Part shown: positions 1 through 64,000 of the stretch, in pieces | How the letters are laid out: each line of letters starts with the position of its first letter | How positions within the stretch are numbered: position 1 is the stretch's first letter | IMG/VR virus record: IMGVR_UViG_3300014038_000199 | DNA length: 64,000 nt | Source: a virus | Taxonomy: Duplodnaviria; Heunggongvirae; Uroviricota; Caudoviricetes | Strand: one strand, 5' to 3' | Notes under the pieces: generated by a model | Seen by the model: only the letters and a program-made list of their open reading frames with translations | Told to the model about the DNA's origin: nothing | Database searches by the model: none | Position numbers and translations under genes: made by a program

Positions 1-1
1 A

Positions 2-1534
2 GGTGGGAGTAGTGTAGGAGGGGGTACAGGTAATAATTCCAATATTTCTACACATATTACTTGTACTTGTAAGCCTGGATGTAGTTGTGGTTGCCCTTGC
101 AGTAAAGGAGGCAATAATGGTGGAACTACAGTAGGAGAAACAAAGATAGGATTGTCCGAAACTCCTGGATTACCTCAAGGTTTGTATTGCGATGCTTCTG
201 GAAAGCAATTAACTCCAGAAGAAGTAGCTGAAATGTATAAAACTGCTCCTAATTTATACGAGTCATTAAAGGATACTATTGGAATAGCTCCTAAGTTTTC
301 TACTCCAGAGCTTTGGACTGGTATACCTGATAATTTTAGGGATAAGTTTGGAGATGGTGTTGGTGTGTTGCAATATTGCCAGTTTAAGGATTCAGATCCT
401 TACTGGAGTAAAAATTATGTTTATGGGGGGCATGGAAATGAAAGAATAGTAAGCGGAGCCACTTTTGCAAGTTCTAGTTGTGGCTTTTGTGATTTATCTA
501 TTATAGTATCAACTATGCTTCATAGGTATATAACTCCACCAGAAATAATAATGACATCTTATGTAAGTCCGCAGTTGAGTGTAACAGCAACGAAAAATCA
601 GAGAGTTTTTTCTGGTAATGTATTATACAGTAAAAATGTTAGTGCTGTTTTAGATTGCTTTAGGTTTAAGGGAAAGCAACTATTTAATGTTAGTACTGAG
701 GGATTTAGTCAAAGTAAAGTAGATGAGACATTAAGTGCTGGTGGAATGGTAATGTTTGTTACTAAAAGTCCTTTGTGGACTGGCGGAAGTCATTATGTAG
801 TTATAAGATATAAGGATAGTGAAGGAAACTATTATACTGTAGATAGTGGAAATTGGGTAAATGGTTCTAGGGAAGGTAGACCTAGTAAGAAGAATACATT
901 TAATGATATTACAAGAGGAAAAAAGCCAGACCAGGACATTTTTGTAACACCTGGAGATGGATATGCAGATTATTTAGCTTATTATAGTTCAACTACTTCT
1001 TCTGCTGGAGCTTCTGGAGATACCGATGAAAACAGTACAGATATTAATATAGCAGGTGCAAATCAAGGAAGTGGTGCTCCAGTTACTGATTTAGACAGTG
1101 GTGTATCTGCTTTAGGAAAAACTTTATTAGATAGAGATATACAAAATGTTAGAGATTGCGGAGGTTTAACTAATATTACTTCTGAGGCTATAAAATACAT
1201 AGGGTGTCCTTATGTCAGTGGGGGTAACTCTTTAGAGAATGGTTCTGATTGTAGTGGGTTTGTTAGAGAAGTATATAAAAAGTTTGGCGTTAGTTTGCCG
1301 AGAACTTCTTCTCAACAGTCAAAAGCTGGTAGGGCAGTAAATGAAAGCGAAATAAAGCCTGGAGACCTTATATTTTATGGGGATAGCGGTGTAAGTCATG
1401 TTGTAATGTATTTGGGAAATGGTAAGATTATACATTCTAGTAATAGTAAAACTTATGCTAATGGTGGAGGAGTTAAAACTGGAAATAATATACATTATAG
1501 ACAGATATTAGCAATTAGGAGGTTTATAGAATAG
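2..1534 (+). CDS. Cell-wall hydrolase, 5'-truncated at the window edge. It has a C-terminal NlpC/P60 DL-endopeptidase domain and an upstream second Cys/His papain-like (CHAP-like) region.
   Basis: The reading frame is open from base 2 with no stop, and the ORF-track start at 152 is internal. NlpC/P60 motifs: Cys in DCSGFVREVYKKFG, His in SHVVMYLGNGKIIHS. An upstream SCGFCDL ... GGSHYVVIRY pair resembles a second Cys-His peptidase. The architecture resembles CwlT/TcpG-type conjugation-associated hydrolases. Confidence 0.75.
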   Translation, partial: GGSSVGGGTGNNSNISTHITCTCKPGCSCGCPCSKGGNNGGTTVGETKIGLSETPGLPQGLYCDASGKQLTPEEVAEMYKTAPNLYESLKDTIGIAPKFSTPELWTGIPDNFRDKFGDGVGVLQYCQFKDSDPYWSKNYVYGGHGNERIVSGATFASSSCGFCDLSIIVSTMLHRYITPPEIIMTSYVSPQLSVTATKNQRVFSGNVLYSKNVSAVLDCFRFKGKQLFNVSTEGFSQSKVDETLSAGGMVMFVTKSPLWTGGSHYVVIRYKDSEGNYYTVDSGNWVNGSREGRPSKKNTFNDITRGKKPDQDIFVTPGDGYADYLAYYSSTTSSAGASGDTDENSTDINIAGANQGSGAPVTDLDSGVSALGKTLLDRDIQNVRDCGGLTNITSEAIKYIGCPYVSGGNSLENGSDCSGFVREVYKKFGVSLPRTSSQQSKAGRAVNESEIKPGDLIFYGDSGVSHVVMYLGNGKIIHSSNSKTYANGGGVKTGNNIHYRQILAIRRFIE

Positions 1535-1536
1535 CA

Positions 1537-2847
1537 ATGAAAAAAATAGTAAGTCTATTAGTGATAATCTTAACATTAGTGGGATGCTCTAAGAAATTCA
1601 ATGATAATTCTATTAATGGTATAAATATTAGTAAATACAATGAGGAAATAGCAAATGCTGTAAGTTTATCAGATGGTATTAAAGATTCATCTATAATAAG
1701 TTTATCCGACATGGAGAAGATAAAAGATATATATAATACTAATATGGATTCTCTTGATAAAACTTCTATAGATATTACAGATGACATTAAGGGTTTCTTA
1801 GATGATTTAAGAACAGATATAATATTAAAATATAACTATAAGCATTATAGAAACGAATTTAACGGTAATGAATTTTATTCAGATAGTGTTTCTGTAGATA
1901 GATTAACTGAAGATGAGAGGGTTAAAGCTTTAGTTTTATATAGAGATATAGATAATTTATGGGATGATTATTCTAATACTGCAGATATAACTGAAGAGTT
2001 GCTAGACAGAATTTATACTACTTGTGATAGATATATACACATGAATTTATTGCAAAAAGGTTTAATAAGTAACATAACTAAATTAGGAAATATGGTAGAA
2101 AACTTTGATGGTTCTGTAGATACTAATTTTAATGTAATATTTTGGAAGTGGAACATTAAGAAATTAGCAGGAGAACAAGTAGATGCTTATACTGGACCCA
2201 CTAATGAAGAGTTAGGCATAGTTCAAGGTAGACTAATGTATGGTGAAAATCCAGATGGTAGCCCTTATATTCCCATTACTTATGAAAGTAATGCAAATGA
2301 AAGTGAGCCTATTGAATCAGATAATACAGAGTCTAACAGTTATGATGATTATGAGACATCCTTAATTATACCTGAGGACTTTTATGATTGTGTAGTAGAT
2401 GAAGGTTCTGAGGGTTTGAATTATGTTAATGAAGATAAGCTTTTAGAAAAAGTAGCTAATTTAGATAGTTCTAAGTTATATATTGAAAACAGTAGAATTT
2501 ATATAAAAGCTAATGAGAATGGAGAGCCTATACAATTACTAAATTGGGGTGATATTGAATATTATGTTCCTGATAATAAATATTTGAATTATAAAGTAAA
2601 AGATTATGTTTATTGGGATGATGGCAAATTTAAGGTAGGTTTAGAGTCAGAAGATAAGAGTGATTATAGGATATTGCGTGGAAATATTTTGAATAGCATA
2701 GTTCATTTTATAAATATTGAAGATGCAATACCTAAATTCTCTAGCTTACATGTTAATGTAAATAAAGAACTTGGAAAAGAAGTAAACGAAGGTAGGATAG
2801 ATACTCATGAATTTGATGAAACTGTACCAGACGAAGAGTCAGAGTAA
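1537..2847 (+). CDS. Lipoprotein of unknown function with an acidic C-terminus.
   Basis: N-terminal signal peptide MKKIVSLLVIILTLVGCSKK with an LVGC lipobox. Confidence 0.5.
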   Translation: MKKIVSLLVIILTLVGCSKKFNDNSINGINISKYNEEIANAVSLSDGIKDSSIISLSDMEKIKDIYNTNMDSLDKTSIDITDDIKGFLDDLRTDIILKYNYKHYRNEFNGNEFYSDSVSVDRLTEDERVKALVLYRDIDNLWDDYSNTADITEELLDRIYTTCDRYIHMNLLQKGLISNITKLGNMVENFDGSVDTNFNVIFWKWNIKKLAGEQVDAYTGPTNEELGIVQGRLMYGENPDGSPYIPITYESNANESEPIESDNTESNSYDDYETSLIIPEDFYDCVVDEGSEGLNYVNEDKLLEKVANLDSSKLYIENSRIYIKANENGEPIQLLNWGDIEYYVPDNKYLNYKVKDYVYWDDGKFKVGLESEDKSDYRILRGNILNSIVHFINIEDAIPKFSSLHVNVNKELGKEVNEGRIDTHEFDETVPDEESE

Positions 2848-2894
2848 TTAATTATAAAATAGTATAAAAATGTTAAACTAGTGTAATTTTTCTC

Positions 2895-2923
2895 TTTACA
2901 AATGATATTTTATATTGTATAAT
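2895..2923 (+). promoter_or_regulatory. Candidate sigma-70-type promoter, TTTACA-N17-TATAAT.
   Basis: TTTACA at 2895-2900, a 17-nt spacer, then TATAAT at 2918-2923, upstream of the 2938 ORF. Confidence 0.4.
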
Positions 2924-2937
2924 AGATGTAATTAAAA

Positions 2938-3264
2938 TTGAAAGGGGATTTTTTAATGAAGAAAGTGAATAAAAGCATGGATAAAAGAATAAGACTAAGG
3001 AGAAGAAACAATCCTGTAACAGCTCTTGCTGTTATTGTTCTGTTTAGTGTAGTTTGCATAGGGGCATACAATTTGACCTCAAAGGGTTCTAATAAGTCAG
3101 ATAATATTGTGTTCAATAATGCTAGAATACATGATGGAGATTTTATAAGGGATGGCAAGATTCAATATTACTATGTGGATACTGATGGTAAATTTGTAGA
3201 CATAGTTTATTTGAATGGAGATTCCTATAGAACCAATATTCAAAATGTTATTCTTTATAATTAA
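2938..3264 (+). CDS. Small N-terminally anchored membrane protein.
   Basis: Basic N-terminus followed by a TM helix (VTALAVIVLFSVVCIGAY). Confidence 0.3.
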   Translation: MKGDFLMKKVNKSMDKRIRLRRRNNPVTALAVIVLFSVVCIGAYNLTSKGSNKSDNIVFNNARIHDGDFIRDGKIQYYYVDTDGKFVDIVYLNGDSYRTNIQNVILYN

Positions 3265-3464
3265 TATGAGGAATAATTTAGAAGATAAAGACTGGTTGTT
3301 GGATAATATATGCTGTGTTTCTTGTGATATATTAATAAGTACATACAGTATAAAAAGACTTACTGAATTTCATGATTTAATATATGGATATACACCTGAA
3401 AGATTTAGCAAAAGGGATATAGCAACCAGTCTTACTAAAGGCAAAGCATTAAAAGGAGAAAAAT

Positions 3465-3761
3465 ATGTCAGAGAAAAATACAAGTACGCTAGTAGGAGCA
3501 ATTAAGAAGAACGATAGAGGAGACCATATAGCTGTCAGCAGGTCAACTTATGGGGGTTCAGATGGTTTAGACATTAGAAACTATTATACCAAAGAAGATG
3601 GAGAGATAGCACCTACTCAAAAGGGAGTTAAGATAAATTCTGAACTTGTTACGGATGTTATGGCTTTGATATTAAAGGCTATGACTCTAGAGGAATTTAT
3701 GGATTTTGAAGATACTTATGAGGCTATTAAAAAATCAAGAGAGCAAGAAGAGGGTGAATAA
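3465..3761 (+). CDS. PC4/YdbC-like ssDNA-binding protein.
   Basis: The segment YGGSDGLDIRNYYTKEDGEIAPTQKGVKINSELVTDVMALILKAM matches the YdbC/PC4 pattern (nGg.pKyDIR.W ... mgKGitL..eE..L). Confidence 0.4.
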   Translation: MSEKNTSTLVGAIKKNDRGDHIAVSRSTYGGSDGLDIRNYYTKEDGEIAPTQKGVKINSELVTDVMALILKAMTLEEFMDFEDTYEAIKKSREQEEGE

Positions 3762-3811
3762 ATTTAATTTAGGCTTTATTATATAATATGATATAAGATA
3801 AAATTTTTTAA

Positions 3812-3845
3812 GGACAGGTAGAAATGCCTGTTCTTTTAGTTTAGA
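3812..3845 (+). terminator. Weak stem-loop followed by a T-run.
   Basis: AGGACAGG tagaaatg CCTGTTCT followed by ttttagttt. Confidence 0.35.
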
Positions 3846-3858
3846 AAAGAGGGAACAC

Positions 3859-5430
3859 ATGGGAAAAGATATATTGGAGAATAAATTTGGTGATTTATAT
3901 AGTACTTTAGTTGAGGTTGAAAATTTAGAGGAACCAGAACTTTTATTCTTTAAGGGTCAGGATAAAGCAATAGAATTATTAAAGAAACATATAGTAAACA
4001 GAAGTACTATTAGTTTATTGGCTGATATTGATATGGATGGAATTGGTTCGGCTTATGTAGTTTATGAGTTTTTAAGTTCTTTAGGTTTAAGTGGTTGTAT
4101 AAAGCCCGTAATAAATAAAGATAAAGTTCATGGTTTAAGTGAAAAACATATAGATTATATAAATAATAAAGTAAAGCCTGATTTATTTATTATAGTGGAT
4201 AGTAGTTCCAGTGATATTAATATTATAAAACAGTTTAATTGTGATGTATTGGTGTTAGACCATCATAAAATAGATTATGACAGAGTAGGGAATATTGATA
4301 CTGAGCATTTATATAGTGGCAATACTTCTAAAGGTGTATATTATATCATTAATAATATATTAAGTGATTTATCTCCTGATATGAGCGGCTGTCAGGTTTG
4401 TTATGAATTTTTCAGAAACATGGAGAATAGTTTAGGTTTATCAGAGAAGAGTATATTAAAATCAAAACTTTTATATCAGATAGTAGGGGTTACCTTGTTT
4501 TCTGATGCTGTAAAGCTTAATAATTTACGAAATCAATGGTATATACAATCTACATTGTGTAATTTTGAGATAAACATTACATTAAAAACTTTAATGAACA
4601 ATATAAATAAGTATAATAAATACTTAACTAAAACTTTTATACAGTTTAAGTTAGTGCCTTTGTTTAATAAGGCTATACGAGCAGGTTATTCTTCTATTGC
4701 ATTGGATATATTCTTAAATAAACCCTCTAAAATAAATGCTTTATTAGAATTAGGTATAGATACTATACAAAAAGAAGTATTAAATTCTAATTCAGAGAAT
4801 TGCAGTTTATATGGAAATATGGTTATATCTAATTTAGGATTGACAGATACAAGTACCAACTATTCTGGGGTCATTGCTCAAAGATTAGTAGACACTTTTA
4901 GAAAAAGCAGTATAGCTTTCAGGTTAAGTGGAGATATTTATAAGGGAAGTTTTAGGGGATTGTATAGTTTAGATTACAATAAGGCTTTAGTAGACTCTGG
5001 AATAAAATGTGCTGGACATTCAAGTGCTTTCGGAATAGAGTTTACTAAAGAAAGTTTTCTTGTAATACAATCTGTTGTAGATAAGCTAGAGTCTAACATA
5101 GATAATTATAAAGATGCATTTATATCCATAGAATGTAGTGGGGGTGAAATAGAATTAACAAGGAAAGAATTTGATGACTTAAAGAGTATAGGTGGTTTAT
5201 GGGATATTGCTAAGATAAATAAGAATATATCCTCTTATGAACAATTATTAATTAAAATACCTAAAGAATTGTTAGATTTAGATACAAATGCAAAGATTAA
5301 TGATAAATTTAAGGTATATAAATTTTATGGTATCAGGAGCGTGTCCTTTGATAGTTACTTAACTGATTATGTTAAGTTGTATTGTGAGTATACTGATGGA
5401 ATTAATATTTTTATAAGGAACTTGTATTAA
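3859..5430 (+). CDS. DHH-DHHA1 family phosphoesterase (RecJ/NrnA-like).
   Basis: DHH motifs: DIDMDGIGS (motifs I-II), IIVDSSSSD, VLVLDHHKID (motif III). DHHA1-like KCAGHSSAFG near the C-terminus. Good RBS (gaggga). Confidence 0.65.
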   Translation: MGKDILENKFGDLYSTLVEVENLEEPELLFFKGQDKAIELLKKHIVNRSTISLLADIDMDGIGSAYVVYEFLSSLGLSGCIKPVINKDKVHGLSEKHIDYINNKVKPDLFIIVDSSSSDINIIKQFNCDVLVLDHHKIDYDRVGNIDTEHLYSGNTSKGVYYIINNILSDLSPDMSGCQVCYEFFRNMENSLGLSEKSILKSKLLYQIVGVTLFSDAVKLNNLRNQWYIQSTLCNFEINITLKTLMNNINKYNKYLTKTFIQFKLVPLFNKAIRAGYSSIALDIFLNKPSKINALLELGIDTIQKEVLNSNSENCSLYGNMVISNLGLTDTSTNYSGVIAQRLVDTFRKSSIAFRLSGDIYKGSFRGLYSLDYNKALVDSGIKCAGHSSAFGIEFTKESFLVIQSVVDKLESNIDNYKDAFISIECSGGEIELTRKEFDDLKSIGGLWDIAKINKNISSYEQLLIKIPKELLDLDTNAKINDKFKVYKFYGIRSVSFDSYLTDYVKLYCEYTDGINIFIRNLY

Positions 5431-5518
5431 TAAGATAGTATAAATTAAGTCTTATTTATGGTGCTTGTATTGTTATATGAGTGATTAAGAAATTAAAATA
5501 AATAGAAAGGCAAGTGCT

Positions 5519-6388
5519 ATGAAATTATTTAATAATTCTAAAAATAAGAATAGGGAAAACGGTATGTATAACACTAATATCAATAAAGGCAAGAGTTTTA
5601 TGCCTATTGCTACTGTGTGTGCAGTTACTGTAGTTGCTATGGCTTGGGTAGGTTTTACGGGCAGAAAAGCTGAAGAAACTGTTAGTGTTGTAATGATAAA
5701 AGAGCCAATGTATAAAAATGAAGTCCTAACAGAAGATAATATGATGGAATACAAGATGATTAGGGCTGAGTATGATAAGTATGCCATTAAAAGAAGTGAT
5801 GGTACTATAACTCAAAGGTTAATACTCTGGAAAGATAAAGACAAGGCTATAAATACTTTTGCAGCTTATCCCTTACAAAAAGAAAGTTTATTAGAGGCTA
5901 GAAGTCTTATTGTAAGTAGGGTAGATAACACTGATAGTGTATTATATGCTTTTCCAAGTAAGGAAATAGTAGAGTTGGAAGTTGGTGGAAGTGAGTTAAA
6001 CTCTTTTAAGACTTTCTTACAGCCTGGAGATAGGGTCAATGTTGATGCTATATTCTCTGAGCGTATACAAAGGGAAAAGAGTGATGGATATGGTGGAACT
6101 GTCATGGAAGATGTGGAAGTAAGTAAGACAGAGCCTGTTTTCACCAGTATTATGATAGCTGATATTATAAACGGACAAGGACAGTCAGTATTAGATATTT
6201 ACCAAAAATATAATAATGCAACTGTTCAAGAGCAAGCAGCCTTAGATGCCTCTGATGAGTTTAGACAGCAAACAGAGCCTAAGACACTATTAGTTGCTTT
6301 GACTCCAGATGAAAAGGATAGATATTATCAGTTTTTATCTAAGAACAATAATAAGTTCAGAATCAGTTTACCTCAAAGAATTAAGTAG
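5519..6388 (+). CDS. CpaB/RcpC-like pilus assembly protein (N-terminal TM anchor plus periplasmic-type domain).
   Basis: N-terminal TM (IATVCAVTVVAMAWVGF), CpaB-like size and topology, and a position immediately upstream of the TadZ/TadA genes. Confidence 0.4.
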   Translation: MKLFNNSKNKNRENGMYNTNINKGKSFMPIATVCAVTVVAMAWVGFTGRKAEETVSVVMIKEPMYKNEVLTEDNMMEYKMIRAEYDKYAIKRSDGTITQRLILWKDKDKAINTFAAYPLQKESLLEARSLIVSRVDNTDSVLYAFPSKEIVELEVGGSELNSFKTFLQPGDRVNVDAIFSERIQREKSDGYGGTVMEDVEVSKTEPVFTSIMIADIINGQGQSVLDIYQKYNNATVQEQAALDASDEFRQQTEPKTLLVALTPDEKDRYYQFLSKNNNKFRISLPQRIK

Positions 6389-6408
6389 TTTATGGGAGGG
6401 CATAGTTT

Positions 6409-7302
6409 ATGGGTTTAGATGATATAATAGAGAAAGCCATAGTTACTGAGGATAACGGTAATGATATCAGAGAAACCGCTAAGAAAGTTACTAAAGGCAT
6501 AGTAACTGAAATAAGCGGAAAAGATAATAATGTTATTAAGCCTGTTATAAATAATGTTATAGGTTTTATGTCTGCTGGAGGCGGAGCAGGAGCAAGTACT
6601 ATAGTAGCCAATACTGCTAAATTAATAAAGAAAAAGGGATTATCTGTAGCTATAGTAGATTTGAACATAGTTTATCCGAGTCAGCACTTATATTTTTCTA
6701 TACCACAGGAGTTGGGTAGAAATGATATTTATAGTCTAATGTCAGGTAAGTCAGAACTAGGAGCAAGTTTAGTATACTCTGGCGATATAGCTTTGTTATT
6801 AGCAAATAATCGTGGAATAGTTGATTATATAAACGGAGATGATAAGTATTTTTCAGCCAACCTTGAGAAAGCTATAGATAATTTAAGTTATCGTTTTGAT
6901 GTAGTTTTGATTGATTGTCCTTTGGATGTTTCTAATAGCTATGTAAATGCTTCATTATACAAAATAGATACTTTATATTTAGTTATAGATGATGGTGTTC
7001 AGTCAATTATAAATGTACCAAAGATAAGAAATGCTTTTGACAGATTTGGTATAGGTTTTGGAAAATGTAAATTTGTTATGAATAAAAGAACCAGTAATTT
7101 TTATAATGAGAGCAATTTATCTAAGGCTGACATTAAATTGATTGAGATTATACCTTTTGATTTAGGCATAATAACATCTGGATTAAGGTGTGAATTATAT
7201 GTAGATAAAGGAATTGGTGTAGACAAGACTAGTAAAGAAGTTGAGAAAGCTTTTAATAGTTTATGTGAAAAAATACTAAGTATAGGGGGCTATAAGAAGT
7301 AA
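6409..7302 (+). CDS. TadZ/CpaE-like atypical MinD/ParA-family protein (Lys-less Walker A).
   Basis: P-loop-like GFMSAGGGAGASTIVANTAKL lacking the canonical Lys. Walker-B-like FDVVLIDCPLD. Operon context with TadA. Confidence 0.5.
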   Translation: MGLDDIIEKAIVTEDNGNDIRETAKKVTKGIVTEISGKDNNVIKPVINNVIGFMSAGGGAGASTIVANTAKLIKKKGLSVAIVDLNIVYPSQHLYFSIPQELGRNDIYSLMSGKSELGASLVYSGDIALLLANNRGIVDYINGDDKYFSANLEKAIDNLSYRFDVVLIDCPLDVSNSYVNASLYKIDTLYLVIDDGVQSIINVPKIRNAFDRFGIGFGKCKFVMNKRTSNFYNESNLSKADIKLIEIIPFDLGIITSGLRCELYVDKGIGVDKTSKEVEKAFNSLCEKILSIGGYKK

Positions 7303-8796
7303 ATGAAACCTAGTGATTATTTAGAGTTATCCTCTAAAAGAGATGTTAAGAAGAACTTTATATCTGATAATAACGACCAGACTAAAAATATAGATTTTGT
7401 AGTTAGCGAGTGTAGAAAGTTCCTCAACCTTAACGCTTATGAATACTCCAATAAAACTGGAGATGAAAAAAAGGCAATGCTACAAAACCTTATAAATAAA
7501 TTTATAGAAAATATAAATTATAAGGTCAGTGGATTTATTACATCAGATGGAAAATTAAATGTTAATGAGTTATTAAACAAATTATCTCAAGACATTACGG
7601 ATTATGGTATTTTATCTGCTGCTATGTATGATGATGAAATATCAGAGATACAAATAAACGGTAAGGAAATTAAGGTAGAGAGAAAGGGAAGGATAGAAGA
7701 TTACAGAGATAGTTCTGATAGGATTTTATCTTTCAGTTCTACAGAACAACAAGATGTAGTATTTAAGCGTTTATTAGGAGATACAAGACTATCACCTAAG
7801 GATGCAATTTCAAATGCAAGAACAGTTGAGGGTTATCGTATAGCTGCTGTTCATCATAGTGTTATAGCTATGGATACTTTAGTTTCTTCAAACAATGGTT
7901 ATAATTATGCTGTTATTCGTAAGTTCAGAAAGCAAAAAATGCCAATACAGCAGTTGGTTAAATATGAAACTATGAGTGATAACATGGCAAAGTTTCTTGG
8001 AACAATGATAGAGGGTGGTTCCACTTTCTTAACAGTTGGACAGACTGCTTCTGGTAAGACTACAACCAATCAATGTATTTTGGATACTGTTCCTAGTGAT
8101 TTAAGAACTATACTTATACAGAATCCATCAGAGATTGACCTTGCAAGAAGAGATAGTACAGGTAGAGTTACCAACAATGTTGTTCATTTTGAGGCAAGGA
8201 GCATAGAAAATCCAACTGAAGCAGACCCTACGATGGAGAACTTTATGAACCAGTCATTAAGATTTTCTCCAACCTTTATATCCTTTGGTGAGTTGAGATT
8301 GGATTCAGAGTTTACTAGGGCTATGGCAGCGGCGTTGGCTGGACACTCTTTTAATTGTACCTTCCACGCTGGTAGTAGTCATGGTGCTATGCTAAGATAT
8401 GCTACAGCTTATGAAGCTGGTTCTGGAAGTAATAGAGAAACAGTTATGATAAACTTAACGAGCCATGTTAATTTCATTATAGTTCAAGATATAATGAAAG
8501 ATGGTACTCGTAAGATACTTCAGATAACAGAAGTTTTAGGAACTAAGAAAGATGATAGGGCTGAACCAGACTTAAATGATTTGTACATTTTTGATGTAGG
8601 AGAAACAGACTATGATGAGAATGGCAAAATAATTAAAATAAATGGTACTCATAAGAGAGTAGGAAAGTTATCAGATGCTACTGTTCGTAAATTTAAGTTA
8701 CATGGAGTTAATCCTGATAAATATTCTTTCTTGTTAGGTGATGCTACGGATGATGAAGTAGAAACTTATACAGGAGACTTTGAGTTTGGGAGGTAG
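7303..8796 (+). CDS. TadA/CpaF-type secretion ATPase (VirB11/GspE superfamily).
   Basis: Walker A TVGQTASGKTT. Asp/Glu boxes. ISFGELRLDSEF (GEIR-like). His box NCTFHAGSSHGAMLRY. Confidence 0.7.
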   Translation: MKPSDYLELSSKRDVKKNFISDNNDQTKNIDFVVSECRKFLNLNAYEYSNKTGDEKKAMLQNLINKFIENINYKVSGFITSDGKLNVNELLNKLSQDITDYGILSAAMYDDEISEIQINGKEIKVERKGRIEDYRDSSDRILSFSSTEQQDVVFKRLLGDTRLSPKDAISNARTVEGYRIAAVHHSVIAMDTLVSSNNGYNYAVIRKFRKQKMPIQQLVKYETMSDNMAKFLGTMIEGGSTFLTVGQTASGKTTTNQCILDTVPSDLRTILIQNPSEIDLARRDSTGRVTNNVVHFEARSIENPTEADPTMENFMNQSLRFSPTFISFGELRLDSEFTRAMAAALAGHSFNCTFHAGSSHGAMLRYATAYEAGSGSNRETVMINLTSHVNFIIVQDIMKDGTRKILQITEVLGTKKDDRAEPDLNDLYIFDVGETDYDENGKIIKINGTHKRVGKLSDATVRKFKLHGVNPDKYSFLLGDATDDEVETYTGDFEFGR

Positions 8797-8799
8797 TAC

Positions 8800-9795
8800 A
8801 TGGGTTCAATAAATAAAGCTTTAACTACTACTAGCGGTGTAACAGTAAGTGCATTATTAATAATAGCTCTTGCAGCTTTGTTTTTTATATTTTACATATT
8901 AAAGTTTCGACCTGGCGATTGGTTAACTGGTTTAGCTAAGCTTATACTAAAGATTACTGGTAAGAATATAAATAAAGCAGAGAGGGATTATGAAAGAAAC
9001 CTTGAGATTGGAAGATATAAGCAAAAGTCAATAAGAGTAAAAGTTTATAAGTTTTTGAATGATTTAACTATAGACTTAGACCTTAAGTCATCTGGGTATA
9101 CTCCTTATACTTTATTATTTTTTATAGTTGCTGTCAGTGTTGTTATAGCTTTTATTGTAAGTAATATTGTATTTAGAAATTTATGGTTATTTATTTTTGC
9201 TTTTCCTATTGTTTTTGCTGCTATAGCCTGTTTTTTATATACTAGGGCTAATATAGCACATGATAGCCGTATAGATGATGTTATAGCTTCTGAAAATATT
9301 ATAAGTAACAATGTTAGTAAGGGAGTTGTAGTTTCTATAAGAATGAATTTAGATAGTTTTCCTATTAAATTACAGCCTGTTTTCAGGGAATTTGTAGATA
9401 GTGTGGAAACAAGAAATACTCATGTTAGGACAGCATTGATTGAGTTAGGAAGTAACCTTGGTTCTGTATCTGACGACTTTATTCAAAAGTGTATAACATT
9501 TGAGTTAGAAGAGGAGCATGGTTTAGTAGGAATATTTAATGATGTTGTAGAAGTAAACAGCATTAAGAGTGAGTTTAGGATTTATATGAAGCGTAAGTTT
9601 GAGGAGGTTATGTTTGAGTTTATAATGGGATTAGGAATGATATTCTTTTTCCTTGGTGGTATTATAGCCTTATATCCTATGCTACAAAAATTTTATTTTG
9701 TTAATATTTTCGGTCAGATATTGTTATTATTAGATGGGCTTTTAATAGTAGATGAGTTTGTTTATATAACATATCTAAGAGCACAAGAGTTATAG
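8800..9795 (+). CDS. TadB-like (GspF-family) platform membrane protein.
   Basis: About 330 aa, with hydrophobic helices at the N-terminus, middle and C-terminus, immediately downstream of the TadA-like ATPase. Confidence 0.45.
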   Translation: MGSINKALTTTSGVTVSALLIIALAALFFIFYILKFRPGDWLTGLAKLILKITGKNINKAERDYERNLEIGRYKQKSIRVKVYKFLNDLTIDLDLKSSGYTPYTLLFFIVAVSVVIAFIVSNIVFRNLWLFIFAFPIVFAAIACFLYTRANIAHDSRIDDVIASENIISNNVSKGVVVSIRMNLDSFPIKLQPVFREFVDSVETRNTHVRTALIELGSNLGSVSDDFIQKCITFELEEEHGLVGIFNDVVEVNSIKSEFRIYMKRKFEEVMFEFIMGLGMIFFFLGGIIALYPMLQKFYFVNIFGQILLLLDGLLIVDEFVYITYLRAQEL

Positions 9796-9805
9796 GAGGG
9801 TATTA

Positions 9806-10873
9806 ATGGTTTCAAGTAATTTAATTATATTAGCCTCTGCTGTAGGTAATTATGGTATAAACAATAGTAATGACATTAATATAGGCGATGGCTTTAAGTA
9901 TGAGTATTTCAATCCTATCACATTAAAGTTATTAAACAATTACGGATTTATAAAAATTCTTGTTGCTATAATACTTGTAGTATTAGCCTTTCTTATAATA
10001 AAAAATATGATGGGAATACGAAGCATATTTACATCAAAGGCTGTCAGGACAGAGATAGACAACTATAATAACCTTAGAGATAGGGATAGTAGAATACTCC
10101 ATGCTAATAAGTTTATTAGGGGAATAACAGGGTTTATAACAAACAAAGGTTTTAGAGTAAATCCATCTTATAAAGAGTACTTTCAGTATAATTTAGATAG
10201 AGCAAATGTCAGGATACCTGGCGGAAGTAGAATATATACTCCTGATGAATTTAACAGCTTAAAAGTGTTGTTTATTTGTTTAGTAATACTTATAAGTTTA
10301 TTAGTTTCTTGGTTTGTATCTCCATTCTTTGGTTTTATATTAGCTGTTGTAGTTGGTTCTGCTATAAATATACTTCCAATGATGATTATAAGACGAATAG
10401 TAGCAGCTAAGGACAGTGAGATAAGAGAAGATTTTCCAGATTTATATTTAATGATACATTATGAGATAATGAGTGGTGCAAAAACTCCATTAGCTAAGGC
10501 TTTTACTTCTTATAGAAGAGTTACAGACTCTATAGAGATGTTAAAGTTTGTAGATACATCTATAAATATGTTTGAAACTTATGGGGATGAAGAGGCTGCT
10601 ACTAGAATAGCTAAGATTTATAGAGAAATACCTGAAGTTACTAGGTTAATGCGTCTTATAAATCAGTTACATACTGGTGGAGATGTTAAAAAAGAGTTAA
10701 ACGGATTTAGGGAACAAATAATAAAAGATAAAAAGTACAGATTAGAGGTTAAAATGAATAAGTTAATCATTAAGGCTAAGATGTCGTTTTATTTAAGTTA
10801 TATTGTTTTAGCCCAAGCAATTATAAGTGCTATGGCTTTATTTTTCCCAGATTTGAATTTTTTCAGGTTATAA
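9806..10873 (+). CDS. TadC-like (GspF-family) platform membrane protein.
   Basis: Second paralogous polytopic protein of about 355 aa with the same topology pattern. Confidence 0.45.
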   Translation: MVSSNLIILASAVGNYGINNSNDINIGDGFKYEYFNPITLKLLNNYGFIKILVAIILVVLAFLIIKNMMGIRSIFTSKAVRTEIDNYNNLRDRDSRILHANKFIRGITGFITNKGFRVNPSYKEYFQYNLDRANVRIPGGSRIYTPDEFNSLKVLFICLVILISLLVSWFVSPFFGFILAVVVGSAINILPMMIIRRIVAAKDSEIREDFPDLYLMIHYEIMSGAKTPLAKAFTSYRRVTDSIEMLKFVDTSINMFETYGDEEAATRIAKIYREIPEVTRLMRLINQLHTGGDVKKELNGFREQIIKDKKYRLEVKMNKLIIKAKMSFYLSYIVLAQAIISAMALFFPDLNFFRL

Positions 10874-10975
10874 AGCTATAAAACTAGAATTTAAGAACTG
10901 GTTTAAGTTTATTAGGTGTAAGAGTAAATAAGATAAAATACTCTTGATACACAGTATATAGGAGGAAAATAAAAA

Positions 10976-11236
10976 TTGAAAAAGATATTCATAGGGCTTA
11001 TCACAGCGGCTGTAATGGTAACAATAGGTTATATAGCATTAAGAATTGTATTACCAAATACTTATATGTCAATGACTAATGCTATTGAAAAGGGAATCAA
11101 GAGCGGTACAGGTATTGCATTTGACCTTAACGGAGATGGTCAGATTGGTACTGGAGCAATGCCAAATACTAATTCTTTGAACGAGAAAGCTAAACAGGGT
11201 GATAATACTGTTACAGGATTAGATGGTTTACATTAA
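10976..11236 (+). CDS. Small N-anchored pilin-like protein (candidate major subunit).
   Basis: 86 aa with TTG start and a strong RBS. N-terminal hydrophobic helix then a Gly-rich tail. No canonical G/xxxxEY Flp cleavage motif. Confidence 0.3.
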   Translation: MKKIFIGLITAAVMVTIGYIALRIVLPNTYMSMTNAIEKGIKSGTGIAFDLNGDGQIGTGAMPNTNSLNEKAKQGDNTVTGLDGLH

Positions 11237-11325
11237 TTTTTAAGATGTAACCTATTAAGTCAACTTAGGCTACAATACACTATTGTAGCCTATTTTAATT
11301 CTATTAGAATAGGAGGTTACGGATT

Positions 11326-11868
11326 TTGAGTGATGCATTGAGATTTATATTTAAGACATTTATAAAGATACCTTTTATAATAATGATTTCTTATTTCCTA
11401 GTTAATTTACTTTTGTTTTCGTTGTATTATTTCAAGTTTACTGGTATAAGTTACAGTGTAATGAATACTGCAATGGAGAATAATTATATACCAGAAAATG
11501 AGTATGGAACTATAAAAAAGACTATAGATGACATAAAGAATAGTAGCGTACTTATAAAGGATGCTGACATTGTAACTGACACTCCAAATAAAAGAAAACA
11601 ATATGGAAGTAAGGTAAAAGTAGGTGTTAGATATACTTATAGATGGTTAACACCTTTAATGCCTTGGGATACAGGTCAAACTCCCTCTGATATAAGAGGT
11701 GGAACTAGTATAATTGATGATAGTACTGCCAGTGAGGGAAATTTATCTTCTATAACTGCTGAGGAGGCAAGGAGAAGAATAGATGCCTTATCAGATAGGT
11801 CATTAAATTCACCAATAGAAATAGTCTATGAGGTGCCAGGATTGCAATACTATCCTGATATGAATTAG
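11326..11868 (+). CDS. N-anchored protein, candidate minor pilin (TadE-like).
   Basis: TTG start with RBS. Single N-terminal TM followed by a soluble domain. Confidence 0.3.
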   Translation: MSDALRFIFKTFIKIPFIIMISYFLVNLLLFSLYYFKFTGISYSVMNTAMENNYIPENEYGTIKKTIDDIKNSSVLIKDADIVTDTPNKRKQYGSKVKVGVRYTYRWLTPLMPWDTGQTPSDIRGGTSIIDDSTASEGNLSSITAEEARRRIDALSDRSLNSPIEIVYEVPGLQYYPDMN

Positions 11869-11885
11869 TTTATGAGGATACTTTA

Positions 11886-12887
11886 ATGGGTAGTGGTATA
11901 AAAAGTATATTTAAGGTTCTTATATTTTTTACTTTATTTGTTACAATAGGGATGCTTATTATTGAGGTATATAATTTGACTATAGCTAGTGAGTTATTAA
12001 AATCTACGGCTCATGCTACTTTAGAGAGGTCTTGTGATTATTTTGCTCAGGAGAGCTATAAGAATGGAAGTGGAAATGCATATCAGTTAAGAGGATACAA
12101 TAGTAGTTTAGATACTTCCTTAAACGGACAATTTTATTATGGTTCTGACTCTCAAGTTTATGATAAATTATATACTAACAGTGATGAATTTGCAACTTAT
12201 GTTAATAGATTTAAGGATAATTATAGGAAACTTAAGGTATTAGGTAAAGGTTTAGGTTTAACTCATGATATTTTACTTGATGGTGAGGATGCTATAGGTT
12301 CTTATTACAGACAAGGCTTGGTAACTCCATTAAATATAGGTATAGCATACTTAGATAGAGGTACTGTTGAAAAGATATTCAAATGGGAATTAGTTGCTGT
12401 ATTATCTTCTGGGCAAGACGATATGATAATTACAGACCCTGCTGATGGCAGTAACCCTTATGTTTTATATAAAGGGTTTAGAATTTATTATAACTCTATA
12501 CAGTTAGAGGATCCTTCTTATAAAGTTTATGATTTATTTAATAGTGATGATAAGAAAAAATTTGAAGAATTAACTAACATAGAAGTTGATGATTATATGC
12601 TAAGGGCTAGGATAAATGAATCAGATGAGCGTAGATATATAGTTGTAGCTAATATGAATTATAAAGTTCGTGTAGGATATGAGGGAATAACTCCCATAAG
12701 AAGGCTTTTTCAGTGGGTAGTTAATACAGGAGATGATGAAAGATATGATATAAACAATCCAAAGTGGAGTGGAGATACTACTTTAAGTAGGGTAGGAGCA
12801 AGAAATGAGGACTTTTTTAGGTCAGGTTTAAGATATGACTCTTCTGTGGGAATAGGAAATAAGATTATATACTATATAGTCAGATAG
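11886..12887 (+). CDS. N-anchored protein, candidate minor pilin (TadG-like).
   Basis: N-terminal TM (VLIFFTLFVTIGMLIIEVY) plus a soluble domain of about 300 aa. Confidence 0.3.
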   Translation: MGSGIKSIFKVLIFFTLFVTIGMLIIEVYNLTIASELLKSTAHATLERSCDYFAQESYKNGSGNAYQLRGYNSSLDTSLNGQFYYGSDSQVYDKLYTNSDEFATYVNRFKDNYRKLKVLGKGLGLTHDILLDGEDAIGSYYRQGLVTPLNIGIAYLDRGTVEKIFKWELVAVLSSGQDDMIITDPADGSNPYVLYKGFRIYYNSIQLEDPSYKVYDLFNSDDKKKFEELTNIEVDDYMLRARINESDERRYIVVANMNYKVRVGYEGITPIRRLFQWVVNTGDDERYDINNPKWSGDTTLSRVGARNEDFFRSGLRYDSSVGIGNKIIYYIVR

Positions 12888-12895
12888 GAGGTTTA

Positions 12896-13531
12896 ATGTT
12901 TAGTTTATTCGGAAAAAAGAAAGCAAAAGAGCCTGTAGAAGAACTTCCAATAGTAGATAAGGCATTATTGATTTTAACGGATAACCCAAAGGCTGGTATG
13001 GTAGATTATTTTAAGTCTTTTGATATAAAGATTAAGGGTTTATATAAAAGTTTAGATGATTTAAGAACTGAATTAATTTTATATAGTTCAGATATACCTA
13101 CCAGATTAGTTATTGTAGACAGTGGAGTTGATAAGTTTAACTCTACTGGAAACGGAGATAATAATTTATATGATATATTAGAGTTGGCAAGTAATAAGGA
13201 CTTTGATATTACTGTATTAACTTCTAATAAAGGCTTAGTAAAAAGTGTAAAGAATATACTTAAGAAATTAGGTAAAGCAGTTAATGATAAAGCTGATTAC
13301 TCAGAGTATGACAGTATAAATTCTATAATAGAAAAGTTAAGTTCTTATAGAGAACATTATATAGAGAATGGAGCAACAGATATAGTTTTAGAAGAGCCAT
13401 TAAAATTTAAGGGGCAAGAGGTAGATGTGAAGTATCAAACTGGAATAAAATACAATGATTTTGAAACTTTAGCAGGTATATCAGATGATACTTTAGGAAA
13501 TAGTTTAATAGCTTTTAAGGTTAAGATTTAA
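12896..13531 (+). CDS. Receiver (REC)-like standalone domain protein.
   Basis: ALLILTDN ... RLVIVDSG pattern resembling a CheY-like/pseudo-receiver fold, comparable to the TadZ N-terminal domain. Confidence 0.3.
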   Translation: MFSLFGKKKAKEPVEELPIVDKALLILTDNPKAGMVDYFKSFDIKIKGLYKSLDDLRTELILYSSDIPTRLVIVDSGVDKFNSTGNGDNNLYDILELASNKDFDITVLTSNKGLVKSVKNILKKLGKAVNDKADYSEYDSINSIIEKLSSYREHYIENGATDIVLEEPLKFKGQEVDVKYQTGIKYNDFETLAGISDDTLGNSLIAFKVKI

Positions 13532-13539
13532 TAATACAT

Positions 13540-13590
13540 AAGAGATAATTTTAATTTACCTATTTTAGTGATTAAAGTTATCTCTTTTTT
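13540..13590 (+). terminator. Weak hairpin plus T-run after the Tad-like module.
   Basis: AAGAGATAA ... TTATCTCTT with a large loop, followed by TTTTTT. Confidence 0.3.
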
Positions 13591-13630
13591 GTTATTAAAG
13601 CCTGTAAGTAATTAAAGTATAATTAAATGT

Positions 13631-13659
13631 TTGAATTAGAACTTTTATTGTTATATAGT
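13631..13659 (+). promoter_or_regulatory. Candidate promoter TTGAAT-N17-TATAGT upstream of the ParM-like gene.
   Basis: Hexamers at 13631-13636 and 13654-13659. TTAAAG triplet repeats occur nearby. Confidence 0.35.
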
Positions 13660-13766
13660 TATGAAAGTAAGTTCAGATGTAGCATAAAAGCTAAGAAAGA
13701 GAGTTTATGAGTTTAATTCAAGCATTTTTGATTGATAATTTTAATTTCAAGGAGGTAACTAAAATA

Positions 13767-14948
13767 ATGTTACATGTTTGTACAGACCAAGGTGCTTCAT
13801 GCACTAGATATTCAGCAAATAACAGTAAGGTGTATAAGAACCCTAATAACTTCATTACTGTAGAACCTGATGAAGATATCAGATATATACCACACAGCGA
13901 TGAATTTGTTGATAATATGGACTTAACAATTACTAAAGATGGTGATAGCGATTTCTTTCCTAAAAGGATACTTGGAGGAACTTTAGCAGATAGGTATTCA
14001 AGTTCTTCTGTTAAGCCAAGCATGCTTTCAAGCAAGAGTAAGCAACCAGTTAACTACTATAGCATTATTTCATCAGTTGTGGACTCTATACTGCTTAAAG
14101 AGGGTTCATTAAATGGAGAAAATCCTGTAGAGGTAGCTTGCTATATATGTTTACCACCTGTTGAAATTACGGGTAATAATGAAAACGAGGACTATGTAAA
14201 GGCACAGCTTAAAGGAAAGTATACGGTTAAGTTAAATAAGATGGATAAAGAGATTACTTTTAATATAAGAGAAGTGAGCATTTATCCAGAGAGTGTAATG
14301 GCTGTTGTTGCTTTTCTATTTAATCAAGATGCTACACAGCGTACAGAGATGGCTAAGTACAATAAAGGAAATGTACTAAGCTTTGATATAGGTGCAAGTA
14401 CCTCTGATTTAGTTATAATAAATGATAGAAAGTTTGTGGAGCATTCTGGATATACCTGTAAGCTTGGTGGAAATATCATAGATGACTTACTTCGTAATGA
14501 AATTCGCAGAAAGTTAGGTGTAGAAGTTTCCAACGATGACATAGCAGAGGCAGTAAGAACAGGTAGACTTGCTTATGGAAGTTCTTATAAAGATGTAAGC
14601 GAAGAGTTAAAGAAGTGTAAAAAGCAGTTTGCAAAAATGCTTTTTGAGAAGATTCAGAACTACTTTGCTACTAATGGAATGGGATTGCAGTCTATTAAGG
14701 CTATATTTATGAGTGGCGGAGGTTCTATGCCATCAAGTTACATAGATGAGTCTGGTAAAGAGATAGTAACTTCTCCATCTGTTGGCGAGTACATAGATGA
14801 GGAGATTAAAAAAGTATGTGACAGCATTGACATGGTACTTTCACCGTCTGTAAATCCTAGGGAGTGCAATATAGTTGGATTAATACTTAGTATGAATGTT
14901 CAGAGAAAGCAATCTCAAATTCAGAGCAATAAAAGTAAAAAAGAATAA
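13767..14948 (+). CDS. ParM/Alp-like actin-family ATPase (plasmid segregation type II).
   Basis: Start re-assigned to the ATG at 13767, which has a strong RBS (aaggagg) and is in frame with the track ORF. N-terminus MLHVCTDQGASCT resembles ParM MLVFIDDGSTNIK (phosphate-1). Phosphate-2-like FDIGASTSDLVII. C-terminal MSGGGS. Confidence 0.6.
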   Translation: MLHVCTDQGASCTRYSANNSKVYKNPNNFITVEPDEDIRYIPHSDEFVDNMDLTITKDGDSDFFPKRILGGTLADRYSSSSVKPSMLSSKSKQPVNYYSIISSVVDSILLKEGSLNGENPVEVACYICLPPVEITGNNENEDYVKAQLKGKYTVKLNKMDKEITFNIREVSIYPESVMAVVAFLFNQDATQRTEMAKYNKGNVLSFDIGASTSDLVIINDRKFVEHSGYTCKLGGNIIDDLLRNEIRRKLGVEVSNDDIAEAVRTGRLAYGSSYKDVSEELKKCKKQFAKMLFEKIQNYFATNGMGLQSIKAIFMSGGGSMPSSYIDESGKEIVTSPSVGEYIDEEIKKVCDSIDMVLSPSVNPRECNIVGLILSMNVQRKQSQIQSNKSKKE

Positions 14949-14992
14949 GAAAGGAGAGGGCTTATAGTAGTTTATGAGTCCTTAAAGATAAA

Positions 14993-17137
14993 ATGCTAAA
15001 GACAGCTATATTAGTATGTAAGCAGTCTAAAATAAGATTAAAGCATACAAAATCTTATAGGGCTATTACAGAGAAAGAGTTTTTAAGGTTTATGGAATAT
15101 GATACTTCCATAAACCTTGGTATCATAGAGATAGATAAAGATGCTACTGATGAAGTCATTGGTAGCATAATAAAATTGGTAGACTATTGTGAGTCCAATT
15201 TGAATAAAAGAGTTATACTAATGTCTTATAAGAGTGATGTTAGTATGGATTATGTTGCTTATAGTGTAACCGAGTTACAAGAATTGATAGAGGCTGAAAC
15301 AGGCTATGATGTAAGTACATATATAAAAGAAAGTTTATTTGATGAACAGCAAGAAGTTCAGGTATCTCAAGTAGAGAATGATTTATCATCTATTGCTGAA
15401 TTTGAGATACCTGATGAAGAAGAGAAAGAAGAAGAGAATATAGAGGTCATCAAGATTATCAAAAATATAGAAGAGCGTAATATAGAGAATGAAAAGATTA
15501 AAGACCTTGAGATGATAATTGATGACCTCAAAGAAAAATTAGATAAATCAGTAAGCGTTAATGCTGAATTAGAGAGTACAAGAGAAAACTTATTAAAATC
15601 GAAGAACGAAGCTGATAATGAAATTGTTAGATTAACTTCTGAATTAGAGTCTAATAAGCATAAGATAGCGGAGTTAGAGAGTAATAACTATGCTGGAGAG
15701 ATTGAAAGGCTTGTTAAAGAATTAGATAGTTATAAGATAAAAGTATCAGCTTTAGATGAAATAGAAGATAAACTCAGGGAAATAAATAGTCTATGTGATG
15801 AAAAAGACAAAACTATCAAAGACCTTGAGAATAGCATAAAGGACATTGAAAAAAAGGATAGAAGAAATGAGATAGTATTAGAATTAAATTCAAAAAGAGC
15901 AGATACTATTAGGTTTATAGATAAAATCTATGTAGACCTCAAAAATACCATAAATGTTCTTAAGACCAAAGATAGTGAATTACATGAAGCTTTAAGAGAA
16001 GTTAGGGAATTGACCGATGATTGTAATTCACTTAAAGAAAGTTTGAATAGTGCAATAAGCAGAGAGAAAGATTATACAAATAAAGAGGTTAAATATAAAG
16101 AAAATATAAGTTTATTAGAGTCTAACTTAGATAAATTAGGGGAGGATTACAGTAACTCTAACAGACTTTTAGAAACATATAAATCTAAGGTATTAAGTGC
16201 TGAAGCTTCTATTGCTCAAAGTGATGTGATAAAAACTAAGTTAAGCATTACTGAAAAAGAGTTAAAAGCTAGGATTGCTGAAATTGCAGATAAGGACATT
16301 GAAATTAAGAGATTAAACTCTAGTGTTAATACTAAAGAGGTGATAACTATTGGGGTTGATAAAGTATTCAGTTCTTTTGAATATAAAGGGAATGCTAAGT
16401 TAATAACTGTGTTTGGCGGTGGCAGTTATGGCATAACTAACATAGCTTATTCAATAGCCAATAAGTTAAAAGGCAAGGTATTGTTTTTAGATTTTGACTT
16501 ATTTAATCCAAAGTCTGATAAATATACTAAGAAAAATCCAATGGTAAGTGTAACAGGTGTACCTAACAATTTGTACAGAACTGGTGTAGGTGTATTGTAT
16601 AGTTGTGGCATAGATAAGTTTATAAGTGAATATGATAAGCTTGTTATAAAAGTTCTGAAAATAAAGGAACTTGAGTTAAGTTGGATAAGCGGATTGTATT
16701 CAATATTAAAGTTAGAAAATTTAGATTATACATCTGAATTTTTTAATTATATAGGTAGTTTATATGATTATATAATAATAGACTCTGGTAAATTAGGGTA
16801 TTCTAATATAAATAACAGCTTAATTAAGAGTTTATGTGAGGTCAGCTATAAGAATTTAGTAGTATCAAGTAATGATACTGTAAGTATAAGGGGAATCGGA
16901 TTAGCGTTAAATAAAGTTAAGTTATCTAATGTAGATTGGATATTAAATTTAAGTAACAATTCTATTATAAGCGATAAAGCTAAAAAGAGTATCGGAGACA
17001 GTTCATATTATATATTACCTTTCAGTAATTCTATCTTTGGTACTGATAAATTGATAATAGACGATAATAATATAGATGGAAGATTATCAGCTTATCTTAG
17101 TAAGTTTGGATTGGAGGTAAATAAAGTTGGATTATAA
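14993..17137 (+). CDS. TadZ-like protein with three parts: REC-like N-terminus, long E/K-rich coiled coil, and a C-terminal Lys-less MinD/ParA-like domain.
   Basis: Heptad-rich charged region covers roughly residues 130-440. C-terminus has VFGGGSYGITNIAYSIANKL and IIIDSG, paralogous to the 6409 protein and the C-terminus of 60914. Confidence 0.45.
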   Translation: MLKTAILVCKQSKIRLKHTKSYRAITEKEFLRFMEYDTSINLGIIEIDKDATDEVIGSIIKLVDYCESNLNKRVILMSYKSDVSMDYVAYSVTELQELIEAETGYDVSTYIKESLFDEQQEVQVSQVENDLSSIAEFEIPDEEEKEEENIEVIKIIKNIEERNIENEKIKDLEMIIDDLKEKLDKSVSVNAELESTRENLLKSKNEADNEIVRLTSELESNKHKIAELESNNYAGEIERLVKELDSYKIKVSALDEIEDKLREINSLCDEKDKTIKDLENSIKDIEKKDRRNEIVLELNSKRADTIRFIDKIYVDLKNTINVLKTKDSELHEALREVRELTDDCNSLKESLNSAISREKDYTNKEVKYKENISLLESNLDKLGEDYSNSNRLLETYKSKVLSAEASIAQSDVIKTKLSITEKELKARIAEIADKDIEIKRLNSSVNTKEVITIGVDKVFSSFEYKGNAKLITVFGGGSYGITNIAYSIANKLKGKVLFLDFDLFNPKSDKYTKKNPMVSVTGVPNNLYRTGVGVLYSCGIDKFISEYDKLVIKVLKIKELELSWISGLYSILKLENLDYTSEFFNYIGSLYDYIIIDSGKLGYSNINNSLIKSLCEVSYKNLVVSSNDTVSIRGIGLALNKVKLSNVDWILNLSNNSIISDKAKKSIGDSSYYILPFSNSIFGTDKLIIDDNNIDGRLSAYLSKFGLEVNKVGL

Positions 17138-17894
17138 AGTAAGATTAGGGGCTACTTTATCCTTTAATTTAGGACTTGAGAGGGATATGGTTGAGCAAAT
17201 AAATAAGTTAAAGGCTAGGCATAAGCTTGGAGAGTTTATCAGTAATTCTCTTAGAATAGTATTTGAAAACCCCGAACTGTTAGAAAAACAAGGAGTAAGC
17301 CTTGCTGAGTATGGATTAACTGATAATAGAAAGAAATTAAATGATGCTATTCGTACTGAAATAATCAGAATGAATAATAAAATTCAAAAGACATACAAAA
17401 TGGCTTATGAAATGTATAGTTTAGCAAAGTTTAATAAGCAGTTAAATTTATATGATTGTTCAAGGAACATACTAGCCAGTCAGTTTATATTAGCTAAACA
17501 AATAGAAGATTTAAGAAGATTATTAGGGGTCAGTAGTATAGAACAACCTGTAAATTTACATAAAGTAGATACCAGCATAGATGATATTTTAGAGTACATA
17601 TTATTAACTCATTCAGAAATAGTAGATGAGTTAAAAGAAAGCTTGACTGGTAGTAATGACTACTTGAAAAAGTTAAATGACCTAAAAGATTTAGCAGATA
17701 AGCATATTGCAAAAGAAGTTGAAACTAGTGAGCCTCAGTCTGAACTCGAAAAAGAAGATAATGAAGATAGTAGCGATTCTAATATGGCTCGAGACATAGT
17801 AGTTGAAGATGAAAAAGAAGATGAAGCTACTGATTTTGAAATAAGTGATGATGCAAATATGAATGATTTAGCTGATTTAATTAATTTGTTTTAA
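17127..17894 (+). CDS. Ribbon-helix-helix-like DNA-binding protein with an acidic C-terminal tail (possible ParR-like adaptor).
   Basis: N-terminus KVRLGATLSF (beta strand), ERDMVEQINKLKARH (helix), LGEFISNSLRIV (helix). C-terminal D/E-rich tail. TTG start with RBS. Confidence 0.3.
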   Translation: MDYKVRLGATLSFNLGLERDMVEQINKLKARHKLGEFISNSLRIVFENPELLEKQGVSLAEYGLTDNRKKLNDAIRTEIIRMNNKIQKTYKMAYEMYSLAKFNKQLNLYDCSRNILASQFILAKQIEDLRRLLGVSSIEQPVNLHKVDTSIDDILEYILLTHSEIVDELKESLTGSNDYLKKLNDLKDLADKHIAKEVETSEPQSELEKEDNEDSSDSNMARDIVVEDEKEDEATDFEISDDANMNDLADLINLF

Positions 17895-17909
17895 GTTGGA
17901 GTATAAAGC

Positions 17910-18791
17910 ATGGATGATAAATATAAAGACTTGCCTTTTATGTCAGATTATCAAGGGGCATATTTAGTAAAAGAGGATATACTAGAGTTATATAAAAAGC
18001 TTAGTAATGATGGTAAGATAGGATTAAAGAATTTTAGTAACTTAAAGCTAAGCTTATATAAAAAGAAATATATGATTAAAACTGGAAAGAGCTCAAGGTT
18101 AGCCACCAAAGAAGAAGTGGAAAAAGGAGTTTATGGGGTATATTATGATAAAGAGAGCATTTTGAGTTTTTACACTACTAAATATATAGCTTTGATTTTA
18201 GATTATATAACTACTGGAAAATCCTATGAAACTTCCATAAATAAGAATAAACTTATAGAAATTTATGAGTATATGTTTACAGATAAGTTTATAAGTGATT
18301 TACATACTATAAAATATGCTAATCAACTTAAGTTTTATGAAAAAAGTACAGATACTAATGATTGTGAATTGATGGTTGATGTATTGAAGGTTATAAGAGA
18401 AGAGTTGGATCCTGATTTTGGTACTGATTATAGTAAAAAAGCTTTTAGTATAGCTAAATATGCCTTAAAAAATAAATCTTATATATTATCAAAAAGTCAA
18501 TTTTCCATTATAGAAATTGAGTATAAGAAAATAAAAAATAAGAATAACAGTATAAGCTTAGATATTTTAGACAAAGCAAGAAAAATTAAGGCTGAAATTG
18601 TAAGAAACAGTAGTTATTCTAATATGATATACGATATAGCTTGTCAGGCTATTGAAAAAAATTATTTATCTGAAAAACAGGAGAAATTACTTTTAGAATA
18701 TAATGAAGTTAAGAAAGCTGTTGAGCCTGCTGTTGCTGATACGCCTGATGATATACCTGATTTTGATTTAGGCAGTTTTGATTGGAATTAG
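17910..18791 (+). CDS. Hypothetical protein.
   Basis: ORF with RBS. No recognisable motifs. Confidence 0.3.
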   Translation: MDDKYKDLPFMSDYQGAYLVKEDILELYKKLSNDGKIGLKNFSNLKLSLYKKKYMIKTGKSSRLATKEEVEKGVYGVYYDKESILSFYTTKYIALILDYITTGKSYETSINKNKLIEIYEYMFTDKFISDLHTIKYANQLKFYEKSTDTNDCELMVDVLKVIREELDPDFGTDYSKKAFSIAKYALKNKSYILSKSQFSIIEIEYKKIKNKNNSISLDILDKARKIKAEIVRNSSYSNMIYDIACQAIEKNYLSEKQEKLLLEYNEVKKAVEPAVADTPDDIPDFDLGSFDWN

Positions 18792-18799
18792 GAGGTAGA

Positions 18800-19021
18800 A
18801 TGAAAAAGTTTGCGGTTTATTTTATAAACAGTAATAAAAAGAGTTGTGTACTTTGCTTAGAGAATGATTATGATACTGCTCAAGTTAAGTACAAGATATA
18901 TAACAGATTGGGAAATGTCAGGATACATGAATATGAGAGTAATACTTCCATAGATGAAGATTTGGAAAGTTTATTAGAATTAGAAGATAAGATAGACAGT
19001 TTAGGGGGCGTTGATGAGTAG
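18800..19021 (+). CDS. Small hypothetical protein.
   Basis: ATG at 18800 with an aggagg RBS is preferred over the track start at 18782. Confidence 0.3.
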   Translation: MKKFAVYFINSNKKSCVLCLENDYDTAQVKYKIYNRLGNVRIHEYESNTSIDEDLESLLELEDKIDSLGGVDE

Positions 19022-19889
19022 AATACATTTGATAATAGATTTTATGCCTTTGTATTATAAGTACTTTTTTAAGTTAAAATGTGGGAAACTTTCTAAATTA
19101 AGTTATAATGATTTAGACACTACTTATTTATATTACATAACAAAAGAGATAGAAGATTCTTGTAAATTGGTTTCTAAAGATAGAGAAAACATTTTAATAA
19201 GTGTTTGTTTTGATTCTAAAGGCAGTAAAAGAAAAGAAATAGATACTAATTATAAGAGTAATAGGGATACGAACCTTGAGAGTTATGATTTTGACATGAT
19301 AGATAATTTTATATACCCTATATTTGATAAACTATATGACTCTTATAAATTGGATGGATATGAGGCAGATGATATAATAGTAGGTTTAGCTAAGCATACA
19401 GATAATTTTGATAAGATTTATGTGATGTCACCTGATAAAGACTTGTCTCATCTGATAAATGATAAAGTCAGTTGTATTAAAAATTCTACAATGAACAGTA
19501 GTAAATATATAGTTGATATGTATAGCTATGAGGATATATTGACTAGTAAACTTGGAGCAAGAATACCTTATAATTCAATCTTATTATATCTATGTACTGT
19601 AGGAGATAGCTCAGATAACATTAAAGGAGTTAGCGGTTTTGGTAAATCAGCCTTTAATAAATTAATACTAAGCAATAAAGAATTTGATTATTCTTCTTTA
19701 GATACAAAAGATAACATACTTAAGTTTTTAGAGAGTATATTTGATGGAGATAAGTTAAGTCAGGCTAAACATAGTTTAGATTTAGTATATCCTTTTGATT
19801 TAGAAATAGAATTAAAGGATTCAAATTCAGATAGAGATGTCAAATTTAAGGAGTTTATGGCTTATGGATTCAAAAGTTTAATTTATTAG
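19011..19889 (+). CDS. 5'-3' exonuclease / flap endonuclease (PIN plus H3TH), T5 D15/Pol I 5'-exo type.
   Basis: N-terminus IHLIIDFMPLYYK (LLLVDG.SLAFR-like). GYEADDIIVGLAKH matches the EADDVIATLA motif. TVGDSSDNIKGVSGFGKSAFNKLI matches the H3TH LVGDSSDNIPGVPGIG motif. Confidence 0.7.
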   Translation: MMSRIHLIIDFMPLYYKYFFKLKCGKLSKLSYNDLDTTYLYYITKEIEDSCKLVSKDRENILISVCFDSKGSKRKEIDTNYKSNRDTNLESYDFDMIDNFIYPIFDKLYDSYKLDGYEADDIIVGLAKHTDNFDKIYVMSPDKDLSHLINDKVSCIKNSTMNSSKYIVDMYSYEDILTSKLGARIPYNSILLYLCTVGDSSDNIKGVSGFGKSAFNKLILSNKEFDYSSLDTKDNILKFLESIFDGDKLSQAKHSLDLVYPFDLEIELKDSNSDRDVKFKEFMAYGFKSLIY

Positions 19890-19906
19890 GCTGGAGGTTA
19901 TTACCT

Positions 19907-20956
19907 ATGATAAATTATGAAATGCTTACTTTTTTAGGATTTACTCGTGAGGAGATTAATTTTGTAGATTGTGCTTTGAATTATAACTGTGGCAAATTAG
20001 TAACTCCTGCTACAATACTAAGAAAGTTTGCTATGGATAATAATATAAATACTCATCTTGATTTTAATAAACTATCTTATTTGACTAATATACTTATAGG
20101 AAGCTCTAGTAGAAGAATTATAAACAGTCTAAATTTAATAATGAATTGTAAAAATACTGTTTATGGGGATACTTATAGAAGCTCAGAAGAGTTTAGGGCT
20201 TTAGATATTTTGGCAAGGCATTTTAGTTATATGAGAAATAATTTTAGAACTAGCAATAGTATTGAAATTAGAACCAATAGAGACCTTCCAGAATCAAAGT
20301 TAACTGAAGTTGTGGAGTTAGCTGAAATAGAGGGCATAGAAGATGATTCTTTCAGCATATATAACAGTGACAGATATGAGGATAACAGCAAGTACTTAAA
20401 GGTTAAAAAAAGAGGAAATATAATGCAATTAATTCCTAAAAGATTACCTGTTATAAAATATGGAACTGAACCTAAAATAGATGGTGTAATAGAACTAAGA
20501 AAAGATGAATACAGTGATTTTGGTGAAACAAGCTATACATTGTATGTTAATAGCAGATATGTTAAATTACTTAATACTTTTATTATTTGTGTAAGCATAA
20601 GGATGCCTGACAATCATCTTGGTATGTTCGATATAGTTACTGATAACGGTTCAAGAATTTATGTATATGCTACTGAATGGACAGCAAAAAACAGAAAGCT
20701 TAAGTCATCTTCTACTGAATACAATTCAAATCAAGCTAGAATAGTAGATTACGGATATACAAACAAACAATTAGAAGATAAGCTTTATAAATTAGCAGTC
20801 GATGTATCAAACAGATATAGTAAAAAGTTAAGTTTATATGTAGCACCTGTAAGAGAGTTTGATGAAACTCAAAGAATTGAGTTAAATACTAATTTAACCA
20901 GAGGAAAGTTAGAATTAGACTTAGGATTAAGTGAAGAAGATGATGAAAATTATTAG
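19907..20956 (+). CDS. Hypothetical protein.
   Basis: ORF with a ggaggt RBS. Confidence 0.3.
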   Translation: MINYEMLTFLGFTREEINFVDCALNYNCGKLVTPATILRKFAMDNNINTHLDFNKLSYLTNILIGSSSRRIINSLNLIMNCKNTVYGDTYRSSEEFRALDILARHFSYMRNNFRTSNSIEIRTNRDLPESKLTEVVELAEIEGIEDDSFSIYNSDRYEDNSKYLKVKKRGNIMQLIPKRLPVIKYGTEPKIDGVIELRKDEYSDFGETSYTLYVNSRYVKLLNTFIICVSIRMPDNHLGMFDIVTDNGSRIYVYATEWTAKNRKLKSSSTEYNSNQARIVDYGYTNKQLEDKLYKLAVDVSNRYSKKLSLYVAPVREFDETQRIELNTNLTRGKLELDLGLSEEDDENY

Positions 20957-20975
20957 ATAAACAATGGAGGTAACA

Positions 20976-21362
20976 ATGAATTTAGAAGAAGTTAAAAAGT
21001 TTAAGGAAGATTATATTGCTAGTTTAGTAGATACTACAATGGAATGTATTTATGATAGCATTAAAAAAGCTATAACAAGTGGAAATAAGCTTACTGGTTT
21101 TGTTATAGAGGGAATGTATAGAGATGAATATGAGGTTTGCGGTGGAAATACCAAGTATGCAACTAATCTTACTACTTCAAATATTTTAGATATATTAGGA
21201 AACTTATATCATGGAGGTTACAATATAGAAATTTTATTATCTGCTAAAGATGGTTTACATAGAGAACAATCCACTGTAAGCTTAGAGGAGTTTAAGAGTT
21301 ATTTAGAAAGGTTAGGGGAGTGCTTTTATTTTAAGGCTAATATTACCTTAAGTGGATGGTAA
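20976..21362 (+). CDS. Hypothetical protein.
   Basis: ATG at 20976 with a ggagg RBS is preferred over the track start at 20964. Confidence 0.3.
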   Translation: MNLEEVKKFKEDYIASLVDTTMECIYDSIKKAITSGNKLTGFVIEGMYRDEYEVCGGNTKYATNLTTSNILDILGNLYHGGYNIEILLSAKDGLHREQSTVSLEEFKSYLERLGECFYFKANITLSGW

Positions 21363-21683
21363 TTTATTAGTGTAAGCATAGATTAAAAATATCTAATAAG
21401 CATTGTGTAAAAATTCATATGCATTATGTAGTTTTGTAGCAAATTTTTTAGCTTTGGTTTTGAGAATATAAAATTATAATATAGTAGTAAAATAAATTTA
21501 GCTTTTATAAAAATCATATGCATATAGGTAATTTTTATGGATGCAGTAATAAAAAATAGTGATGCATTCAAAGCCATTTTTTGAGGGTGGATTTAAGAGT
21601 TTAGAATTATAATAATTGGAGTGAGGGTTTAGGTTTATAGGTAGTGAATAATATAATAAGTTAGTGATGGTTATTTAAAGTTT
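21363..21683 (+). promoter_or_regulatory. 320-bp AT-rich intergenic regulatory region with a repeated TCATATGCAT(A/T) motif.
   Basis: TCATATGCATT at about 21413 and TCATATGCATA at about 21514, plus additional GATGCA copies. This is the largest non-repeat intergenic gap in the window. The minus-strand ORF 21383-21577 is probably spurious. Confidence 0.35.
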
Positions 21684-22601
21684 ATGTTAAGGATGGTTGT
21701 TTTAGTCATGGAAATAACAGATTTTGAAATAAGAATAGGGTATTTTTCAGAAGATAAAAATAAATCTTCTGACAAAAATATAATAGGATATGCTTTTGTA
21801 AATTTATTAGAACCTAGCAAAGTATATTGTAAGAAATTTGATAAAGATTATGGTTTTGGATTGGTATTAAATAAGAATGGTTTTTTAGTAGATCCAAAAC
21901 TTGAATCAATTCCAGGATTTAAATTAATGTCAGAACTTAGACCTCGAAAAAGGAATACTAATGTTTTTAATACTGATGGGGAGATAATTGTTAGTAGTGA
22001 TATTCCTTTAGTAATTGATCATTACCTATATGAAAAAGAGACTACAGACATTTCTTATTTATATAGGGAATTGCCTATAAAATTAAAGTTTTCATTAGGT
22101 AGGATAGAGCCAATGTATGAAAAGATTAGCTTAGATAGTTTTACTCAGGTTATTGAAGAAGATGTAATTCCAGAGCACTGTAATATAGATGCAGAAGCAT
22201 TTGAAAAAATTAGAGATAAATATTGTAATTTTAAGTCATCAGGAGATTTCATAGTTATAAATAATTGTTGTTATATTTATAATAACTTAAACTATAAATT
22301 CAGTGGAGATGTCATATTGGATAGTGATTGTAAGCATTTTGATGTGTATACTGATAAGAATATCCCGTATGAAGTTAAATCAATAGTATTTCCTAAGGGT
22401 ATAAAGAGTTGCAGTAGAAAGGTATTTAATAGCTTTAATTATAAAGATGTTAGCTTTTACTTTAGTAAACATACAAGTAGGGGTATTTTAGCTAATATGC
22501 TAGGATTTAATTTACAAAAATGTTTATATCTCAACGAGTATCAGTTTAAGAATTACTTAAATAAGGTAACATCAGATAATTTTAATTTTAATTTTTACTA
22601 G
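21684..22601 (+). CDS. Hypothetical protein with a Cys-rich C-terminus. Paralog-like to the 23223 protein.
   Basis: C-terminal IVFPKGIKSC motif, shared with IVFPESIRVC in the 23223 ORF. Resembles BspA-type LRR segments. Confidence 0.3.
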   Translation: MLRMVVLVMEITDFEIRIGYFSEDKNKSSDKNIIGYAFVNLLEPSKVYCKKFDKDYGFGLVLNKNGFLVDPKLESIPGFKLMSELRPRKRNTNVFNTDGEIIVSSDIPLVIDHYLYEKETTDISYLYRELPIKLKFSLGRIEPMYEKISLDSFTQVIEEDVIPEHCNIDAEAFEKIRDKYCNFKSSGDFIVINNCCYIYNNLNYKFSGDVILDSDCKHFDVYTDKNIPYEVKSIVFPKGIKSCSRKVFNSFNYKDVSFYFSKHTSRGILANMLGFNLQKCLYLNEYQFKNYLNKVTSDNFNFNFY

Positions 22602-22669
22602 ATTACAACTTTTTTGTTACATTTATTTGTTATAGTTATATAGTTAATATAATAAATGGAGGATATAAA

Positions 22670-23209
22670 ATGAGGGCTAGAAAGAAAAGAATAGTTTATA
22701 AGGCATATAAATTTTATGGTAAGTTTTATAACCAAGATTTTGTAAATTATGTTTCCGGTAAATCTATAGAGCCTATATCTTTTAATCAAGCAACGGAGCA
22801 ACTTTTCATTCAGAAAGAAACGCCTATGTGTTTGAGTAAAGGAAATTGGCTAATTGAGAATGAACTACCTAATGGAAAGAGTGAATTTTGGGTTGTCGAG
22901 GCTAATATTTTTTCAAAGACATATAAAAAAGTAGGTGAAAATTTATATGAAAAGAAAGCAGTTACTATTGACTGCATTAGGTTTTCTGAACTGTCAGAAT
23001 CGGGAGTAAAAGAAATATTCAAGTTTATGGGTTTAAGACCTAGCAGTGAAATGATAAGATTAGCTTTATCTGAAAGGTTTATTAGGATAAATACCTTAGA
23101 GGGAATGGAATTTTTGCATCTAGGGCAAGTTTTAGTTAAAGGAGTGCATGGAGAATTTTATCCTGTACCTTATGAAAAATTTATACAATTATATGATATA
23201 GTTAAATAA
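22670..23209 (+). CDS. Hypothetical protein.
   Basis: Good RBS (ggagga). Confidence 0.3.
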   Translation: MRARKKRIVYKAYKFYGKFYNQDFVNYVSGKSIEPISFNQATEQLFIQKETPMCLSKGNWLIENELPNGKSEFWVVEANIFSKTYKKVGENLYEKKAVTIDCIRFSELSESGVKEIFKFMGLRPSSEMIRLALSERFIRINTLEGMEFLHLGQVLVKGVHGEFYPVPYEKFIQLYDIVK

Positions 23210-23222
23210 GAAGGAGAGCAAG

Positions 23223-24476
23223 GTGGATATTAAAAAAGATAATGGAGAGAGCGGTTCTTCTCAACCACAGATTATAAAAAGACACAAATTAATACATACA
23301 TCTGATGGTAAAACTATACGAGGTGAGCCAGAGCATGTAGATATTAATAAGCTTAGAAGAGAAAGCACTAGCACCACTACTAGTAAAAGCATTAAAAAAG
23401 ATGATAAAACAGATAAAACTTCTTTTGAATTACTGGGAGACACTTCAAATTATCCTAAAATTACACTAAACAGTGATGGAACTGTTTCAATAGGAGAAGA
23501 TCCTCTTAAAGATAAGAATAAAGTAATAATAGGTTATGGAGTTAGGAATGTAGATTTACCTGCTTCAAAAGTATTTGAATTAGATAGACTTGGAGTAAGT
23601 GAAGATTGCATTATAAGAGAACTTGTTGAAAATGTAATGATGGATTTAAGTACTGGTGAGATTATCAGAGTTCCTATAAACAGACTTAAGCAAAAGGAAT
23701 TTAATAATTCCGTTTATTGGTGTAGTAACGGGATATGCTACACAGATATTAAAACTAGAACTGTGTATAAAGAATCTAATATAAGTGTGCCTTTATATTT
23801 AGGAGATACAAAAATATTAAATAAAAAAGAGAAAGGTATTTATTTTGCTTCAGCAGATAACCTAGGGGATGATGATAATTTGTGGGTTCATGATAATTGT
23901 AATGTGCGTAGCTTATTAAAATTTAATGGAAAAACTTTTGAACTTTGTACCCTTTCTTATAATTTTAGCACTAATAATATTGAAGAAATTCCTAATTCTG
24001 TTGGAAAAATGCATTACGATTGGTACGCTAAACTATTATCCTCTCTTCCTCAATATAAGGTAGGCTTTATGGGTAATTATTTTATGATAGGAGATAAGGT
24101 TTGTATACTTAATAATGATGATAGATATTTTCCTAGGTTAAAGGGGAATCCTGTAAGTGGATGCTTTGTAGTACCTAATGGTTGTGTATCTTTTGGTGCT
24201 ATATCTCATGAGAACATCGGTAGTTTAACCTCTATAGTATTCCCAGAGTCTATAAGGGTATGTAATTTTCATATAAGAGCATATGTTAAAAGAGGATTTC
24301 AGTTCTGTTTTAGTTCAAAAACTCCTATAGCAACTATTATAGACATATTAAAAATAGAGAGTACACTTAGACTAGAGGGTTACAGTGAGGATGTACTTAG
24401 CAATATGGATAGATTTGAATTTACAAAAGTATTAGCAAAAGTTATTGGTAAAGATTATAGAATAGATTTTTATTAA
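23223..24476 (+). CDS. Hypothetical protein with a Lys/Thr-rich N-terminus and a Cys-containing C-terminal domain.
   Basis: GTG start with an aaggagag RBS. Shares a C-terminal motif with the 21684 protein. Confidence 0.3.
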   Translation: MDIKKDNGESGSSQPQIIKRHKLIHTSDGKTIRGEPEHVDINKLRRESTSTTTSKSIKKDDKTDKTSFELLGDTSNYPKITLNSDGTVSIGEDPLKDKNKVIIGYGVRNVDLPASKVFELDRLGVSEDCIIRELVENVMMDLSTGEIIRVPINRLKQKEFNNSVYWCSNGICYTDIKTRTVYKESNISVPLYLGDTKILNKKEKGIYFASADNLGDDDNLWVHDNCNVRSLLKFNGKTFELCTLSYNFSTNNIEEIPNSVGKMHYDWYAKLLSSLPQYKVGFMGNYFMIGDKVCILNNDDRYFPRLKGNPVSGCFVVPNGCVSFGAISHENIGSLTSIVFPESIRVCNFHIRAYVKRGFQFCFSSKTPIATIIDILKIESTLRLEGYSEDVLSNMDRFEFTKVLAKVIGKDYRIDFY

Positions 24477-24484
24477 GGAGCATT

Positions 24485-24970
24485 ATGAATTTAGCAGATA
24501 CAATCAGAGATAGAAAAGAAGTTCATGTTCCTATTTGGGGCAATGAGGTATACTCTTATCCCATCCCTGCTAGGGATAAGAATGGAACAATTTACAGAGT
24601 ATTCATCTACACGATAAATAAGGACAATTTATTAGATGCTGGGTTACCATACAGTTTACTAGAGTTCAGTGCAAAAACAGGTGATTTAGTATCTTATAAT
24701 AAATTAGACTATGATATTGATAAAGACAGATTATTTTTGATATATGCAAATACAGAGGAGTCAATAACGAACAACAGAGATAAGATAATAAGTTTATTTG
24801 ATAAAGTAAGTGAACTTCATTTGTTTTCTGATAATTTAGGGGATGGGGATGTCATGCTATTAGAGGAGTATGCTAATTTAGTTTTAACTAGTGTGCCTCC
24901 TAATCATGTATATTATTATAAAAAATATGGAAAGGACTTTTTTAGTTGGGTAGAAAAACTAACAAAGTGA
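24485..24970 (+). CDS. Hypothetical protein.
   Basis: RBS aaggag. Confidence 0.3.
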   Translation: MNLADTIRDRKEVHVPIWGNEVYSYPIPARDKNGTIYRVFIYTINKDNLLDAGLPYSLLEFSAKTGDLVSYNKLDYDIDKDRLFLIYANTEESITNNRDKIISLFDKVSELHLFSDNLGDGDVMLLEEYANLVLTSVPPNHVYYYKKYGKDFFSWVEKLTK

Positions 24971-24986
24971 TAATGGACAGTGGGTA

Positions 24987-25598
24987 GTGGAGATTTACAA
25001 TGGCAATTATTTTGGGGCGGAAACTAAAATTGAATACAAGGATAAGAGAGTTGAAATAACAAAAACTTTAGGGGATAAGACATTAAAGTTTGATTATAAG
25101 GCTTATGAGGCTAGAAATTACCATACTCTAATACTTAAGCAGTTAAGCTATTGCATTTCAGAAACATTAAAGGAAATGAAAAGTAATGTAATAATAGCTA
25201 TAAGCTGTGTTAAAATTAATAAAGATGAAGTTACTGGTCTTTTAGATGTATACCCCAGTTACGCTATAAATATTATAGATGAGATACTAGATAAATATAG
25301 AGAATACATAATAAAGCCTAGTTTATTGGTGGATTGTGGAATAACTAAAGGAATGTATCAAGATGCTCACATAAAAAAGTATGATGGTATAATAATGGGG
25401 AGTAGAAAGTACATAATAGAGAAGATATATTTAGTTCCATACTCTAATAAAAGTATATTAAAGTTGTATTTTTCTGATAGGATGACTATTTTAGATAATA
25501 AAGACATAGAAGATTTTCATAGAAAAGCATTAGACTCAGGAGATGACAGAGAAATAAATAAGTGTGAAGTAAATTTGTTTACTGTGGGTAAAATGTAA
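24987..25598 (+). CDS. Hypothetical protein.
   Basis: ORF. GTG start assumed. Confidence 0.25.
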   Translation: MEIYNGNYFGAETKIEYKDKRVEITKTLGDKTLKFDYKAYEARNYHTLILKQLSYCISETLKEMKSNVIIAISCVKINKDEVTGLLDVYPSYAINIIDEILDKYREYIIKPSLLVDCGITKGMYQDAHIKKYDGIIMGSRKYIIEKIYLVPYSNKSILKLYFSDRMTILDNKDIEDFHRKALDSGDDREINKCEVNLFTVGKM

Positions 25599-25618
25599 TT
25601 ATAGTTAAGGAGTAAGGA

Positions 25619-26827
25619 TTGTATAACATAGATTCTAATATAGATAAGCCTGATTTTAAGTTTTTATTTGAGGAAATAGATAATTTAGTTGGTGGAAAAG
25701 GTTTAAGACTTAGTAATAAGATTTTTGAATTAAAGAATAATTTATTTAAAGAGGTAAATAGTTTAAGTGCTTTTATAGTCAGTCAATATAATATAAATAA
25801 CCCTAATTCACCTGCTCAGGTTTTAGAGTACATAAAAGAGCATTTAGACTTAGACCTGTTAAAGTATTGTACTGATGAAAAAACGGGTAAGATAAGTTCA
25901 AGTAAAGAAAATTTAATTAAGCTTGCAAGTTTAGGAAATACTTTTGCAAGTGATTTATTGAATTATAGAAAACATAAAAAGCAATTAGAGTATATAGAAT
26001 GTTTATTAGGTAGTTGTGACAGATATGGTAGGATATTTCCTGATGTTAGTTTAGGTACTACAAATAGGATAAATTATACAAATCCGCCACTAATGAATAT
26101 ACCTAAAGACATATTGTGGGATGTTTTAGCTCCTAGAGCAACTGGAAATTACTTAGTTAGTGTGGATATAAAAAATCAAGAGCCAACAGTTTTAATAAAC
26201 TGGCATAATATAACTTGTTTGAAAGACAAGTTAACATCTGATAGGGGATTGTATTTTGAGATATTTGTTGAGATATTTAATAGAGAGCCAAAAGATGATG
26301 AATTAGCGGAGTTAAAGACGACCTGGTTAGCTTTGAATTACGGAGCAACTAAATTCGGTATATCAGGTATATGTTCTCTTATAGACAGTAATTTGATTTA
26401 TGATTATTTTACAAGCATAAAAGAAATTAAGAGGTATACAGGTAAAGCTTATGGATTAGCCAAAAATAAGTGTAGGAAAGCATATACTTATTTCGGAACA
26501 GAGTTAAAATTAGATGCTAAAGATTTATCTCAATTAAAAAGACAACATTTGGATTTTCCTATACAGGGCACTTGCAGTGATATATTGTCTCTGCTTGTAA
26601 AAAGATTTAGGGCATATATAAATACATATAAATTAGGAAATAAACTTAGTATATATTATACAAGACATGATGAATTGATAATAGAAGTAGATAAAGATTT
26701 TTATGAAGAAAGAAATACCAATAAAGATGAAGATGAAAACATATATTGTTTATTAGGGGAAATACTTAATCATAAAGTAGATGATTGGATTGAGTTCAAA
26801 ACTAAGATAGCATTAGTCAAATCATAG
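25619..26827 (+). CDS. Compact family-A DNA polymerase, polymerase (fingers/palm) domain only.
   Basis: SPAQVLEYIKEHLDL (Pol I SPKQL..ILFEKLGL-like). Motif A LVSVDIKNQEPTVL (DYSQIELR-like). Motif B KTTWLALNYGATKFGIS (K..NFG..YG). FPIQGTCSDIL (QGTAADI). Motif C YYTRHDELIIEV (HDE). TTG start with an aaggag RBS. Confidence 0.7.
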   Translation: MYNIDSNIDKPDFKFLFEEIDNLVGGKGLRLSNKIFELKNNLFKEVNSLSAFIVSQYNINNPNSPAQVLEYIKEHLDLDLLKYCTDEKTGKISSSKENLIKLASLGNTFASDLLNYRKHKKQLEYIECLLGSCDRYGRIFPDVSLGTTNRINYTNPPLMNIPKDILWDVLAPRATGNYLVSVDIKNQEPTVLINWHNITCLKDKLTSDRGLYFEIFVEIFNREPKDDELAELKTTWLALNYGATKFGISGICSLIDSNLIYDYFTSIKEIKRYTGKAYGLAKNKCRKAYTYFGTELKLDAKDLSQLKRQHLDFPIQGTCSDILSLLVKRFRAYINTYKLGNKLSIYYTRHDELIIEVDKDFYEERNTNKDEDENIYCLLGEILNHKVDDWIEFKTKIALVKS

Positions 26828-26851
26828 TTTATAAGAAAAGGAGGAAACATT

Positions 26852-27856
26852 ATGCCAAAGAAATTTGCGGTAATGACAAGTAAAGGTATATTTTACATAA
26901 CTAAAGTAGTAAGAGAAAAAGTTAAGTTAGCAATTCCAATGTTAACAGCAGCTTTTATAGTAATGGGTGCTGGATTTACTATAAGTGAATCTGAACTAGT
27001 CGCCTTAGCAGCCTCTCCTAATATTAATGTTACAGTTAATGCTGGTAATGATAATGATGGAAAGATGTACTCTGATAATTGGAGGCTTAATGGAGCCAAT
27101 AATTGGGAATATTATGATAATGGAAATAAAGTTACAAATGCTTGGATACAAGACCATAATCATTGGTATTTAGTAGATGAAAGCGGAACTATGAGAGTGG
27201 GGCTTTATAAATCCTATGATAAGTATTATCTGTTAGATGATATCAGAGGAACTGGAACTTATGGAAAGCTATTAAAGAATGGCGGAACATATCAGGGAAT
27301 TACTATATCTGCTGATACTTCTTCTGATTACGAGGGAGCATTAACTGAAGATACATTAAACAGATTAGCTAGTGTTGGTGTAAAGAGAGATAATGCAGTT
27401 AATGTTACAGGTACAGCTCATAATACAAATAATGGAACAGCTCAAAATCAAGGAAATGGTAATGTTTGGGATGTTAATCAGTATAAAGGAGATGGACAAA
27501 CTCCAGTAAGAATAGTTAGTAATAGAGAGGGTGGAAATATATTAACTGGCATATACGAAGATGGAAGATATTATTGCATAGGAAATGATGGTAAAAAATA
27601 TAAGAGACATCCATTTTCTACTACTGCTAGATATTTTCCAAATGCAGAAGATTTTCTAGCTTCAGATTGGGCTAAGTATTTAGATACTGGAAAAGTAGCT
27701 CCTGATGGTGGTTTTTACTCTAGGAGTAATATAGCTGGAGAAAGGGTGATATATTGGAATAGTTCACTTGATGGTGGTGATTTTGGTGGAAGTGCTATAC
27801 CAATGTATTATAAGGCTGATGGAGTTGCAGTATCAGATAAATATAAAGACTATTAA
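26852..27856 (+). CDS. Secreted protein with cell-wall-binding (choline-binding-type) repeats.
   Basis: N-terminal signal/TM. Repeat NAWIQDHNHWYLVDESGTMRVG fits the CW_binding_1 pattern. Confidence 0.5.
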   Translation: MPKKFAVMTSKGIFYITKVVREKVKLAIPMLTAAFIVMGAGFTISESELVALAASPNINVTVNAGNDNDGKMYSDNWRLNGANNWEYYDNGNKVTNAWIQDHNHWYLVDESGTMRVGLYKSYDKYYLLDDIRGTGTYGKLLKNGGTYQGITISADTSSDYEGALTEDTLNRLASVGVKRDNAVNVTGTAHNTNNGTAQNQGNGNVWDVNQYKGDGQTPVRIVSNREGGNILTGIYEDGRYYCIGNDGKKYKRHPFSTTARYFPNAEDFLASDWAKYLDTGKVAPDGGFYSRSNIAGERVIYWNSSLDGGDFGGSAIPMYYKADGVAVSDKYKDY

Positions 27857-27934
27857 AATTGTAAGATATAGTAATACTATAATTACTGCAACAAAGGAAT
27901 CTATATTAAAAAAGCAAACAATATAACTACGGCA

Positions 27935-29745
27935 GAGTAGAAACTTATAGCAAAGAAGTGAATTAAAGAACTATTATGTCATAGAAACCTATAGTAAAGA
28001 AGTGGATTATTAAATAAACATTATATTGTCAGGTAGTACTGTGAAGTAGCTTGCTGAAAAGAGTAAACATCTAATATAAATTAGCAAATACTAATTATAA
28101 TGAATTACTAGGACAGAAAAATCAACCTATGATTGTCTAGTGTATAACTATATAGGAAAATAAACCTATTGAAGAGAAGTGAATTACTTTGAAAGCTGAT
28201 TAACCTAGATCCAATAAGTGAACTACTAATCAATGAAAGTAAGATTAAAAGAGTATATTATATAAACTATTAAATCTGAGTAACTAAGCAAATTAATTAA
28301 TCCTTTGTAATAAAGTGAATTACTACACTATCAAAGAAACCTCCAGAGATTTAGTGAATTATTAGTAAAAAGTAATTTTAGATAACTAAGTAAATAGCTA
28401 TTAGTAGAAAGTAACCTTAAATAGACAAGTGAATTACTAGTGAAACCTAGAAATCTGTAAATGTAGAGTGAATAAGTTATAGATTAAAAGAAAAATTATT
28501 AAAAGAGTGCATTACTAAAATAGGCTAGAAAACTATTGTCTGAAAGTGAGCTAATTAAGTAATGAAATTAACCTAACGATATTTAGTGAATTAACTAGAA
28601 TTGCAAAGTAAACTACTTCAAAAGAGTGCATTAACTATTAAAGTGCAGTAACTAAATAAATTAACTAGGGGTCTCCAGTAAACAGAAACAGGGAGTGAAC
28701 TAACTTAACTACTGAATTATAGTAACCTAACATTACAAAGTGAATTAGCAATAAACAACAGTTTAATTTTTAATTAAAAATGAAAAATAATTCAAAATTC
28801 TAAAGTGAATTAGTTTTGTATTAAAAATAAGAAGAAACCTATGTATGCCTAGTGTAGTTTATACTTAATTAAGTAAAACAATTATTAATTATATTATATT
28901 AGAAAACTAAACAAAAAAAGTGGGCATATTGAATAATAATTTAATTAAAATACCTTAGAAAACTAAAACAAAAAGTGAACACATTATATATTAAGAGAGT
29001 GAGTTAGCTATGATAATCAAGTAAACTAGCGATGATTAGCGAATTAAATTACTAAAAATACAAAGAAATCTAACCTAGTTAAGTGGACTTTATATATTAA
29101 TGATTTAAGTAATGGTGAAATTTTATATAAGCGAAGAGTGAATTACTATGGTATAAAAGTAACCTAGATACATTTAGTGTATTAACTACAGCTTTCGAGA
29201 AAACTGGGATAGAAAAGTGAATTACTATGAATTCTAAGTAACCTCAAAAAGCATAGTGAATTAAAGTTTAACTTTATGAATGAAGAAACCTAATGCAAGT
29301 TAGTGAATTAAATAAAAAGAGAATTGATAGAAGTTTAATTGTATGAATTAAGAAACCTAATATAATGTAGTGAATTAACTAGAATTGCAAAGTAATCTAT
29401 TGAAAAAAGTGTATTAACTATAATAATTTAGAAAACTACACAAAAAGAGTGAGTTAACTACAATACATTAGAAAACTAAACTCAAAGAGTGAACATATTA
29501 ATATCACAAAAAACTTTATTACAAGAGTGAATTACTAATGCTGAAGAGAAACCTACTTTATATTAGTGAATTAGTTTAAGTAAATCTTATTGAAATTGAA
29601 AAGAAAAATATAGAATTAAAGTGAATTATAACTAATATATTAAAGAAAACTGTTTTACTCTAGTGAATCAATTACATATTATTAAATTATAAAAGGCTTA
29701 TATATTAAATATAAGCCTTTTAATATTATAAAGTGAAAAATAAAA
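27935..29745 (+). repeat. Iteron/centromere-like array of about 46 degenerate direct repeats with a ~39-bp period, in a 1.9-kb ORF-free region.
   Basis: The core AGTGAATTA (variants AGTGAACTA, AGTGCATTA, AGTGAGTTA, AGTGTATTA, AGTGGATTA) recurs in a single orientation. Spacings of 38-41 bp occur in long runs, for example cores starting near 28427, 28467, 28506, 28545, 28584 and 28625, and near 29369, 29408, 29447, 29487, 29526 and 29565. Each unit also carries a sub-core (G/T)AAACCTA or AGAAAACTA about 12 nt after the core. No ORF longer than 60 aa on either strand. Confidence 0.85.
29693..29719 (+). other. Perfect 11-bp stem-loop (AAGGCTTATAT-attaa-ATATAAGCCTT) at the distal edge of the repeat array.
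   Basis: Exact inverted repeat. It is followed by AT-rich sequence rather than a clean T-run, so it could be a terminator, an origin hairpin, or a protein-binding palindrome. Confidence 0.5.
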
Positions 29746-29782
29746 TAAGTTCAAAGGAACTAAAAAGAAAGGAAACTAGTTT

Positions 29783-30766
29783 ATGAGTAAATATATTTTA
29801 AGAGATGTGTTAGATGCCTTATACGATATGCAAAAACTTCGTATAGCGAGTGGTAATAGGTTATATCAGATATTTAAGGATAAATCTGATGCTGACACTG
29901 CTATTTTAGAAGAGATAGAGAAGGAAAAGCAAAATAATGGGGAAGATAAAGAGAATGATGTTAAAGCTGATGCTCTGTTAAAATCTATAAATTCAGAGTA
30001 TAAAGAGTTGACAGCCTATATGACCGAAAATAATAAGACAATAGCTTCAGCCTTAAAGAAGATTGAAACTATTAAGATATTAACTAAGACAGATTATAGT
30101 ATGGTTAGGGCTTATAATCTGTTATTGGAATCAGAAGAAAGTTATAAAAAGGTGTTAGAGTCAACTATCAAAGAGCATCCTGTATGCACAGGTTTTTTGA
30201 ATAATATAAAAGGGTGCGGACCGATGATGAGTGCAAACATAATAGCGTATTTAGACCCTTATAAAGCCAGACATGCCTCTAGTTTCAGAAAATATGCTGG
30301 TTTAGATGTAGTTCCTACTAAGGATAAAGAGGGTAATTTTATGTTTGATGAAGAGGGTAATATGATTACCCATGGAAGAAAGATGGCAGATACTGAAAAC
30401 TATGAATACATAGATAAGAACGGCAATAAAGCTATCAAAAAGGGTATTACATATAATCCAAAGTTAAAGTCTAAATTAATAGGAGTTTTAGCGTCTGGTA
30501 TAATCAAAGCTAAAGACCCTGTGTATACAAAGATTTATTATGACTATAAGATGAGATTGGAAAACCACCCAAAGCACAAAGACAAGTCAGCAGCTCATAG
30601 GAATAACATGGCATTGCGTTATATGATACAAAAGTTGCTAAGTAACTTATGGGCTTATTGGAGAGAACTTGAGGGATTAGAAGTAACAGAGCCTTATGAG
30701 GTTGCAAAGTTAGGAATGAGACCACATGGGTTTAACGATGGAGATAATAAAAAGAATACAAACTAA
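29783..30766 (+). CDS. Helix-hairpin-helix protein resembling the C-terminal (Transposase_20) domain of IS110-family transposases. Candidate array-binding or initiator protein.
   Basis: GCGPMMSANIIAYLDPYKARHASSFRKYAGLDVVP fits (G.G...A..I.A..gd...F.......YAGL.P). Downstream HGRKMADTENY ... KKGITYNPKLKSKL ... YYDYKMR ... KHKDKSAAHRNNMALRYMIQKL matches the IS110 C-terminal pattern. The N-terminal 130 aa lack the DEDD/RuvC-like motifs. Confidence 0.4.
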   Translation: MSKYILRDVLDALYDMQKLRIASGNRLYQIFKDKSDADTAILEEIEKEKQNNGEDKENDVKADALLKSINSEYKELTAYMTENNKTIASALKKIETIKILTKTDYSMVRAYNLLLESEESYKKVLESTIKEHPVCTGFLNNIKGCGPMMSANIIAYLDPYKARHASSFRKYAGLDVVPTKDKEGNFMFDEEGNMITHGRKMADTENYEYIDKNGNKAIKKGITYNPKLKSKLIGVLASGIIKAKDPVYTKIYYDYKMRLENHPKHKDKSAAHRNNMALRYMIQKLLSNLWAYWRELEGLEVTEPYEVAKLGMRPHGFNDGDNKKNTN

Positions 30767-30824
30767 AAATAGGACATAAGAGGAATTATATAATGCATGT
30801 GTTTATTGGAAAAGGAGTTAATAA

Positions 30825-31433
30825 ATGGATAACAAAAAGAAATATGTTGAATACAGTAAAATTTATTGGGATTATGGAAAAGCAAGTATCACTAATAGGA
30901 CTGATGTAATAAGGAGTTGTGTGTTGTTGATAAGCATACTAATAACTCTTATTATAGCAGATATCATAAATGCTATTATATCACCTAAAGATTTCAGTTC
31001 TTTTATAGTTATAACTTATGTAGCAACAGTTACAACAGCTATTCTATTGGCAATCTATCTTATTGGTGGGTGTGAAGAACTTAACAAGTATAAGAAAGAA
31101 GTGTATAAATTAGAACAAAATTTAGGTTTGGATTTTAATAAATTCAAGGAGAATTATGTATTTTTAGAGAGTTATATTACAGACTTAAAAAATAAATATA
31201 AGTACATTAGGGATATAGAGTTTTCGGATTATAGCTTTAAGGATTGGCAATATGTAGATATTATTCTTAATAAGTTTTATAATGGAATAGATAGCAATTA
31301 TTACAATAAGTTAGGAGATAATACTATAAGTCTATACAGAGATGATAGTATAAGTTTATTAGCTATAACTAGAATACTTGGTAATGATAGTGAATACAGC
31401 TATGATAAAGTAGAAAATAGTTTAAAGAATTAA
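30825..31433 (+). CDS. Membrane protein (two N-terminal TM helices) with a soluble C-terminal domain.
   Basis: Hydrophobic segments VLLISILITLIIADIINAII and FIVITYVATVTTAILLAIYLIGG. Good RBS. Confidence 0.35.
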   Translation: MDNKKKYVEYSKIYWDYGKASITNRTDVIRSCVLLISILITLIIADIINAIISPKDFSSFIVITYVATVTTAILLAIYLIGGCEELNKYKKEVYKLEQNLGLDFNKFKENYVFLESYITDLKNKYKYIRDIEFSDYSFKDWQYVDIILNKFYNGIDSNYYNKLGDNTISLYRDDSISLLAITRILGNDSEYSYDKVENSLKN

Positions 31434-31436
31434 AAA

Positions 31437-31481
31437 TAGGCTTATAGTAAATAATTTAATATTTACTATAAGCCTATTTTT
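31437..31481 (+). terminator. Rho-independent terminator.
   Basis: ATAGGCTTATAGTAAATA-attta-TATTTACTATAAGCCTAT followed by TTTT. Confidence 0.7.
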
Positions 31482-31598
31482 AAGTTTATAGCTTAGGTAT
31501 ATTTAATATATAAATATATTTTTTAAGAGAGGTATGTTAATCTGTGTAAAGGGATTTGATAATAATATACGATAAAAAACTTTAAGGAGGTAATTAAT

Positions 31599-32438
31599 GT
31601 GAATAAGGCAGTAGTAAAGGGAATAAAAAGTTTTAGTATAATATTTATAGTTTTAGCAGTTATAGTAATGTTTATAGGTACTTTCTATAATGTAGATACT
31701 GGACAAGTAGGCATAGTGATGAGGTTTGGTAAAGTTATAGCTATTAAAGAAGAGGGATTGAATTTGAAGTTGCCTGTTATAGATAGGGTTTACAGAATGA
31801 ATATCAGAGAACAAACTATGAAATTCAGTAATGAGGGAGATAGTAATGATGCTCCTGCTATATCAGCTTCTACTAGGGATATGCAAACAGTTCTTGTTTC
31901 TGTAACTGTGTCAGATATAGTTACAGACCCTATGAAGTTATATAGGGCTTTCACTGGAAATCATGTTCGTAGCATGATGATACCTAGAGTAAAGGATGCA
32001 GTACAAACTCAAGTGTCTAAATATACTATAGAAGAATTTATAGCAAAAAGAGACCAATTATCTCAGGATATTTATGATGACCTTGAGAAAACTTTTGGAA
32101 ACTATGGAATTACTTTGACTAATGTAAGTATTATAGACCACGACTTTTCTGATGCTTATGAGGCTGCTGTAGAGGCTAAAAAGATAGCAGAGCAACAAGT
32201 AGAAGAAGAGCGTCAAAAACAGCAAAAGCTTGTAGTAGAGCAAGAAAATAAGGTAAAGCTTGCTGAACTTGAAGTTGAAAAGAAAAGACTTGAGGCTGAG
32301 GCTAATAAAATAGTTACGGACTCTTTATCAAAAGAGATTTTACAGAAACAGATGATAGAGAAGTGGGATGGAAAATTGCCGTATGTTAACGGCAATTCTA
32401 ATGGGGTAATACTATCTCCAGAGATGTTTAATAATTAG
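31599..32438 (+). CDS. SPFH/band-7 (prohibitin/HflKC-like) membrane protein with a C-terminal coiled coil.
   Basis: N-terminal TM. VDTGQVGIVMRFGKV ... GLNLKLPVIDRV matches the SPFH signature. C-terminal E/K/Q-rich coiled coil. GTG start with aaggagg. Confidence 0.7.
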   Translation: MNKAVVKGIKSFSIIFIVLAVIVMFIGTFYNVDTGQVGIVMRFGKVIAIKEEGLNLKLPVIDRVYRMNIREQTMKFSNEGDSNDAPAISASTRDMQTVLVSVTVSDIVTDPMKLYRAFTGNHVRSMMIPRVKDAVQTQVSKYTIEEFIAKRDQLSQDIYDDLEKTFGNYGITLTNVSIIDHDFSDAYEAAVEAKKIAEQQVEEERQKQQKLVVEQENKVKLAELEVEKKRLEAEANKIVTDSLSKEILQKQMIEKWDGKLPYVNGNSNGVILSPEMFNN

Positions 32439-32442
32439 AAAA

Positions 32443-32484
32443 AATCAGAGCCTGTTTTTTTGACAGGCTATGATTTTTATTTTA
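32443..32484 (+). terminator. Rho-independent terminator.
   Basis: AATCAGAGCCTGT-ttttttg-ACAGGCTATGATT followed by TTTATTTT. Confidence 0.6.
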
Positions 32485-32555
32485 GATGACATCTATTATA
32501 CTAATTAGCTTTATGGTAATATAATATATAAAATAAATTAAGGAGGGAAGGCTTT

Positions 32556-32948
32556 ATGGAATCAGCAATTTTAAGCCTATCTATATTAAGTTCATTGATA
32601 TTTTTTATATTAATGTTTGGTATGGTATCATTATTTATACCAAAGTTATATTATAACACAGAAAGATTTTTAATGTCAGAAAAGATAGTAAGTTTACTTC
32701 TGTTAGTTATAGCGATATTAGATATTGTAACAATATATTTATTAAATAGCGTTAGAAAATTATCCTTAAGTGGAGATAGTTTATTAGGCAAAGTTTTTAT
32801 AGATTCAGTTATAATAATTTTTGGAATAGGTGTTGTTTATAGTGTAGAGAAAGTACATCCAGAAGGATATAAGAAATGTAAATATTTTATAAGTACATTT
32901 CTTTTATTGGTAGTGTTAAAGGCAATAGAGTTTATGTTTTTATTATAA
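32556..32948 (+). CDS. Small polytopic membrane protein.
   Basis: 130 aa with 3-4 hydrophobic helices. RBS aaggaggg. Confidence 0.4.
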   Translation: MESAILSLSILSSLIFFILMFGMVSLFIPKLYYNTERFLMSEKIVSLLLLVIAILDIVTIYLLNSVRKLSLSGDSLLGKVFIDSVIIIFGIGVVYSVEKVHPEGYKKCKYFISTFLLLVVLKAIEFMFLL

Positions 32949-32958
32949 GAAAGGAGAT

Positions 32959-33195
32959 TTGAACTTGAATAGTTTATTAAATGTTGCATATTACATAACA
33001 ACTATTAATCATGATGATTCAATATTATTTAATTATTTGTTACCTATATTGGCTGTATCTAGTATTATTACTGCTGTAGTATGTATAAAGTCAAAACATC
33101 GTGAGATTCGGTTTCTTGGTGTTATAACTATTCTGTTGACTATGTGTACTTTTGCTGGTAGTATATTATATACTTTTTTGCTATTAGGGCAGTAG
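32959..33195 (+). CDS. Small membrane protein.
   Basis: 78 aa, 2 TM. TTG start with aaggag. Confidence 0.35.
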   Translation: MNLNSLLNVAYYITTINHDDSILFNYLLPILAVSSIITAVVCIKSKHREIRFLGVITILLTMCTFAGSILYTFLLLGQ

Positions 33196-33445
33196 TTTAT
33201 TATCTACTTAAGTTATGTATGCTGTAGGCTAATTAACGGTAATCTTATACATTAAGTTTCGGATGGGGAGGTGATTCTTTTAGTGTTACTTTTTATTACA
33301 GTTTTATTTATTTCTTTTTTCGTTTTCTTATTTAACTTTATAGATAATAAAATTGATATTAGGATGATTTACTTAATTACTTATGTAGTTGTTGGTTCTG
33401 TTCTAATAGCAATGTTAGTTAAGTATTTGTTTTGAGGAGGTTGTT

Positions 33446-33976
33446 TTGGAAACTTTCATTGTAATATGTTTAATGGAGTTACTATATACTTTTTCAGCAG
33501 AACCTAAAAAATCTGGTGTATTGCATAACTGCTTTTTAATTTCAAGATTTGCTTTATTAACTGTAATAGCATTTACTATTTATAGATTCAGTGCTAATTT
33601 AGTTTTTGATATTAATGTATTTGCTTGTAGTTATTTAGGGATACTTTTGCTTATATTGGCTACTCTTAATAAAGCAAGAGATATTCAATTAATAGGGTTT
33701 TTGCTTTTGTGGTTTGGTTGTGTTAACATAACAAATGTATTATATAGAAACAGCATAGAATTTGTTGTTAAATACGATGTGATATCAAAGGATTTATTAA
33801 AAATACTTAATTCTGTATTTTTTGGTACAGCTATAGTTATATTTTTTACTTCAGGAATGTTAGAGTATAAGGTAAAGAATAAATTAGTTTTATCAGTTTT
33901 AGGGGTATCTTTGATTGTAATGGTATTTGCAACTATTTTATCTGGATATAAATTGTTTATAGGGGAAATGATATGA
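33446..33976 (+). CDS. Polytopic membrane protein.
   Basis: 176 aa with about 5 TM. TTG start with gaggagg. Confidence 0.4.
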   Translation: METFIVICLMELLYTFSAEPKKSGVLHNCFLISRFALLTVIAFTIYRFSANLVFDINVFACSYLGILLLILATLNKARDIQLIGFLLLWFGCVNITNVLYRNSIEFVVKYDVISKDLLKILNSVFFGTAIVIFFTSGMLEYKVKNKLVLSVLGVSLIVMVFATILSGYKLFIGEMI

Positions 33977-34515
33977 TAGATTATACAGGCATTAGTGATT
34001 CATACCAATATTTTCTTGGTTTGCCTATTACTGGAGCAATAATATTAATATTCTGTCTTTTAGTTTTAGTTTTATCTTATATGGCAACTGAATTTGTTGA
34101 TAAAAATAAGAATACTAAATATAATAAGGGAATTAGGTTTAAGATATTAAATGAGCTTTACTTTATTTTTGATAAATTACCTTTAGTAGCTTTTATAGTT
34201 TTAGTTGCATTTTTATCATCTCTTGGGGAAGTTGCAAAGTATAATAAAGATGATTGTATTAATAAATTAAATGAACTGGGTTTTATTACTGATATAGACA
34301 GAAAGAATTTATTTGATAACATAAATATTATAAGAATAGAAAAGGCAAGCATACTAGAAGAGTATAAAGTAGCATATCCAGAGCGTAAAGATGATTTAAC
34401 TTCTGTATATGAGAATATAATACTTAATAAGTTTTATAATAATCAAGTGTTTAATGAGATAGCAGATGATCCAGTTTATGGGTTAAGTAGATTTGAAAGC
34501 AAATTGAAAAGGTAG
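33973..34515 (+). CDS. Membrane protein (2 TM) with a soluble C-terminus.
   Basis: ATGA overlap with the preceding gene, suggesting translational coupling. Confidence 0.4.
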   Translation: MIDYTGISDSYQYFLGLPITGAIILIFCLLVLVLSYMATEFVDKNKNTKYNKGIRFKILNELYFIFDKLPLVAFIVLVAFLSSLGEVAKYNKDDCINKLNELGFITDIDRKNLFDNINIIRIEKASILEEYKVAYPERKDDLTSVYENIILNKFYNNQVFNEIADDPVYGLSRFESKLKR

Positions 34516-34524
34516 GAGATTTAT

Positions 34525-34908
34525 ATGGATTTTGATAAAGAAAGTCATTTAAGCAATCAAGAAAGTAAGATAGACAGTCAGGAAAGTAAGGAGGACAATG
34601 AAGAAAGTAAGGATACTTTAGATATACTAGAATCTGTTTCAGATTCATTTATAGATGGAATAGTTTGGCATTTATTTTCGGGTTCTATTTTGTTTTTGTT
34701 ATTGTCTTTTATATCATTTTTTATAACTGAAGAGGCAAAATCTCTTGATGAGGTTATATTTGGTTTACTGACATATATTAAAATTGCAAGTTTTGCTCTA
34801 GGTTTAACTTTTTTATTTTCATTCTTTATTGGTCTATTTGTATTAAGTAAAGATAAGGGAATGACAATAAAAGAATATACAGAAAGCTTAAAAAAGAAGT
34901 ATAAATAA
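34525..34908 (+). CDS. Membrane protein with an acidic N-terminus and 2-3 TM.
   Basis: RBS ggtaggag. Confidence 0.4.
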   Translation: MDFDKESHLSNQESKIDSQESKEDNEESKDTLDILESVSDSFIDGIVWHLFSGSILFLLLSFISFFITEEAKSLDEVIFGLLTYIKIASFALGLTFLFSFFIGLFVLSKDKGMTIKEYTESLKKKYK

Positions 34909-34956
34909 GATTAAGGCATATACAAATTAGCTGTATATGCCTTAATCTTATTTATA
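34907..34956 (+). terminator. Rho-independent terminator (18-bp stem).
   Basis: AAGATTAAGGCATATACA-aattagc-TGTATATGCCTTAATCTT followed by ATTTAT. Confidence 0.7.
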
Positions 34957-35002
34957 AGCATATACATAGTATAACATACTTAAAAATAAGGAGATTAAAA
35001 CT

Positions 35003-35677
35003 ATGAAAATTGATGGAGAAGATTTTTTAATACTTAATTATGCTAAATTAGCTGATGATTATACCTATTTCAGCGAAACTAAGTTACCTACTTGGTTAGA
35101 GTTTGGAACATATTGTTTATTTGAGTTGTTTGTATGGACTTTGATTGGTATATTCTTTTATTTAGCTTTCTGGTTTATTGGTCTTTTTGGTGTTAATATA
35201 CCTGATTTGCTAATTGATTTTGTTAATAAGTTAATTAGCTTTATTTCTGGTAATAAGATAGCTTCTGTTCCCAGTTTTATATCAGGTAAGAAAATAGCTT
35301 TTGTATTTGCTTATGTGGCTTACTTTATTAAAGAAATACATGATTTTTATATTTTGGTATCTTATAAAATTTTTAATTATAAAAAAGGCTTAAATAGTAT
35401 GCTAGAATTAGATGGAATTACATTAGATATAAGTAAAATAGCTAATTTAGTTTATATTGTAAGGTCTAATTTGATTAATATTGATGCTAAAGATACTAAA
35501 GTGTTTAATGCTATTATATATTCAGAGTCAGAATACAATAATTTTGATTTATTGGTAGATAACATATTACATAGATATTTTACAAGTAATAAATCATTAG
35601 AGTCTAAGTATACAAATGAATTTAACAGAGTGTATAATCAAGTTAAGTTTGATATAGATAAATACTTTAAGAATTAA
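35003..35677 (+). CDS. Membrane protein (N-terminal TM helices).
   Basis: RBS aaggag. Hydrophobic segment CLFELFVWTLIGIFFYLAFWFIGLFGV. Confidence 0.4.
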   Translation: MKIDGEDFLILNYAKLADDYTYFSETKLPTWLEFGTYCLFELFVWTLIGIFFYLAFWFIGLFGVNIPDLLIDFVNKLISFISGNKIASVPSFISGKKIAFVFAYVAYFIKEIHDFYILVSYKIFNYKKGLNSMLELDGITLDISKIANLVYIVRSNLINIDAKDTKVFNAIIYSESEYNNFDLLVDNILHRYFTSNKSLESKYTNEFNRVYNQVKFDIDKYFKN

Positions 35678-35680
35678 TTA

Positions 35681-35712
35681 AAAGAGCCTAAATACAGGCT
35701 CTTTTAATATTT
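35681..35712 (+). terminator. Rho-independent terminator.
   Basis: AAAGAGCCT-aaataca-GGCTCTTTT. Confidence 0.6.
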
Positions 35713-35777
35713 ATAGCTTATATATTAATTATATACTGTAAAATAGTAATAGTATAACTTATAAAGGAGGAAACGAT

Positions 35778-36230
35778 TTGAGGGAAAGAATAGTAAAGGT
35801 ATTAGCTTTTATTATAGTTATAAGTTTATTAGGAAATTCTAAAGTATATGCAAGTACTCCTATTGAAGTAAGAGCATCTGCATTAAACGGAGAGGACATC
35901 TCCACTCACTTAGGAGATACAATAGGAAATTATAAACTTACAGGTTATTGCAGTTGTGCTATATGCAATGGTAGATGGGTCAATCAGCCTACTAAACTTG
36001 GAACAGGTTATACAGAGGATTTAACAATAGCTGTAGACCCTAGTTACATACCATTAGGTTCATTTATTTGGTTAAACATTCAAGGTGTAGGTTGGAGATT
36101 ATATCAGGCTCAGGATACAGGTGGAGCAATTAAAGGAAATAAGATAGATGTTTATGTGGGAAATAACCATGGAGATTGCTATAACAATAGATTTAATGTA
36201 GTAACTGAAGTAAGAGCGTATATACCTTAA
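35778..36230 (+). CDS. Secreted 3D-domain (MltA-like/YuiC-type) cell-wall-binding or cleaving protein.
   Basis: Signal peptide. LTGYCSCAICNGRW ... TIAVDPSYIPLGS ... AQDTGGAIKGNKIDVYVG matches the 3D-domain conserved Asp pattern. Confidence 0.7.
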   Translation: MRERIVKVLAFIIVISLLGNSKVYASTPIEVRASALNGEDISTHLGDTIGNYKLTGYCSCAICNGRWVNQPTKLGTGYTEDLTIAVDPSYIPLGSFIWLNIQGVGWRLYQAQDTGGAIKGNKIDVYVGNNHGDCYNNRFNVVTEVRAYIP

Positions 36231-36235
36231 TTTAT

Positions 36236-36276
36236 AAAAAAGATTATTAGATTTAGTTCTAATAATCTTTTTTAAT
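36236..36276 (+). terminator. Rho-independent terminator.
   Basis: AAGATTATTAG-atttagtt-CTAATAATCTT followed by TTTTTT. Confidence 0.65.
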
Positions 36277-36359
36277 ATACTGGTGTTGCTAAAATAAATA
36301 AGTTATAGTAACATATAATGTTATAATAGTATAGTTAAAAATCAATGGGAGGTTAATAT

Positions 36360-36947
36360 ATGAATATATTAAATAAGTTAAAAGAAAAGATAAAAGACAA
36401 AAAGAAGTTAGCAGTAGTTATAGGTGCTGGAGTAGTTATTGTCATATTGGCTAGTACAGTAATGTTTATTGGAAAAAAGAAAGTGGTTAGTAAAACAAAC
36501 AATACAGTTAATGTATCTGATGGAGCTACTACTTTAGATAGAAAGACTGCTAATGGTTTAGATAGTTCTGTAGCTACTGGGGAAAATGGGGAAATATTAG
36601 GTTCAGAGGGAGAAACTTTTGAGATTACCTTATCGCCAATGGATGAGCATAAAGCAACAGAAACTGTACCTGAGGATAATTCTAAAGATAAGCAAGAAGA
36701 AACAGCCGATATTTCAGATAACAAGCTAGAGCCTGATGAAATAGAAGATGAAGCAGGAGATGGTATTGAGTATGAATTAGATGCTGAAATGGAAAAGCAA
36801 GATGCTGAGGCAGAAAGTATAGCTAAAGCTTCTGATGCAGATAATGGATACTCTGGAGATGCAGCTAAGGAATTTATTTTTAAGGAACTTATGGAGAGAG
36901 ACCAAGCTCAGCTAGATATGGGTATACAAAGTGGTTTAGGAGAATAA
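36360..36947 (+). CDS. N-anchored acidic protein.
   Basis: TM (LAVVIGAGVVIVILASTVMFIG) then a D/E-rich domain. Confidence 0.4.
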   Translation: MNILNKLKEKIKDKKKLAVVIGAGVVIVILASTVMFIGKKKVVSKTNNTVNVSDGATTLDRKTANGLDSSVATGENGEILGSEGETFEITLSPMDEHKATETVPEDNSKDKQEETADISDNKLEPDEIEDEAGDGIEYELDAEMEKQDAEAESIAKASDADNGYSGDAAKEFIFKELMERDQAQLDMGIQSGLGE

Positions 36948-36951
36948 AATA

Positions 36952-39900
36952 ATGTCATTAAGAAAAAATTTATTAAAAAGATTTTTAGCATTTAGTTTAG
37001 GAATAATAACCAGTTTATCTGTGATAAATCCAATATATGCTTCATCTGTTCCTGATTTTGGAGGGGATGTCAATTCTGGTTCGTCTGGTTCTGAAAGAGC
37101 TGGTAGTTGGGCTGAGTATGCACATAGATTTTTTGCATATCCTCAAAATCAAGGTATAAGGATGTATTTAGTAAAAGAGGATGGAAAGCTTGCTTCAGAT
37201 GCTGTAGATATATTAATAAGGTATCCTTGGGATATAGATACTTGGACTAGTTTTGATGGAGCTCCAAGGTCGGAGTATGAAAAGTTTAAGTACAGCTTTA
37301 ATTGGACACATAGAGATGTACAACAGGAGAGAAATAAGGCAAGAGGAGAAAGTAAAGAGACTCGTTTTTGTTATTTAGCTGGTACTAAGACTACTGGATT
37401 TAGTGAGAGCTATTCTTCTTGGAAAACACATATAAAAAACAGAGCATCAAGAATAGGTGGAGGAGATATAAGATACATTAAATTTGAGGATTTTAATAAA
37501 GAGCTTAGTAAAAAGTTTAATGGAGTTAATTTTGTACCACCATCTAATTTAGTCGGAGGGCAGTTTACTAACGGAGGTCAGGTTATTAATGACTTTCTTA
37601 AGAGTAGAACAGCTGATAATAAATTAGGTGCTCAAGTTCTTGTAGATTTAAGATTAGATGGACAGTTTGGTGAAGATGGTAGAGGGATAAGTCATAATGT
37701 ATATAACAATGCTGCTGGAAGTGGAACTTATCTGTTTAATTTATTAGATGCAAATGAAAGACAACTTGTTGATACATCTCAAAAGACAGTATCTGCTATT
37801 ATGAGGGAGAAGAAATATAAATTAGCTCTTGAGCCAATATATTATATGGTACCAGAATTAATAAATGTAGAGCCTGGATATCATGTGTATGAATCAGAAA
37901 GAAATTATAGCAACTCTTTTAACTTTGTTTTATATGGTACTACTTCAAGTATATTAAGAACTATTAAAGAATTAGTGAATTTTAATTATGGGTTAATGGG
38001 AGATGACAGTGTTATAGGTAGGTTTTTAAGAACTTCCACAGGAAAACCTAATTTATCTAAGATATTTGTTGGAGGAGATTGGAATACAGCTAATTTAGGT
38101 GTTTCTACATTTCAAACTGAAAAGGAAGAAAAGTTTGGAGTAGGAACTTCCAATCCAGTTACTATAACTAAATTTGATGGCGTTCATGATATAGAATTTT
38201 ACGGAAAGAAATATTATTCTTTAGAGAAATTAACTGGACCTCTAGGTCAAAATACAGCAGCTTATCAAGGTTATGGAATAATGTTTTATAGCTTAGATGA
38301 TATTGGTACTTCAACATCTACGTTTGATGAAAAAACTTATGGAAGTAACTATAGAGAAGGTTCAGCCCCTCAAACAACAAATGATGATGGAACATTCCTA
38401 AGTGAGTATCCATCAGAGGGTACAGCTTATAAAACAGCTAATAGAGACCATAAATTTAGGATTGTTAAGTTTTATAGGGAAATAGACGGAGATGGAAATA
38501 AGACTTGCTTAAGTAATTTTGTTAGAGAAAACACAGTGCATACTATAAATATAGTAGATGAGGGTGGATATAAAGTAGATGGTTGGTTTACTGGTGATAG
38601 CAATAAAGTACCAACTAGCCAAAGTGAGTGTTATGATACCTATAAATCTAGTATACCTAATATACAAGGTGGAGGTTCAGCTGGTTCAGTTGTAATACCT
38701 CCAGACAGTATTGAAAAAACTTTATATGTTGTTCTTACAAAGAGAATACCTAGACCTCCTAAACAAGTAACAGGAACAGCTTCTAAATTATTCTTAGAGC
38801 AAGATGAATTAGCTTATACTTATAGCTTTTCAGATATAAGGACTTTGTATTCAGTAGGTCATAAAATACCATATAGAAGAACTATTACAAAGCGTAATGT
38901 ATCAATGGATAAGAGCAGTTATAATTATGAAGTAGTTAATACAGAAAATTACGGTAATACAAATTATATAGGTTATAGAGGTAATTTTGCTCCAAAAGAA
39001 ACAGGAACAGTAAGTATAAGTGGAGATATAGATTATAGCATATCAGGAAGAACTTTAAGAATACCATCGCAAAGATTAGCTGATTTATCACCTAATTTAA
39101 TGTTTTCTGTTTACAGGGATAAATCTACTGATAGAGTTACATTATATCCAAAATACAATGATACTGTTAAATCAGAATTAACTCAAATAGGAATAACTAA
39201 TGTATCTTATTCACCAGCTCAAAACAGAGTAGGAAGAACTACTGGAAGTGGATATTACACTTCCCAATTTAGAGCAACCTATGGTTATAAAGTAAAAGAT
39301 GGTACTATAAGATACAGTTATGATGTTAAAAGAAGTGATGGAAGTTATAACAGTGTAAGTAGGAGTTTTAGCATATCTGAGGGTGTTGGAGTTATAAGTA
39401 AGTTGAGAAGTTATTATAATACAGGTATAACTACTAAGTATTACTTTGGAGAAGTCAATAATGGAATTGAAGAGCCTAAAAGAACAAGTAGAGAAAGGTT
39501 TGTTATAGGTGGAAAGCAGTTTGGTGGTAATTTATACTATGATTACTCTAAAGTTAGCTTAGGTTTTTATCCATTTACAAGAATGAGATATCATACTGTA
39601 GCAGATACAAGTAATAAATTTGCCTTTGTAACTTCAACTAATAAAAGTACAATGTATGGAGTAACAGCAGTAGATAGTGGTGTTTATAGGTCAAATCCAA
39701 GTTTATATGGAATAGATGTACAATCAACTCAATGGAGTACCCATACAAAAGCTGTAGATGGACTAGCTAGAATTTTAGGAAGTCAAGTGCAACCTAGCAA
39801 AAGTTTAATACCTGGTGGTGCAACAGTAGACTTAAAATCATCTAATACATCTAGTGAGGCTAGTGAAATATGGTTAGGTTTTAGAACATATCAAGTATGC

Positions 39901-40773
39901 TTACCTGATACTTCCTATGATGCTTATATAGATAAGACAGGTATTGATAAAACCAGTGATGCATTAGCCAAAGGAAAAGCATTTGCTGATGAGGTTAAAA
40001 CTGTAGTAACTGGGTATAGGGTAGAAAAATTTGCTAAAGAGGGAATAGTAAAAGAGAGTGGATTTACAGGAATAACCAAAGTTTATCCGAATGGAACTTT
40101 TGCAGGTAAGCAATTATCTGGCGATGACAAGTATTACTTAAGAGATGGTGTTGGAACTTCTCAATCTAATTCATTAGATATAATAGGAGAAGAGCCATTA
40201 ACTCAAGTAACTTATAAAGTTTATAAGAACTCTGCAAATAATTTATTAAGTTCAAAGTTTGGAGTAATAACAGTTGAAAGAGATGGTACTGTTATAGCCA
40301 GTGGTAATAAAACTGAGGTATTATCTAATTTAGAGGTTAAGTCTTTAGATAGCAGAACAAAAGTAATAACCAACTTAAATAATGCTTTAGATAATGGAGG
40401 AACTTCTGCTGATAGAAATAATCAAAACTGGTATTATGAGGGAAATGAGCCAATAGAAGTAGTAATGACTACATTTGCTTATCAAATAGGTTTTGGTGGA
40501 GCAAATACTGTAAGGAGTGAGGTAGTAGATCCTAAGTTAGTTGGTACACTTGATAATAAGGCTGATTTACTTAACTTTGAAGATGACAAGCTTAATGCTA
40601 AGACAAGAACAATACAATATAAATTAAGTTCTGGTAGTGCAAATGCAATGGGAAGTGGAGCAAATTATATGGGAACTTTTAACAATATAAAAGTAGTAAT
40701 ACCTGGAATGACAGATGTATTCAAGTCAAGATTGCATTATATGGGTAATAATACTGTTCAAGATTTGAATTAA
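36952..40773 (+). CDS. Giant (1273 aa) secreted protein. Candidate surface, adhesin-like or apparatus component.
   Basis: Cleavable signal peptide (LAFSLGIITSLSVINPIYASS). No further TM helices. Rich in G/T/S/N/Y, typical of beta-rich extracellular proteins. RBS aggaga. Confidence 0.5.
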   Translation: MSLRKNLLKRFLAFSLGIITSLSVINPIYASSVPDFGGDVNSGSSGSERAGSWAEYAHRFFAYPQNQGIRMYLVKEDGKLASDAVDILIRYPWDIDTWTSFDGAPRSEYEKFKYSFNWTHRDVQQERNKARGESKETRFCYLAGTKTTGFSESYSSWKTHIKNRASRIGGGDIRYIKFEDFNKELSKKFNGVNFVPPSNLVGGQFTNGGQVINDFLKSRTADNKLGAQVLVDLRLDGQFGEDGRGISHNVYNNAAGSGTYLFNLLDANERQLVDTSQKTVSAIMREKKYKLALEPIYYMVPELINVEPGYHVYESERNYSNSFNFVLYGTTSSILRTIKELVNFNYGLMGDDSVIGRFLRTSTGKPNLSKIFVGGDWNTANLGVSTFQTEKEEKFGVGTSNPVTITKFDGVHDIEFYGKKYYSLEKLTGPLGQNTAAYQGYGIMFYSLDDIGTSTSTFDEKTYGSNYREGSAPQTTNDDGTFLSEYPSEGTAYKTANRDHKFRIVKFYREIDGDGNKTCLSNFVRENTVHTINIVDEGGYKVDGWFTGDSNKVPTSQSECYDTYKSSIPNIQGGGSAGSVVIPPDSIEKTLYVVLTKRIPRPPKQVTGTASKLFLEQDELAYTYSFSDIRTLYSVGHKIPYRRTITKRNVSMDKSSYNYEVVNTENYGNTNYIGYRGNFAPKETGTVSISGDIDYSISGRTLRIPSQRLADLSPNLMFSVYRDKSTDRVTLYPKYNDTVKSELTQIGITNVSYSPAQNRVGRTTGSGYYTSQFRATYGYKVKDGTIRYSYDVKRSDGSYNSVSRSFSISEGVGVISKLRSYYNTGITTKYYFGEVNNGIEEPKRTSRERFVIGGKQFGGNLYYDYSKVSLGFYPFTRMRYHTVADTSNKFAFVTSTNKSTMYGVTAVDSGVYRSNPSLYGIDVQSTQWSTHTKAVDGLARILGSQVQPSKSLIPGGATVDLKSSNTSSEASEIWLGFRTYQVCLPDTSYDAYIDKTGIDKTSDALAKGKAFADEVKTVVTGYRVEKFAKEGIVKESGFTGITKVYPNGTFAGKQLSGDDKYYLRDGVGTSQSNSLDIIGEEPLTQVTYKVYKNSANNLLSSKFGVITVERDGTVIASGNKTEVLSNLEVKSLDSRTKVITNLNNALDNGGTSADRNNQNWYYEGNEPIEVVMTTFAYQIGFGGANTVRSEVVDPKLVGTLDNKADLLNFEDDKLNAKTRTIQYKLSSGSANAMGSGANYMGTFNNIKVVIPGMTDVFKSRLHYMGNNTVQDLN

Positions 40774-40796
40774 TTAGTTCAGTGAATTAAATTAAT

Positions 40797-40836
40797 AAGG
40801 TACATATTATATTTTTAAGTATGTACCTTATTTTTT
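40797..40836 (+). terminator. Rho-independent terminator.
   Basis: TAAGGTACAT-(14-nt loop)-ATGTACCTTA followed by TTTTTT. One isolated AGTGAATTA copy lies just upstream (40781-40789). Confidence 0.75.
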
Positions 40837-40862
40837 AGATTAAAAGTAAGGAGATTGCATAT

Positions 40863-41960
40863 ATGAGAGTAGAGTATATGAAAAATATGTTGATTGATAG
40901 ACTTATAGGGTTAGATTATATATACCATAGTGATTTTATAACCAAAATGAAAAATTATATTTCAGATGAAGAAGATATAGATAAGTTAAAGGATTTAGAT
41001 GGCTTCGTCACAGATAGGGTATACCTAGATTATTTTAAGGACAACATTCAAGAAAAATTAGCTGAACATTCCATGTCTATTTTTGAGATAAAAAATATGA
41101 TTAAAAATAGTAGTGAGGTTGGTATAGGGGAGAAAGAGAGTGTTTATTTGGGGAGAGATTTTTTATATAGGAGAGATTTTAATTCAGGTGTAGTAGAAAA
41201 AGATATAGACAAAGTTAAAGTTGCTGACAATTATAAAAATGCTGATAGCTGTGCAGAAGATGAACAAGATGAGATAGACATAGACTTAAATGATGAGGAT
41301 AGCGTAGATTCGGATAGTTTATACGATAATGAAGAAGATGACAGCGACTCAGATGAGATAGACATTAACTTGGAAGAAGATGACTTTGAAGAAGATGACT
41401 TAGAAGAAGATGACTTATTAGAAGAAGATGACTTAGAAGAAGATGACAGTGAAGAAGAGGATGAAATAGATATAAACCTAGAAGAAGATGAAGATGACAT
41501 AGATTTTGATTATGAAGATAGTGATTTTTCAGGAGATGACAGTGAAGAAGATGAGATAGACATAGACTTGGAAGAAGAGGATGAAGATGACATTGACCTA
41601 GAAGAAGATGACAGTGATGAGATAGATATTGACTTAGAAGAAGATGAAGATGCCATTGACCTAGAAGAAGATGAGGAAGATGGTGAAGATGATATAGACA
41701 TTGACCTAGGAGAAGATGACAGTGATGATATAGACATAGACCTAGAGGATGATGAAGATGATATAGATTTTGACTTAGAGGATGAAGAAGAATATAGCAT
41801 AGATACAACACATAGTAATACTCCAAAACCTAAAGAAAACAAGCAACAGCATGAAAATAGAGTTAAAGAAAAAGTATTTAATAATAATTTTTCAAATAAT
41901 ACTTGGGATATACTGAACGGAGCGGTAGATGGGGTATCAAATCTCTTTAGGAGAAAATAA
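40863..41960 (+). CDS. Highly acidic tandem-repeat protein (IDIDLEEDED / EEDDLEEDD repeats).
   Basis: Residues ~120-300 are almost entirely D/E with periodic I/L. Good RBS (aaggag). The minus-strand ORFs 41231-41842 are mirror artefacts of this low-complexity DNA. Confidence 0.5.
   Translation: MRVEYMKNMLIDRLIGLDYIYHSDFITKMKNYISDEEDIDKLKDLDGFVTDRVYLDYFKDNIQEKLAEHSMSIFEIKNMIKNSSEVGIGEKESVYLGRDFLYRRDFNSGVVEKDIDKVKVADNYKNADSCAEDEQDEIDIDLNDEDSVDSDSLYDNEEDDSDSDEIDINLEEDDFEEDDLEEDDLLEEDDLEEDDSEEEDEIDINLEEDEDDIDFDYEDSDFSGDDSEEDEIDIDLEEEDEDDIDLEEDDSDEIDIDLEEDEDAIDLEEDEEDGEDDIDIDLGEDDSDDIDIDLEDDEDDIDFDLEDEEEYSIDTTHSNTPKPKENKQQHENRVKEKVFNNNFSNNTWDILNGAVDGVSNLFRRK
41230..41800 (+). repeat. Low-complexity coding repeat (gaagaagatgac-type units).
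   Basis: Degenerate 12-30-bp repeats encoding EEDD/IDIDLEE blocks. Confidence 0.6.
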
Positions 41961-42474
41961 CTTAGCTAGTAATAAATTTATAAAAGACATATTATGTTTA
42001 TGTGGTGATAGAGTTTTTAGGTTAGATAAGTTCAGTAACAGTATTGATATTATTAAGGAATTATTGAGATATTATAATAAAGATACTAGTTACAGTAATT
42101 ATATATTAAATAAAACTATAACTTTAGCATTTGATAAAGATAGTTTAAGGGTTGATAGAGAAATGCTGTCAACTAAAGGCGATGTTGTAAGACTTGCTAT
42201 AGTATCTAATAATAGGTGCATAGGGATTTTAAGTTTTACTTATATAAGAGATAGAACTTATGAAATCAGTTATTTTATTACTAGCTGTTATAGAGGGAAC
42301 AGTAACATATCTGATTTACTAGATAAAGTAAAACAGATAGCAATAAAAAATAATATTAGTTTACTTGCTAAAGTAAAGGATAATAATTTTAAGTCAAGGC
42401 ATCTTATAGAAAATCACTTGCAATTAAAGTTTATGTGTAAAGATAAGAACAATATTAGCGTTTTTGGAGGATAG
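41929..42474 (+). CDS. Hypothetical protein.
   Basis: ORF overlapping the end of the upstream gene. Weak RBS. Confidence 0.25.
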   Translation: MGYQISLGENNLASNKFIKDILCLCGDRVFRLDKFSNSIDIIKELLRYYNKDTSYSNYILNKTITLAFDKDSLRVDREMLSTKGDVVRLAIVSNNRCIGILSFTYIRDRTYEISYFITSCYRGNSNISDLLDKVKQIAIKNNISLLAKVKDNNFKSRHLIENHLQLKFMCKDKNNISVFGG

Positions 42475-42478
42475 TTGT

Positions 42479-43585
42479 ATGGAAAAAGTTATAAATGGAC
42501 AGTTGATAGATATAGGGGATATACGATTATTTGAGTTAGGCTTAGAGGGATTGTCTATAAATAAGGTCGCTATTAATAATATTAATATAGAACTTAAGGA
42601 TGATGAGAATATAAATAAGTGTATAGAGATATATAATCAAGCATACAGAAAATTACCATTTCCTTTGTATTCTATAGAAACCAACTTAAAGTATAGCTGT
42701 ATAGCTAATTTAATGAAAGAACAATTAAAATTTGATTGTAAGCTTTGGGTAAACAAATGTTTGTGTATTTATATAGTAGACTCAAAGCTATTAGTAAAGT
42801 TTATAGGAAATACTTGGTGCATAGAGTACATAGAAGAGCCTTATAAAGATAATACTGATTTGGATTCTTATAAAAAAGATGTAGGATATGCAGAGTTTAA
42901 TTGGATTTTGGAAAATAAAGATAAAGATGGGTTGGCATTAGAGTTTTATCAAGAGTTTATGAGTGATTTATTAAGAGCTTGTGGAAACAATGCTAACATA
43001 ATGGTTAAAGAGTTTTCAAAGATATTAGACTTTGAGGTTGTTCCTGAACAAGTTAAAATAAAAGATAATCATATATTAGATTGCAGTTTTCAAGATGAGT
43101 ATTATGTTGATATTTATTGTAATGAACTATTAGAAACTAAGACTGAACAATACTCTATAGATTTAACAGAAGATAATAGTGAAATAACTTCTGAAGTTGC
43201 CTTAGAACCAGTATATTCATTAGATGTATACAAGAAAACTCAATTAAAGGATGGCAGATTAGATAGTTTAGGTGCTTTAGAATTGGATGAAGATTTATCT
43301 GATAAACTCTATAATGTGTTGGATATAGAAGTAGATACTGAATTAAGAGGTGTAAAAATAGGTAATCTTATATTTTTGGAGATTAATGACACTATAACTT
43401 ATTTGAATTTATCAAATAACAAATACAGTAGAGTAGGAACTGGTATAAGTATTTATAGTTTTAATATAAATTGTATGTATTTTCTTAGACAACAATTAAT
43501 AAGAGATAAGACTTATAAGAATATAATTTATAAATATAATTTATCTAATGGTAATATAAGCATAGCAAAAATAACATTCAGCTAG
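42479..43585 (+). CDS. Hypothetical protein.
   Basis: ATG at 42479 with a ggagga RBS. Confidence 0.3.
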   Translation: MEKVINGQLIDIGDIRLFELGLEGLSINKVAINNINIELKDDENINKCIEIYNQAYRKLPFPLYSIETNLKYSCIANLMKEQLKFDCKLWVNKCLCIYIVDSKLLVKFIGNTWCIEYIEEPYKDNTDLDSYKKDVGYAEFNWILENKDKDGLALEFYQEFMSDLLRACGNNANIMVKEFSKILDFEVVPEQVKIKDNHILDCSFQDEYYVDIYCNELLETKTEQYSIDLTEDNSEITSEVALEPVYSLDVYKKTQLKDGRLDSLGALELDEDLSDKLYNVLDIEVDTELRGVKIGNLIFLEINDTITYLNLSNNKYSRVGTGISIYSFNINCMYFLRQQLIRDKTYKNIIYKYNLSNGNISIAKITFS

Positions 43586-43593
43586 GGGAAAAG

Positions 43594-44325
43594 ATGTTTA
43601 ATAATATTTTAGAAATTACAGAGTGTATAAACAAAGATGTTAATATAGCTTCATCTCATGTAACTTCTATAGGAGATAAAGTTTGTATTGAATTGTATAC
43701 TAATTGGTTTAGTTACTTTGAAGCTATTAAAGATGACGAATTTTTAGAGAAAAAGCTCAAGGACTTATTAAATAGAATAGGAACACTTGTAAAATTAAAT
43801 AATTATATAAGTGGAAAATCCAGTTTATTAGACTTAAAATTTATTTATAGTAGAAATGATTATATAACTATGATAGATTATGATAAAATAGAGATATACT
43901 TATGTAAAGAAAGTATAAACAGATTGCCCTTAGATGATTTAGAAACTGAAGTAATGGCAGATAGTTTATTAGATAGTATAAACATAGTAGAATTATTAAA
44001 ATACTTGAGTGAGAAGAAGATATTAGACAGTTATAAAGATATTTTTTCAGCATTATCTCGTGGAATGAATACTATTAATGATGTTATAAGTGCTGTAAAA
44101 GGTAAATCAAAGGGTAAATTAACTACTAAGGTTTTGTTAATTGTAGAGGATTTAGCTATAATAGCTTTGTTAAATATAGATATTTTATTGGATACTAGAA
44201 ATATTAGTGTTAGTGTCTTAGATGACAAAGTTATATCTTTAGATACTGGTGCTGTATTGGCTGATGCTACAATAAGAAGTGTGATTATAGATAGGACAAC
44301 TGCTCATTTAAGAAATAGCATTTAG
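43594..44325 (+). CDS. Hypothetical protein.
   Basis: RBS agggga. Confidence 0.3.
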   Translation: MFNNILEITECINKDVNIASSHVTSIGDKVCIELYTNWFSYFEAIKDDEFLEKKLKDLLNRIGTLVKLNNYISGKSSLLDLKFIYSRNDYITMIDYDKIEIYLCKESINRLPLDDLETEVMADSLLDSINIVELLKYLSEKKILDSYKDIFSALSRGMNTINDVISAVKGKSKGKLTTKVLLIVEDLAIIALLNIDILLDTRNISVSVLDDKVISLDTGAVLADATIRSVIIDRTTAHLRNSI

Positions 44326-44342
44326 TTTTTGGAGGATAAAGT

Positions 44343-45038
44343 ATGGATTTTGATGATAATGATTTAGATGACATTCTTAATGACTTTGATGGAGAAGATG
44401 ACAGTGGTTTTGAGAACTATGACGAAGAAGAGGTAGACTCTTTTGGTGGTAACCTTTCGGATGAAGAAGATATCTTAAGTGATTTTAATGATAACAGTAA
44501 TCAAGATACTCCACCAAGACCTCCTGTTGATAAGAAAAGGGCTTTAATTATAGGTGGCATTGGATTGTTTTTAGTATTAACTGTATTTATAGTTGCAGGC
44601 TTTATAAAGTCAGCTAAAGAAAAGAAAGCCACATTAGAGGAAAGCCAAGTTTATGAGGAAACACAACAAGATTTAAGTAGTCAGCCTAATATAGTTGAAA
44701 CTTCTGTGCAACAACCAGTACAACAACCAGTACAACAGCCAATACAAGTAGATGGAGATTGGACGGTTATAGAGGCTGATAAGACAATTAATTTAGACTC
44801 CGAGGTTACTGCTGTATTTACTGTTACTGGAATAAGGCATTTGGCTAAGCAAACGGGAGTAGAAATTGCTGTTAAATCTATAGTTACAGGTGGTATATCA
44901 GGTTTATCAGGAACTTATGATATAGAGTTGCCATACTCTTTAGCTAGGTTTGTAACAGTAGGAACTACTTTGAAACTTAAATATAAAATAGGTCAAATAG
45001 ATGGAAAAAGTGTAGTAAGTGATTTGAAAGTGGAGTAA
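44343..45038 (+). CDS. Bitopic membrane protein with an acidic N-terminus and QQPV repeats.
   Basis: D/E-rich N-terminus. TM ALIIGGIGLFLVLTVFIVAGFI. (QQPV)3 repeat. Confidence 0.4.
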   Translation: MDFDDNDLDDILNDFDGEDDSGFENYDEEEVDSFGGNLSDEEDILSDFNDNSNQDTPPRPPVDKKRALIIGGIGLFLVLTVFIVAGFIKSAKEKKATLEESQVYEETQQDLSSQPNIVETSVQQPVQQPVQQPIQVDGDWTVIEADKTINLDSEVTAVFTVTGIRHLAKQTGVEIAVKSIVTGGISGLSGTYDIELPYSLARFVTVGTTLKLKYKIGQIDGKSVVSDLKVE

Positions 45039-45105
45039 ATAGAATATGTGCTAGGTTTGTCAGAAGATAACTTTGATAAAATTGGTGTAAAATTATAAAA
45101 AGTAC

Positions 45106-45134
45106 TTGACAACCTAGTTTATATGGATTATATT
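45106..45134 (+). promoter_or_regulatory. Strong candidate promoter TTGACA-N17-TATATT.
   Basis: Consensus -35 at 45106-45111, a 17-nt spacer, then TATATT at 45129-45134, about 45 bp upstream of the 45179 start. Confidence 0.5.
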
Positions 45135-45178
45135 AAAGATAAATAATTAATAGATAAATATTTTAAGGAGGCAATTTT

Positions 45179-46117
45179 ATGGAAACTTTTGACGAGTTGG
45201 AAATGAATACTGAGGTTAATGAGGATGCTGGTTCTATTGAATCTTTTGATGAGTTAAACACACCTTCAGGTGAGCAAGGTGAAATAGCTGATATTAAAGA
45301 AACTGGTGCAAAGAAAGATGAGAACTCTGTTGAAAAGCAGGTAGCTCTTGAGTTAAGAGAGGAACTTATCAACAATCCGGAGTTTAGGGATTTGTTTAAG
45401 AGCCGTACTCAGGATTTGAGAGTAATTAATACCCTTGGTTTTTCTGATAAGGGTGGTCAGGTTTCAGTAGGATATGACAGCTCTCAGAAAAATGCTCATG
45501 GCAAAGACAAGCACCTACTTGACCAAGTATCTGAAATTGTTGGATACAAGGTCAGAAATGAAGGCGACCAGCCTATCAAGTGTGCTTCTCAAAAGTGGGT
45601 AAAAGATGAAGCTACTGGAAAGTTTGTTCCTCAGCCTTATGAATTAGTTATAAATGCTGGAGAAGAGGCTATTATAAACAAGAGAGATTTGGTTCTTATT
45701 ACAATGCAACCAGAATTTTCTTTCAACTTTGCGAATGGAATGGTAGTTTCAAAGTTAAAAGTCGAGAACGTAACCAGTGGAATGAACATAAACGACTTAG
45801 CTGAAATGCATCACATAAGACTTAACGAAAAGACTCTGAATGTCCATGATGATACATTTAAGATTAACATATCACATCAGGAAGAGAGAAACGGTGAAAC
45901 TGTGTGGGTTGTAAATGATGAATATGTGGATAAGTTCGGATACCTCAACAATGAGCCAGATGCAAAGGTTCGTAAAGAAAAGGTTAAGAAGGAGAAGAAA
46001 CCAAGAGTAAAGGTTAAGATAGATGCTAGAGATGTCAAGGCAGCTTTCTTAATGAAAGCTATACAGGCTGGCATGGCTAGCCAAACTCAGGATAAGCCAG
46101 CAAATTTAACAAAGTAA
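45179..46117 (+). CDS. Hypothetical protein with an acidic N-terminus and a Lys-rich C-terminus.
   Basis: RBS taaggagg. Confidence 0.35.
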   Translation: METFDELEMNTEVNEDAGSIESFDELNTPSGEQGEIADIKETGAKKDENSVEKQVALELREELINNPEFRDLFKSRTQDLRVINTLGFSDKGGQVSVGYDSSQKNAHGKDKHLLDQVSEIVGYKVRNEGDQPIKCASQKWVKDEATGKFVPQPYELVINAGEEAIINKRDLVLITMQPEFSFNFANGMVVSKLKVENVTSGMNINDLAEMHHIRLNEKTLNVHDDTFKINISHQEERNGETVWVVNDEYVDKFGYLNNEPDAKVRKEKVKKEKKPRVKVKIDARDVKAAFLMKAIQAGMASQTQDKPANLTK

Positions 46118-46278
46118 AAAATTATTAACATACAAATGGAAACTTGGCTAGCATTGATTGCTGAAAAGTAATAGTGTTAGCCATTATCCATCACTTTTAT
46201 TCACAGCAAAAACAAAAGAGAGGAAATGGGGGTTGAAGCCTGTTTCCTTTTTCTTTTATTCAAGGGGAAAAAACAAGA

Positions 46279-46677
46279 ATGATAGAAAGTTTATTAGGAA
46301 ATCAGCAATTATTGCTTATTTTAATATTTGTTGTATTATTGATAGCTATAGTAGTATCTATTGTAAAGAAAGCTATTAAAACGGCTGTATTTATAGCTAT
46401 TATGTTAGCTATTAATGCTTATTTAATAACTGCTGTAAACAAATTTAATGATGAGTTTGGTTTTAAGTATAAAAACGGAGTTGTTACAGTAGATAATAGG
46501 TATAATACTGGAATAGCTTTTAAGATAAACGATATACAATCGGTGAACATAGATAAAAATAAGAGTAATGATACTGAATCTACTATAGTAGTTACTTTAA
46601 GAAGTGGAGCAACTGTAGATTTTAAGATAGGCAGTCATTATGAGGGAATGGCTAGGGATATAATAAATAAAAAATAA
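46279..46677 (+). CDS. Small membrane protein (2 TM).
   Basis: Hydrophobic N-terminus LLILIFVVLLIAIVVSIV. Confidence 0.35.
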   Translation: MIESLLGNQQLLLILIFVVLLIAIVVSIVKKAIKTAVFIAIMLAINAYLITAVNKFNDEFGFKYKNGVVTVDNRYNTGIAFKINDIQSVNIDKNKSNDTESTIVVTLRSGATVDFKIGSHYEGMARDIINKK

Positions 46678-46707
46678 ATAAATTATGTACAAGATAATTT
46701 GTTATAG

Positions 46708-46750
46708 AACCTTTGAATAGTTAAAGTAAAAACTATTCAAAGGTTTTTTA
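46708..46750 (+). terminator. Rho-independent terminator (15-bp perfect stem).
   Basis: AACCTTTGAATAGTT-aaagtaaa-AACTATTCAAAGGTT followed by TTTT. Confidence 0.75.
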
Positions 46751-46772
46751 ATTTCAAAGGGGAGGTTAAATT

Positions 46773-48179
46773 TTGGGAGAGCATAACAGAGAAGATAGTA
46801 AGAACTGGGCTAGGAAGTATAGACCAAGTAGTTTATCTGAATATATGGGAGCCTCTATAAAGTCTAAGGCTACAGCCAGATTAAGTAGTGAAAGTTTGTA
46901 CCCGAGAGTATGGCTTTTAGAGGGGGATAGGGGTTCAGGTAAGACATCTTTAGCTAGGTTAATTGCTTTAGAGATGTTGTGTTTAGACAAGGTAGACGGG
47001 CATAGTTGTGGTAAATGTGAGATGTGTCAAGAGATTAGGGATAATTTATTATTCAGTGATAATGGTTCTACAACTTCTAATGTATTAGAGGTTAATGTGG
47101 CTACAGATGGCGGAAAATCTGCTGTTGAGTCCATAATGGAAGAAATGGATGTAGAGCCTATGTTTGGTAAATATAAAGTATGTATACTTGATGAGTGTCA
47201 TAAATTAACCTCGGCTGCTCAAAACAGTTTACTAAAAAGATTAGAAGAGCCTAGAGATTATGAAGTTTATATCTTATGTACAACTGATCCTGATGATTTA
47301 TTACAACCTATAGTAAGTAGATGTGAAGTAACTTTAACAGTAAAGCCAGCAAACATAAACGAGTTAGCTGATAGGTTATTGTTTATTTGTAAGCAAGAAG
47401 ATGTAATAGTAGGAAAGCAAGCACTTGTAGCTATAGCTAATGCTAAAGAGTGTAACCCTAGAGAAAGTATATTATTACTTGAGTCTATTGCAAAATCCCA
47501 TAATTATACTGTTACCTATGAAACTGTACTTAAGGAAACAGGTAGTATACAAGCTAATACTTATGTAGAGTATTTCAAAAGTGCTAATACAAGCATGACT
47601 GAAATAGTAAAATTTAACTGGAAACTAAAAAAAGATAATATACAACCAAAGGATTTTTTAATAGGGCTTAGCAAATATATAATAACTTGTCTACACATAG
47701 TAGAGGGTTTAGGATTAGAGATGTATACTCAAGACTATGTAAAAAAGGTTAAGGATTTTTTTAAGACTTATACTCCACAAGATGTAGACTATTTACTTCA
47801 AATAATAGAGTATGCATTAAAAACTCTAAATAAGGATAGTAGCATGGGAGATTTAGTTTTAATGACAACTGCTCTTAGAATAAGTAAATTAAAGCAGTTA
47901 AGCATGGGAACGGATTTATCTTGTGAAAGGAGTATAGCAACTAAAGAAACCAATAGAGGAAGTCATTTGCATGTAGACCAATTAAATAAAGATAAGAACA
48001 ATCAAGATAGCTTAAAGGGTGAGGTTAGTGTAGACAGTTCTTTAATAGCCGCCTCATTTGGTAAAGAAATGCTTGAGGTGACCGACCAAAAGCCAATCTT
48101 ATTTGATGACATAGATGAAGAAGATAGTTTAGCTTCCGATGAAGATATCTTAAATGACAGATTATTTAAGTTAGGCTAA
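46773..48179 (+). CDS. DnaX-like clamp-loader ATPase (DNA polymerase III gamma/tau / RFC-like AAA+).
   Basis: KYRPSSLSEYMG (KYRP..F.e..GQ). P-loop EGDRGSGKTSLARLIA. Zinc module HSCGKCEMCQEI. DExx-like ILDECHKLT. Sensor 1 ILCTTDP. SRC motif IVSRCEV. TTG start with ggggagg. Confidence 0.85.
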   Translation: MGEHNREDSKNWARKYRPSSLSEYMGASIKSKATARLSSESLYPRVWLLEGDRGSGKTSLARLIALEMLCLDKVDGHSCGKCEMCQEIRDNLLFSDNGSTTSNVLEVNVATDGGKSAVESIMEEMDVEPMFGKYKVCILDECHKLTSAAQNSLLKRLEEPRDYEVYILCTTDPDDLLQPIVSRCEVTLTVKPANINELADRLLFICKQEDVIVGKQALVAIANAKECNPRESILLLESIAKSHNYTVTYETVLKETGSIQANTYVEYFKSANTSMTEIVKFNWKLKKDNIQPKDFLIGLSKYIITCLHIVEGLGLEMYTQDYVKKVKDFFKTYTPQDVDYLLQIIEYALKTLNKDSSMGDLVLMTTALRISKLKQLSMGTDLSCERSIATKETNRGSHLHVDQLNKDKNNQDSLKGEVSVDSSLIAASFGKEMLEVTDQKPILFDDIDEEDSLASDEDILNDRLFKLG

Positions 48180-48221
48180 GTAGCTTTATCCAGTTAGTAT
48201 TAAATTTCATATAAAAATAGA

Positions 48222-48270
48222 AAACAGGTGTATAAACTAAGAATTTAATGTTTATATGCCTGTTTTTGTT
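48222..48270 (+). terminator. Imperfect hairpin plus T-run.
   Basis: AAACAGGTGTATAAAC ... GTTTATATGCCTGTTT followed by TTTG. Confidence 0.45.
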
Positions 48271-48304
48271 ATATAGGTGAATAAAAATTTAGGGAGGAAA
48301 ATAA

Positions 48305-49096
48305 ATGAAAAGATTATTTTTGGTATTAGCTTTATCAGTTTCTTTAGCTATACCAGTATATGCTTCCAGTTTATCTGATGTTGCTGGGCAAAATAAATCT
48401 ACACAAGCAACTACAGCAGTTCAGACTCAACCTCAGACTCAGGTTCAGACTCAGCCTCAAACTCAAGCGAGTCAAAGTACCAATACATCTAATTCAAATA
48501 CTGGTTCTATACAAATAGATAAGAGCAGAAGTAAGATGGTAAATGACCTTGCTGGGGCTGCCGATTTTAGTGGGGATAGTCAGATAGCTAAGGATGTTCA
48601 GCAAAGTACTAGACCTTACATGATGGCTATTATGCAAATACTTAGCTGGATTATTGTATTTGCTTTAGGACTTTCAGTAATGTTTGATTTACTTTATTTA
48701 GTAGCTCCGCCATTGAGAGGTGTATTAAGTGGTGGTGCAGGTGCTACTTCTGCTACCTCTGGTACAGCTACATCTGGTTCATTTGGAGGTGGTTCTTTTG
48801 GAGGAGGATCCTTTGGTGGTGGTTCTTTTGGCGGAGGAATGAGCAATCCTACTCCTGTGCAACCTGCTGGTGGGCGTGGTTTTTGTTTAGTATCTCAAGA
48901 GGCTATCAATGCTGCTACTGCTGTAGATCCACAAACTGGAAAGACAAAGAGTTCTATATCAGTTTATGCTAAGACTGCTTGGCTAAAGTTAGTCTTAACA
49001 CCAGTAGTATTGATATTTGCTGTAACAGGTTCTTTACAGCAAATAGGTTTTACAATAGCTTCAATATTGGTAAACTTAATAAAAAATATAATATAA
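48305..49096 (+). CDS. Secreted/membrane protein with QTQPQTQ and GSFGGG repeats.
   Basis: Signal peptide. (QTQP/QTQV) repeats. (GGGSFG)4. Two TM segments. Confidence 0.45.
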   Translation: MKRLFLVLALSVSLAIPVYASSLSDVAGQNKSTQATTAVQTQPQTQVQTQPQTQASQSTNTSNSNTGSIQIDKSRSKMVNDLAGAADFSGDSQIAKDVQQSTRPYMMAIMQILSWIIVFALGLSVMFDLLYLVAPPLRGVLSGGAGATSATSGTATSGSFGGGSFGGGSFGGGSFGGGMSNPTPVQPAGGRGFCLVSQEAINAATAVDPQTGKTKSSISVYAKTAWLKLVLTPVVLIFAVTGSLQQIGFTIASILVNLIKNII

Positions 49097-49113
49097 GTTT
49101 ATAGGTAAATATA

Positions 49114-49419
49114 ATGTTTGAAAGACTTAGAAGAGTAATAAGGGAAAAGAATAAAGTACAGAAAGAAAGAAAAAGGAGGCGTAATAAGGATATTATAGAA
49201 ATGAGAAACAACTCTATATTTTCTGCTAAATTAAGTAGAGACCTTAATATTATAGGAATATTGTTAATGGATTCAGATATAGACAGTATAGAAGTTGAAA
49301 CTTCTCAAGAAAATGTACCTAGGTTAGATTCAGCCATGTACGGATATGAGATGGCGGAATATGTAGTTTCCAAAGATGATACTAGGTACACTATAAGAAA
49401 TAAAGATATAACCTTATGA
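49114..49419 (+). CDS. Small basic hypothetical protein.
   Basis: K/R-rich N-terminus. Confidence 0.25.
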   Translation: MFERLRRVIREKNKVQKERKRRRNKDIIEMRNNSIFSAKLSRDLNIIGILLMDSDIDSIEVETSQENVPRLDSAMYGYEMAEYVVSKDDTRYTIRNKDITL

Positions 49420-49426
49420 TTATAAG

Positions 49427-49777
49427 ATGACAGTAAATGAAAGAATTAAAGACATAGAGATGAGGACAGGCTTATCTGAAAAAACTATAAGGGCTGTATT
49501 AAAAGCTGAAACAGATTCAGTTATGGATTCTTTAGAAAGAGGAGAAAGAGCAGTGCTAATAGGAAGATGTGCTTTTACTCCTGCTATAACTTATAGGGTT
49601 GGTGTAGATAATGAAAAAGTTTCTCATATCAGAGTATCTGCTAAAGCTTCTTCAAGAATAACCAATTATTTATTTTCTAAGAGTGAGTACATAGATAATG
49701 ATTTTGAGAGCATAGAGAAAGAGATGTTAAAATTAGATGATGATATAGTAACATTTCAAATAGAAGAGTTAGCTTAG
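49427..49777 (+). CDS. HU/IHF-like DNA-binding protein.
   Basis: MTVNERIKDIEMRTGLSEKTIRAVLKAETDSVMDSLERGERAVLIGRCAFTP parallels HU MNKTELI..IAE...LTKKDA..AVDA.....ALK.GDKVQLVGFGTF. Confidence 0.6.
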   Translation: MTVNERIKDIEMRTGLSEKTIRAVLKAETDSVMDSLERGERAVLIGRCAFTPAITYRVGVDNEKVSHIRVSAKASSRITNYLFSKSEYIDNDFESIEKEMLKLDDDIVTFQIEELA

Positions 49778-49788
49778 GAGTTAGTTAT

Positions 49789-50565
49789 ATGACATATAGA
49801 ACTCATAGGGAATTTTCAATCTGGTTTGCTTTATTATTAAACATAATAGTTTATGAGTTAAAATTAAGTAATACAAACTATTATTTGAATTTAATGGTAA
49901 TGCTATTGTTTAGTAAGCAAGGTGCTTTATTTCCTGATGTAGACCATAATTGGCAAAATGTAAAAGAAAAGACTATTGTTAATAGAGTTATAAATTTTAT
50001 AATTCATTCTACAGGTGGAAAGCATAGAAGTTGGCAGACACATAGTTTAGATATTTGGGCAATTAGTTTATTAGTGTTTATATACTTAGTAAATAAGTTA
50101 GGGTTTGAAGATAGAGCAGTAGCTTTATTAGTATTACTTGGTTTTTATGGGGGTTGGTTTAGTCACTTATTCAGTGATGCTTTAACGCTTGAGGGAATAA
50201 GAGTATTTTGTTTTAATAATAAGTTAAAGATAAGATTAGTGCCTAAGCAAGCTAATTTACAAGTGAATTTAATAATAACTTTTTTAATTGCAATCATGAG
50301 CGTATTGTATTATTTTGTTAACTTGCCAAGTAAGAATTTAGTTGCATCTATCGGTTTATTATTAGCTGTAGTTTTTGGTATATTTAGTCTTAAGATTGGA
50401 AATATTAGGTTTAGGACTGGTTTGAGTTCTTATGGAGAGAGGGATAGCAGTGGTAATAAGCTTAAACCAACTTGGGAAGATATAGTATACTCATTAACTT
50501 TAAGGGTAAACTTAGTGGTTTTTATAGTATCTATTGTATACCCTTATGCTAAATTACTTATATAG
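49789..50565 (+). CDS. YdjM/DUF457-like membrane-bound metal-dependent hydrolase.
   Basis: N-terminal THREFSIWFAL and FPDVDH motif. Polytopic. Confidence 0.45.
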   Translation: MTYRTHREFSIWFALLLNIIVYELKLSNTNYYLNLMVMLLFSKQGALFPDVDHNWQNVKEKTIVNRVINFIIHSTGGKHRSWQTHSLDIWAISLLVFIYLVNKLGFEDRAVALLVLLGFYGGWFSHLFSDALTLEGIRVFCFNNKLKIRLVPKQANLQVNLIITFLIAIMSVLYYFVNLPSKNLVASIGLLLAVVFGIFSLKIGNIRFRTGLSSYGERDSSGNKLKPTWEDIVYSLTLRVNLVVFIVSIVYPYAKLLI

Positions 50566-50576
50566 GAGAGAATAAG

Positions 50577-51398
50577 ATGAAGGGATTAATTAAAAGAATA
50601 CTGATATCCTTGTTAGTGTGTTTATTAGTACTTCCAAGCACTATAGTAGCTTTCGCTGCTGATTCAGCAACTGTTAAAGCTACTTATAATAAACTATCTG
50701 ATGATGATAAGGCTAAAATTACTTTTAGTGGGGATTCAGTAAGTGTAAACGGAGCTAATATTGCTTGTAGCAGTTCTAGTGGTCAGGGGTTAGCTCCTAT
50801 AACTTTAGGTAGCAATACATTTTATATGACGCAAGACCAGATAAATGAATTAGATACTGCACTTAATAATTTTGCAACTGCTTCAGAAAAGTTAAAAAAT
50901 GATAATGGAGCAGCCGGAGCTAAGAATAAAGTAGGAGAGTTAGAGAAACAGTTTGATGTTGGTGCTGATATGAAAAGTGCAGGTACTGCAATGAGTGGAT
51001 TCAAAGCTCCAATAGCTACTGTTATAGGCATAATTTTATATTTAGTAGTAACTTTATTTGGATTAGTTACTGCATTGGATATAGCATATATAGTTATACC
51101 ATTCATTAGGATTCTTTGTGATGAAAAGGGTCAGTTTGGAGGATTGTCTGGTAAGACATCAGACGGACAAACAAAGTTTAAGTTTATAAGTGATGAGGCA
51201 GTATATGCTGTAAAACAAAACACTATAGAAAATGGTAAAAACCCACTTGGAACATATATAATGAAAAGAATATTTGGTGTAATCATGTTGGGTATTGCAA
51301 TTTTTATGCTAGCTACAAACAATTTAAGTTTGTTAATGAAGATATCACTTAATGTAGTATCAGGAGTTATAGATTTACTTGTTACTATGGCTGGATAA
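50577..51398 (+). CDS. Secreted protein with C-terminal TM helices.
   Basis: Signal peptide LVCLLVLPSTIVAFAADS. Two C-terminal hydrophobic helices. Confidence 0.4.
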   Translation: MKGLIKRILISLLVCLLVLPSTIVAFAADSATVKATYNKLSDDDKAKITFSGDSVSVNGANIACSSSSGQGLAPITLGSNTFYMTQDQINELDTALNNFATASEKLKNDNGAAGAKNKVGELEKQFDVGADMKSAGTAMSGFKAPIATVIGIILYLVVTLFGLVTALDIAYIVIPFIRILCDEKGQFGGLSGKTSDGQTKFKFISDEAVYAVKQNTIENGKNPLGTYIMKRIFGVIMLGIAIFMLATNNLSLLMKISLNVVSGVIDLLVTMAG

Positions 51399-51404
51399 GT
51401 TTAT

Positions 51405-51440
51405 TAGGGCTAACTATTATAGGGTTAGCCCTAAATTATT
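51405..51440 (+). terminator. Hairpin with a 10-bp perfect stem and a weak T-run.
   Basis: TAGGGCTAAC-tattatagg-GTTAGCCCTA. Confidence 0.4.
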
Positions 51441-51451
51441 AGGGAGTTTAT

Positions 51452-51901
51452 ATGGATAATTATTCTGATGTGCCTTATGATGTTGATTTTGGTATACTTG
51501 ATAGGATAATAGATTTTTTAGCTAGTGCTGGAATGATGTTGTTTGGATTGATAGCTTTTTTCATATCTTTTTATATGACTTTAATAACAACATTTGATTT
51601 AATTTATATAAATTTTCCTGCATTTCAATTATTAGCTAGAAAAAGAAATTTAGATGGTAGTGAGGATATAGGAAAGTTAAAACTTAGAGTAATATCAAGA
51701 GATGCATATAGGTCAGTTTTAGAGAAAGAAACTAGCAATACATATAAGAATGTTAATTTAATATATTTTAGAAAGAGATTAGGTACTTACATAAGATTAG
51801 CTATGATTTTATCATTTTTGATACTAGGGCCTAGATTAGTAATTCCTTTAGCTAATAAAATACTAAGACCTTTATTTGAAGCTTTTAATTTAATAAAGTA
51901 A
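51452..51901 (+). CDS. Small membrane protein (2 TM).
   Basis: RBS agggag. Confidence 0.35.
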   Translation: MDNYSDVPYDVDFGILDRIIDFLASAGMMLFGLIAFFISFYMTLITTFDLIYINFPAFQLLARKRNLDGSEDIGKLKLRVISRDAYRSVLEKETSNTYKNVNLIYFRKRLGTYIRLAMILSFLILGPRLVIPLANKILRPLFEAFNLIK

Positions 51902-51931
51902 ACTCCAACAACTAAGTTGGAGTTTTTTTAA
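51901..51931 (+). terminator. Rho-independent terminator.
   Basis: AACTCCAAC-aactaa-GTTGGAGTT followed by TTTTTT. Confidence 0.7.
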
Positions 51932-51968
51932 TACTGGTTTAAGTTTATAGAGTAGGAGGATAAAAATA

Positions 51969-54611
51969 ATGAATAAAAAGATTAAAAAAATTATACTACT
52001 GTTTCCAATAGTTTTTTCTTCTATTGCAATTACTTCTTGTTCTGTAGGAGTAAATAATTTATTATCATCTTTTCAGTCTACTATACAAAGTAGAATTGCT
52101 TGGAATACAGAGCAATTAAACAGGCTTAAGAGTGTAGGTTTAATTACAGAGGGTATGTATAATGGATTAATAGAGAATATGGCAGCTAGAACTGATAGAT
52201 TATCTGAAATAAGTGAGGATAGCTTACAGACTAATGTAGCTAACATTATAAAACCAAGCTTAGCTTTTTCTATGACTACTACAAGTGACCCTTTTTCTGA
52301 AATAACAAGTGGGGATTTATCTAAATATCCTGTATTTGCTAACTATGTAGCTAATATAGATACAGTTAAAGGTTTATTGGGTAGCAATCCTGGCAATCCA
52401 GCAGATGGAATAAAAGCTCTTGAAATATTCGCTTCTAAGGATACTACTCAAGCAGCTAGTGGACAAAACTTAAATGAAATACTAAAATCTAAGATTTATG
52501 TATTAAATGCAGACATAGTAGGAAATGATTTAAGTGATATAGCAATAGCAATGAATACTATAAAAGAGTTTAAGGACAAGAAAGATTTAACTCCTGAAGA
52601 GAAAGACAAATTAGATAAAGCAAGAACTTGGTTAGCATATTTCAAAGAAACTGATATGAGTTTATTAGATGGTAACACAAGTTTAACTAGAATAACTACT
52701 CCTAATGATAAAGCTTATGAAATAGCTACGGGTGATTCTATACCTGATGGTTCAGATGAGTCCTTAAATAACCCTGAAGATGGTAAGGATTTAGTTATAT
52801 TTTCTGATACTGTACCTGTAATGGGTTTAAGAGTGCAAGAGTTAGATAATAAAGTTATAGATAACATATTAAAACAAGTAAATGATGCTGGTGATAGTTA
52901 TTTGATAGACTATATAAATGGAGATAAGAACCAAGGTGCTAGGATTTATAAAATGTATTACCCTGTAAGCTATGTAGATAGTGTAAGTTGGGATAGTAAT
53001 ACTTCTAAAACTAAAATAGAAACAAAAGAAAGTGAATATATTAATGTTAACATAATGACTGGTAAGGTCAATTTAATTAAGGATAATGATTATTACAAAC
53101 CAGATGAGTTAAAAGAAATAGAGGCATTATATAATGTACTTGGAAACTCTGATAATGAGAGTAGTTTTACTGTGTGGAGTAAAGATAAATTTAAGGAAAC
53201 TCATAACGGAGTAGAAACTGAGTTTGAAAGCAATACAATATTATTAAAAGACTATTTAGAATATACTTATTTACCTGGATTTATCACTAATGAAAATTAT
53301 GGTGCTTTAGGTAGAAAAATCCGTTTATATGGAATACAAAATGATGGTTCATTCAAAGATAAAACTATTATAGGAAAGTTTATAGATAAGTTAGGAGCAC
53401 CTGTTTCTGGGGCAGAGCCATTAAGATTGGATGATTTAATAGATAATAAATCAGGAAATAAAGATAACGATAAAAAAGCAATAAAATTAACTGGCACTTC
53501 TGGAGGTGGAACTACTTTAAGGACTCCTGGAGGAACTCCTATATATTCTGGAGGAACTTGGAGTCAAGTAACAGTAGGAGGTGGTGTTAATACTACCCAT
53601 TGGACTTATACAAGAGCAGATAATACATTATTAAAAGACGGATGGGCTTATATTGATAGTGATGGAGATGGAAAAGCAGAGTGTTATTACTTTGAGAATG
53701 GTAAGATGGCAGCCTCTAAGACTGTAGATGGATATGAGTTAAATTCTGATGGACAATGGGTAGAGAATGGAGTTGTAAAACAATATGATATAGCCGCTAA
53801 TAATTCAGCTAATAACAATAGCAGTACTGGTTTAGCTTCTGATATGAATAAAGCTAAGTTTAATAATATAGAGTTTGCAGATACAATACATCCTACTTCT
53901 GTATTTCCTATAAGTTCTGATGATTTTAGTATAGCAGGTACAGATGGTAAAGAAAATGGAAACCCTAACTCAAGGTTGATACATTATGGAATCTTTGTAA
54001 ATGTTAATCTATATAAATCACAAATGTATAGTGGTTGGCTAGATACATTAGGAGAGGGTAGTGGAGGCTCTTTGAACTGGTGGAACAGTTGGCTTAGAAA
54101 GGCTAAATTTACATATAGCATAGATAAAAATAAACTTGCTGAGTATTTGAATGTTAATTTTACTGCTGACACTACCGATTCAGATAAAGATGCTGTTGTA
54201 CTAGATAAAAATACATTAATGGCTATACAACAGCAAATATCAAAAGAGACTCGAAATGATTTTATAAATACCATTAGAACTTGGTTTGTAGCTTTAGGAT
54301 TTATGTGTTTTGTTTATGGGATAGCTTTAGTGGGTGCTTGGGCTTTAGATGTTAATACTATGTTAGCTTTCAAGTTATTAGGCATATTAACATTTGGAAA
54401 GTGTATAGCAGTATCTGATGATATAGATAAGCCTAATACAGATAATGGAAAATTATATATGACTTTTGCTGGAGTTATGTTCAGATTAATAGCATTAGCT
54501 GGTCTAGGAATAATACTAATAAATGTAGATTTCTTAGTAGTTGTAGGTAATATGTATAATGCTATAAAGAATTTAACTGATTTTATAAGTAAAGGTTTAT
54601 TCGGAGCATAG
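51969..54611 (+). CDS. Large (880 aa) lipoprotein with a cell-wall-binding-type repeat and C-terminal TM helices.
   Basis: Lipobox IAITSCSV. GWAYIDSDGDGKAECYYFENGKMAASKTVDGYELNSDGQWV repeat. C-terminal helices FVALGFMCFVYGIALVGAWAL and LIALAGLGIILINV. Confidence 0.5.
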   Translation: MNKKIKKIILLFPIVFSSIAITSCSVGVNNLLSSFQSTIQSRIAWNTEQLNRLKSVGLITEGMYNGLIENMAARTDRLSEISEDSLQTNVANIIKPSLAFSMTTTSDPFSEITSGDLSKYPVFANYVANIDTVKGLLGSNPGNPADGIKALEIFASKDTTQAASGQNLNEILKSKIYVLNADIVGNDLSDIAIAMNTIKEFKDKKDLTPEEKDKLDKARTWLAYFKETDMSLLDGNTSLTRITTPNDKAYEIATGDSIPDGSDESLNNPEDGKDLVIFSDTVPVMGLRVQELDNKVIDNILKQVNDAGDSYLIDYINGDKNQGARIYKMYYPVSYVDSVSWDSNTSKTKIETKESEYINVNIMTGKVNLIKDNDYYKPDELKEIEALYNVLGNSDNESSFTVWSKDKFKETHNGVETEFESNTILLKDYLEYTYLPGFITNENYGALGRKIRLYGIQNDGSFKDKTIIGKFIDKLGAPVSGAEPLRLDDLIDNKSGNKDNDKKAIKLTGTSGGGTTLRTPGGTPIYSGGTWSQVTVGGGVNTTHWTYTRADNTLLKDGWAYIDSDGDGKAECYYFENGKMAASKTVDGYELNSDGQWVENGVVKQYDIAANNSANNNSSTGLASDMNKAKFNNIEFADTIHPTSVFPISSDDFSIAGTDGKENGNPNSRLIHYGIFVNVNLYKSQMYSGWLDTLGEGSGGSLNWWNSWLRKAKFTYSIDKNKLAEYLNVNFTADTTDSDKDAVVLDKNTLMAIQQQISKETRNDFINTIRTWFVALGFMCFVYGIALVGAWALDVNTMLAFKLLGILTFGKCIAVSDDIDKPNTDNGKLYMTFAGVMFRLIALAGLGIILINVDFLVVVGNMYNAIKNLTDFISKGLFGA

Positions 54612-54622
54612 GGAGGTATATT

Positions 54623-57600
54623 TTGAGAGATTTAGATAAATTTAAGTTAAGGATAGCCAGTTTTTTTCTTGTCAGTGCTAATATATTAAACTTAATAGCA
54701 CCTATACAAGTTAAAGCAGTTGACTTCAGTTCTCAACTAAGTAGTAATGAAGCTTTAGGATCTCCTTTGTTAAATGAGAGTACTTGGGAAGAGGGAGATT
54801 GGAACAGATGGGAGACTGTTGCTTTTGGAGTATTCTTAAGTAATTTTCCTGTACCTTTTGTAGATGATTATATGACTTCTTTCCAAGATACTGGAGCTGG
54901 TTCAAATGGATATGGATTAAATGCATTGAAATACGGTAGTGGAAATGACAGTCAAGCAAACAAGGTTTTAACTAATCTTTTAAGTTTTGCAATAAAAGAC
55001 CAATCACAATCCTTATCTAATATAAAGGTGAGATATCATAAAATAGACAATCATTTTGTAGATAGTTTAGAGGGAGAGTTAAAAGATGATGGAGCAGATG
55101 CAAAATTAAAGGATTTGTTTATTGGCATAGGAGATGGCGGAGATACTGAACCACATATCAAAAGAACAACTGTAGATGACAGCTCTTTTACTCAAACTTT
55201 TAAGTATTTTTCTTTTGATGAAATGGTATTGCCTGAATTTTATATTACTACCACTAACGGACCTGTCCAGATATTTGATTACAGAGATGGATATGATATA
55301 CAAATGTTTTCTTTGAATTTAGCTAGGGTAGCTAATTCAATACATAAAGAGAAAGTAATATCAACTATAGATTCTATGATGGAAAGTCCCATAGGATTTG
55401 ATGTTTATGGGAATATATGTATACAGAATGATGGTAAAAACATAGTAGTACTTCCAGCTTCAGCTAATCAACATTTAACAAATGAAAAACAATATAATTT
55501 ACTTACTTCCACTATGATGCTTGGTTCGTATACTTCTAAAAGTGGAGATGGATTAGTAGGAGATTTTCTTAGTAATAAAAGAGGAATTTTAGAAGGCATT
55601 ACTTCTAATGGAGGTGGTAGTTTAGTTTATACTTCTTTAGACAGAGATGATTTAGGAAAAGTTATAATGTATAGTGATACAGATGTTGCTTTGTATCAAC
55701 TAGCTAAGTCAAAAGTAACTGTAGATAAAAGTTTTACTGATGTTATTAAAGAGTATGTAGGAGATAAGGATACTTTTGGTTTTGTTACTGGTGAGGCTAT
55801 ATATGAACTTGCCAATGCTGACTCTATAGATAATAAGATAGGATTACCATTCAAAATAGAAGTAATTGGAACTGAGGGAGATGTAACTTGGACGGATAAG
55901 CTACTTAACGGTCTTAGTTCTGCTAGTTCAACATCTTCTGATAAAATAACAAATACAGTTAAAGCAAGTAATTTTTTAGCCAATATATATCCAACTAAAC
56001 CAACTAACAATATTCTTAATAATATGTTTACTTTATCTGGTAAGGCAACATTATTCGGAGAGTCAGATAAGCAGTATATGGGTGTAGGAATGAGGTCGGG
56101 TAACGGATTAAGAGTTTATGCTAGATACATTAACTACGCATTGAAATATCTTAATACTAAGGTAGTTAGAAATATATCTGGTAATACTTCTTCAAATTGG
56201 GGAGTACCTAGCCAATCAGACTTTGTAAGTAGAGTAAGAGGTACTAAAGACCCGAAAGAGGCGGCTCAGGCTATATTTTCTAATGTATCTCCTGTAACTG
56301 GGGATGCCTTAGGTGATACTATGCCAATGAATGGGCTGTTCAAACATTGGGCTGTCTATGAGAGCGGATATGCTAAAGGGAAGAACTATTCAGATAATAA
56401 GATAGCTAACTTAAAAGCACAAGATACTTATTCCAGTGGTGGGCTATTCTTTGGAAATGATTTTCAGAATTTAACTAATATACAAGGAATAGGTGAGATG
56501 CAAGATAGCTTTTTTAGAACCGCTGCCTTATATGGTTTTAACAGTTCTGCTATAACAGCTTCTAATGTATTAAATGTAGTAGAGGGAACTGAATTTGCAA
56601 GCTTTACTCCGTATATTTATTTATCTTACTTAACTTTTTACGGTGTAGTAGATGGTAAGAGTTATTTTAATCCTAACATATTTACTGGTGACTTATTAGC
56701 AAGAAAGGGTGAGGATATAGCAAAGGGTGCTGTATTAACTGCTGAGGCTAAAAAAGAGTTAATGGAAAATTATATGTTTAACTTGTTAGATCCTGAAAGT
56801 GGAGCAGAGTACAGAAAGAAATTAATAAGTAACTTCATGACTGAATTTTTGTATGATAATTATAGAAAGATAGTTTATGGGAATACTGAGGGTTATATTG
56901 CTAGTGCTGTTAGTTCCAGTGGAGATGAGGGATTTTTAAGAGTTAATACTATCAGTGAAAATATGTTTATTGGTGGCTTAGCCAAGTTTTATGTTAAAAA
57001 TTTCTTAGTTATATTTGCTGTACTATTGTTAGTAGCTTTTATAATGGCAATATTTAGTGGGCATGGAATACTTAAGATAGTAGGAATAACTATATTATTT
57101 GCTGTAACAATGGCTATGAGTCCCACTTTACTTGATATTACACCTGCAATATGTAATAGAGTAGTACAAGACTTGTTTTCTTCTAATATGACCTATTGGG
57201 TTATAGCAGAAAGTATAGATAGTGATAGAATAGATGTAGCCAATGGTTCTGATAACGATAAAGAAGTAAATACATTTATAAGAATGTTGAACATCTCACA
57301 ATATGATAAAACAATATTAATAAAGAATGACATATCAAAAAAGGTAGTTGAAACAATACCTGGAGTTGATATGACAAAGATACAAAGATTGAAAACTACC
57401 AGATGGATATTCCCAATGTTAATGAGGCAATTTAGTGCAAATGATGGCTCTGCTGATTATGTATCTGTACCTTTAATAGACCAATATAGGAATATGCATA
57501 ATTTATATTGGTTGTATAGGAGCAATGATAAAATTAAATTAGATTTAAGTAATGACACTACTTATAGCGCCAAGCTTGCAGGAGATTTAGGAGCAGGACA

Positions 57601-59641
57601 AATAAGTGGAGTAAGTAATAGTGCTGACATATTAGATTTATCTGCTAAACAGTCTATATTTGGAGGATATACAAATACCAGAGGTGATTCTAATGAATTA
57701 GACCATCATGCTATTAACAGATACAACAATGAAGATATAAATAATTTGCATACTTCATTTTATTTAATGAATTTTGGAACTAAATTAACAATTCCAAACC
57801 CGTCAGATTTTAGTGAATTATCTACTGGCATATCAGAAACAGGCTTAAATAAAGATAATTGGGATAAATATGCAGATTACATAGCTGTAAATGGAGTAAC
57901 ATCTTTAGGGTTTATGAATAACTTAGTTACTATAACTAATGAAGATATACTGCCCAACTTAGGTAAATATAACAGTTATAATGAGCCAATTTATAATTAT
58001 TACGGTTACTTATGGATGACTGAAAACCCAATGCCATATTTTTATATAAATGTTAAAGATACATTCAATTCTGATATGACTTTAGGAAAGTTAGTTTATG
58101 AGTTACAAGGATACAATGCTGACATCTTAGAAACAGACGGAACTATTAAAAAAGAAAACGCAAGACATAATTTCATGCATGATGATAGAAATGGTGCTAT
58201 AAGAGATTTTATGGATATGGAGGAATTTTTTACTAATGTATTGCCATATATGTATAATGTTCAGATAATAGCTGGTGGAGATGGTAGTAACAATGGAGCC
58301 TTTGGAGATGCAGAGATAGGAGATGTGTATAGTTATTATACCAAAAATAAGAAGTCTTGGTTGTTTAGGAGTAATTGGTTAACTAAGATAGAAGAGGCTA
58401 AAGCCTTTAATAAACAGGATAGAATAGGATATTTAGATGATAAAGGTGAGAAAAAGTTTGTAAAAATAACGGGTTCACTTCATCCTACGAGTTATATTAA
58501 GTATAGACCTATGATATTTTCAGAATCACAAATGAAAGAGTTAGGGTTAGAGAAAGCGGACTTATCATATACTGAAAATCAGATACTAAAATTCAATAAA
58601 GCTATTGAAAAAGAGTGGACTTTACTGATAAATTATGCAAACAGTGGGGGAATGAAAGCAGATACTTTATATAGACAGATGGCTTTAAGTGCTACCTTAA
58701 AATTCAGTAAGTATTTCAGTACAAGTGATGTTATAGAGGGTAAAACATTATATCCTAACACATTAGACTTAAGGAATATGTCCTTTGATGCAGTAATGAA
58801 GTTAATTTATATGGGAGCAACTAAAAATGCAAGTGTAATATATAAAGATACCATGCAAGTAGTAATAGAAAATGGAGATATTTTCGGAGGTATTATTCTT
58901 TTATTAGATGCAATCTTATGTAGTAAGTTAATACCAATAGTAAGAGATTTTGGTTTAGCTTTTGTAACATTGCTTTTAGTATTTAAGATTATAGTTGATA
59001 TAATACTTCAACAAGATAGCAAAAACAAGTATATGCTTGGTGCTTTGATAATTTATTTGAAGTGTGCAATTTTTACTTTAATGTTTTATGGGGTATTTAA
59101 GCTTATAATGGTAGTATCTTCTCCTAATCAAGTGTTATCTTCCTCTGGTATATCGGGTATATCTCATAATGCATGGTGGTATAACTTAATTATATTATTT
59201 GGTTGCTTAGGATATATTTTTTTATTAGGAAATAACATAATAAAGTTTACTTGGGTGCATAGAAGAGATATGGGCTTAGAGGCTAGTCTAAATAGTTTAG
59301 GTAATATAGCTACTGGAATTACAGGAGGATTTAGTAGTGTATCGGATGCTATAGGAAATTACTTCGGTTCTTTTTCAGCCAGTGCAAGTGGAACTAGTTC
59401 GATTGGAGAAAGCGAGATTACAACCGTATCTATATTAGATGAAAGCTATAATTATAGTAGAGTTGCTACGGAAGATAGAAGAAAATCTGATATTTCAGAA
59501 AATGATTTCTTAGATGACAGTAGTTCTGCTATGAGTTCTAAGGAGCAAAAGATGGCTGGCTGGGGTTCTTCTGATATAGATAAGAGTATTGAGAGAGGAG
59601 AGGAAAAGAACAGTTCAGATAAGGAGGAAAGCATTGAATAG
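54623..59641 (+). CDS. Giant (1672 aa) polytopic membrane protein with large extracytoplasmic domains (VirB6/TcpH-like role possible).
   Basis: TTG start with agggagg. N-terminal anchor. TM cluster near residues ~985-1060 and about 5 TM near ~1430-1580. Ser-rich acidic C-terminal tail. Confidence 0.5.
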   Translation: MRDLDKFKLRIASFFLVSANILNLIAPIQVKAVDFSSQLSSNEALGSPLLNESTWEEGDWNRWETVAFGVFLSNFPVPFVDDYMTSFQDTGAGSNGYGLNALKYGSGNDSQANKVLTNLLSFAIKDQSQSLSNIKVRYHKIDNHFVDSLEGELKDDGADAKLKDLFIGIGDGGDTEPHIKRTTVDDSSFTQTFKYFSFDEMVLPEFYITTTNGPVQIFDYRDGYDIQMFSLNLARVANSIHKEKVISTIDSMMESPIGFDVYGNICIQNDGKNIVVLPASANQHLTNEKQYNLLTSTMMLGSYTSKSGDGLVGDFLSNKRGILEGITSNGGGSLVYTSLDRDDLGKVIMYSDTDVALYQLAKSKVTVDKSFTDVIKEYVGDKDTFGFVTGEAIYELANADSIDNKIGLPFKIEVIGTEGDVTWTDKLLNGLSSASSTSSDKITNTVKASNFLANIYPTKPTNNILNNMFTLSGKATLFGESDKQYMGVGMRSGNGLRVYARYINYALKYLNTKVVRNISGNTSSNWGVPSQSDFVSRVRGTKDPKEAAQAIFSNVSPVTGDALGDTMPMNGLFKHWAVYESGYAKGKNYSDNKIANLKAQDTYSSGGLFFGNDFQNLTNIQGIGEMQDSFFRTAALYGFNSSAITASNVLNVVEGTEFASFTPYIYLSYLTFYGVVDGKSYFNPNIFTGDLLARKGEDIAKGAVLTAEAKKELMENYMFNLLDPESGAEYRKKLISNFMTEFLYDNYRKIVYGNTEGYIASAVSSSGDEGFLRVNTISENMFIGGLAKFYVKNFLVIFAVLLLVAFIMAIFSGHGILKIVGITILFAVTMAMSPTLLDITPAICNRVVQDLFSSNMTYWVIAESIDSDRIDVANGSDNDKEVNTFIRMLNISQYDKTILIKNDISKKVVETIPGVDMTKIQRLKTTRWIFPMLMRQFSANDGSADYVSVPLIDQYRNMHNLYWLYRSNDKIKLDLSNDTTYSAKLAGDLGAGQISGVSNSADILDLSAKQSIFGGYTNTRGDSNELDHHAINRYNNEDINNLHTSFYLMNFGTKLTIPNPSDFSELSTGISETGLNKDNWDKYADYIAVNGVTSLGFMNNLVTITNEDILPNLGKYNSYNEPIYNYYGYLWMTENPMPYFYINVKDTFNSDMTLGKLVYELQGYNADILETDGTIKKENARHNFMHDDRNGAIRDFMDMEEFFTNVLPYMYNVQIIAGGDGSNNGAFGDAEIGDVYSYYTKNKKSWLFRSNWLTKIEEAKAFNKQDRIGYLDDKGEKKFVKITGSLHPTSYIKYRPMIFSESQMKELGLEKADLSYTENQILKFNKAIEKEWTLLINYANSGGMKADTLYRQMALSATLKFSKYFSTSDVIEGKTLYPNTLDLRNMSFDAVMKLIYMGATKNASVIYKDTMQVVIENGDIFGGIILLLDAILCSKLIPIVRDFGLAFVTLLLVFKIIVDIILQQDSKNKYMLGALIIYLKCAIFTLMFYGVFKLIMVVSSPNQVLSSSGISGISHNAWWYNLIILFGCLGYIFLLGNNIIKFTWVHRRDMGLEASLNSLGNIATGITGGFSSVSDAIGNYFGSFSASASGTSSIGESEITTVSILDESYNYSRVATEDRRKSDISENDFLDDSSSAMSSKEQKMAGWGSSDIDKSIERGEEKNSSDKEESIE

Positions 59642-60917
59642 TGAGAGATTAAAGCTTAACAGAAGTAGGGATAAGATGTTTATCCCTATGAATGTTGAGG
59701 GTGGTGGATACGATGAAAAGTTCTTAAATACCACAAAGATATTAACTATAGTAAGTATAGCTGTAACTTGGGTAGTTGTTGTAACTTGGTTAAATTCCTT
59801 GCAAAATGCTACTATATTATTCAAGTTTATAAGTTTATTTGTATTATTTTTTATAACATCTTTGTTAGTAAGGTTTGTTATTTTTGAAGAGAGTTACTTT
59901 TATAAGATGTATAAGAAAACACTAACTTATAAAAACCCAACTAGTGATGTATTTTGGAACATATCAAGTATTAAAGATACACCTAATGGTTCAATCCTTT
60001 TATTTTCAGACTTAAAAATTGGTGTTTTAATTAAATTAAAAAGGGGTTCAATCATAGGAAAGAATCAAGATTTCAGAGAACAGCATTACGATGCTGTTTC
60101 TGATTTCCTTAGTGAGATAGTAGGTAGAAGATATAGCTTTGTTCATTTGAATATGATGGAAAGAGCAGATAATGATGATAGATTAGACAGGTTAGGGCTG
60201 TTTATAGGTCAAACAACCAATCCAAACATGAAAAGGTTACTTGAATTACAGCTAGGGCATTTAAGAAACACTACTAGAAATGGTTTATATGAGAGTGATT
60301 ATTATTTAATCTATACTGACAGAGCGGATAGGTTAGATAGCATAATGAGGGATATAGAAGATTGCCTTGAATTTGTTTTAGATGGTTCTTATACAGGATA
60401 TTTTGAGTTAGATAAGAAAGAAACAGTAGATGTGCATAAAGAATTAATAGGGGTATCCTATTTTGATTATAATAATGCTACTGTAAATACTTTTAGGGAG
60501 TATCAAATTGATGATAACCCTGCTATAACACTTAAAAAGTTAAATTTAGCTAATGGTTCTGTAATAGAATTAAGTAAAAATGATGATGCATTTTTAAGAA
60601 AGTTAGCATCAGATATAGATGCCAATAATTATTCTGATATAGCTGTATTAAAGAAATTAACTGATAATAGAAATATGGATTACAGGTTAAGGTCTAATAT
60701 AGATTTAGAGAAGTATAATAAAAAAGAAACTAAGAGCAATAAAAACAAAGAGATAAACATAAATTTATTAGATAATATTGATTTAGTTTCATTAGAAACT
60801 GAGGAAATGACTAAGAACTTAAGTAATAGTGTTCATAGCATTAAAAAAGAAGAAGAAAGTATAGAAGATTTAATAAACAGTTTAAGTGATGAGGATGACG
60901 AGGAGATAAGTCTATGA
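59634..60917 (+). CDS. N-terminally anchored membrane protein.
   Basis: Start re-assigned to the TTG at 59634, which has an aaggagg RBS and overlaps the upstream stop by 8 bp. Two TM helices (ILTIVSIAVTWVVVVTWL, FISLFVLFFITSLLVRFVIF). Confidence 0.4.
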   Translation: MNSERLKLNRSRDKMFIPMNVEGGGYDEKFLNTTKILTIVSIAVTWVVVVTWLNSLQNATILFKFISLFVLFFITSLLVRFVIFEESYFYKMYKKTLTYKNPTSDVFWNISSIKDTPNGSILLFSDLKIGVLIKLKRGSIIGKNQDFREQHYDAVSDFLSEIVGRRYSFVHLNMMERADNDDRLDRLGLFIGQTTNPNMKRLLELQLGHLRNTTRNGLYESDYYLIYTDRADRLDSIMRDIEDCLEFVLDGSYTGYFELDKKETVDVHKELIGVSYFDYNNATVNTFREYQIDDNPAITLKKLNLANGSVIELSKNDDAFLRKLASDIDANNYSDIAVLKKLTDNRNMDYRLRSNIDLEKYNKKETKSNKNKEININLLDNIDLVSLETEEMTKNLSNSVHSIKKEEESIEDLINSLSDEDDEEISL

Positions 60918-63373
60918 AAATATTAATATGTGCTGGTGATAAAAGTAATAATTTATTAGATGCATTGGGGAAAAAATTTTCTGATGGATCTATAGAGTTT
61001 GATAAAGAGTGTTATGTAAGTGATATAAACGACTATTTGAATAAGGGTGGTTCATTTAATAGGATAGTAGTGACTGCTCAGGCTATTGATAAAGATGGAA
61101 CTTTTGCGAGTAATATAGAATATCAGATGTTTATTATAGCTACTTTAGTTGAAATTCTAAAAGAAAGACAACCTAAGTCAGATTTAGTTTTTCTTTTAGG
61201 GGATAATAACGAACTAGCCGACATAGCATATAATGAGTGTTATTCCTTGGGAGATAGGGTAAGAGTACTTCATTTAACTAAGGATGTTAAAGTAACTGTT
61301 AATTTATTAGTTAAAGTGTGTGTATTGCCTTTTGATAAGATGGATGTTGACATTATAAATACTTACATATACAAAGGAACTGATGTATCGTCTAATATAA
61401 GTGCTACAGTAGGAACTGATAACAACTTTACTAATATGGTTAGAGTAGGAGACTTAGATGAAGAATCTAATGAATTTGATACTACTGAGCCAGGTTATCA
61501 AGATACGGATAATTACAGTGAATTTGATGAGAGTGGATTTGAAGAAGATTTTGATAATACAAATGACTTTGAAGAAGATGACTTTGAGAGTGATGACTCT
61601 ATTGAAACAGATGAATTAGGGGAAGATTTTTATGAAACAGAAGAAATAGAAGTTGATAAAGATGAAAGCATAGATGAAAGTTTATCTGAAGATTATGAAC
61701 ATAATTTTGATGAAGATACAGATGGTATTGAAACAGATTATGAAAGTGATTTTGATACAGATAGCTTTGATACCTCTGATATAGAAGATGAAGCAGACTA
61801 TGAAAGCGATTTTGATACAGATAGCTTTGATACCTCTGATATAGAAGATGAAGCAGACTATGAAAGCGATTTTGATACAGAGGGCTTTGATACAGAGGGC
61901 TTTGATACAGAGGGCTTTGATACAGAGGGCTTTGATACAGAGGGCTTTGACAAATCAGATACAGAGAATTTTGATGGAGATAGCTTTGATACATCTGATA
62001 TAGAAGTAGATGACTTTGATAGTAATGGATTTGATACAGAGGACTTTGATGAAGATAGCTCAGATACAGAGGACTTTGATACAAATAGTGATATTGAAGT
62101 TGCAGATGGAGAATTTGATAGTTCAGATGGTGATACTGACTTTGCAAATGGAGACTTTGATAGTTCAGACGGTGATATAAATAACTTTGATATTGAAGAT
62201 GATAGCAATGGCGTAAACTCTGATCTAGCAGAGGATGATTCTGATACATTCGAGAGTGAAAATGATTTAGCTAATGATTTATTTGATATAGAGGATACAG
62301 ATGATAGTGAAATAGATGAAACTGATAAATTATTTGAAACTGAGCCTGATGAAGCTGAGCCTGAAAATGAAGAAATTGAGACAGAAGATGTTATAAATAA
62401 TATAAGTAATAATAATTCAAATACCAGTGAAGTTCCCAAGAAAAAAAGTTTATTTGGAAGAGCCAAAGAGTCTAAAACATCTAATAATTCGAATGTTTCT
62501 AATAAAACAGACTTAACTGAGTTAAAAAAGATTTTAGATTCTTATAGTAGAAGAGGACATTGTATGCTAGTATCTGGAACTTCTAATAGTGGTACTACTA
62601 CCTTAGCTGGTAATATAGCTAATGTAGTTGCTGGATTAGGATATAATGTTGCTATAGTTGATTTTGATTTAAGTAAGAGAGGACAAACTTATTTAAGTAG
62701 AGATGCTTTTATGGCAGTAAACAGTGATAGTAACTATACAGATACTCTTATGAAAGTAATAAATAATAGAAATTCAAATATAAGTGCTAATAGTGCAATA
62801 GTAAAAACTGGGTTAAATTTATTTGGAACAAGTGTAGAAGAGGATACTCCTAATATAGAAAAGATAGTTAAGAGTCAAAATGATTTAAGGGATTTTATAT
62901 ACAATTTGAAAACCATATATAACTTTATAGTTATAGATAGTCCTATAGATTACTTAGATAAGTACTTATCAGAATTAGTAATATGTTCAGATAGTATAGT
63001 ATTAACTGTAGAGCCAACAAATAAAAGTTTATTAGAGTTTACCATGAACTTAGTAAATATAGAAGAGTATAAAGTAAGCAGAGATATTTTTAGTAGAGCA
63101 AAGATTGTAGCTAGTAAGGATAGTGGTTCTGTTGATAAGATATTAGGTAAAAAATGTAATAATTATAATAGCATGCTAAGATTGTTAGACCAACATATTT
63201 ATGATGTAACTGGAAATGAGACAGGTGGAATGTTTTCTAATTTAAGAGTATCGGGAGTTATTCCTAGCATAGCAAATTTAGATTCATACATATACAGCAA
63301 GGGATATTTCAGCGATACTAAGCTAGGAAAGGAGATGTACTTAAGTGTTTTAAGTGCTATAATGATAGGATGA
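60914..63373 (+). CDS. TadZ-like protein: REC-like N-terminus, long acidic FDTEG/FDTD repeat linker, and a C-terminal Lys-less MinD/ParA-like domain.
   Basis: N-terminus MKILICAGDKS (receiver-like). C-terminus VSGTSNSGTTTLAGNIANVV plus NFIVIDSPIDY. ATGA overlap with the upstream gene. Confidence 0.5.
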   Translation: MKILICAGDKSNNLLDALGKKFSDGSIEFDKECYVSDINDYLNKGGSFNRIVVTAQAIDKDGTFASNIEYQMFIIATLVEILKERQPKSDLVFLLGDNNELADIAYNECYSLGDRVRVLHLTKDVKVTVNLLVKVCVLPFDKMDVDIINTYIYKGTDVSSNISATVGTDNNFTNMVRVGDLDEESNEFDTTEPGYQDTDNYSEFDESGFEEDFDNTNDFEEDDFESDDSIETDELGEDFYETEEIEVDKDESIDESLSEDYEHNFDEDTDGIETDYESDFDTDSFDTSDIEDEADYESDFDTDSFDTSDIEDEADYESDFDTEGFDTEGFDTEGFDTEGFDTEGFDKSDTENFDGDSFDTSDIEVDDFDSNGFDTEDFDEDSSDTEDFDTNSDIEVADGEFDSSDGDTDFANGDFDSSDGDINNFDIEDDSNGVNSDLAEDDSDTFESENDLANDLFDIEDTDDSEIDETDKLFETEPDEAEPENEEIETEDVINNISNNNSNTSEVPKKKSLFGRAKESKTSNNSNVSNKTDLTELKKILDSYSRRGHCMLVSGTSNSGTTTLAGNIANVVAGLGYNVAIVDFDLSKRGQTYLSRDAFMAVNSDSNYTDTLMKVINNRNSNISANSAIVKTGLNLFGTSVEEDTPNIEKIVKSQNDLRDFIYNLKTIYNFIVIDSPIDYLDKYLSELVICSDSIVLTVEPTNKSLLEFTMNLVNIEEYKVSRDIFSRAKIVASKDSGSVDKILGKKCNNYNSMLRLLDQHIYDVTGNETGGMFSNLRVSGVIPSIANLDSYIYSKGYFSDTKLGKEMYLSVLSAIMIG
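61741..61880 (+). repeat. Near-perfect 60-bp tandem duplication (2.3 copies) inside the 60914 CDS.
   Basis: tgaaag(t/c)gattttgatacagatagctttgatacctctgatatagaagatgaagcagacta appears twice with one mismatch, plus a partial third copy. Confidence 0.85.
61871..61945 (+). repeat. Perfect 15-bp x5 tandem repeat (tttgatacagagggc) encoding (FDTEG)5.
   Basis: Five identical contiguous units inside the 60914 CDS. Confidence 0.9.
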
Positions 63374-63924
63374 TAGTTTATCATGGTTCAAATTCAAATT
63401 TTACTGTATTAAAAGTTTCTCCTAGGTTAACTAAGAGTAGTAGCAGATATTTAAGTGAGGGGTATGGGATATACTTCTCACTTAAACCAGATGTAGCTAA
63501 GAGTTACGGAAAATATTTATATACTCTTAATATAAATGATAAATATTTAGTAGATTACAGAAAAGAGTCAGAGTGCAGAAAGCTTTTAATAGCTTACTTA
63601 AATTTAGTCAGTAAAGAAACTAAGACTGATTTAAGTTTATATATTACCATAAATAATATGGAGAATATAACCAAGTCTTTAAGTTCAGGTAGGATTAGGC
63701 TATATAGCTTAGATAATGAAATAAAAGACTTATTGGAATGTGATTATAAGTTTTATGAGAACTGTTCTGATACAGTTAGAGAAAACATTTACAGGAAATT
63801 AAGAGTAATATTAAAGAAAAAGCTTAAAGTTTATTTGTTTAAGTCTGATATACCAGATATAGGAATTATAAAAGATGTAAGTGATACTGTTGTGAAGATA
63901 ATAAGCAAGGAGAAAGTAAGATGA
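63370..63924 (+). CDS. Hypothetical protein.
   Basis: ORF overlapping the upstream stop (ATGA). Confidence 0.3.
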   Translation: MIVYHGSNSNFTVLKVSPRLTKSSSRYLSEGYGIYFSLKPDVAKSYGKYLYTLNINDKYLVDYRKESECRKLLIAYLNLVSKETKTDLSLYITINNMENITKSLSSGRIRLYSLDNEIKDLLECDYKFYENCSDTVRENIYRKLRVILKKKLKVYLFKSDIPDIGIIKDVSDTVVKIISKEKVR

Positions 63925-64000
63925 GTGGTTATTCAATAAATATAGAATTAGAGGGGTTTAGTAAGCTAGATATAGCTGAAACATCTGCAATATCTGATAG

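Follow-up and report, generated by a model that had tools for sequence, protein, structure and literature searches.

A Tad-like operon with a CpaF-type ATPase, probably encoding a divergent type IV filament, carried by a giant plasmid-like element from Gram-positive bacteria

Tad (type IVc) loci have been published for Firmicutes (PMC6668835, PMC11217815), and Flp-pilus plasmids for Cutibacterium acnes (PMC5696575). Tad systems often move horizontally, and in monoderms their secretin is lost (PMC6668835). Two Tad-like loci on large plasmids, pMU3262 of Thermoanaerobacterium saccharolyticum (NC_017998.1) and pFCC41-4-144K of Bacillus wiedmannii (CP024688.1), are annotated, and we found no characterisation of either. 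Both lack a secretin and follow one order: cpaB, a ParA-type ATPase, a T2SS/T4P-family ATPase, two polytopic proteins of ~300 aa and small hydrophobic protein(s); an N-anchored DUF4320 protein stands next in line in pMU3262 and upstream in pFCC41-4. Family signatures are kept in these loci, with cpaB named by PGAP, weak T2SSF matches in three of the four membrane proteins and weak TadE/TadF matches in the DUF4320 proteins of both plasmids. Besides its Tad-like locus, pMU3262 carries FtsK/SpoIIIE, ParM and replication genes, a TraM-recognition-domain protein (read as VirD4-like) and replication-relaxation genes. MOB-suite assigns the two plasmid loci to MPF_T. Loci of this Tad-like kind are thus already known from plasmids of Gram-positive bacteria, and the preliminary description of the DNA studied here overstated its novelty in holding that such machines on plasmid- or phage-type replicons had not been described as a conjugation or entry apparatus in Firmicutes.

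The same order recurs in a window of 64,000 nucleotides from IMGVR_UViG_3300014038_000199, where nine consecutive ORFs on the + strand span 5519-13531, the extent given in the preliminary description (elsewhere the block is counted as a ten-gene operon). Intergenic gaps are 0-20 bp, except on either side of an 86-aa gene. At least 15 independent contigs share this gene order, which at ATPase identities of 42-82% recurs in 17 or more contigs altogether (12 from IMG/VR, 4 MAG contigs and one 522-kb gut scaffold), and this recurrence indicates that the block is no chance arrangement. Flanking the module are genes for DNA handling (PC4-like, DHH/RecJ-like and ParM-like actin), in an order conserved among relatives, the ParM/Alp7A-type actin gene lying immediately 3' of the block. 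In some lineages homing-endonuclease-like genes are inserted within the module. As in the plasmid loci, no secretin was found in the window by Pfam. All module components score under the curated family thresholds.

The best-defined component is the putative motor, a secretion ATPase of 497 aa (7303..8796) that matches the Pfam T2SSE family at 1.9e-18. Walker A (GQTASGKTT, residues 246-254), Walker B (GELR) and the His box are intact, and the catalytic motifs are invariant across 26 homologues, so that the motifs first reported for this protein hold and the His box proves invariant in the family. In a PDB profile search the best match was CpaF (E 4.5e-38, 134 bits), followed by FlaI (1.6e-21, 80 bits) and archaeal GspE (6.8e-19), whereas VirB11 reached only 8e-10 (41 bits), 28 orders of magnitude behind CpaF. 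NCBIfam ranked FlaI (2.5e-26) before TadA-type (6.5e-23) and VirB11 (2.3e-18) models, every one of these named-subfamily matches falling below its curated cut-off. Judged by these profiles, the protein belongs to the CpaF/TadA clade and not to VirB11 proper, in agreement with the initial assignment. It is 25-29% identical to the ATPases of the pMU3262 and pFCC41-4-144K loci. Weak relatives also occur in jumbo cyanophages.

Two polytopic proteins follow, TM1 (8800..9795, 331 aa, TadB position) and TM2 (9806..10873, 355 aa, TadC position). The predicted structure of TM1 has the GspF fold as its best match and contains the cytoplasmic helical bundle of GspF/PilC; SpoIIIAB, a channel component, is also among its top fold matches. 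TM2 is linked to the platform family by hhalign to plasmid TadC-position proteins only: it aligned with the second of the two membrane proteins encoded by the pMU3262 and pFCC41-4 loci over 181 columns (92%, E 5.8e-7), in a region overlapped by the weak T2SSF match (E 0.026) of the pMU3262 protein. T2SSF (PF00482) itself gave no match at E <=1 in the window proteins, 48 TM1 relatives or 8 TM2 relatives. The claim of two GspF-family proteins is thus partly borne out, by a predicted fold for one and a profile alignment for the other, but not by Pfam in either protein or their 56 relatives. Unlike the Tad paralogues TadB and TadC, which resemble each other, TM1 and TM2 show no detectable mutual similarity. 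Seven TM1 relatives gave very weak PrgI matches (E 0.0056 or weaker).

These last matches bear on whether the ATPase is instead the VirB11-type traffic ATPase of a conjugative T4SS, the block being an ordinary Gram-positive conjugation locus. The VirB11 models that match the ATPase and the MPF_T typing of related plasmid loci point the same way, as do two genes on the same element, ~2-11 kb beyond the 3' end of the window, for a 675-aa VirB4-like ATPase and a 759-aa coupling-type protein (FtsK/SpoIIIE). No VirB4/VirD4-like Walker A protein was found within the window. We consider this explanation very unlikely, given the lead of CpaF over VirB11, a gene order that is that of cpaB/Tad loci, and the GspF platform as best fold match of TM1, a platform not known from T4SS. 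Moreover, the block ends ~48 kb before the VirB4-like gene, the VirB4-like and FtsK-like genes starting ~48-51 kb past its end; the transfer genes lie ~45-55 kb downstream of the module with replication genes in between. With these genes the element is equipped for conventional Gram-positive transfer, so that DNA does not have to pass through the Tad-like module. The preliminary description had named a canonical T4SS just outside the window as a finding that would make the locus ordinary. This is partly the case, as the VirB4-like and FtsK/SpoIIIE genes lie within ~11 kb, but the module remains non-ordinary, being ~45 kb away from them and having components far outside the curated Tad families.

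The gene in the TadZ/CpaE position (6409..7302, 297 aa), labelled TadZ-like in the preliminary description, encodes a MinD/ParA-superfamily protein, with matches to AAA_31, MipZ and ParA in Pfam (~1e-6), to MinD (1e-9) and an actinobacterial CpaE homologue (7e-6) in NCBIfam, and to MinD (1.2e-16) and TadZ 3fkq (2.9e-4) in the PDB profile search. The P-loop of this protein, SAGGGAGAST, is degenerate, and the absence of the lysine is conserved in the family. Because only ~48 residues precede the MinD/ParA domain, the protein has no receiver-like domain. A ParA-type gene inside the block and a ParM/Alp7A-type actin gene directly after it, together with the lack of a family assignment for most members, could be read as a chance juxtaposition of segregation genes with unrelated membrane proteins. 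We give this reading next to no credence: the spacing is tight and the order invariant across deep divergence, a CpaF-type ATPase and a GspF-fold protein play no part in segregation, and the ParA-like protein lacks the P-loop lysines required of a partition ATPase.

Upstream, the first gene (5519..6388) encodes a bitopic protein of 289 aa with a single N-terminal TM segment (residues 27-45) and 44-87% identity within its family. Its matches to Pfam RcpC (E 0.009) and TIGR03177 CpaB (E 0.0018) are sub-threshold, as is its hhalign to a PGAP-annotated plasmid CpaB (E 0.003, probability 10%, 187 columns), and the PDB profile search returned no match. However, these matches agree with each other and with the gene order, the gene occupying the position of cpaB in the two plasmid loci (L019 and L020). 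Position thus favours the CpaB-like label originally given, and we retain it as a weak assignment. At the other end, p211 (12896..13531, 211 aa, no TM segment) is a candidate accessory protein conserved in position, with sequence identity of only 24-70%. It had been called REC-like, a label that finds no support: neither Pfam nor NCBIfam, nor a PDB profile search, nor an hhalign comparison with TadZ-like proteins gave a match.

Between TM2 and p211 lie three N-anchored proteins, p86 (10976..11236, 86 aa), p180 (11326..11868, 180 aa) and p333 (11886..12887, 333 aa), which share one in-register N-terminal motif and hydrophobic helix. By hhalign, the N-terminus of p333 matches p180 (68%, E 4.8e-5) and p86 (38%, E 3.3e-4). 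p86 begins with MKK (MKKIFIGL), continues into a hydrophobic helix of ~22 residues and, in the family alignment, shows a D-x-N-x-D-G loop that never varies, together with a tail rich in Gly and Asn. The structure predicted for p180 (pLDDT 82) has an N-terminal helix 50 residues long that packs against a small sheet, and this predicted shape is the general pilin shape. p333, with an invariant E27, falls in a family that is closed, comprising 197 clusters out of 1.84 billion representatives and lacking links to Pfam or the PDB. The three proteins are pilin-like by architecture only. Their description as such is upheld by the N-terminal anchor, the shared motif and the predicted fold of p180, but not by any family match, and no sequence method places TM1, TM2, p86, p180, p333 or p211 in the Tad, Flp, TadE or T2SSF family. 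No G/xxxxEY (Flp) motif was found in p86, p180 or p333, which also lack the broader G/xxxxE(Y/F) site of Flp/TadE proteins; p86 has no leader, Gly site or E5/Y6, and hhalign detected no similarity between it and the plasmid Flp-like proteins. If the candidates are uncleaved, their N-terminal lysines could not easily be accommodated inside the core of a filament, which counts against a filament.

Expression signals single out p86. Its gene has a TTG start and a perfect AGGAGG Shine-Dalgarno sequence, and directly 3' of it lies a stem-loop of 12 bp with a T-run (11266..11292, + strand), detected by the terminator scan and with a fold z-score of -4.4. Related loci L005-L009 carry strong hairpins at the same position with unrelated sequences (z-scores -2.3 to -4.8). 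The hairpin is likely an intrinsic terminator/attenuator by which p86 is kept at a high ratio to the subunits encoded after it. Taken together, the perfect Shine-Dalgarno sequence and the position-conserved hairpin look as they would for a major-subunit gene; p86 is accordingly our candidate major filament subunit, with p180 as a candidate minor and p333 as a candidate minor/tip subunit.

The same machine might instead work as a short pseudopilus or piston, pushing element-encoded surface proteins through the thick wall as in T2SS, or DNA in or out as in the Com pseudopilus and the Tad-dependent transformation of Micrococcus luteus. T2SS, Com and Tad machines all pair an ATPase with a GspF-fold platform, the conserved DNA-handling neighbours and the SpoIIIAB match of TM1 would suit such a role, and Tad genes are tied to natural transformation in M. 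luteus (PMC8467076). We nevertheless judge it unlikely, since ComEA, ComEC and other DNA-channel genes were not seen in the window, the operon has no evident secreted-substrate genes, and the high-expression signals of p86 fit a polymer of many subunits; DNA export, for its part, is already served by the separate T4SS-like apparatus of the element.

No prepilin peptidase of the A24 family was found in ~82 kb (window plus flanks) of the ~283-kb element. Within the window the scan applied Pfam to ten membrane-associated ORFs (nearly all the polytopic ones), and in the flanks it used precomputed Pfam annotations over 8 kb upstream and 10 kb downstream. tadV may be encoded apart from the Tad locus (PMC6668835). 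The reported lack of secretin, prepilin peptidase and Flp motif in the window therefore agrees with our scans.

The element has a GC content of ~30%, encodes a 1302-aa NlpC/P60 hydrolase and its own PolA, clamp loader and exonucleases, and carries nearly all its genes on one strand. Related IMG/VR contigs of 140-295 kb are filed as viral, and relatives of the module are also present in gut and rumen Clostridia/Lachnospiraceae MAGs, on contigs of up to 627 kb. Such filing, the near-single-strand layout with its replication genes, the homing-endonuclease-like insertions and the weak ATPase relatives in jumbo cyanophages would all be in keeping with a jumbo phage or phage-plasmid, whose module served the virus, for instance by excluding superinfection, remodelling the host surface or releasing particles. 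That is highly improbable, however: a PHROGs scan of 20 proteins from the window (those of the ten-gene block and ten other large ORFs) gave no capsid, portal, terminase or tail match, the VirB4-like and FtsK/SpoIIIE genes point to conjugation, and comparable giant elements, the Inocles, are enriched in the cell fraction and called plasmid-like (PMC12340149). The carrier is plasmid-like, giant in size and at home in Gram-positive bacteria of the gut or mouth, and we regard the module as a core module in a large family of such extrachromosomal elements from Firmicutes, which are low in GC and about 220-630 kb long. The single-copy InoC marker of the Inocles (~454 aa, with an N-terminal replication-relaxation domain, PF13814) was not found in the 82 kb of window and flanks; a 448-aa gene after FtsK has no Pfam match and does not resemble a replication-relaxation protein of pMU3262.

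We favour, with a probability of roughly 0.6, the reading that the operon encodes a strongly diverged type IV filament system, derived from Tad (type IVc) and adapted to a host without an outer membrane, whose filament would promote contact. The Tad lineage is suggested by the CpaF-nearest ATPase, the hhalign of TM2, the plasmid-type gene order, the shared subunit motif and the conservation of that order. The Tad/Flp-type machine of the preliminary description thus stands as far as the CpaF-type ATPase, the GspF-fold TM1 and the order of plasmid cpaB loci carry it, but most of its parts fall outside the Tad families. By homology and fold, a hexameric CpaF-like ATPase would dock on a platform of two different polytopic proteins. 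The ParA-type protein, despite its degenerate P-loop, may recruit or position the machine as TadZ does, and the CpaB-like protein could perhaps bridge the space between membrane and wall. ATP-driven platform movements would then draw the 86-aa subunit, presumably abundant, out of the membrane and polymerise it as a thin filament on the surface, with the 180-aa and 333-aa proteins, which carry the same N-terminal helix motif, as putative low-abundance priming or tip subunits. The filament would most likely touch recipient cells or surfaces and so aid spread of the element, a role suggested by its genetic context, while the DNA itself would pass via the separate VirB4/FtsK-type system downstream.

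Compared with the plasmid loci, the window shares gene order and a homologous TM2, whereas its TM1, p86, p180 and p333 do not resemble the corresponding plasmid proteins, the 211-aa protein is extra, and p86 lacks the classical G/ALTLLEW Flp site of the pMU3262 small protein. Among giant elements, the Inocles of oral Streptococcus (245-395 kb, GC 24-32%) resemble the carrier, by their published description, in replichore-type strand bias, mostly unknown genes, their own DNA polymerase, exonuclease and helicase, and absence from isolate genomes; they are reported with VirB4 and VirD4, and the paper mentions no Tad-like or pilus module (PMC12340149). Unlike SpoIIIAA-SpoIIIAB of the Bacillus sporulation channel, the block has Tad gene order, CpaB-like and ParA-like partners and pilin-like subunits, and no SpoIIIAC-AH-like ring proteins. 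As for archaeal type IV pili and the archaellum (FlaI with FlaJ), the very short basic N-terminal leaders of the subunits recall archaeal class III signals, and FlaI is the top NCBIfam and second-best PDB match of the ATPase, yet CpaF scores far higher (134 versus 80 bits), both the gene order and the presence of CpaB-like and ParA-like partners are characteristic of bacterial Tad, and there is no FlaJ-type two-domain platform. Canonical Tad/Flp systems (Aggregatibacter, Caulobacter with CpaF PDB 8rkd and 9e24, Bifidobacterium) differ in having a G/xxxxEY prepilin site, a TadV (none was found nearby here), and a secretin, TadD and RcpB, whose absence is expected in a monoderm; their TadZ has an atypical N-terminal receiver domain and P-loop lysines, both missing from the ParA-like protein. 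What the module shares with them is a CpaF-clade motor, two single-domain platform proteins in place of one two-domain GspF/PilC, a putative organiser of MinD/ParA type, a protein in the CpaB position, and a small candidate major subunit followed by larger candidate minor ones.

The window has a GC content of about 30% and a strongly positive GC skew, and nearly all of its ORFs lie on the plus strand. The preliminary description had placed a Tad-like module at 5519-13531, with the Walker A motif GQTASGKTT in its ATPase, and our ORF calls and motif check bear out both. The module consists of nine ORFs spaced by 0-20 bp, save on both sides of the gene for an 86-aa protein (p86). Proteins identical to those of the module are encoded by a 76-kb Logan contig and by two further contigs, of 283,459 and 283,723 bp; megablast of the module DNA against phage and plasmid collections returned no match. 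A single gene order (DHH, CpaB-like, ParA-like, ATPase, the polytopic proteins TM1 and TM2, the pilin-like candidates p86, p180 and p333, p211, and a ParM-like actin) is repeated in 12 IMG/VR contigs (85-295 kb), in four MAG contigs assigned to Lachnospiraceae bacterium and Clostridia bacterium, and on a 522-kb gut scaffold, the ATPases of all recurrences showing 42-82% identity. The block is not a chance arrangement, and the reading that unrelated genes have merely come to lie side by side is unlikely. More than 575 members make up the ATPase family, and their contigs reach 627 kb (219-284 kb in the window's own lineage); the ten-gene block is among the best-kept syntenic blocks of the element family, from 220-kb oral-type elements to gut contigs of more than 500 kb. 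Such wide conservation makes it a good candidate for a function that the elements need to persist or spread.

Some lineages carry an insert of 536-577 aa inside the module (locus L006, 7329-9062; L018, 8370-9980; L003, 98-1186), which we liken to a homing endonuclease because of its repeated Zn-ribbon motifs and endonuclease-like core. Its site varies, being the CpaB-like/ParA-like junction in L006 and the ParA-like/ATPase junction in L018. Upstream of the module, 3465-5430 encodes a PC4-like ssDNA-binding protein of 98 aa and a DHH/RecJ-like protein of 523 aa; the DHH gene lies immediately 5' of the module in all lineages examined, and several have a record of the PC4-like gene. The gene always found immediately 3' (13707-14948) encodes a ParM/Alp7A-type actin-like protein. 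For its homologue on the 522-kb scaffold a weak PilM_2 match was obtained as well, so that this actin-like protein may be linked with the pilus machine instead of with segregation.

The motor ATPase (7303-8796) matches Pfam T2SSE at 1.9e-18, and Walker A, the GELR Walker B motif and the His box are invariant across its family. A profile of 26 sequences searched against all PDB sequences ranked CpaF first (4.5e-38), followed by FlaI (1.6e-21), archaeal GspE (6.8e-19) and VirB11 (~1e-9); in NCBIfam, the order was FlaI, TadA type and VirB11, each far under its curated cut-off. Given this ranking, the protein is a CpaF-clade motor and not VirB11 proper, the assignment that the preliminary description had named as fatal to its view. 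The reading of the block as part of a type IV secretion system (T4SS) could point to the VirB11 match and to a T4SS-like transfer region on the same element, yet with CpaF so far ahead it is unlikely.

The ParA-like partner (6409-7302) belongs to the MinD/ParA superfamily (MinD, 1.2e-16) and matches the Eubacterium rectale TadZ structure 3fkq at 2.9e-4; it has no receiver-like N-domain. Throughout the family its P-loop reads S-x-G-G-A-G-A-S-T, without the lysine; for this protein the role of a scaffold is likelier than that of an active partition ATPase. The first gene of the module (5519-6388) encodes a protein with a single N-terminal TM segment. Three sub-threshold matches, to RcpC (0.009), to TIGR03177 CpaB (0.0018) and, by hhalign, to PGAP-annotated plasmid CpaB proteins (E 0.003, probability 10%), agree with each other and with the gene order; a PDB profile search returned nothing. 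The earlier label of CpaB-like thus fits its position, but with no match passing threshold the assignment is weak.

When the plasmid collection was searched at protein level, the best matches pointed to Thermoanaerobacterium pMU3262 and Bacillus wiedmannii pFCC41-4-144K. On each plasmid, cpaB is accompanied by genes for a ParA-type ATPase, a T2SS/T4P ATPase and two membrane proteins of ~300 aa, by Flp-like genes and by a gene for a DUF4320 protein. In pMU3262 this last gene comes after the Flp-like gene, and in pFCC41-4 it is located upstream of cpaB. Three of the four membrane proteins give weak T2SSF matches, and the DUF4320 protein scanned, that of pMU3262, gives weak TadE/TadF matches. pMU3262 has a classical G/ALTLLEW site, and it also encodes FtsK/SpoIIIE, a TraM-recognition-domain (VirD4-like) protein, replication-relaxation genes, ParM and dnaN. 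In addition, Tad loci of Firmicutes and Actinobacteria, plasmid-borne ones included, have been published (PMC6668835, PMC11217815, PMC5696575, PMC6916266). It was therefore too strong to call such machines undescribed on Gram-positive plasmids. We found no paper testing Tad function on Firmicute plasmids.

These plasmids also bear on the platform proteins, both of which had been assigned to the GspF family. TM2 (355 aa, 9806-10873) gave no direct T2SSF signal, nor did a Pfam scan of eight relatives. With hhalign, however, it aligned to the second membrane protein of the two plasmid loci (92%, E 5.8e-7, 181 columns), and that of pMU3262 has a weak T2SSF match (E 0.026) in a region overlapping the alignment; TM2 is thus homologous to the plasmid TadC-position proteins. 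For TM1 (331 aa, 8800-9795), a word-index profile search recovered only 241 proteins, which form a closed family devoid of Pfam domains, and none of 48 relatives matched T2SSF. PDB profile searches with TM1 and TM2 were empty, and hhalign found no relation of TM1 to the plasmid TadB-position proteins or to TM2. The AlphaFold2 model of TM1 (48-sequence alignment, pLDDT 75) nevertheless has the platform fold. The assignment is thus borne out in part, by predicted fold for TM1 and by homology to the plasmid proteins for TM2; T2SSF itself is found in neither. Platform proteins recognizable by fold alone make the module a test case for the extent of drift in the type IV filament blueprint.

The three N-anchored candidates for subunits, p86 (10976-11236), p180 (11326-11868) and p333 (11886-12887), matched nothing in the Flp, TadE, TadF and DUF4320 families or among PDB sequences, and hhalign against the plasmid Flp and DUF4320 proteins found no match. 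PDB profile searches with p180 and p333 were negative, exhaustive phmmer with p333 returned a closed family of 197 clusters alone, and a Pfam scan of 45 p333 relatives was negative. Their N-termini align in register with one another (hhalign probabilities 38-80%, E 1e-5 to 3e-4), sharing a pattern of M, 0-5 residues, [VIL]-[KR]-x-[IV]-F-x-x-L, ~20 hydrophobic residues and a conserved polar residue, which is an invariant N27 in p180 and an invariant E27 in p333. One N-terminal module on otherwise unrelated proteins has, as far as sequence can tell, the look of the pilin set of a single machine. The model of p180 (63 sequences, pLDDT 82, pTM 0.72) predicts a helix over residues 3-52, a second helix and three strands, a general pilin architecture; Foldseek against PDB found nothing significant. 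The earlier description of three pilin-like proteins is thus upheld by the common N-terminus and the predicted p180 fold, and not by any match to a pilin family.

A perfect AGGAGG Shine-Dalgarno precedes the p86 gene, and a hairpin of 12 bp with a T-run (11266-11292) comes after it. Equally strong hairpins of unrelated sequence occupy the same position in five other lineages (z-scores -2.3 to -4.8). These signals are consistent with p86 being a highly expressed major subunit, followed by minor subunits, presumably p180 and p333, made at a low level. Residues 50-58 of p86 form an invariant D-x-N-x-D-G-x-x-G loop resembling an EF-hand or dockerin calcium-binding site (Pfam E 0.05-0.1). The last protein of the module, p211 (12896-13531), has no TM segment and no match in Pfam, NCBIfam or the PDB profile search, nor did hhalign relate it to TadZ-like proteins; its former designation as REC-like is unsupported.

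Choline-binding repeats, a lipoprotein and the Clostridia/Lachnospiraceae MAG relatives point to a monoderm host, in agreement with the proposed absence of an outer membrane. A secretin is consequently not expected, and none was found. As the preliminary description had also held, no prepilin peptidase came to light: A24 peptidases were absent among the polytopic window ORFs scanned and in precomputed annotations 8 kb upstream and 10 kb downstream, a search that covered ~82 kb of the roughly 283-kb element. In some systems tadV is encoded apart (PMC6668835). The stretch 31599-35677 holds the gene of an SPFH/Band-7 protein and, after it, a series of small polytopic ORFs (54-224 aa) without family assignment; those at 32556-35677 were rejected as candidates for a prepilin peptidase, having no A24 signal. 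What is of real interest is that the N-terminus of the subunits is non-canonical and that the search has so far turned up no peptidase. To our knowledge, the G/xxxxE processing motif is otherwise universal among type IV filament subunits, so that subunits without it bear on the limits to which this blueprint can drift.

The window begins within the gene of a 1302-aa protein ending in an NlpC/P60 peptidoglycan hydrolase domain (152-2847; full gene at 6090-9998 of L021, the locus overlapping the 5' end), similar to cell-wall hydrolases of Gram-positive conjugative elements; a 436-aa lipoprotein is next, and a UvrD-type helicase lies farther upstream. A 5'-3' exonuclease (19011-19889), a PolA-like polymerase (25619-26827) and a clamp-loader subunit (46773-48179) complete, with the DHH/RecJ-like and PC4-like proteins and the helicase, an element-encoded replication set. 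An IS110-family transposase-like ORF occupies 29783-30766, and the 64 kb contain no tRNA genes. The T4SS-like transfer region (48305-63924, continuing at 10552-20210 of L022, the locus overlapping the 3' end) straddles the window's 3' end. Inside the window it encodes polytopic proteins of 880 aa and 1672 aa (~8 TM segments), a protein of 442 aa with two TM segments and another of 819 aa that contains a ParA-like domain. The search for VirB4 beyond the window, suggested earlier, succeeded: past the 3' end lie a 675-aa VirB4-like ATPase (DUF87 4.4e-5, TraG P-loop, AAA_10), a 759-aa FtsK/SpoIIIE protein (3.6e-12), a 448-aa protein and a SNF2 helicase. The 448-aa gene product showed no similarity to replication-relaxation protein (the InoC test). 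Judged by its transfer, hydrolase and replication genes, the element has the appearance of a giant conjugative plasmid-like replicon. IMG/VR files the family as viral, although virion genes were not detected among the window proteins scanned. A phage origin is unlikely, as none of 20 window proteins scanned had a PHROG structural match.

Taken together, the module is real and unusual, a variant within the Tad/type IVc family, best read as a type IV filament machine of the Tad lineage, too diverged for curated profiles to recognise and now a fixed core module of these giant elements. We favour contact or adhesion aiding element spread as the role of the putative filament, because the element has a separate set of genes for DNA transfer and pMU3262 shows the same pairing. 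The main rival to this role is a short pseudopilus serving secretion or DNA passage. A bolder proposal, which we regard as improbable, is that the machine builds a new Gram-positive type IV-like filament without use of the G/xxxxE site or an A24 peptidase, from subunits that stay uncleaved or are processed at the common [VIL]-K-x-I-F motif by an unknown enzyme, and that this filament is the mating pilus of giant conjugative elements. Gram-positive conjugation proceeds, in the textbook view, without a pilus; participation of the filament in mating would change that view. If true, the proposal would provide the first "sex pilus" of monoderm conjugation and explain the spread of 220-630 kb elements among gut and oral Firmicutes.

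Recognition of giant Firmicute extrachromosomal elements, the Inocles and their like, is very recent, and function has been assigned to few of their genes; the ten-gene block is one of the few in such elements to which a mechanism can be given, and the ATPase and TM1 families might be used as metagenome markers for them. The family studied here is nearly absent from 185,579 GTDB species genomes (four short MAG contigs only) and frequent in assembled metagenomes, where its contigs span 220-627 kb. Hodor megaplasmids were rejected as the family to which the element belongs, because their GC content (45-47%, PMC12934698, versus 30% here) and core genes differ. For the Inocles of oral Streptococcus, VirB4 and VirD4 are reported, with no pilus module (PMC12340149). 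By described features rather than by sequence comparison, it is these Inocles that the element resembles, in its size, GC and strand bias, in the genes it carries and in being absent from isolates.

Follow-up and report, generated by a model that had tools for sequence, protein, structure and literature searches.

Three proteins encoded in a 64,000-nucleotide window each carry an atypical MinD/ParA-type ATPase domain in which both P-loop lysines have been replaced. We somewhat favor the view that these proteins, here called A, B and C, are separate lineages of the MinD/ParA fold that diverged long ago and carry P-loops of the TadZ type, and that, by analogy, they serve as TadZ-like dimeric localization adaptors. 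ParA/MinD proteins are the main spatial organizers of bacterial cells. In the known case of TadZ, this fold has become a lysine-less localization hub; TadZ acts at the pole as a localization factor and also has an atypical receiver domain. The window, the whole stretch of DNA analyzed here, originates from a large plasmid-like conjugative element, a type of element of which the "Inocles" of oral Streptococcus may be examples. Its relevant features are collected in Table 1, where the TadB/TadC, pilin and ParR-like labels are candidate assignments made by position.

Table 1. Features of the window that encode or adjoin the three lysine-less proteins.
Feature	Position	Strand	Evidence
CpaB/RcpC-like protein, head of Tad-like block	5519..6388	+	weak: Pfam RcpC 0.009, TIGR03177 CpaB 0.0018
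Protein A, 297-aa MinD-like domain	6409..7302	+	Pfam, NCBIfam, PDB profile, position
TadA/CpaF/FlaI-type secretion ATPase	7303..8796	+	Pfam T2SSE 1.9e-18; NCBIfam FlaI 2.5e-26, TadA-family 6.5e-23
Two polytopic membrane proteins, TadB/TadC positions	8800-9795 and 9806-10873	+	hydrophobic segments in translations
Pilin-like 86-aa ORF	10976-11236	+	translation, position
Two pseudopilin-like proteins (by position), N-terminal hydrophobic helices	11326-11868 and 11886-12887	+	translations
Candidate stand-alone receiver-like 211-aa ORF	12896..13531	+	alternating beta/alpha pattern
ParM/Alp7A-like actin-like ATPase (plasmid-segregation type)	13707..14948	+	Pfam, NCBIfam, PDB profile
Protein B, atypical receiver-like N-terminal domain, residues 1-116	14993..15340	+	fold-level match
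Protein B, coiled-coil spacer, residues 117-448	15341..16336	+	composition, heptad-like scores
Protein B, C-terminal lysine-less MinD/ParA-like domain	16337..17137	+	deep profiles
255-aa ORF, candidate ParR-like adaptor, overlaps stop codon of B	17127..17894	+	alignment, position
Protein C, conserved N-terminal alpha/beta domain, residues 1-179	60914..61450	+	alignments
Protein C, acidic repeat linker, residues 180-545	61451..62548	+	composition, DNA tandem repeats
Protein C, C-terminal lysine-less MinD/ParA-like domain	62549..63373	+	Pfam AAA_31 2e-6; NCBIfam MinD 5e-7

All three ORFs named in a preliminary description of this DNA are present where it placed them, and so are the P-loop strings it quoted: GGGAGAST in A (residues 57-64, nt 6577-6600), GGGSYGITN in B (residues 475-483, nt 16415-16441) and GTSNSGTTT in C (residues 555-563, nt 62576-62602). 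In-register alignment to the GKGGxGKTT of MinD and Soj bore out its central observation, with both the signature lysine and the Walker-A lysine replaced in each protein, and the KGGxGK[ST] motif with both lysines that marks functional ParA/MinD proteins was lacking in A, B, C and their families. A-type relatives with identities down to 34%, on elements of 30-46% GC, all have (S/G)xGG(A/V)G(A/T)ST, C-type relatives have GTSNSG(T/S)TT, and B-type relatives have GSGSYG(I/V)TT, with a Walker-A lysine in one of 151 sequences (P0091). The neighboring TadA-like ATPase keeps an intact Walker A (GQTASGKT), indicating that the lysine loss is not due to composition.

The rest of the nucleotide site is conserved. 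In all three proteins the glycine-rich loop is kept, along with a Ser/Thr following the position of the lost lysine, an Asp in switch I (in a DxD motif, or DxN in A) and the Walker-B Asp. They thus have the Ser/Thr and the acidic Mg/ATP-site residues of functional ParA/MinD proteins. Within the families, S63, T64, D84 and D169 of A are invariant, as are T562, T563, D583, D585 and D675 of C, and T482, D500, D502 and D597 of B are invariant or nearly so. A hydrophobic IDxP segment that had been ascribed to all three proteins is present in A (IDCP) and in C (IDSP, within FIVIDSP, nt 62924-62944), whereas B has IDSG (within YIIIDSG, nt 16769-16789).

Protein A is, as previously proposed, the minimal copy, with only 48 residues before the ATPase-like domain and no receiver domain. 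It matched Pfam AAA_31, MipZ and ParA at ~1e-6 and NCBIfam MinD at 1e-9, its family profile matched PDB MinD 4v03 over residues 47-259 (3.7e-15), and alignment to MinD 1ion again placed other residues at both lysine positions. Homologues of A (n=46) lie on contigs of up to 307 kb. Gene A ends one base before the TadA-like gene, and this adjacency is kept in eight related loci that include a TadA-like gene. The position of A, just before the gene for the TadA-like ATPase, is exactly that of TadZ/CpaE in a Tad locus. B lies in the same block but adjoins the actin-like gene, and the C-type gene of a relative, L009, has VirB4-like and FtsK-like neighbors instead. None of the three proteins reached the threshold of the curated TadZ/CpaE models (NCBIfam CpaE/TadZ-type and Pfam TadZ N-terminal). 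The best such match, to TIGR03815 (CpaE_hom_Actino), was found for A only and scored 25 bits against a cutoff of 154, while B and C had no match; solved TadZ chains were likewise absent from the sequence matches of the A family in the PDB profile search.

The genes around A resemble a Tad locus in layout. An ORF of the size of the CpaB/RcpC-like gene occupies the same position in related loci. The two membrane proteins had no Pfam or NCBIfam match, and their order as a pair is kept in six loci (L001, L004, L011, L013, L025 and L027). The pilin-like ORF and the two pseudopilin-like ORFs had no family matches and are conserved in related loci. In an alignment of the candidate receiver-like ORF at 12896 with four relatives, D29 and D75 are invariant; this ORF had no Pfam, NCBIfam or PDB-profile match and no profile similarity to the N-terminus of C. 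Protein A could bring the TadA-like hexamer to the TadB/TadC-like membrane platform or hold it in position there. A separate protein, for which ORF 12896 is the candidate, might supply the receiver function in trans, an arrangement already proposed for Bdellovibrio TadZA and RomR.

Protein B has the architecture ascribed to it in the preliminary description, a receiver-like N-terminus followed by an E/K coiled coil and then the ATPase-like domain. The N-terminus has a CheY-like alpha/beta fold lacking the phospho-acceptor Asp: a nearly invariant Glu46 stands at the end of beta3 and K7-V8-G9 follows beta1 in place of the acidic pair, with residue correspondence taken from secondary structure rather than from superposition. 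The spacer is rich in E (16%), K (13%), L (10.5%) and I (10%), low in Pro and Gly and heptad-patterned, and its only matches were to SMC-type coiled coils; across the family the linker ranges from 145 to 626 aa with 2.9% P+G. As a single sequence, the MinD/ParA-like domain of B had no Pfam, NCBIfam or PDB match, and an AF2 model of it reached a pLDDT of only 38. An 11-sequence profile found Soj 6iub as its top PDB match (E 0.0036) with the motifs in register, and the MinD/ParA fold of this domain is predicted from such profiles alone. B follows TadZ domain logic: it combines an atypical receiver domain with an atypical ATPase domain and separates the two by a coiled coil. It founds a large, undescribed family that is invisible to Pfam and NCBIfam and comprises at least 241 clusters (representatives in a library of 1.84 billion proteins); PLSDB plasmids and GenBank phages yielded no match.

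The neighborhood of B is highly conserved. In all nine loci examined, B lies between a ParM/Alp7A-like actin gene and the 255-aa ORF, and every locus examined, a Lachnospiraceae MAG included, has the actin-like gene directly before B. The actin-like ATPase belongs to the ParM/Alp type of type II partition systems, with matches to Pfam MreB-like_C (2e-9) and StbA_N (7e-5) and NCBIfam ParM (2e-7) and profile matches to B. thuringiensis ParM 4xhp (7e-11), Alp7A (5e-6) and pCBH ParM (6e-3). The 255-aa ORF follows B in L011, L012, L013 and L014, with similar-sized ORFs in L025-L027; alignment revealed an N-terminal strand-helix-helix pattern resembling a ribbon-helix-helix (RHH) fold and a conserved acidic C-terminal tail, while searches of Pfam and the PDB returned no match and the RHH assignment has no statistical support. 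No clear parC-type repeats were found upstream of the actin-like gene. The same six loci that keep the membrane-protein pair share a longer block, in the order DHH, x, A-type, TadA, two membrane proteins, ~88 aa, x, x, x, actin-like, B-type and following ORF, and the stretch from A-type through actin-like to B-type is conserved from 68% down to ~21% identity. As A and B share one conserved gene block, a functional link of the Tad-like machine with the actin-like protein is plausible.

B may be a parallel coiled-coil homodimer, a rod of ~50 nm (332 residues at ~0.15 nm per residue) whose two receiver-like heads would lie at the end opposite the ATPase-like dimer. It would tether the actin-like filament, together with the putative ParR-like adaptor (17127-17894), to the membrane, a pole or the Tad-like machine. 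We tentatively suggest, as a possibility well short of an even chance, that B and its two neighbors, the actin-like gene and the 255-aa ORF, make up an undescribed actin-based DNA-positioning system. In such a system a TadZ-like pseudo-ATPase on its coiled-coil stalk would couple ParM-type filaments and adaptor-bound DNA to the Tad-like envelope machine or cell pole, and so link maintenance or delivery of giant plasmids to a pilus or secretion apparatus; the module would define a family of at least 241 sequence clusters, known almost exclusively from uncultivated giant elements. It is unlikely that B is instead a working partition NTPase, unrelated to the Tad-like machine, in a hybrid segregation system where the 255-aa ORF would bind the centromere in the manner of ParB/ParG (type Ib-like) and B would work in addition to, or in place of, the actin-like protein. 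Its constant position between the actin-like gene and an acidic-tailed ORF with an RHH-like pattern would suit that role, as would a dense iteron-like array at 27.9-29.6 kb, ~11 kb downstream of B, but 150 of the 151 family members lack the Walker-A lysine, a receiver-like head and long coiled coil are unlike any ParA, the whole Tad-like block accompanies the actin-B pair in most loci, and the RHH pattern is statistically unsupported.

Protein C carries the acidic FD-repeat spacer previously reported, a linker of 366 aa (residues 180-545) with 24 FD motifs, 41% D+E and a net charge of -138. At the DNA level it contains tandem repeats of 15 nt (x5.3 at 100%) and 60 nt (x2.8 at 95%), and among relatives of C the linker varies in length and repeat number but retains the NDLFDI...LFETEP and GLFGR motifs. 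The N-terminal domain of C gave no sequence or profile signal of a receiver-like fold and no PDB-profile match. A profile of its C-terminal domain matched MinD 1ion (4e-4), in an alignment that pairs SGTSNSGSTT with SGKGGTGKTT. The module that holds C is a separate one, ~44 kb downstream of the end of B, and C is preceded there by giant ORFs of 880 and 1672 aa. The association with conjugation ATPases comes from the locus of a relative, L009, past the end of the window, where the C-type gene is followed by an ART gene, a 469-aa ORF, a VirB4-like gene and an FtsK/SpoIIIE-like gene. C might place an ATPase-like dimer at these conjugation ATPases (VirB4-like and FtsK-like), with its disordered acidic arm acting as a flexible, multivalent or DNA-mimicking tether.

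By analogy with TadZ of Eubacterium rectale, each of the three domains probably still binds ATP and forms a long-lived dimer. Its role would then be that of an adaptor for localization or assembly, unlike a ParA motor that forms gradients. According to the account given in PMC10482377, E. rectale TadZ has lost both lysines and still hydrolyzes ATP (Xu et al. 2012, as cited there), with a lysine of a neighboring helix compensating for the signature lysine. The earlier label "non-hydrolyzing" is therefore unproven for A, B and C. It also seems improbable, to about the same degree as a partition role for B, that the P-loops are relics that bind no nucleotide and that the domains are pseudo-enzymes serving as rigid interaction modules. 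Such a reading would account for the loss of both lysines in all three families and for the bulky Tyr/Phe and Ile/Val in the loop of B, but the glycines, the Thr/Ser after the lost lysine and the switch-I and Walker-B Asp are nearly invariant across very divergent sequences, the pattern expected if Mg-ATP is still bound, and the E. rectale precedent points the same way.

The preliminary description went further, calling the proteins paralogous products of a triplication of one non-hydrolyzing positioning ATPase and suggesting a scaffold that may join the ParM filament and the giant envelope proteins to the Tad-like machine. Homology is upheld by profile comparison (hhalign A-C 96.2%, E 2e-9; B-C 92.6%; B-A 96.5% over 190 columns with a 151-sequence B profile), but pairwise identity is 15-25% and BLASTP was weak or null (A-C 4e-4, B-C 0.002, A-B not significant). 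Triplication was not supported: the A profile matched MinD at 3.7e-15 and B or C at ~1e-9, so that the three are no closer to one another than to MinD, and their N-terminal domains share no similarity, including by profile of C against B. The scaffold draws on the presence of all three on this element and together on one related 295-kb contig, on their common lack of lysines, on the block shared by A and B and on the giant ORFs before C. Its Tad-actin arm is the plausible part, but C sits in a different module and is tied to the others only by the shared element, and with lost lysines not implying lost hydrolysis we regard the triplicated scaffold as a whole as doubtful, a little more so than the two readings above. 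That the similarity is mere noise among generic Rossmann-like alpha/beta proteins of low-GC composition is very improbable: B alone lacks a Pfam, NCBIfam or PDB match and a shallow B-A profile comparison was weak, but the deep B profile recovers A, the top PDB matches of B (Soj, Wzc, ParA and Get3) have P-loop and Walker-B in register, and A and C match MinD directly.

One element here carries three lysine-less proteins that differ in their arms: A has none, B has a rigid coiled coil and C has a disordered acidic repeat. Each also has a machine of its own beside it, a Tad-type pilus motor for A, an actin-like DNA-segregation protein for B and a conjugation ATPase cluster for C. If B physically links the actin filament to the Tad-type machine, giant plasmid-like elements would have a new means of coupling the positioning of DNA to an envelope apparatus, and this would offer an experimental handle on their maintenance or transfer.

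Among known systems, TadZ/CpaE of Tad (type IVc) pili are close to the three proteins; examples are E. rectale TadZ, A. actinomycetemcomitans TadZ, P. aeruginosa TadZ (4lda) and Caulobacter CpaE. All three share the atypical MinD/ParA-type ATPase domain of this group. A differs from it in having no receiver domain, B in having ~330 aa of coiled coil between its domains and in lying beside an actin-like gene rather than tadA, and C in its acidic disordered linker and its proximity to conjugation genes (L009). In Bdellovibrio bacteriovorus, TadZA is a TadZ module without a receiver domain, and its authors suggest that canonical TadZ functions may be divided between TadZA and RomR, which has a degenerate receiver domain (bioRxiv 10.64898/2026.07.08.737194). 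A and the candidate receiver-like ORF 12896 would be an analogous pair, although the TadZ part is fused to TadA in Bdellovibrio whereas A and TadA are separate neighbors here.

By sequence, the closest solved relatives of A, over nearly its full length, are the MinD proteins of Aquifex (4v03) and Pyrococcus (1ion and 1g3q), to which B and C also align in register. MinD has KGGxGK[ST] with both lysines and undergoes MinE-stimulated ATP hydrolysis on the membrane, whereas this element offers no MinE or MinC context. The actin-like gene is of the same type as those of ParMRC, Alp7AR and B. thuringiensis ParM-ParR, systems in which a small adaptor gene directly follows the actin gene. The 255-aa ORF has a ParR-like layout, but here a receiver/coiled-coil/ParA-like protein of 609-1043 aa always stands between the actin gene and the following ORF, and no clear parC repeats were found upstream. 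In Agrobacterium, the DNA substrate is brought to a type IV secretion system by VirC1, a ParA/MinD-like protein; VirC1 has and needs its Walker-A lysine, and is not known to carry an acidic repeat arm or an extra N-terminal domain. Its likeness to C lies in a ParA/MinD-fold protein being encoded together with conjugation ATPases, as in L009.

We favor, with slightly better than even confidence, a reading of proteins A, B and C as TadZ-like ATP-binding dimerization modules that serve as localization or assembly adaptors, and gene context carries most of this functional inference. The fold and motifs of the three proteins, the receiver fold of B and the gene neighborhoods are directly supported. 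The A gene abuts the TadA-like gene within a block of conserved order (DHH, x, A-type, TadA, two membrane proteins, ~88 aa, x, x, x, actin-like, B-type, following ORF) that is kept in relatives from 68% to ~21% B identity, including a 224-kb contig (41% GC) and an NCBI MAG contig; A, B and C occur together on one 295-kb IMG/VR contig. In every locus examined, a Lachnospiraceae MAG included, the actin-like gene lies directly upstream of B. The best solved relatives of its product are B. thuringiensis ParM, Alp7A and pCBH ParM, marking it as a segregation-type actin. A PilM-type pilus component, raised by a PilM_2 match in a related locus (L012), was rejected because the family profile is closest to ParM and Alp7A. 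The 255-aa ORF after B combines an N-terminal strand-helix-helix pattern (Y-x-[IV]-[RK]-L-G...L-S-F) with a conserved, acidic tail at its C-terminus (AD[FM]..L..[LF]FG) and found no support in Pfam or PDB; layout rather than any statistic makes it a candidate ParR-like protein. That B is a true partition NTPase, as this company might suggest, seems unlikely to us; the same block holds the Tad-like genes, and the Walker-A lysine is missing from B.

Features of the window referred to in the text
Feature	Coordinates	Strand	Remarks
Protein A	6409-7302	+	
TadA-like gene	7303-8796		
ORF 12896	12896-13531		211 aa
Actin-like gene	13707-14948		
Protein B	from 14993	+	
255-aa ORF	17127-17894	+	overlaps B stop codon; conserved after B in distant relatives
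Stand-alone 5'-3' exonuclease	19011-19889	+	Pfam/NCBIfam scans
Family-A polymerase domain protein	25619-26827	+	402 aa; Pfam/NCBIfam scans
IS110-like ORF	29783-30766	+	downstream of repeat array
Clamp-loader (delta-prime-like) AAA+ subunit	46773-48179	+	Pfam/NCBIfam scans
HU	49427-49777	+	Pfam/NCBIfam scans
Protein C	60914-63373	+	
184-aa ORF	63370-63924	+	weak ART-PolyVal (ADP-ribosyltransferase) match; overlaps C stop codon

C is preceded by giant ORFs. Downstream of it in the related locus L009 lie an ART protein, a 469-aa ORF, a VirB4/HerA/TraG-like ATPase and an FtsK/SpoIIIE-like ATPase, which by their predicted products form a Gram-positive-style conjugation module; the VirB4-like and FtsK-like genes correspond to the region past the window end. 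An ORF of 183-184 aa directly follows C in L009 and in two further loci (L005, L006), with the stop overlap in two of the three.

The three ORFs and the P-loop strings quoted for them in the preliminary description are present in the sequence, and the loops do lack lysine as it had stated: in alignments to MinD or Soj they fall in register with KGGxGK[ST], both lysines being replaced in A, B and C. SAGGGAGAST in A (aligned to MinD) and SGTSNSG(T/S)TT in C lie opposite SGKGGTGKTT, and sGSyGiTT in the B family lies opposite KGGVGKTT of Soj, in which YDYIIID is identical. The lysine is absent from all A-type proteins down to 34% identity, over element GC contents of 30-46%, and likewise from C-type proteins; the Walker-A position in 151 B-type domains is Ile (79), Val (48), Thr (17) or Lys (1). 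As these alignments indicate, lysine loss is a family property in all three types. The one B-type protein that keeps the lysine, P0091 (GIGSCGKTT), may be an evolutionary intermediate. The TadA-like motor adjoining A retains GQTASGKT. Conservation is complete or nearly so at the Ser/Thr that follows the missing lysine, at the Asp residues of switch I (DxD, or DxN in A) and at the Asp of Walker B. The IDxP segment ascribed to all three proteins holds for A and C, whereas B has IDSG. Despite the lysine loss, these retained residues make it appear improbable that the P-loops are nucleotide-free relics. In a 407-aa, GC-rich-looking protein from a JGI metagenome (P0046), a lysine-less domain of the A type (FFSAGGGAGAS, SPSQHLY, VMNKY) is fused to one that binds cyclic nucleotides, so the A-type P-loop is found beyond this element family, with another sensory head.

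The proteins had also been described as paralogs arisen by triplication. Their homology is upheld by profiles, but pairwise BLASTP is weak or null (A-C, 4e-4; B-C, 0.002; A-B, not significant) and MinD is closer to A than B or C are, which argues against triplication; we read the evidence as pointing to three old lineages. A single triplicated scaffold, attractive for the shared loss of lysine, is therefore quite doubtful. A and C match ParA/MinD models in Pfam and NCBIfam directly, far below curated thresholds, and the A family profile matches solved MinD at 3.7e-15. As a single sequence the C-terminal domain of B had no match in Pfam, NCBIfam or PDB, its shallow profiles were weak, and its AF2 model, built on a 2-sequence alignment, reached pLDDT 38 and was not taken into fold search. 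An exhaustive representative search yielded 241 B-type clusters (229 below 1e-10), most of them made up of proteins 700-1000 aa long that carry the domain C-terminally. With hhalign, a 151-sequence B profile matched the A family (96.5%, E 8e-10, 190 columns) and the C family (92.6%) and aligned with Thermococcus MinD over the full length and in register, and the highest-ranking PDB matches of an 11-sequence profile were Soj, Wzc, VpsO, ParA, Get3 and BchL. Judged by these model matches, hhalign results and profile rankings, a MinD/ParA fold is common to A, B and C. That the similarity is noise is scarcely credible, since the deep B profile aligns with both other families and, in register, with MinD.

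Relatives of B are thinly spread in reference collections: a trimmed family alignment found one match in 185,579 species-representative genomes, and tblastn with the C-terminal domain and a consensus-like family member found none among plasmids and phages (PLSDB, GenBank). Single-sequence scans of IMG/VR with B and C gave no match, whereas alignment-based scans did find relatives. The B family is large and undetected by curated domain libraries.

The N-terminal arms differ. Only 48 residues precede the MinD-like domain of A, which thus has no receiver domain. The first ~116 residues of B (B-N), a domain that 128 of 150 family representatives share, bear out the earlier REC-like assignment: an AF2 model from a 41-sequence alignment (pLDDT 91.4) has a receiver-like fold, and Foldseek agrees weakly, with matches of the same class (best E 7.6e-3, TM 0.55) that include a Burkholderia pilus-assembly protein. 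Helices alpha1 and alpha4 are missing from the model. In the family, beta3 ends in Glu (E46) and beta1 is followed by no acidic pair, which makes the domain an atypical receiver, probably non-phosphorylatable. The other two proposed REC-like regions, the N-terminal 179 residues of C and ORF 12896, show beta/alpha alternation in their sequences, ORF 12896 with two invariant Asp, and no sequence or profile similarity to receivers or to each other; the idea of a domain common to these two and B-N was dropped for lack of BLASTP or profile similarity.

The B linker (residues 117-448) is coiled-coil-like, as proposed, and the spacer ranges from 145 to 626 aa across the family. The C linker (residues 180-545) is 41% D+E, with a net charge of -138 and 24 FD motifs. 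Near-perfect DNA tandem repeats at 61729-62178 (15 nt x5.3 at 100%; 60 nt x2.8 at 95%) encode its FDTEG/FDTD blocks and vary among relatives. Five FDTEG units are missing in the 95%-identical relative L005, so the length of the acidic arm changes fast.

The window has ~30% GC and a GC skew of ~+0.3 throughout its 64 kb, and every real-looking ORF of at least 100 aa lies on the + strand. Pfam and NCBIfam scans covering nearly all ORFs matched an NlpC/P60 hydrolase, a DHH protein, an actin-like ATPase, an SPFH protein, a 3D-domain protein, an ART domain and a Tad-like block (weak CpaB/RcpC, MinD-like protein, TadA/CpaF/FlaI-type ATPase, two polytopic membrane proteins). The element also encodes replication and repair proteins of its own as a split set (exonuclease, family-A polymerase and clamp-loader subunit), plus HU. 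No tRNA was found in the window. PHROGs gave no functional match for ten large unknown proteins, and thus no phage structural signal, although related contigs of 85-295 kb (L011-L024) are classed viral in IMG/VR; other relatives lie on metagenomic contigs, the longest of 307 kb. A near-identity DNA search of 5500-17200 against PLSDB plasmids and GenBank phages gave no match. In the 75%-identical relative L001 (region 4048-8952, compared with window 3859-6388), IS605/TnpB-type ORFs of 379 and 408 aa flank the DHH gene and a resolvase ORF lies between the DHH and CpaB-like genes; unlike L001, the window has no IS605/TnpB or resolvase Pfam match among ORFs of at least 100 aa.

An AT-rich non-coding stretch (27860-29780, GC ~0.25) holds a dense array of same-strand short repeats and had no Rfam match. 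AGTGAATTA occurs there 16 times between 27957 and 29628, always on the + strand, often paired with AAACCTA and at a spacing of ~40 nt (20 copies in the whole window against 2.15 expected). The array may serve as an iteron, a centromere or an origin.

By its predicted genes (ParM-like, VirB4-like, FtsK-like, NlpC/P60, choline-binding repeats) the element looks like a giant plasmid-like conjugative element. It is possibly an oral Streptococcus "Inocle" (PMC12340149), with which it shares ~30% GC, strong GC skew, a single coding strand, 200-300-kb contigs, VirB4-like and FtsK-like (coupling-type) ATPases and choline-binding repeats; the Inocle marker gene InoC is absent from the window.

For the adaptor reading, we infer that A, B and C bind nucleotide and dimerize, and the contacts and localizations that follow are equally conditional. 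A would be an adaptor for the Tad-like motor, B a ~50-nm coiled-coil tether from the actin/adaptor system to the Tad-like machine, membrane or pole, and C would serve the conjugation ATPases by way of its acidic flexible arm. The domain architectures of B and C are new, and the literature yielded general reviews only, with no description of a receiver/coiled-coil/lysine-less ParA protein between parM-like and parR-like genes.

TadZ proteins are ParA/MinD-like localization factors with an atypical receiver domain. As PMC10482377 summarizes Xu et al. 2012, E. rectale TadZ has lost both conserved lysines and keeps ATPase activity, a lysine from a neighboring helix compensating for the signature lysine. 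The label "non-hydrolyzing" given to the three proteins is thus not deducible from sequence, and a TadZ-like protein without the lysines has a precedent. Bdellovibrio TadZA has no receiver domain, and its proposed partner RomR carries a degenerate receiver (bioRxiv 10.64898/2026.07.08.737194). A resembles TadZA in having no receiver domain, and all three proteins resemble E. rectale TadZ in the loss of both lysines.

Follow-up and report, generated by a model that had tools for sequence, protein, structure and literature searches.

A probable dual-repeat TIGR array beside a nuclease-free TasA gene on a ~300-kb plasmid-like element

The gene-free stretch and its repeat architecture

We analyzed a 64-kb window of the IMG/VR record IMGVR_UViG_3300014038_000199 (Caudoviricetes), which carries no recognizable phage structural genes and comes from an element that is a ~300-kb plasmid-like replicon. 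Positions 27857-29782 hold no ORF of at least 60 aa on either strand and form the only gap larger than 1 kb, in line with an initial annotation, made from the sequence alone, that had singled out this stretch as the sole large non-coding one. Its GC content is 24%, against 30% for the whole window, and its + strand is both A-rich and purine-rich. Its immediate neighbors are a cell-wall-binding-repeat-like ORF upstream and a tas gene downstream (Table 1); the PolA-like gene initially taken for the upstream neighbor lies one gene farther upstream. The ParM-like, ParA-like and ribbon-helix-helix (RHH) genes that had been put forward as encoding array-binding proteins are 10-16 kb distant, and no link between them and the array was found. 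Across the whole window, an Rfam scan at the gathering threshold returned zero matches and ARAGORN detected neither tRNA nor tmRNA genes, while Pfam or PHROGs scans of ~40 window ORFs gave no match to a Cas family. The array had no match in the phage collection by blastn in distant mode, and the Inocle_004 diagnostic primers were not found in the window.

Within the gap, a composite unit recurs in a fixed order: an edge repeat of 12-13 nt (AGTGAATTA(A)CTA), spacer A of 9 nt, a loop repeat of 9 nt (AGWAAMCTA) and spacer B of 9 nt, rarely 8. Edge and loop repeats alike open with AG and close with CTA. These repeats are genuine and greatly exceed what chance would produce: CTA-N9-AG was observed 43 times against 4.0 +/- 1.8 in dinucleotide shuffles, at a density of 22 per kb within the region compared with 1.2 per kb beyond it, and among spacings from N=3 to N=15 only N=9 was strongly enriched (N=4 reached 10, against a shuffle maximum of 11). 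The unit pattern, at no more than 2 mismatches over 18 positions, matched 23 times inside the region and 0 times outside. Parsing yielded 28 well-formed units, and an nhmmer profile recovered 30 in the array at E <= 1, including 25 at E < 0.01 and several degenerate ones at E 0.1-0.8, with 1 weak match elsewhere in the window. The ~46 copies first reported therefore come down to the ~30 units recognizable by nhmmer, or to 37 if AGTG starts in the region are counted instead. The single orientation claimed at the outset stands, with 0 nhmmer matches on the minus strand; AGTGAATTA occurs 19 times in the window, 16 of them within the gap region, from which its reverse complement is absent.

Autocorrelation, proposed initially as a check on periodicity, peaked at a lag of 39, with lags of 40 and 79 high as well. 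The reported 38-41-bp interval holds in the two regular runs (39-40 nt), where AGTG-type starts agree with the earlier positions to within 1-2 nt, but not elsewhere, where intervals range from 44 to 150 nt. The second half-site described beside each core is also present, as the AGWAAMCTA element that begins 21-22 nt past the core start. Unit spacing is irregular because insertions of 2-140 nt sit inside edge repeats: edge-to-edge junctions measure 12-13 nt in 10/27 cases and 28-150 nt in 12/27. Decayed units or insertions make up between roughly one quarter and one third of the array, and part of it may therefore be non-functional. Column information was 0.04-0.15 bits in the spacers (0.04-0.06 bits over 117 units from four loci), compared with 1.2-1.3 bits for loop columns and for the 5' half of the edge and 0.8-0.9 bits for its 3' half, leaving ~18 positions of every 39-40-nt unit unconserved. 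Coding in an alternative genetic code was considered and rejected, as 39- or 40-nt units are mutually out of frame and TGA, TAA and TAG fall within the repeats in different frames.

The first confident unit opens with a truncated edge repeat, ATAACTA, at 27923. The segment preceding it, possibly a degenerate leading unit or a leader, departs from the unit pattern at 5/18 positions and is absent from the nhmmer output. A TATAAT hexamer lies at ~27877-27882, and a consensus promoter scan gave no convincing + strand promoter upstream of the array. At the other end, a variant edge repeat closes the last unit and is followed by a hairpin whose presence had been noted before; its perfect stem is 14 bp rather than the 11 bp then given. 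It folds at -15.7 kcal/mol (z -4.3), with 0/200 shuffles folding as well, and its 3' arm leads into a U-rich tract (UUUUAAUAUU). We regard it as a candidate intrinsic terminator of the array transcript, although a strict terminator scan did not call it.

Table 1 Features at the array locus, in window coordinates.
Feature	Position	Strand	Sequence or description	Basis
ORF upstream of the array	26852-27856		334 aa, cell-wall-binding-repeat-like; immediately upstream of array	
Possible degenerate leading unit or leader (low confidence)	27880-27922	+	TAATTA-CTGCAACAA-AGGAATCTA-TATTAAAAA-AGCAAACAATATAACTA	
Probable dual-repeat TIGR array	27923-29674	+		motif statistics, unit parse, nhmmer
First confident unit	27923-27965	+		unit scan, parse; nhmmer E 1.1e-5
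AGTG-type starts, run 1	28428, 28467, 28506, 28545, 28585, 28625	+		
AGTG-type starts, run 2	29369, 29408, 29448, 29488, 29526, 29565	+		
Canonical unit (example)	29448-29487	+	40 nt	0 mismatches to unit pattern
Edge of example unit	29448-29460	+	AGTGAGTTAACTA	
Spacer A of example unit	29461-29469	+	CAATACATT	
Loop of example unit	29470-29478	+	AGAAAACTA	
Spacer B of example unit	29479-29487	+	AACTCAAAG	
Terminal variant edge repeat	29662-29674	+	AGTGAATCAATTA; closes last unit	
Hairpin (candidate terminator)	29690-29722	+	14-bp perfect stem, 5-nt loop	RNA fold
tasA	29783-30766	+	327 aa, Nop-domain, nuclease-free	phmmer, AF2 + Foldseek, Pfam

The adjacent Tas protein and the relatives of the locus

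The protein encoded directly downstream had been labeled HhH, and both its sequence and its predicted structure instead identify a Tas protein. A phmmer search against the PDB retrieved TasR (9mty, E 3.5e-12) and TasH (21kl, E 1.4e-5), to which identity is only ~20%. We modeled the protein with AF2 (pLDDT 83.8) and searched the model against the PDB with Foldseek: TasR or TasH complexes filled the first 11 places, the IS110-family recombinases IS621 and ISCro4 came next, and Nop56/58 matched only weakly (E > 1) farther down. Pfam gave just a weak Transposase_20 match and revealed no HNH or RuvC domain. The alignment with TasR opens at TasR residue 122, past the TasR RuvC domain, and only helices are predicted in the N-terminal 130 residues. 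A Tas protein that lacks a nuclease domain is a TasA, and we therefore name the gene tasA.

Tyr305 of TasA aligns with SpTasH Y289, a catalytic residue in pre-tigRNA processing (PMC13421893), and Y305, H315 and 49 further columns are invariant among 30 homologues. H315 lies 3 residues past the position aligned to SpTasH H296, and because of this offset we propose Y305/H315 only as a candidate pre-tigRNA processing dyad. The tasA gene itself is intact, and purifying selection on it is strong (dN/dS 0.06-0.08, with synonymous sites near-saturated at pS 0.63-0.67).

Searching related replicons, a follow-up suggested in the initial annotation, recovered the same repeats upstream of TasA genes whose products are 82-86% identical, on contigs of up to ~305 kb; one of these relatives came from a Human Microbiome Project sample. 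Among them the repeats are constant and the spacers largely different: the window has 1-6 of its 28 units in common with these relatives, and two related loci, L003 and L004, have 21 units in common. Four diverged lineages keep the box motifs and the exact 9-nt spacing, and one four-unit block shows few mismatches across ~170 aligned nt, compared with tasA synonymous sites that are 63% different. Array comparison further uncovered colinear shared blocks, near-duplicates within arrays and "half-shared" units in which one spacer has been replaced and its partner kept. These patterns point to array growth via duplication and recombination, not via Cas1-like insertion.

At a greater distance, the array of a locus with a 60% identical TasA (L008) has a period of 36 nt and different repeats; parsed by eye, both repeats appear to open with AG and the loop to close with CCA. 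A comparable stretch of AG...CC(A) repeats comes after ORF034 of Ralstonia phage phiRSL1 (35% identity). Covariation of box D and box C between edge and loop repeats was seen across three systems only, parsed by eye. Searches of GTDB genomes, IMG/VR and PLSDB plasmids yielded no close TasA relatives, and therefore no host can be assigned. The element family, at ~300 kb, is widespread, uncultured and represented by many sequenced variants, all from metagenome assemblies. Neither the core motif nor the related contig and sample identifiers were found in the supplements of Faure et al.

Proposed function and rival explanations

We consider it highly probable (roughly 0.88) that 27923-29674 is a dual-repeat TIGR (tandem interspaced guide RNA) array, a CRISPR-like cassette of ~30 short guide RNAs with two spacers each, and that the downstream gene encodes its effector, TasA. 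Published arrays of this kind alternate two 8-12-nt repeats with ~9-nt spacers, open with a truncated first edge repeat and end in a terminal edge repeat plus terminator (PMC12045711). Since the array lies directly upstream of its TasA, the locus is a new example of the known TIGR-Tas system, not a replication origin or centromere. Among the options first raised, a template for a long non-coding RNA was essentially right, the block being most plausibly a one-stranded guide array. The 29783 protein likewise remains a candidate binder, but it would be expected on the RNA and not on the DNA repeats.

By analogy with TasA proteins that bind their DNA targets and repress transcription but do not cut (bioRxiv 10.64898/2026.09.09.750476; 10.64898/2026.08.11.744272), RNA-guided binding to DNA without cleavage is the most likely function, and on the same grounds we infer transcription, processing, dual-strand targeting and repression at this locus. 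The + strand would be transcribed as a ~1.8 kb precursor ending at the hairpin 29690-29722, and TasA dimers would bind box D (AG) and box C (CUA) at the ends of both repeats. Cuts within the edge repeats, probably made by the TasA Tyr305/His315 loop, would release tigRNAs of ~39-40 nt with the predicted form 5'-(U)UA(A)CUA-spacer A-AGWAAMCUA-spacer B-AGUGAA-3'; sequence inserted midway through edge repeats, which appears as irregular spacing, may be trimmed off or kept as tails. Each tigRNA would then guide a TasA dimer to an 18-bp DNA site, where spacer A would pair to one strand and spacer B to the neighboring 9 nt on the opposite strand. The predicted site thus corresponds to spacer A plus the reverse complement of spacer B, which for the unit at 28326-28352 reads CACTATCAAAAATCTCTG. 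As TasA has no nuclease domain, its binding would be expected to block transcription or replication without cutting, and the ~30 guides might in this way silence host genes or rival mobile elements, or interfere with them.

Searches for such sites returned background levels. We scanned both half-site arrangements, allowing gaps of 0-2 and at most 3 mismatches, against shuffled spacers; counts equaled shuffled-spacer counts for self-targets in the 64-kb window, and again for 113 distinct units in 116 kb comprising the window and related loci. Exact 18-mers gave 70 matches in genome_contigs scattered over unrelated phyla, 87 matches at ~30 independent loci in metagenome_contigs, and 0, 1, 1 and 13 scattered matches in four viral_contigs scans, all chance-like. 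One of the metagenome_contigs loci, a common gut RHS-like gene matched with a 1-bp gap, was judged to be chance.

The initial annotation had favored DNA iterons, that is, double-stranded sites for a replication initiator or a partition adaptor, with the block acting as an origin, a sopC-like centromere or a copy-number sink. Such a block would account for many direct repeats in an AT-rich, gene-free stretch, and ParM-like and ParA-like genes do lie within the window; TasA-ParB operons also occur occasionally in the literature, where they are unexplained. However, conservation here is limited to short AG...CTA blocks around two unconserved 9-nt segments, every unit sits on one strand, and a candidate terminator hairpin closes the block. 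Units turn over between close relatives while the repeats stay, whereas a centromere or origin should keep whole units. GC skew, suggested as a check for an origin, is positive in all 8-kb bins (+0.28 to +0.35) and does not switch sign at the array, and the adjacent gene is a tas gene with no Rep or Par gene adjoining. Conserved box ends, a single strand, a skew of constant sign and a Tas neighbor together leave the iteron headline unsupported, and we hold that reading to be improbable in the extreme. A different RNA locus, in which the transcript acts whole, perhaps as a structured lncRNA or by soaking up an RNA-binding protein like a sponge, and is no source of DNA-targeting guides, is the least probable reading of all. 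The purine- and A-rich strand with its dozens of repeated short motifs would suit it, as would the failure to find targets in the window and related loci; yet the architecture agrees with dual-repeat TIGR arrays feature by feature, no Rfam family matches, and the neighbor is a member of the Tas family, proteins that are guided to DNA by such RNAs. A sponge, moreover, needs neither exact 9-nt variable segments nor spacer turnover.

Two further readings keep the TIGR descent of the locus and question its role. The array might be a decaying relic, no longer expressed or used and drifting to loss; its irregular junctions, its several degenerate units and the failure to find targets in the window or related loci speak for this. 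Against this stand the intact tasA with its low dN/dS and invariant catalytic-loop Tyr and His, the 25 units with strong profile scores, the box motifs and exact spacing retained in four diverged lineages, and the four-unit block that is far more conserved than tasA synonymous sites, and we therefore judge decay very unlikely. It is most unlikely that TasA and its ~30 guides form an RNA-guided tethering or partition device and not an interference weapon. In that case the guides could tie the element to itself or to the host chromosome at many positions, alongside the ParM-/ParA-like machinery, which would echo the published TasA-ParB operons.

TIGR-Tas systems were first described in 2025, and a guide array present in many variants with identical repeats and mostly different guides offers a natural comparative series. 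Growth of arrays through duplication and recombination is testable with existing metagenomes, and once a host genome is known the ~30 guides would give a direct route to the natural targets of TasA. For annotation, large iteron-like non-coding blocks beside IS110-like or "transposase" proteins merit a check for TIGR arrays.

Comparison with known systems

The closest counterpart is the dual-repeat TIGR-TasA system of Flavonifractor plautii (FpTIGR; Faure et al. 2025, PMC12045711), which also places a nuclease-free Nop-domain protein beside the array. Both systems have two alternating short repeats with shared box D/box C ends, two 9-nt spacers, a truncated edge repeat at the start, and at the end an edge repeat followed by a terminator (here a candidate one), and both are single-gene modules on mobile elements. 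They differ in several dimensions. The present unit measures 39-40 nt against 36 in dual-repeat TIGR because its edge repeat is 12-13 nt long, at or 1 nt above the published 8-12 nt range; box C reads CUA instead of CCA; and ~30 units exceed the usual 5-15 as well as the average of ~16 in TIGRFinder dual-repeat arrays. Unlike FpTIGR-type arrays, many edge repeats here are split by insertions of 2-140 nt, and the element carrying the locus is a ~300-kb plasmid-like replicon.

TasR and TasH (TaTasR 9mty; SpTasH 9w03, 9w04 and 21kl) have the Nop-domain and coiled-coil fold in common with TasA, which differs from them in lacking RuvC and HNH, and hence no DNA cleavage is expected. Stem-loop TIGR arrays likewise present two spacers flanked by box C/D motifs, and their variable inter-unit linkers resemble the split edge repeats seen here. 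In contrast to those arrays, the present one conserves the sequence of both repeats and has mostly short junctions, and TasA keeps the C-terminal Tyr/His loop that is reportedly missing in stem-loop clades.

CRISPR arrays are similar as repeat-spacer guide cassettes in which spacers turn over between close relatives while repeats are conserved. A TIGR guide differs in combining two distinct short repeats with two 9-nt spacers that each read a different strand, and the repeats of 9 and 12-13 nt here compare with CRISPR repeats of ~25-36 nt and similar-sized spacers; the present locus has neither cas genes nor Cas1-Cas2 and follows no PAM logic. Plasmid iterons and centromeres (F sopC, 12 x 43 bp; R1 parC; P1 incA) are also non-coding, extrachromosomal tandem direct repeats of ~40 bp. 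Their units are conserved across the protein-binding site and lie beside rep or par genes, whereas more than 45% of the present unit is unconserved, and here the repeats are strand-specific with a putative terminator and neighbor an RNA-binding Tas protein. IS110 bridge RNAs and box C/D sRNAs are related through a homologous Nop-type RNA-binding domain and a bipartite guide layout, but TasA comes without a DEDD recombinase domain and without fibrillarin or L7Ae partners. Unlike box C/D sRNAs, the present units carry no k-turn consensus (RUGAUGA/CUGA), and the guides are arranged in a tandem array and not singly.

Repeat architecture of the non-coding stretch

The interval 27857-29782 is the sole gap longer than 1 kb in the window, as the initial annotation had recognized: ORFs of at least 60 aa are absent from both of its strands, and all long ORFs of the window lie on the + strand. 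Its GC content is 24% versus 30% window-wide, and its + strand is strongly A-rich (A 890, T 574, G 275, C 187). Segmentation of the region revealed two repeats, a long edge repeat and a short loop repeat (see table), that alternate, each starting with AG and ending with CTA. Between them lie two variable segments, spacers A and B, each exactly 9 nt long. The resulting layout of 13 + 9 + 9 + 9 gives a unit of 39-40 nt, compared with 36 nt in the canonical tandem interspaced guide RNA (TIGR) unit.

The repeats are real and statistically overwhelming. The pattern CTA-N9-AG was observed 43 times, against 4.0 +/- 1.8 in 300 shuffles that keep the dinucleotide composition. Among spacings of N=3 to N=15 none of the others shows a similar excess (N=4 is seen 10 times, and shuffles reach 11). 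The density of CTA-N9-AG is 22 per kb in the region and 1.2 per kb elsewhere. An 18-position unit pattern with up to 2 mismatches matched 23 times in the region and never outside, the well-formed units rising to 28 once spacers of 8-10 nt were allowed, and a profile HMM built from the units gave 30 matches in the region (25 at E < 0.01), a single weak one outside it (E 0.13) and no minus-strand match. The motif AGTGAATTA is present in 19 copies in the window, 16 of them within 27857-29782, where its reverse complement has zero copies, which agrees with the single orientation described initially. Both regular runs of cores were recovered within 1-2 nt of their original positions, and the suggested autocorrelation check indeed returned 39 as the top lag, with lags 40 and 79 scoring high as well. 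Tandem Repeats Finder picks up a single short piece with a 40-nt period (29403-29493), because unconserved sequence makes up most of each unit. The original figure of about 46 units was too high; the array holds some 30 recognizable units and 37 AGTG starts.

Conservation was measured over 117 distinct units pooled from the window and three related loci, selected on motif columns and not on spacer columns. The information content is 0.04-0.06 bits per position in the spacers, against about 1.2-1.3 bits in the loop and in the 5' half of the edge repeat and about 0.8 in its 3' half. Unit spacing is irregular since extra sequence interrupts the edge repeat between its AGTGAATTA and TTAACTA halves: over 27 junctions, the edge-to-edge length is 12-13 nt in 10, 15-20 nt in 5, 28-51 nt in 8 and at least 67 nt in 4, and recognizable decayed units make up some of the longer inserts. 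Split edge repeats occur at 28001-28138, 28217-28313, 28739-28803, 29082-29136 and other junctions, with inserts of 2-140 nt, and a 38-nt insert (~28362-28399) is missing from the orthologous junction in two related loci, L003 and L004.

Features of the array and of its surroundings in the window
Feature	Position	Strand	Description
Long (edge) repeat		+	AGTGAATTA(A)CTA, 12-13 nt; segmentation of region
Short (loop) repeat		+	AGWAAMCTA, 9 nt; segmentation of region
Array start	27923	+	long repeat truncated at 5' side, ATAACTA
Closing repeat of array	29662	+	variant long repeat AGTGAATCAATTA
Hairpin 3' of array	29690-29722	+	14-bp perfect stem, -15.7 kcal/mol, z -4.3
ParA/TadZ-like gene	6409	+	Tad-like module; window annotation
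T2SSE ATPase	7303	+	Tad-like module; window annotation
ParM-like actin gene	13707	+	window annotation
5'-3' exonuclease gene, separate	19011-19889	+	292 aa; 6 kb upstream of PolA gene
DNA polymerase A homologue	25619-26827	+	402 aa, polymerase domain alone
ParA-like protein	60914-63373	+	819 aa; window annotation

The adjacent tas gene and its relatives

The ORF at 29783-30766, initially labelled an HhH protein gene, encodes 327 aa, and its sole Pfam match is a borderline one to Transposase_20 (IS110 C-terminal domain). A search of PDB sequences matched the protein to 9mty_A (E 3.5e-12) and, at E 1.4e-5, to TasH chains, among them 21kl and 9w03; by the fold search, 9mty is a TIGR-TasR complex with tigRNA, the processed guide, and target DNA. 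The AlphaFold2 model, with 30 homologues as input, reached a mean pLDDT of 83.8, and in a Foldseek search against PDB its best 11 matches were all complexes of the nuclease-bearing Tas proteins TasR (RuvC) and TasH (HNH), followed by the IS621 and ISCro4 bridge-RNA recombinases and, at lower ranks, weak Nop56/58 matches (E > 1) amid unrelated ones. The TM-scores are modest (0.40-0.58), as expected of elongated coiled-coil proteins, and the Tas-first ranking is unambiguous. The first 130 residues are helical in the model, and the TasR alignment starts past the TasR RuvC domain. Neither an HNH nor a RuvC domain was found by Pfam, the TasR alignment or the model, and the product is therefore TasA, the Tas protein without a nuclease domain. 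Y305 aligns with Y289 of SpTasH, which together with H296 is reported to catalyse metal-independent pre-tigRNA processing (PMC13421893), and Y305 and H315 are invariant in 30 of 30 aligned homologues; this Tyr/His loop is reported to be kept in dual-repeat systems and missing from stem-loop systems. The tasA gene is under strong purifying selection, with dN/dS of 0.06-0.08 at synonymous differences of 63-67% versus three relatives. An insertion of ~80-100 residues in the Nop-domain beta-hairpin region (alignment columns ~290-390) is present in many of the TasA homologues that are 400-450 aa long, but absent from the window protein and from its close relatives.

A homologue search yielded 608 proteins at E <= 0.001, all derived from metagenome assemblies and none with a functional name; GTDB genomes, IMG/VR and PLSDB contained no close relatives. 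An identical protein lies on a 76-kb Logan contig containing the region. Relatives with 82-86% identity are found on contigs of up to 305 kb (up to 350 kb in the same 90% cluster), one of them from Human Microbiome Project sample SRS018591. Each retains a gene-free gap of ~1.8-2.1 kb 5' of the tas gene, with the PolA-like gene upstream and the Band_7 gene downstream, and the units per gap number 24-29 when up to 2 mismatches are allowed and 29-39 when the limit is 3. The search of related replicons that had been proposed initially thus recovered both repeats of the window. The guide content is not the same: only 1-6 of the 28 window units are common to these relatives, in colinear order, while L003 and L004 have 21 units in common.

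Further afield, a lineage with 60% TasA identity (L008) has a dual-repeat array with a 36-nt period and other repeats just upstream. Those repeats, at 5400-5950, are approximately AGYGTRCCRTA and AGAAAACCA; contigs of this lineage reach ~198 kb, and its neighbours (PBP transglycosylase, RecD2-like helicase, PcfJ) are unlike those of the window. A further TasA homologue (35% identity over 95% of the query) is encoded in the Ralstonia jumbo phage phiRSL1 (locus NC_010811.2, 13180-15643) by ORF034, whose annotation reads "transposase". The 1.4-kb gene-free stretch 3' of this ORF, with alternating AG...CC(A) short repeats, has the look of a TIGR array that has gone unannotated in a cultured phage. 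Weaker homologues in Sulfolobales and Acidianus viruses fit the published remark that TIGR arrays were first noticed in an archaeal virus (PMC12045711).

The regular, unidirectional repeats had initially been read as iterons, a partition centromere or a replication origin, a reading that we do not find supported. Almost half of every unit lacks conservation, the array is strand-specific and bounded by a putative terminator, its units turn over among close relatives, and no rep or par gene stands next to it. GC skew lies between +0.28 and +0.35 in all 8-kb bins and does not switch at the array, and the ParM-like, ParA/TadZ-like (6409 and 60914) and putative RHH genes lie at least 10 kb away. 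The alternative raised alongside, a template for non-coding RNA, was on target, and the 29783 protein, now TasA, was a well-chosen candidate for binding tests. The locus is a TIGR-TasA system.

Candidate guides, targets and array turnover

In other TIGR systems, transcripts are cut inside the edge repeats to yield tigRNAs on Tas dimers. The two spacers then read different DNA strands, spacer A pairing with one and spacer B with 9 adjacent nt of the other, and no PAM is involved (PMC12045711). TasA, like catalytically dead TasR, binds its DNA target tightly and causes a reversible repression of transcription (bioRxiv 10.64898/2026.09.09.750476; 10.64898/2026.08.11.744272). Set beside what is directly observed here (array architecture, a nuclease-free Tas, repeat conservation, spacer turnover and selection on tasA), the analogy suggests that the array would supply ~30 guides directing cleavage-free DNA binding, and that guided TasA binding could serve silencing or interference. 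By the same analogy, a mature guide would read 5'-(U)UA(A)CUA-spacer A-AGWAAMCUA-spacer B-AGUGAA-3', with edge halves (ACU/AGU) and loop ends (AG/CU) that, by their sequence, can pair; the edge-repeat inserts may be trimmed or kept as tails.

TasR cleavage is reported to leave 8-nt 3' overhangs, which implies that a spacer pairs with its strand in the 3' half and that the target would be spacer A plus the reverse complement of spacer B; our searches covered this and the opposite arrangement. Neither the 64-kb window nor 116 kb of window and relatives (113 distinct units) gave matches above shuffled spacers. Public scans for exact 18-mers with a gap of 0-2 returned 70 matches over unrelated phyla in species-representative genomes, 87 in metagenomes (~30 independent loci, one a prevalent gut RHS-like gene) and 0, 1, 1 and 13 in four scans of viral contigs, counts and taxonomic scatter that are consistent with chance. 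That these scans found no targets agrees with the literature, according to which target prediction fails because the spacers are short and genomic context is missing.

Array evolution was compared over window 27939-29670, L003 3940-6000, L004 4207-6000 and L006 4229-6000. When a four-unit block at ~28314-28520 is aligned with L003 and L004 over ~170 nt, only a few mismatches appear, although the same lineages differ at 63% of tasA synonymous sites; this points either to selection on the guides or to array segments having been exchanged recently. Some units are half-shared, for example CAGCTTTCG|GGATAGAAA in the window versus TTGCCAATT|GGATAGAAA in L004, with spacer B kept and spacer A unrelated. 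Together with near-duplicate unit pairs in the window array (28607/29391, 29284/29351 and 27939/27983), this suggests that the array grows by duplication and recombination.

The carrier element and known systems

Most window genes are unannotatable, the gene content is plasmid-like, with a Tad-like secretion module, a ParM-like actin and replication genes, and searches of the window gave no match to phage structural genes. The 402-aa PolA and the separate exonuclease gene form a split PolA arrangement; a clamp loader, RecJ, NlpC/P60 and a Band_7 protein are also recognizable, and the 714-aa ORF at 14993 has no Pfam match. Long acidic in-frame tandem repeats (Asp/Glu-rich, periods 15-93 nt) lie at 41368-41803, within ORF 40863-41960, and repeats of the same type at 61729-62178, in the N-terminal portion of the ParA-like protein of 819 aa. 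In size (~300 kb), GC content, some genes and at least one human-microbiome source, the element is like the "Inocle" giant oral extrachromosomal elements (PMC12340149), a likeness that amounts to no more than a resemblance; the 64-kb window lacks the Inocle_004 primers.

By definition, TIGR arrays combine two distinct alternating repeats of 8-12 nt, edge and loop, with 9-nt spacers A and B, usually in 5-15 units, up- or downstream of a Nop-domain tas gene; edge and loop start with box D and end with box C (UG and CCA in TasR arrays), boxes that may diverge among systems yet covary between edge and loop (PMC12045711). The window array has every sequence-level feature, with AG as box D and CUA as box C in place of the TasR boxes. 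It differs in its edge repeat of 12-13 nt, its longer unit and its ~30 units, versus a TIGRFinder dual-repeat mean of ~16 per array. TIGR-TasA systems of this kind were already described in 2025, and the locus is an additional example, notable for its array length, 39-40-nt unit, split edge repeats and large plasmid-like carrier; its rich set of natural variants could inform the evolution of TIGR arrays.
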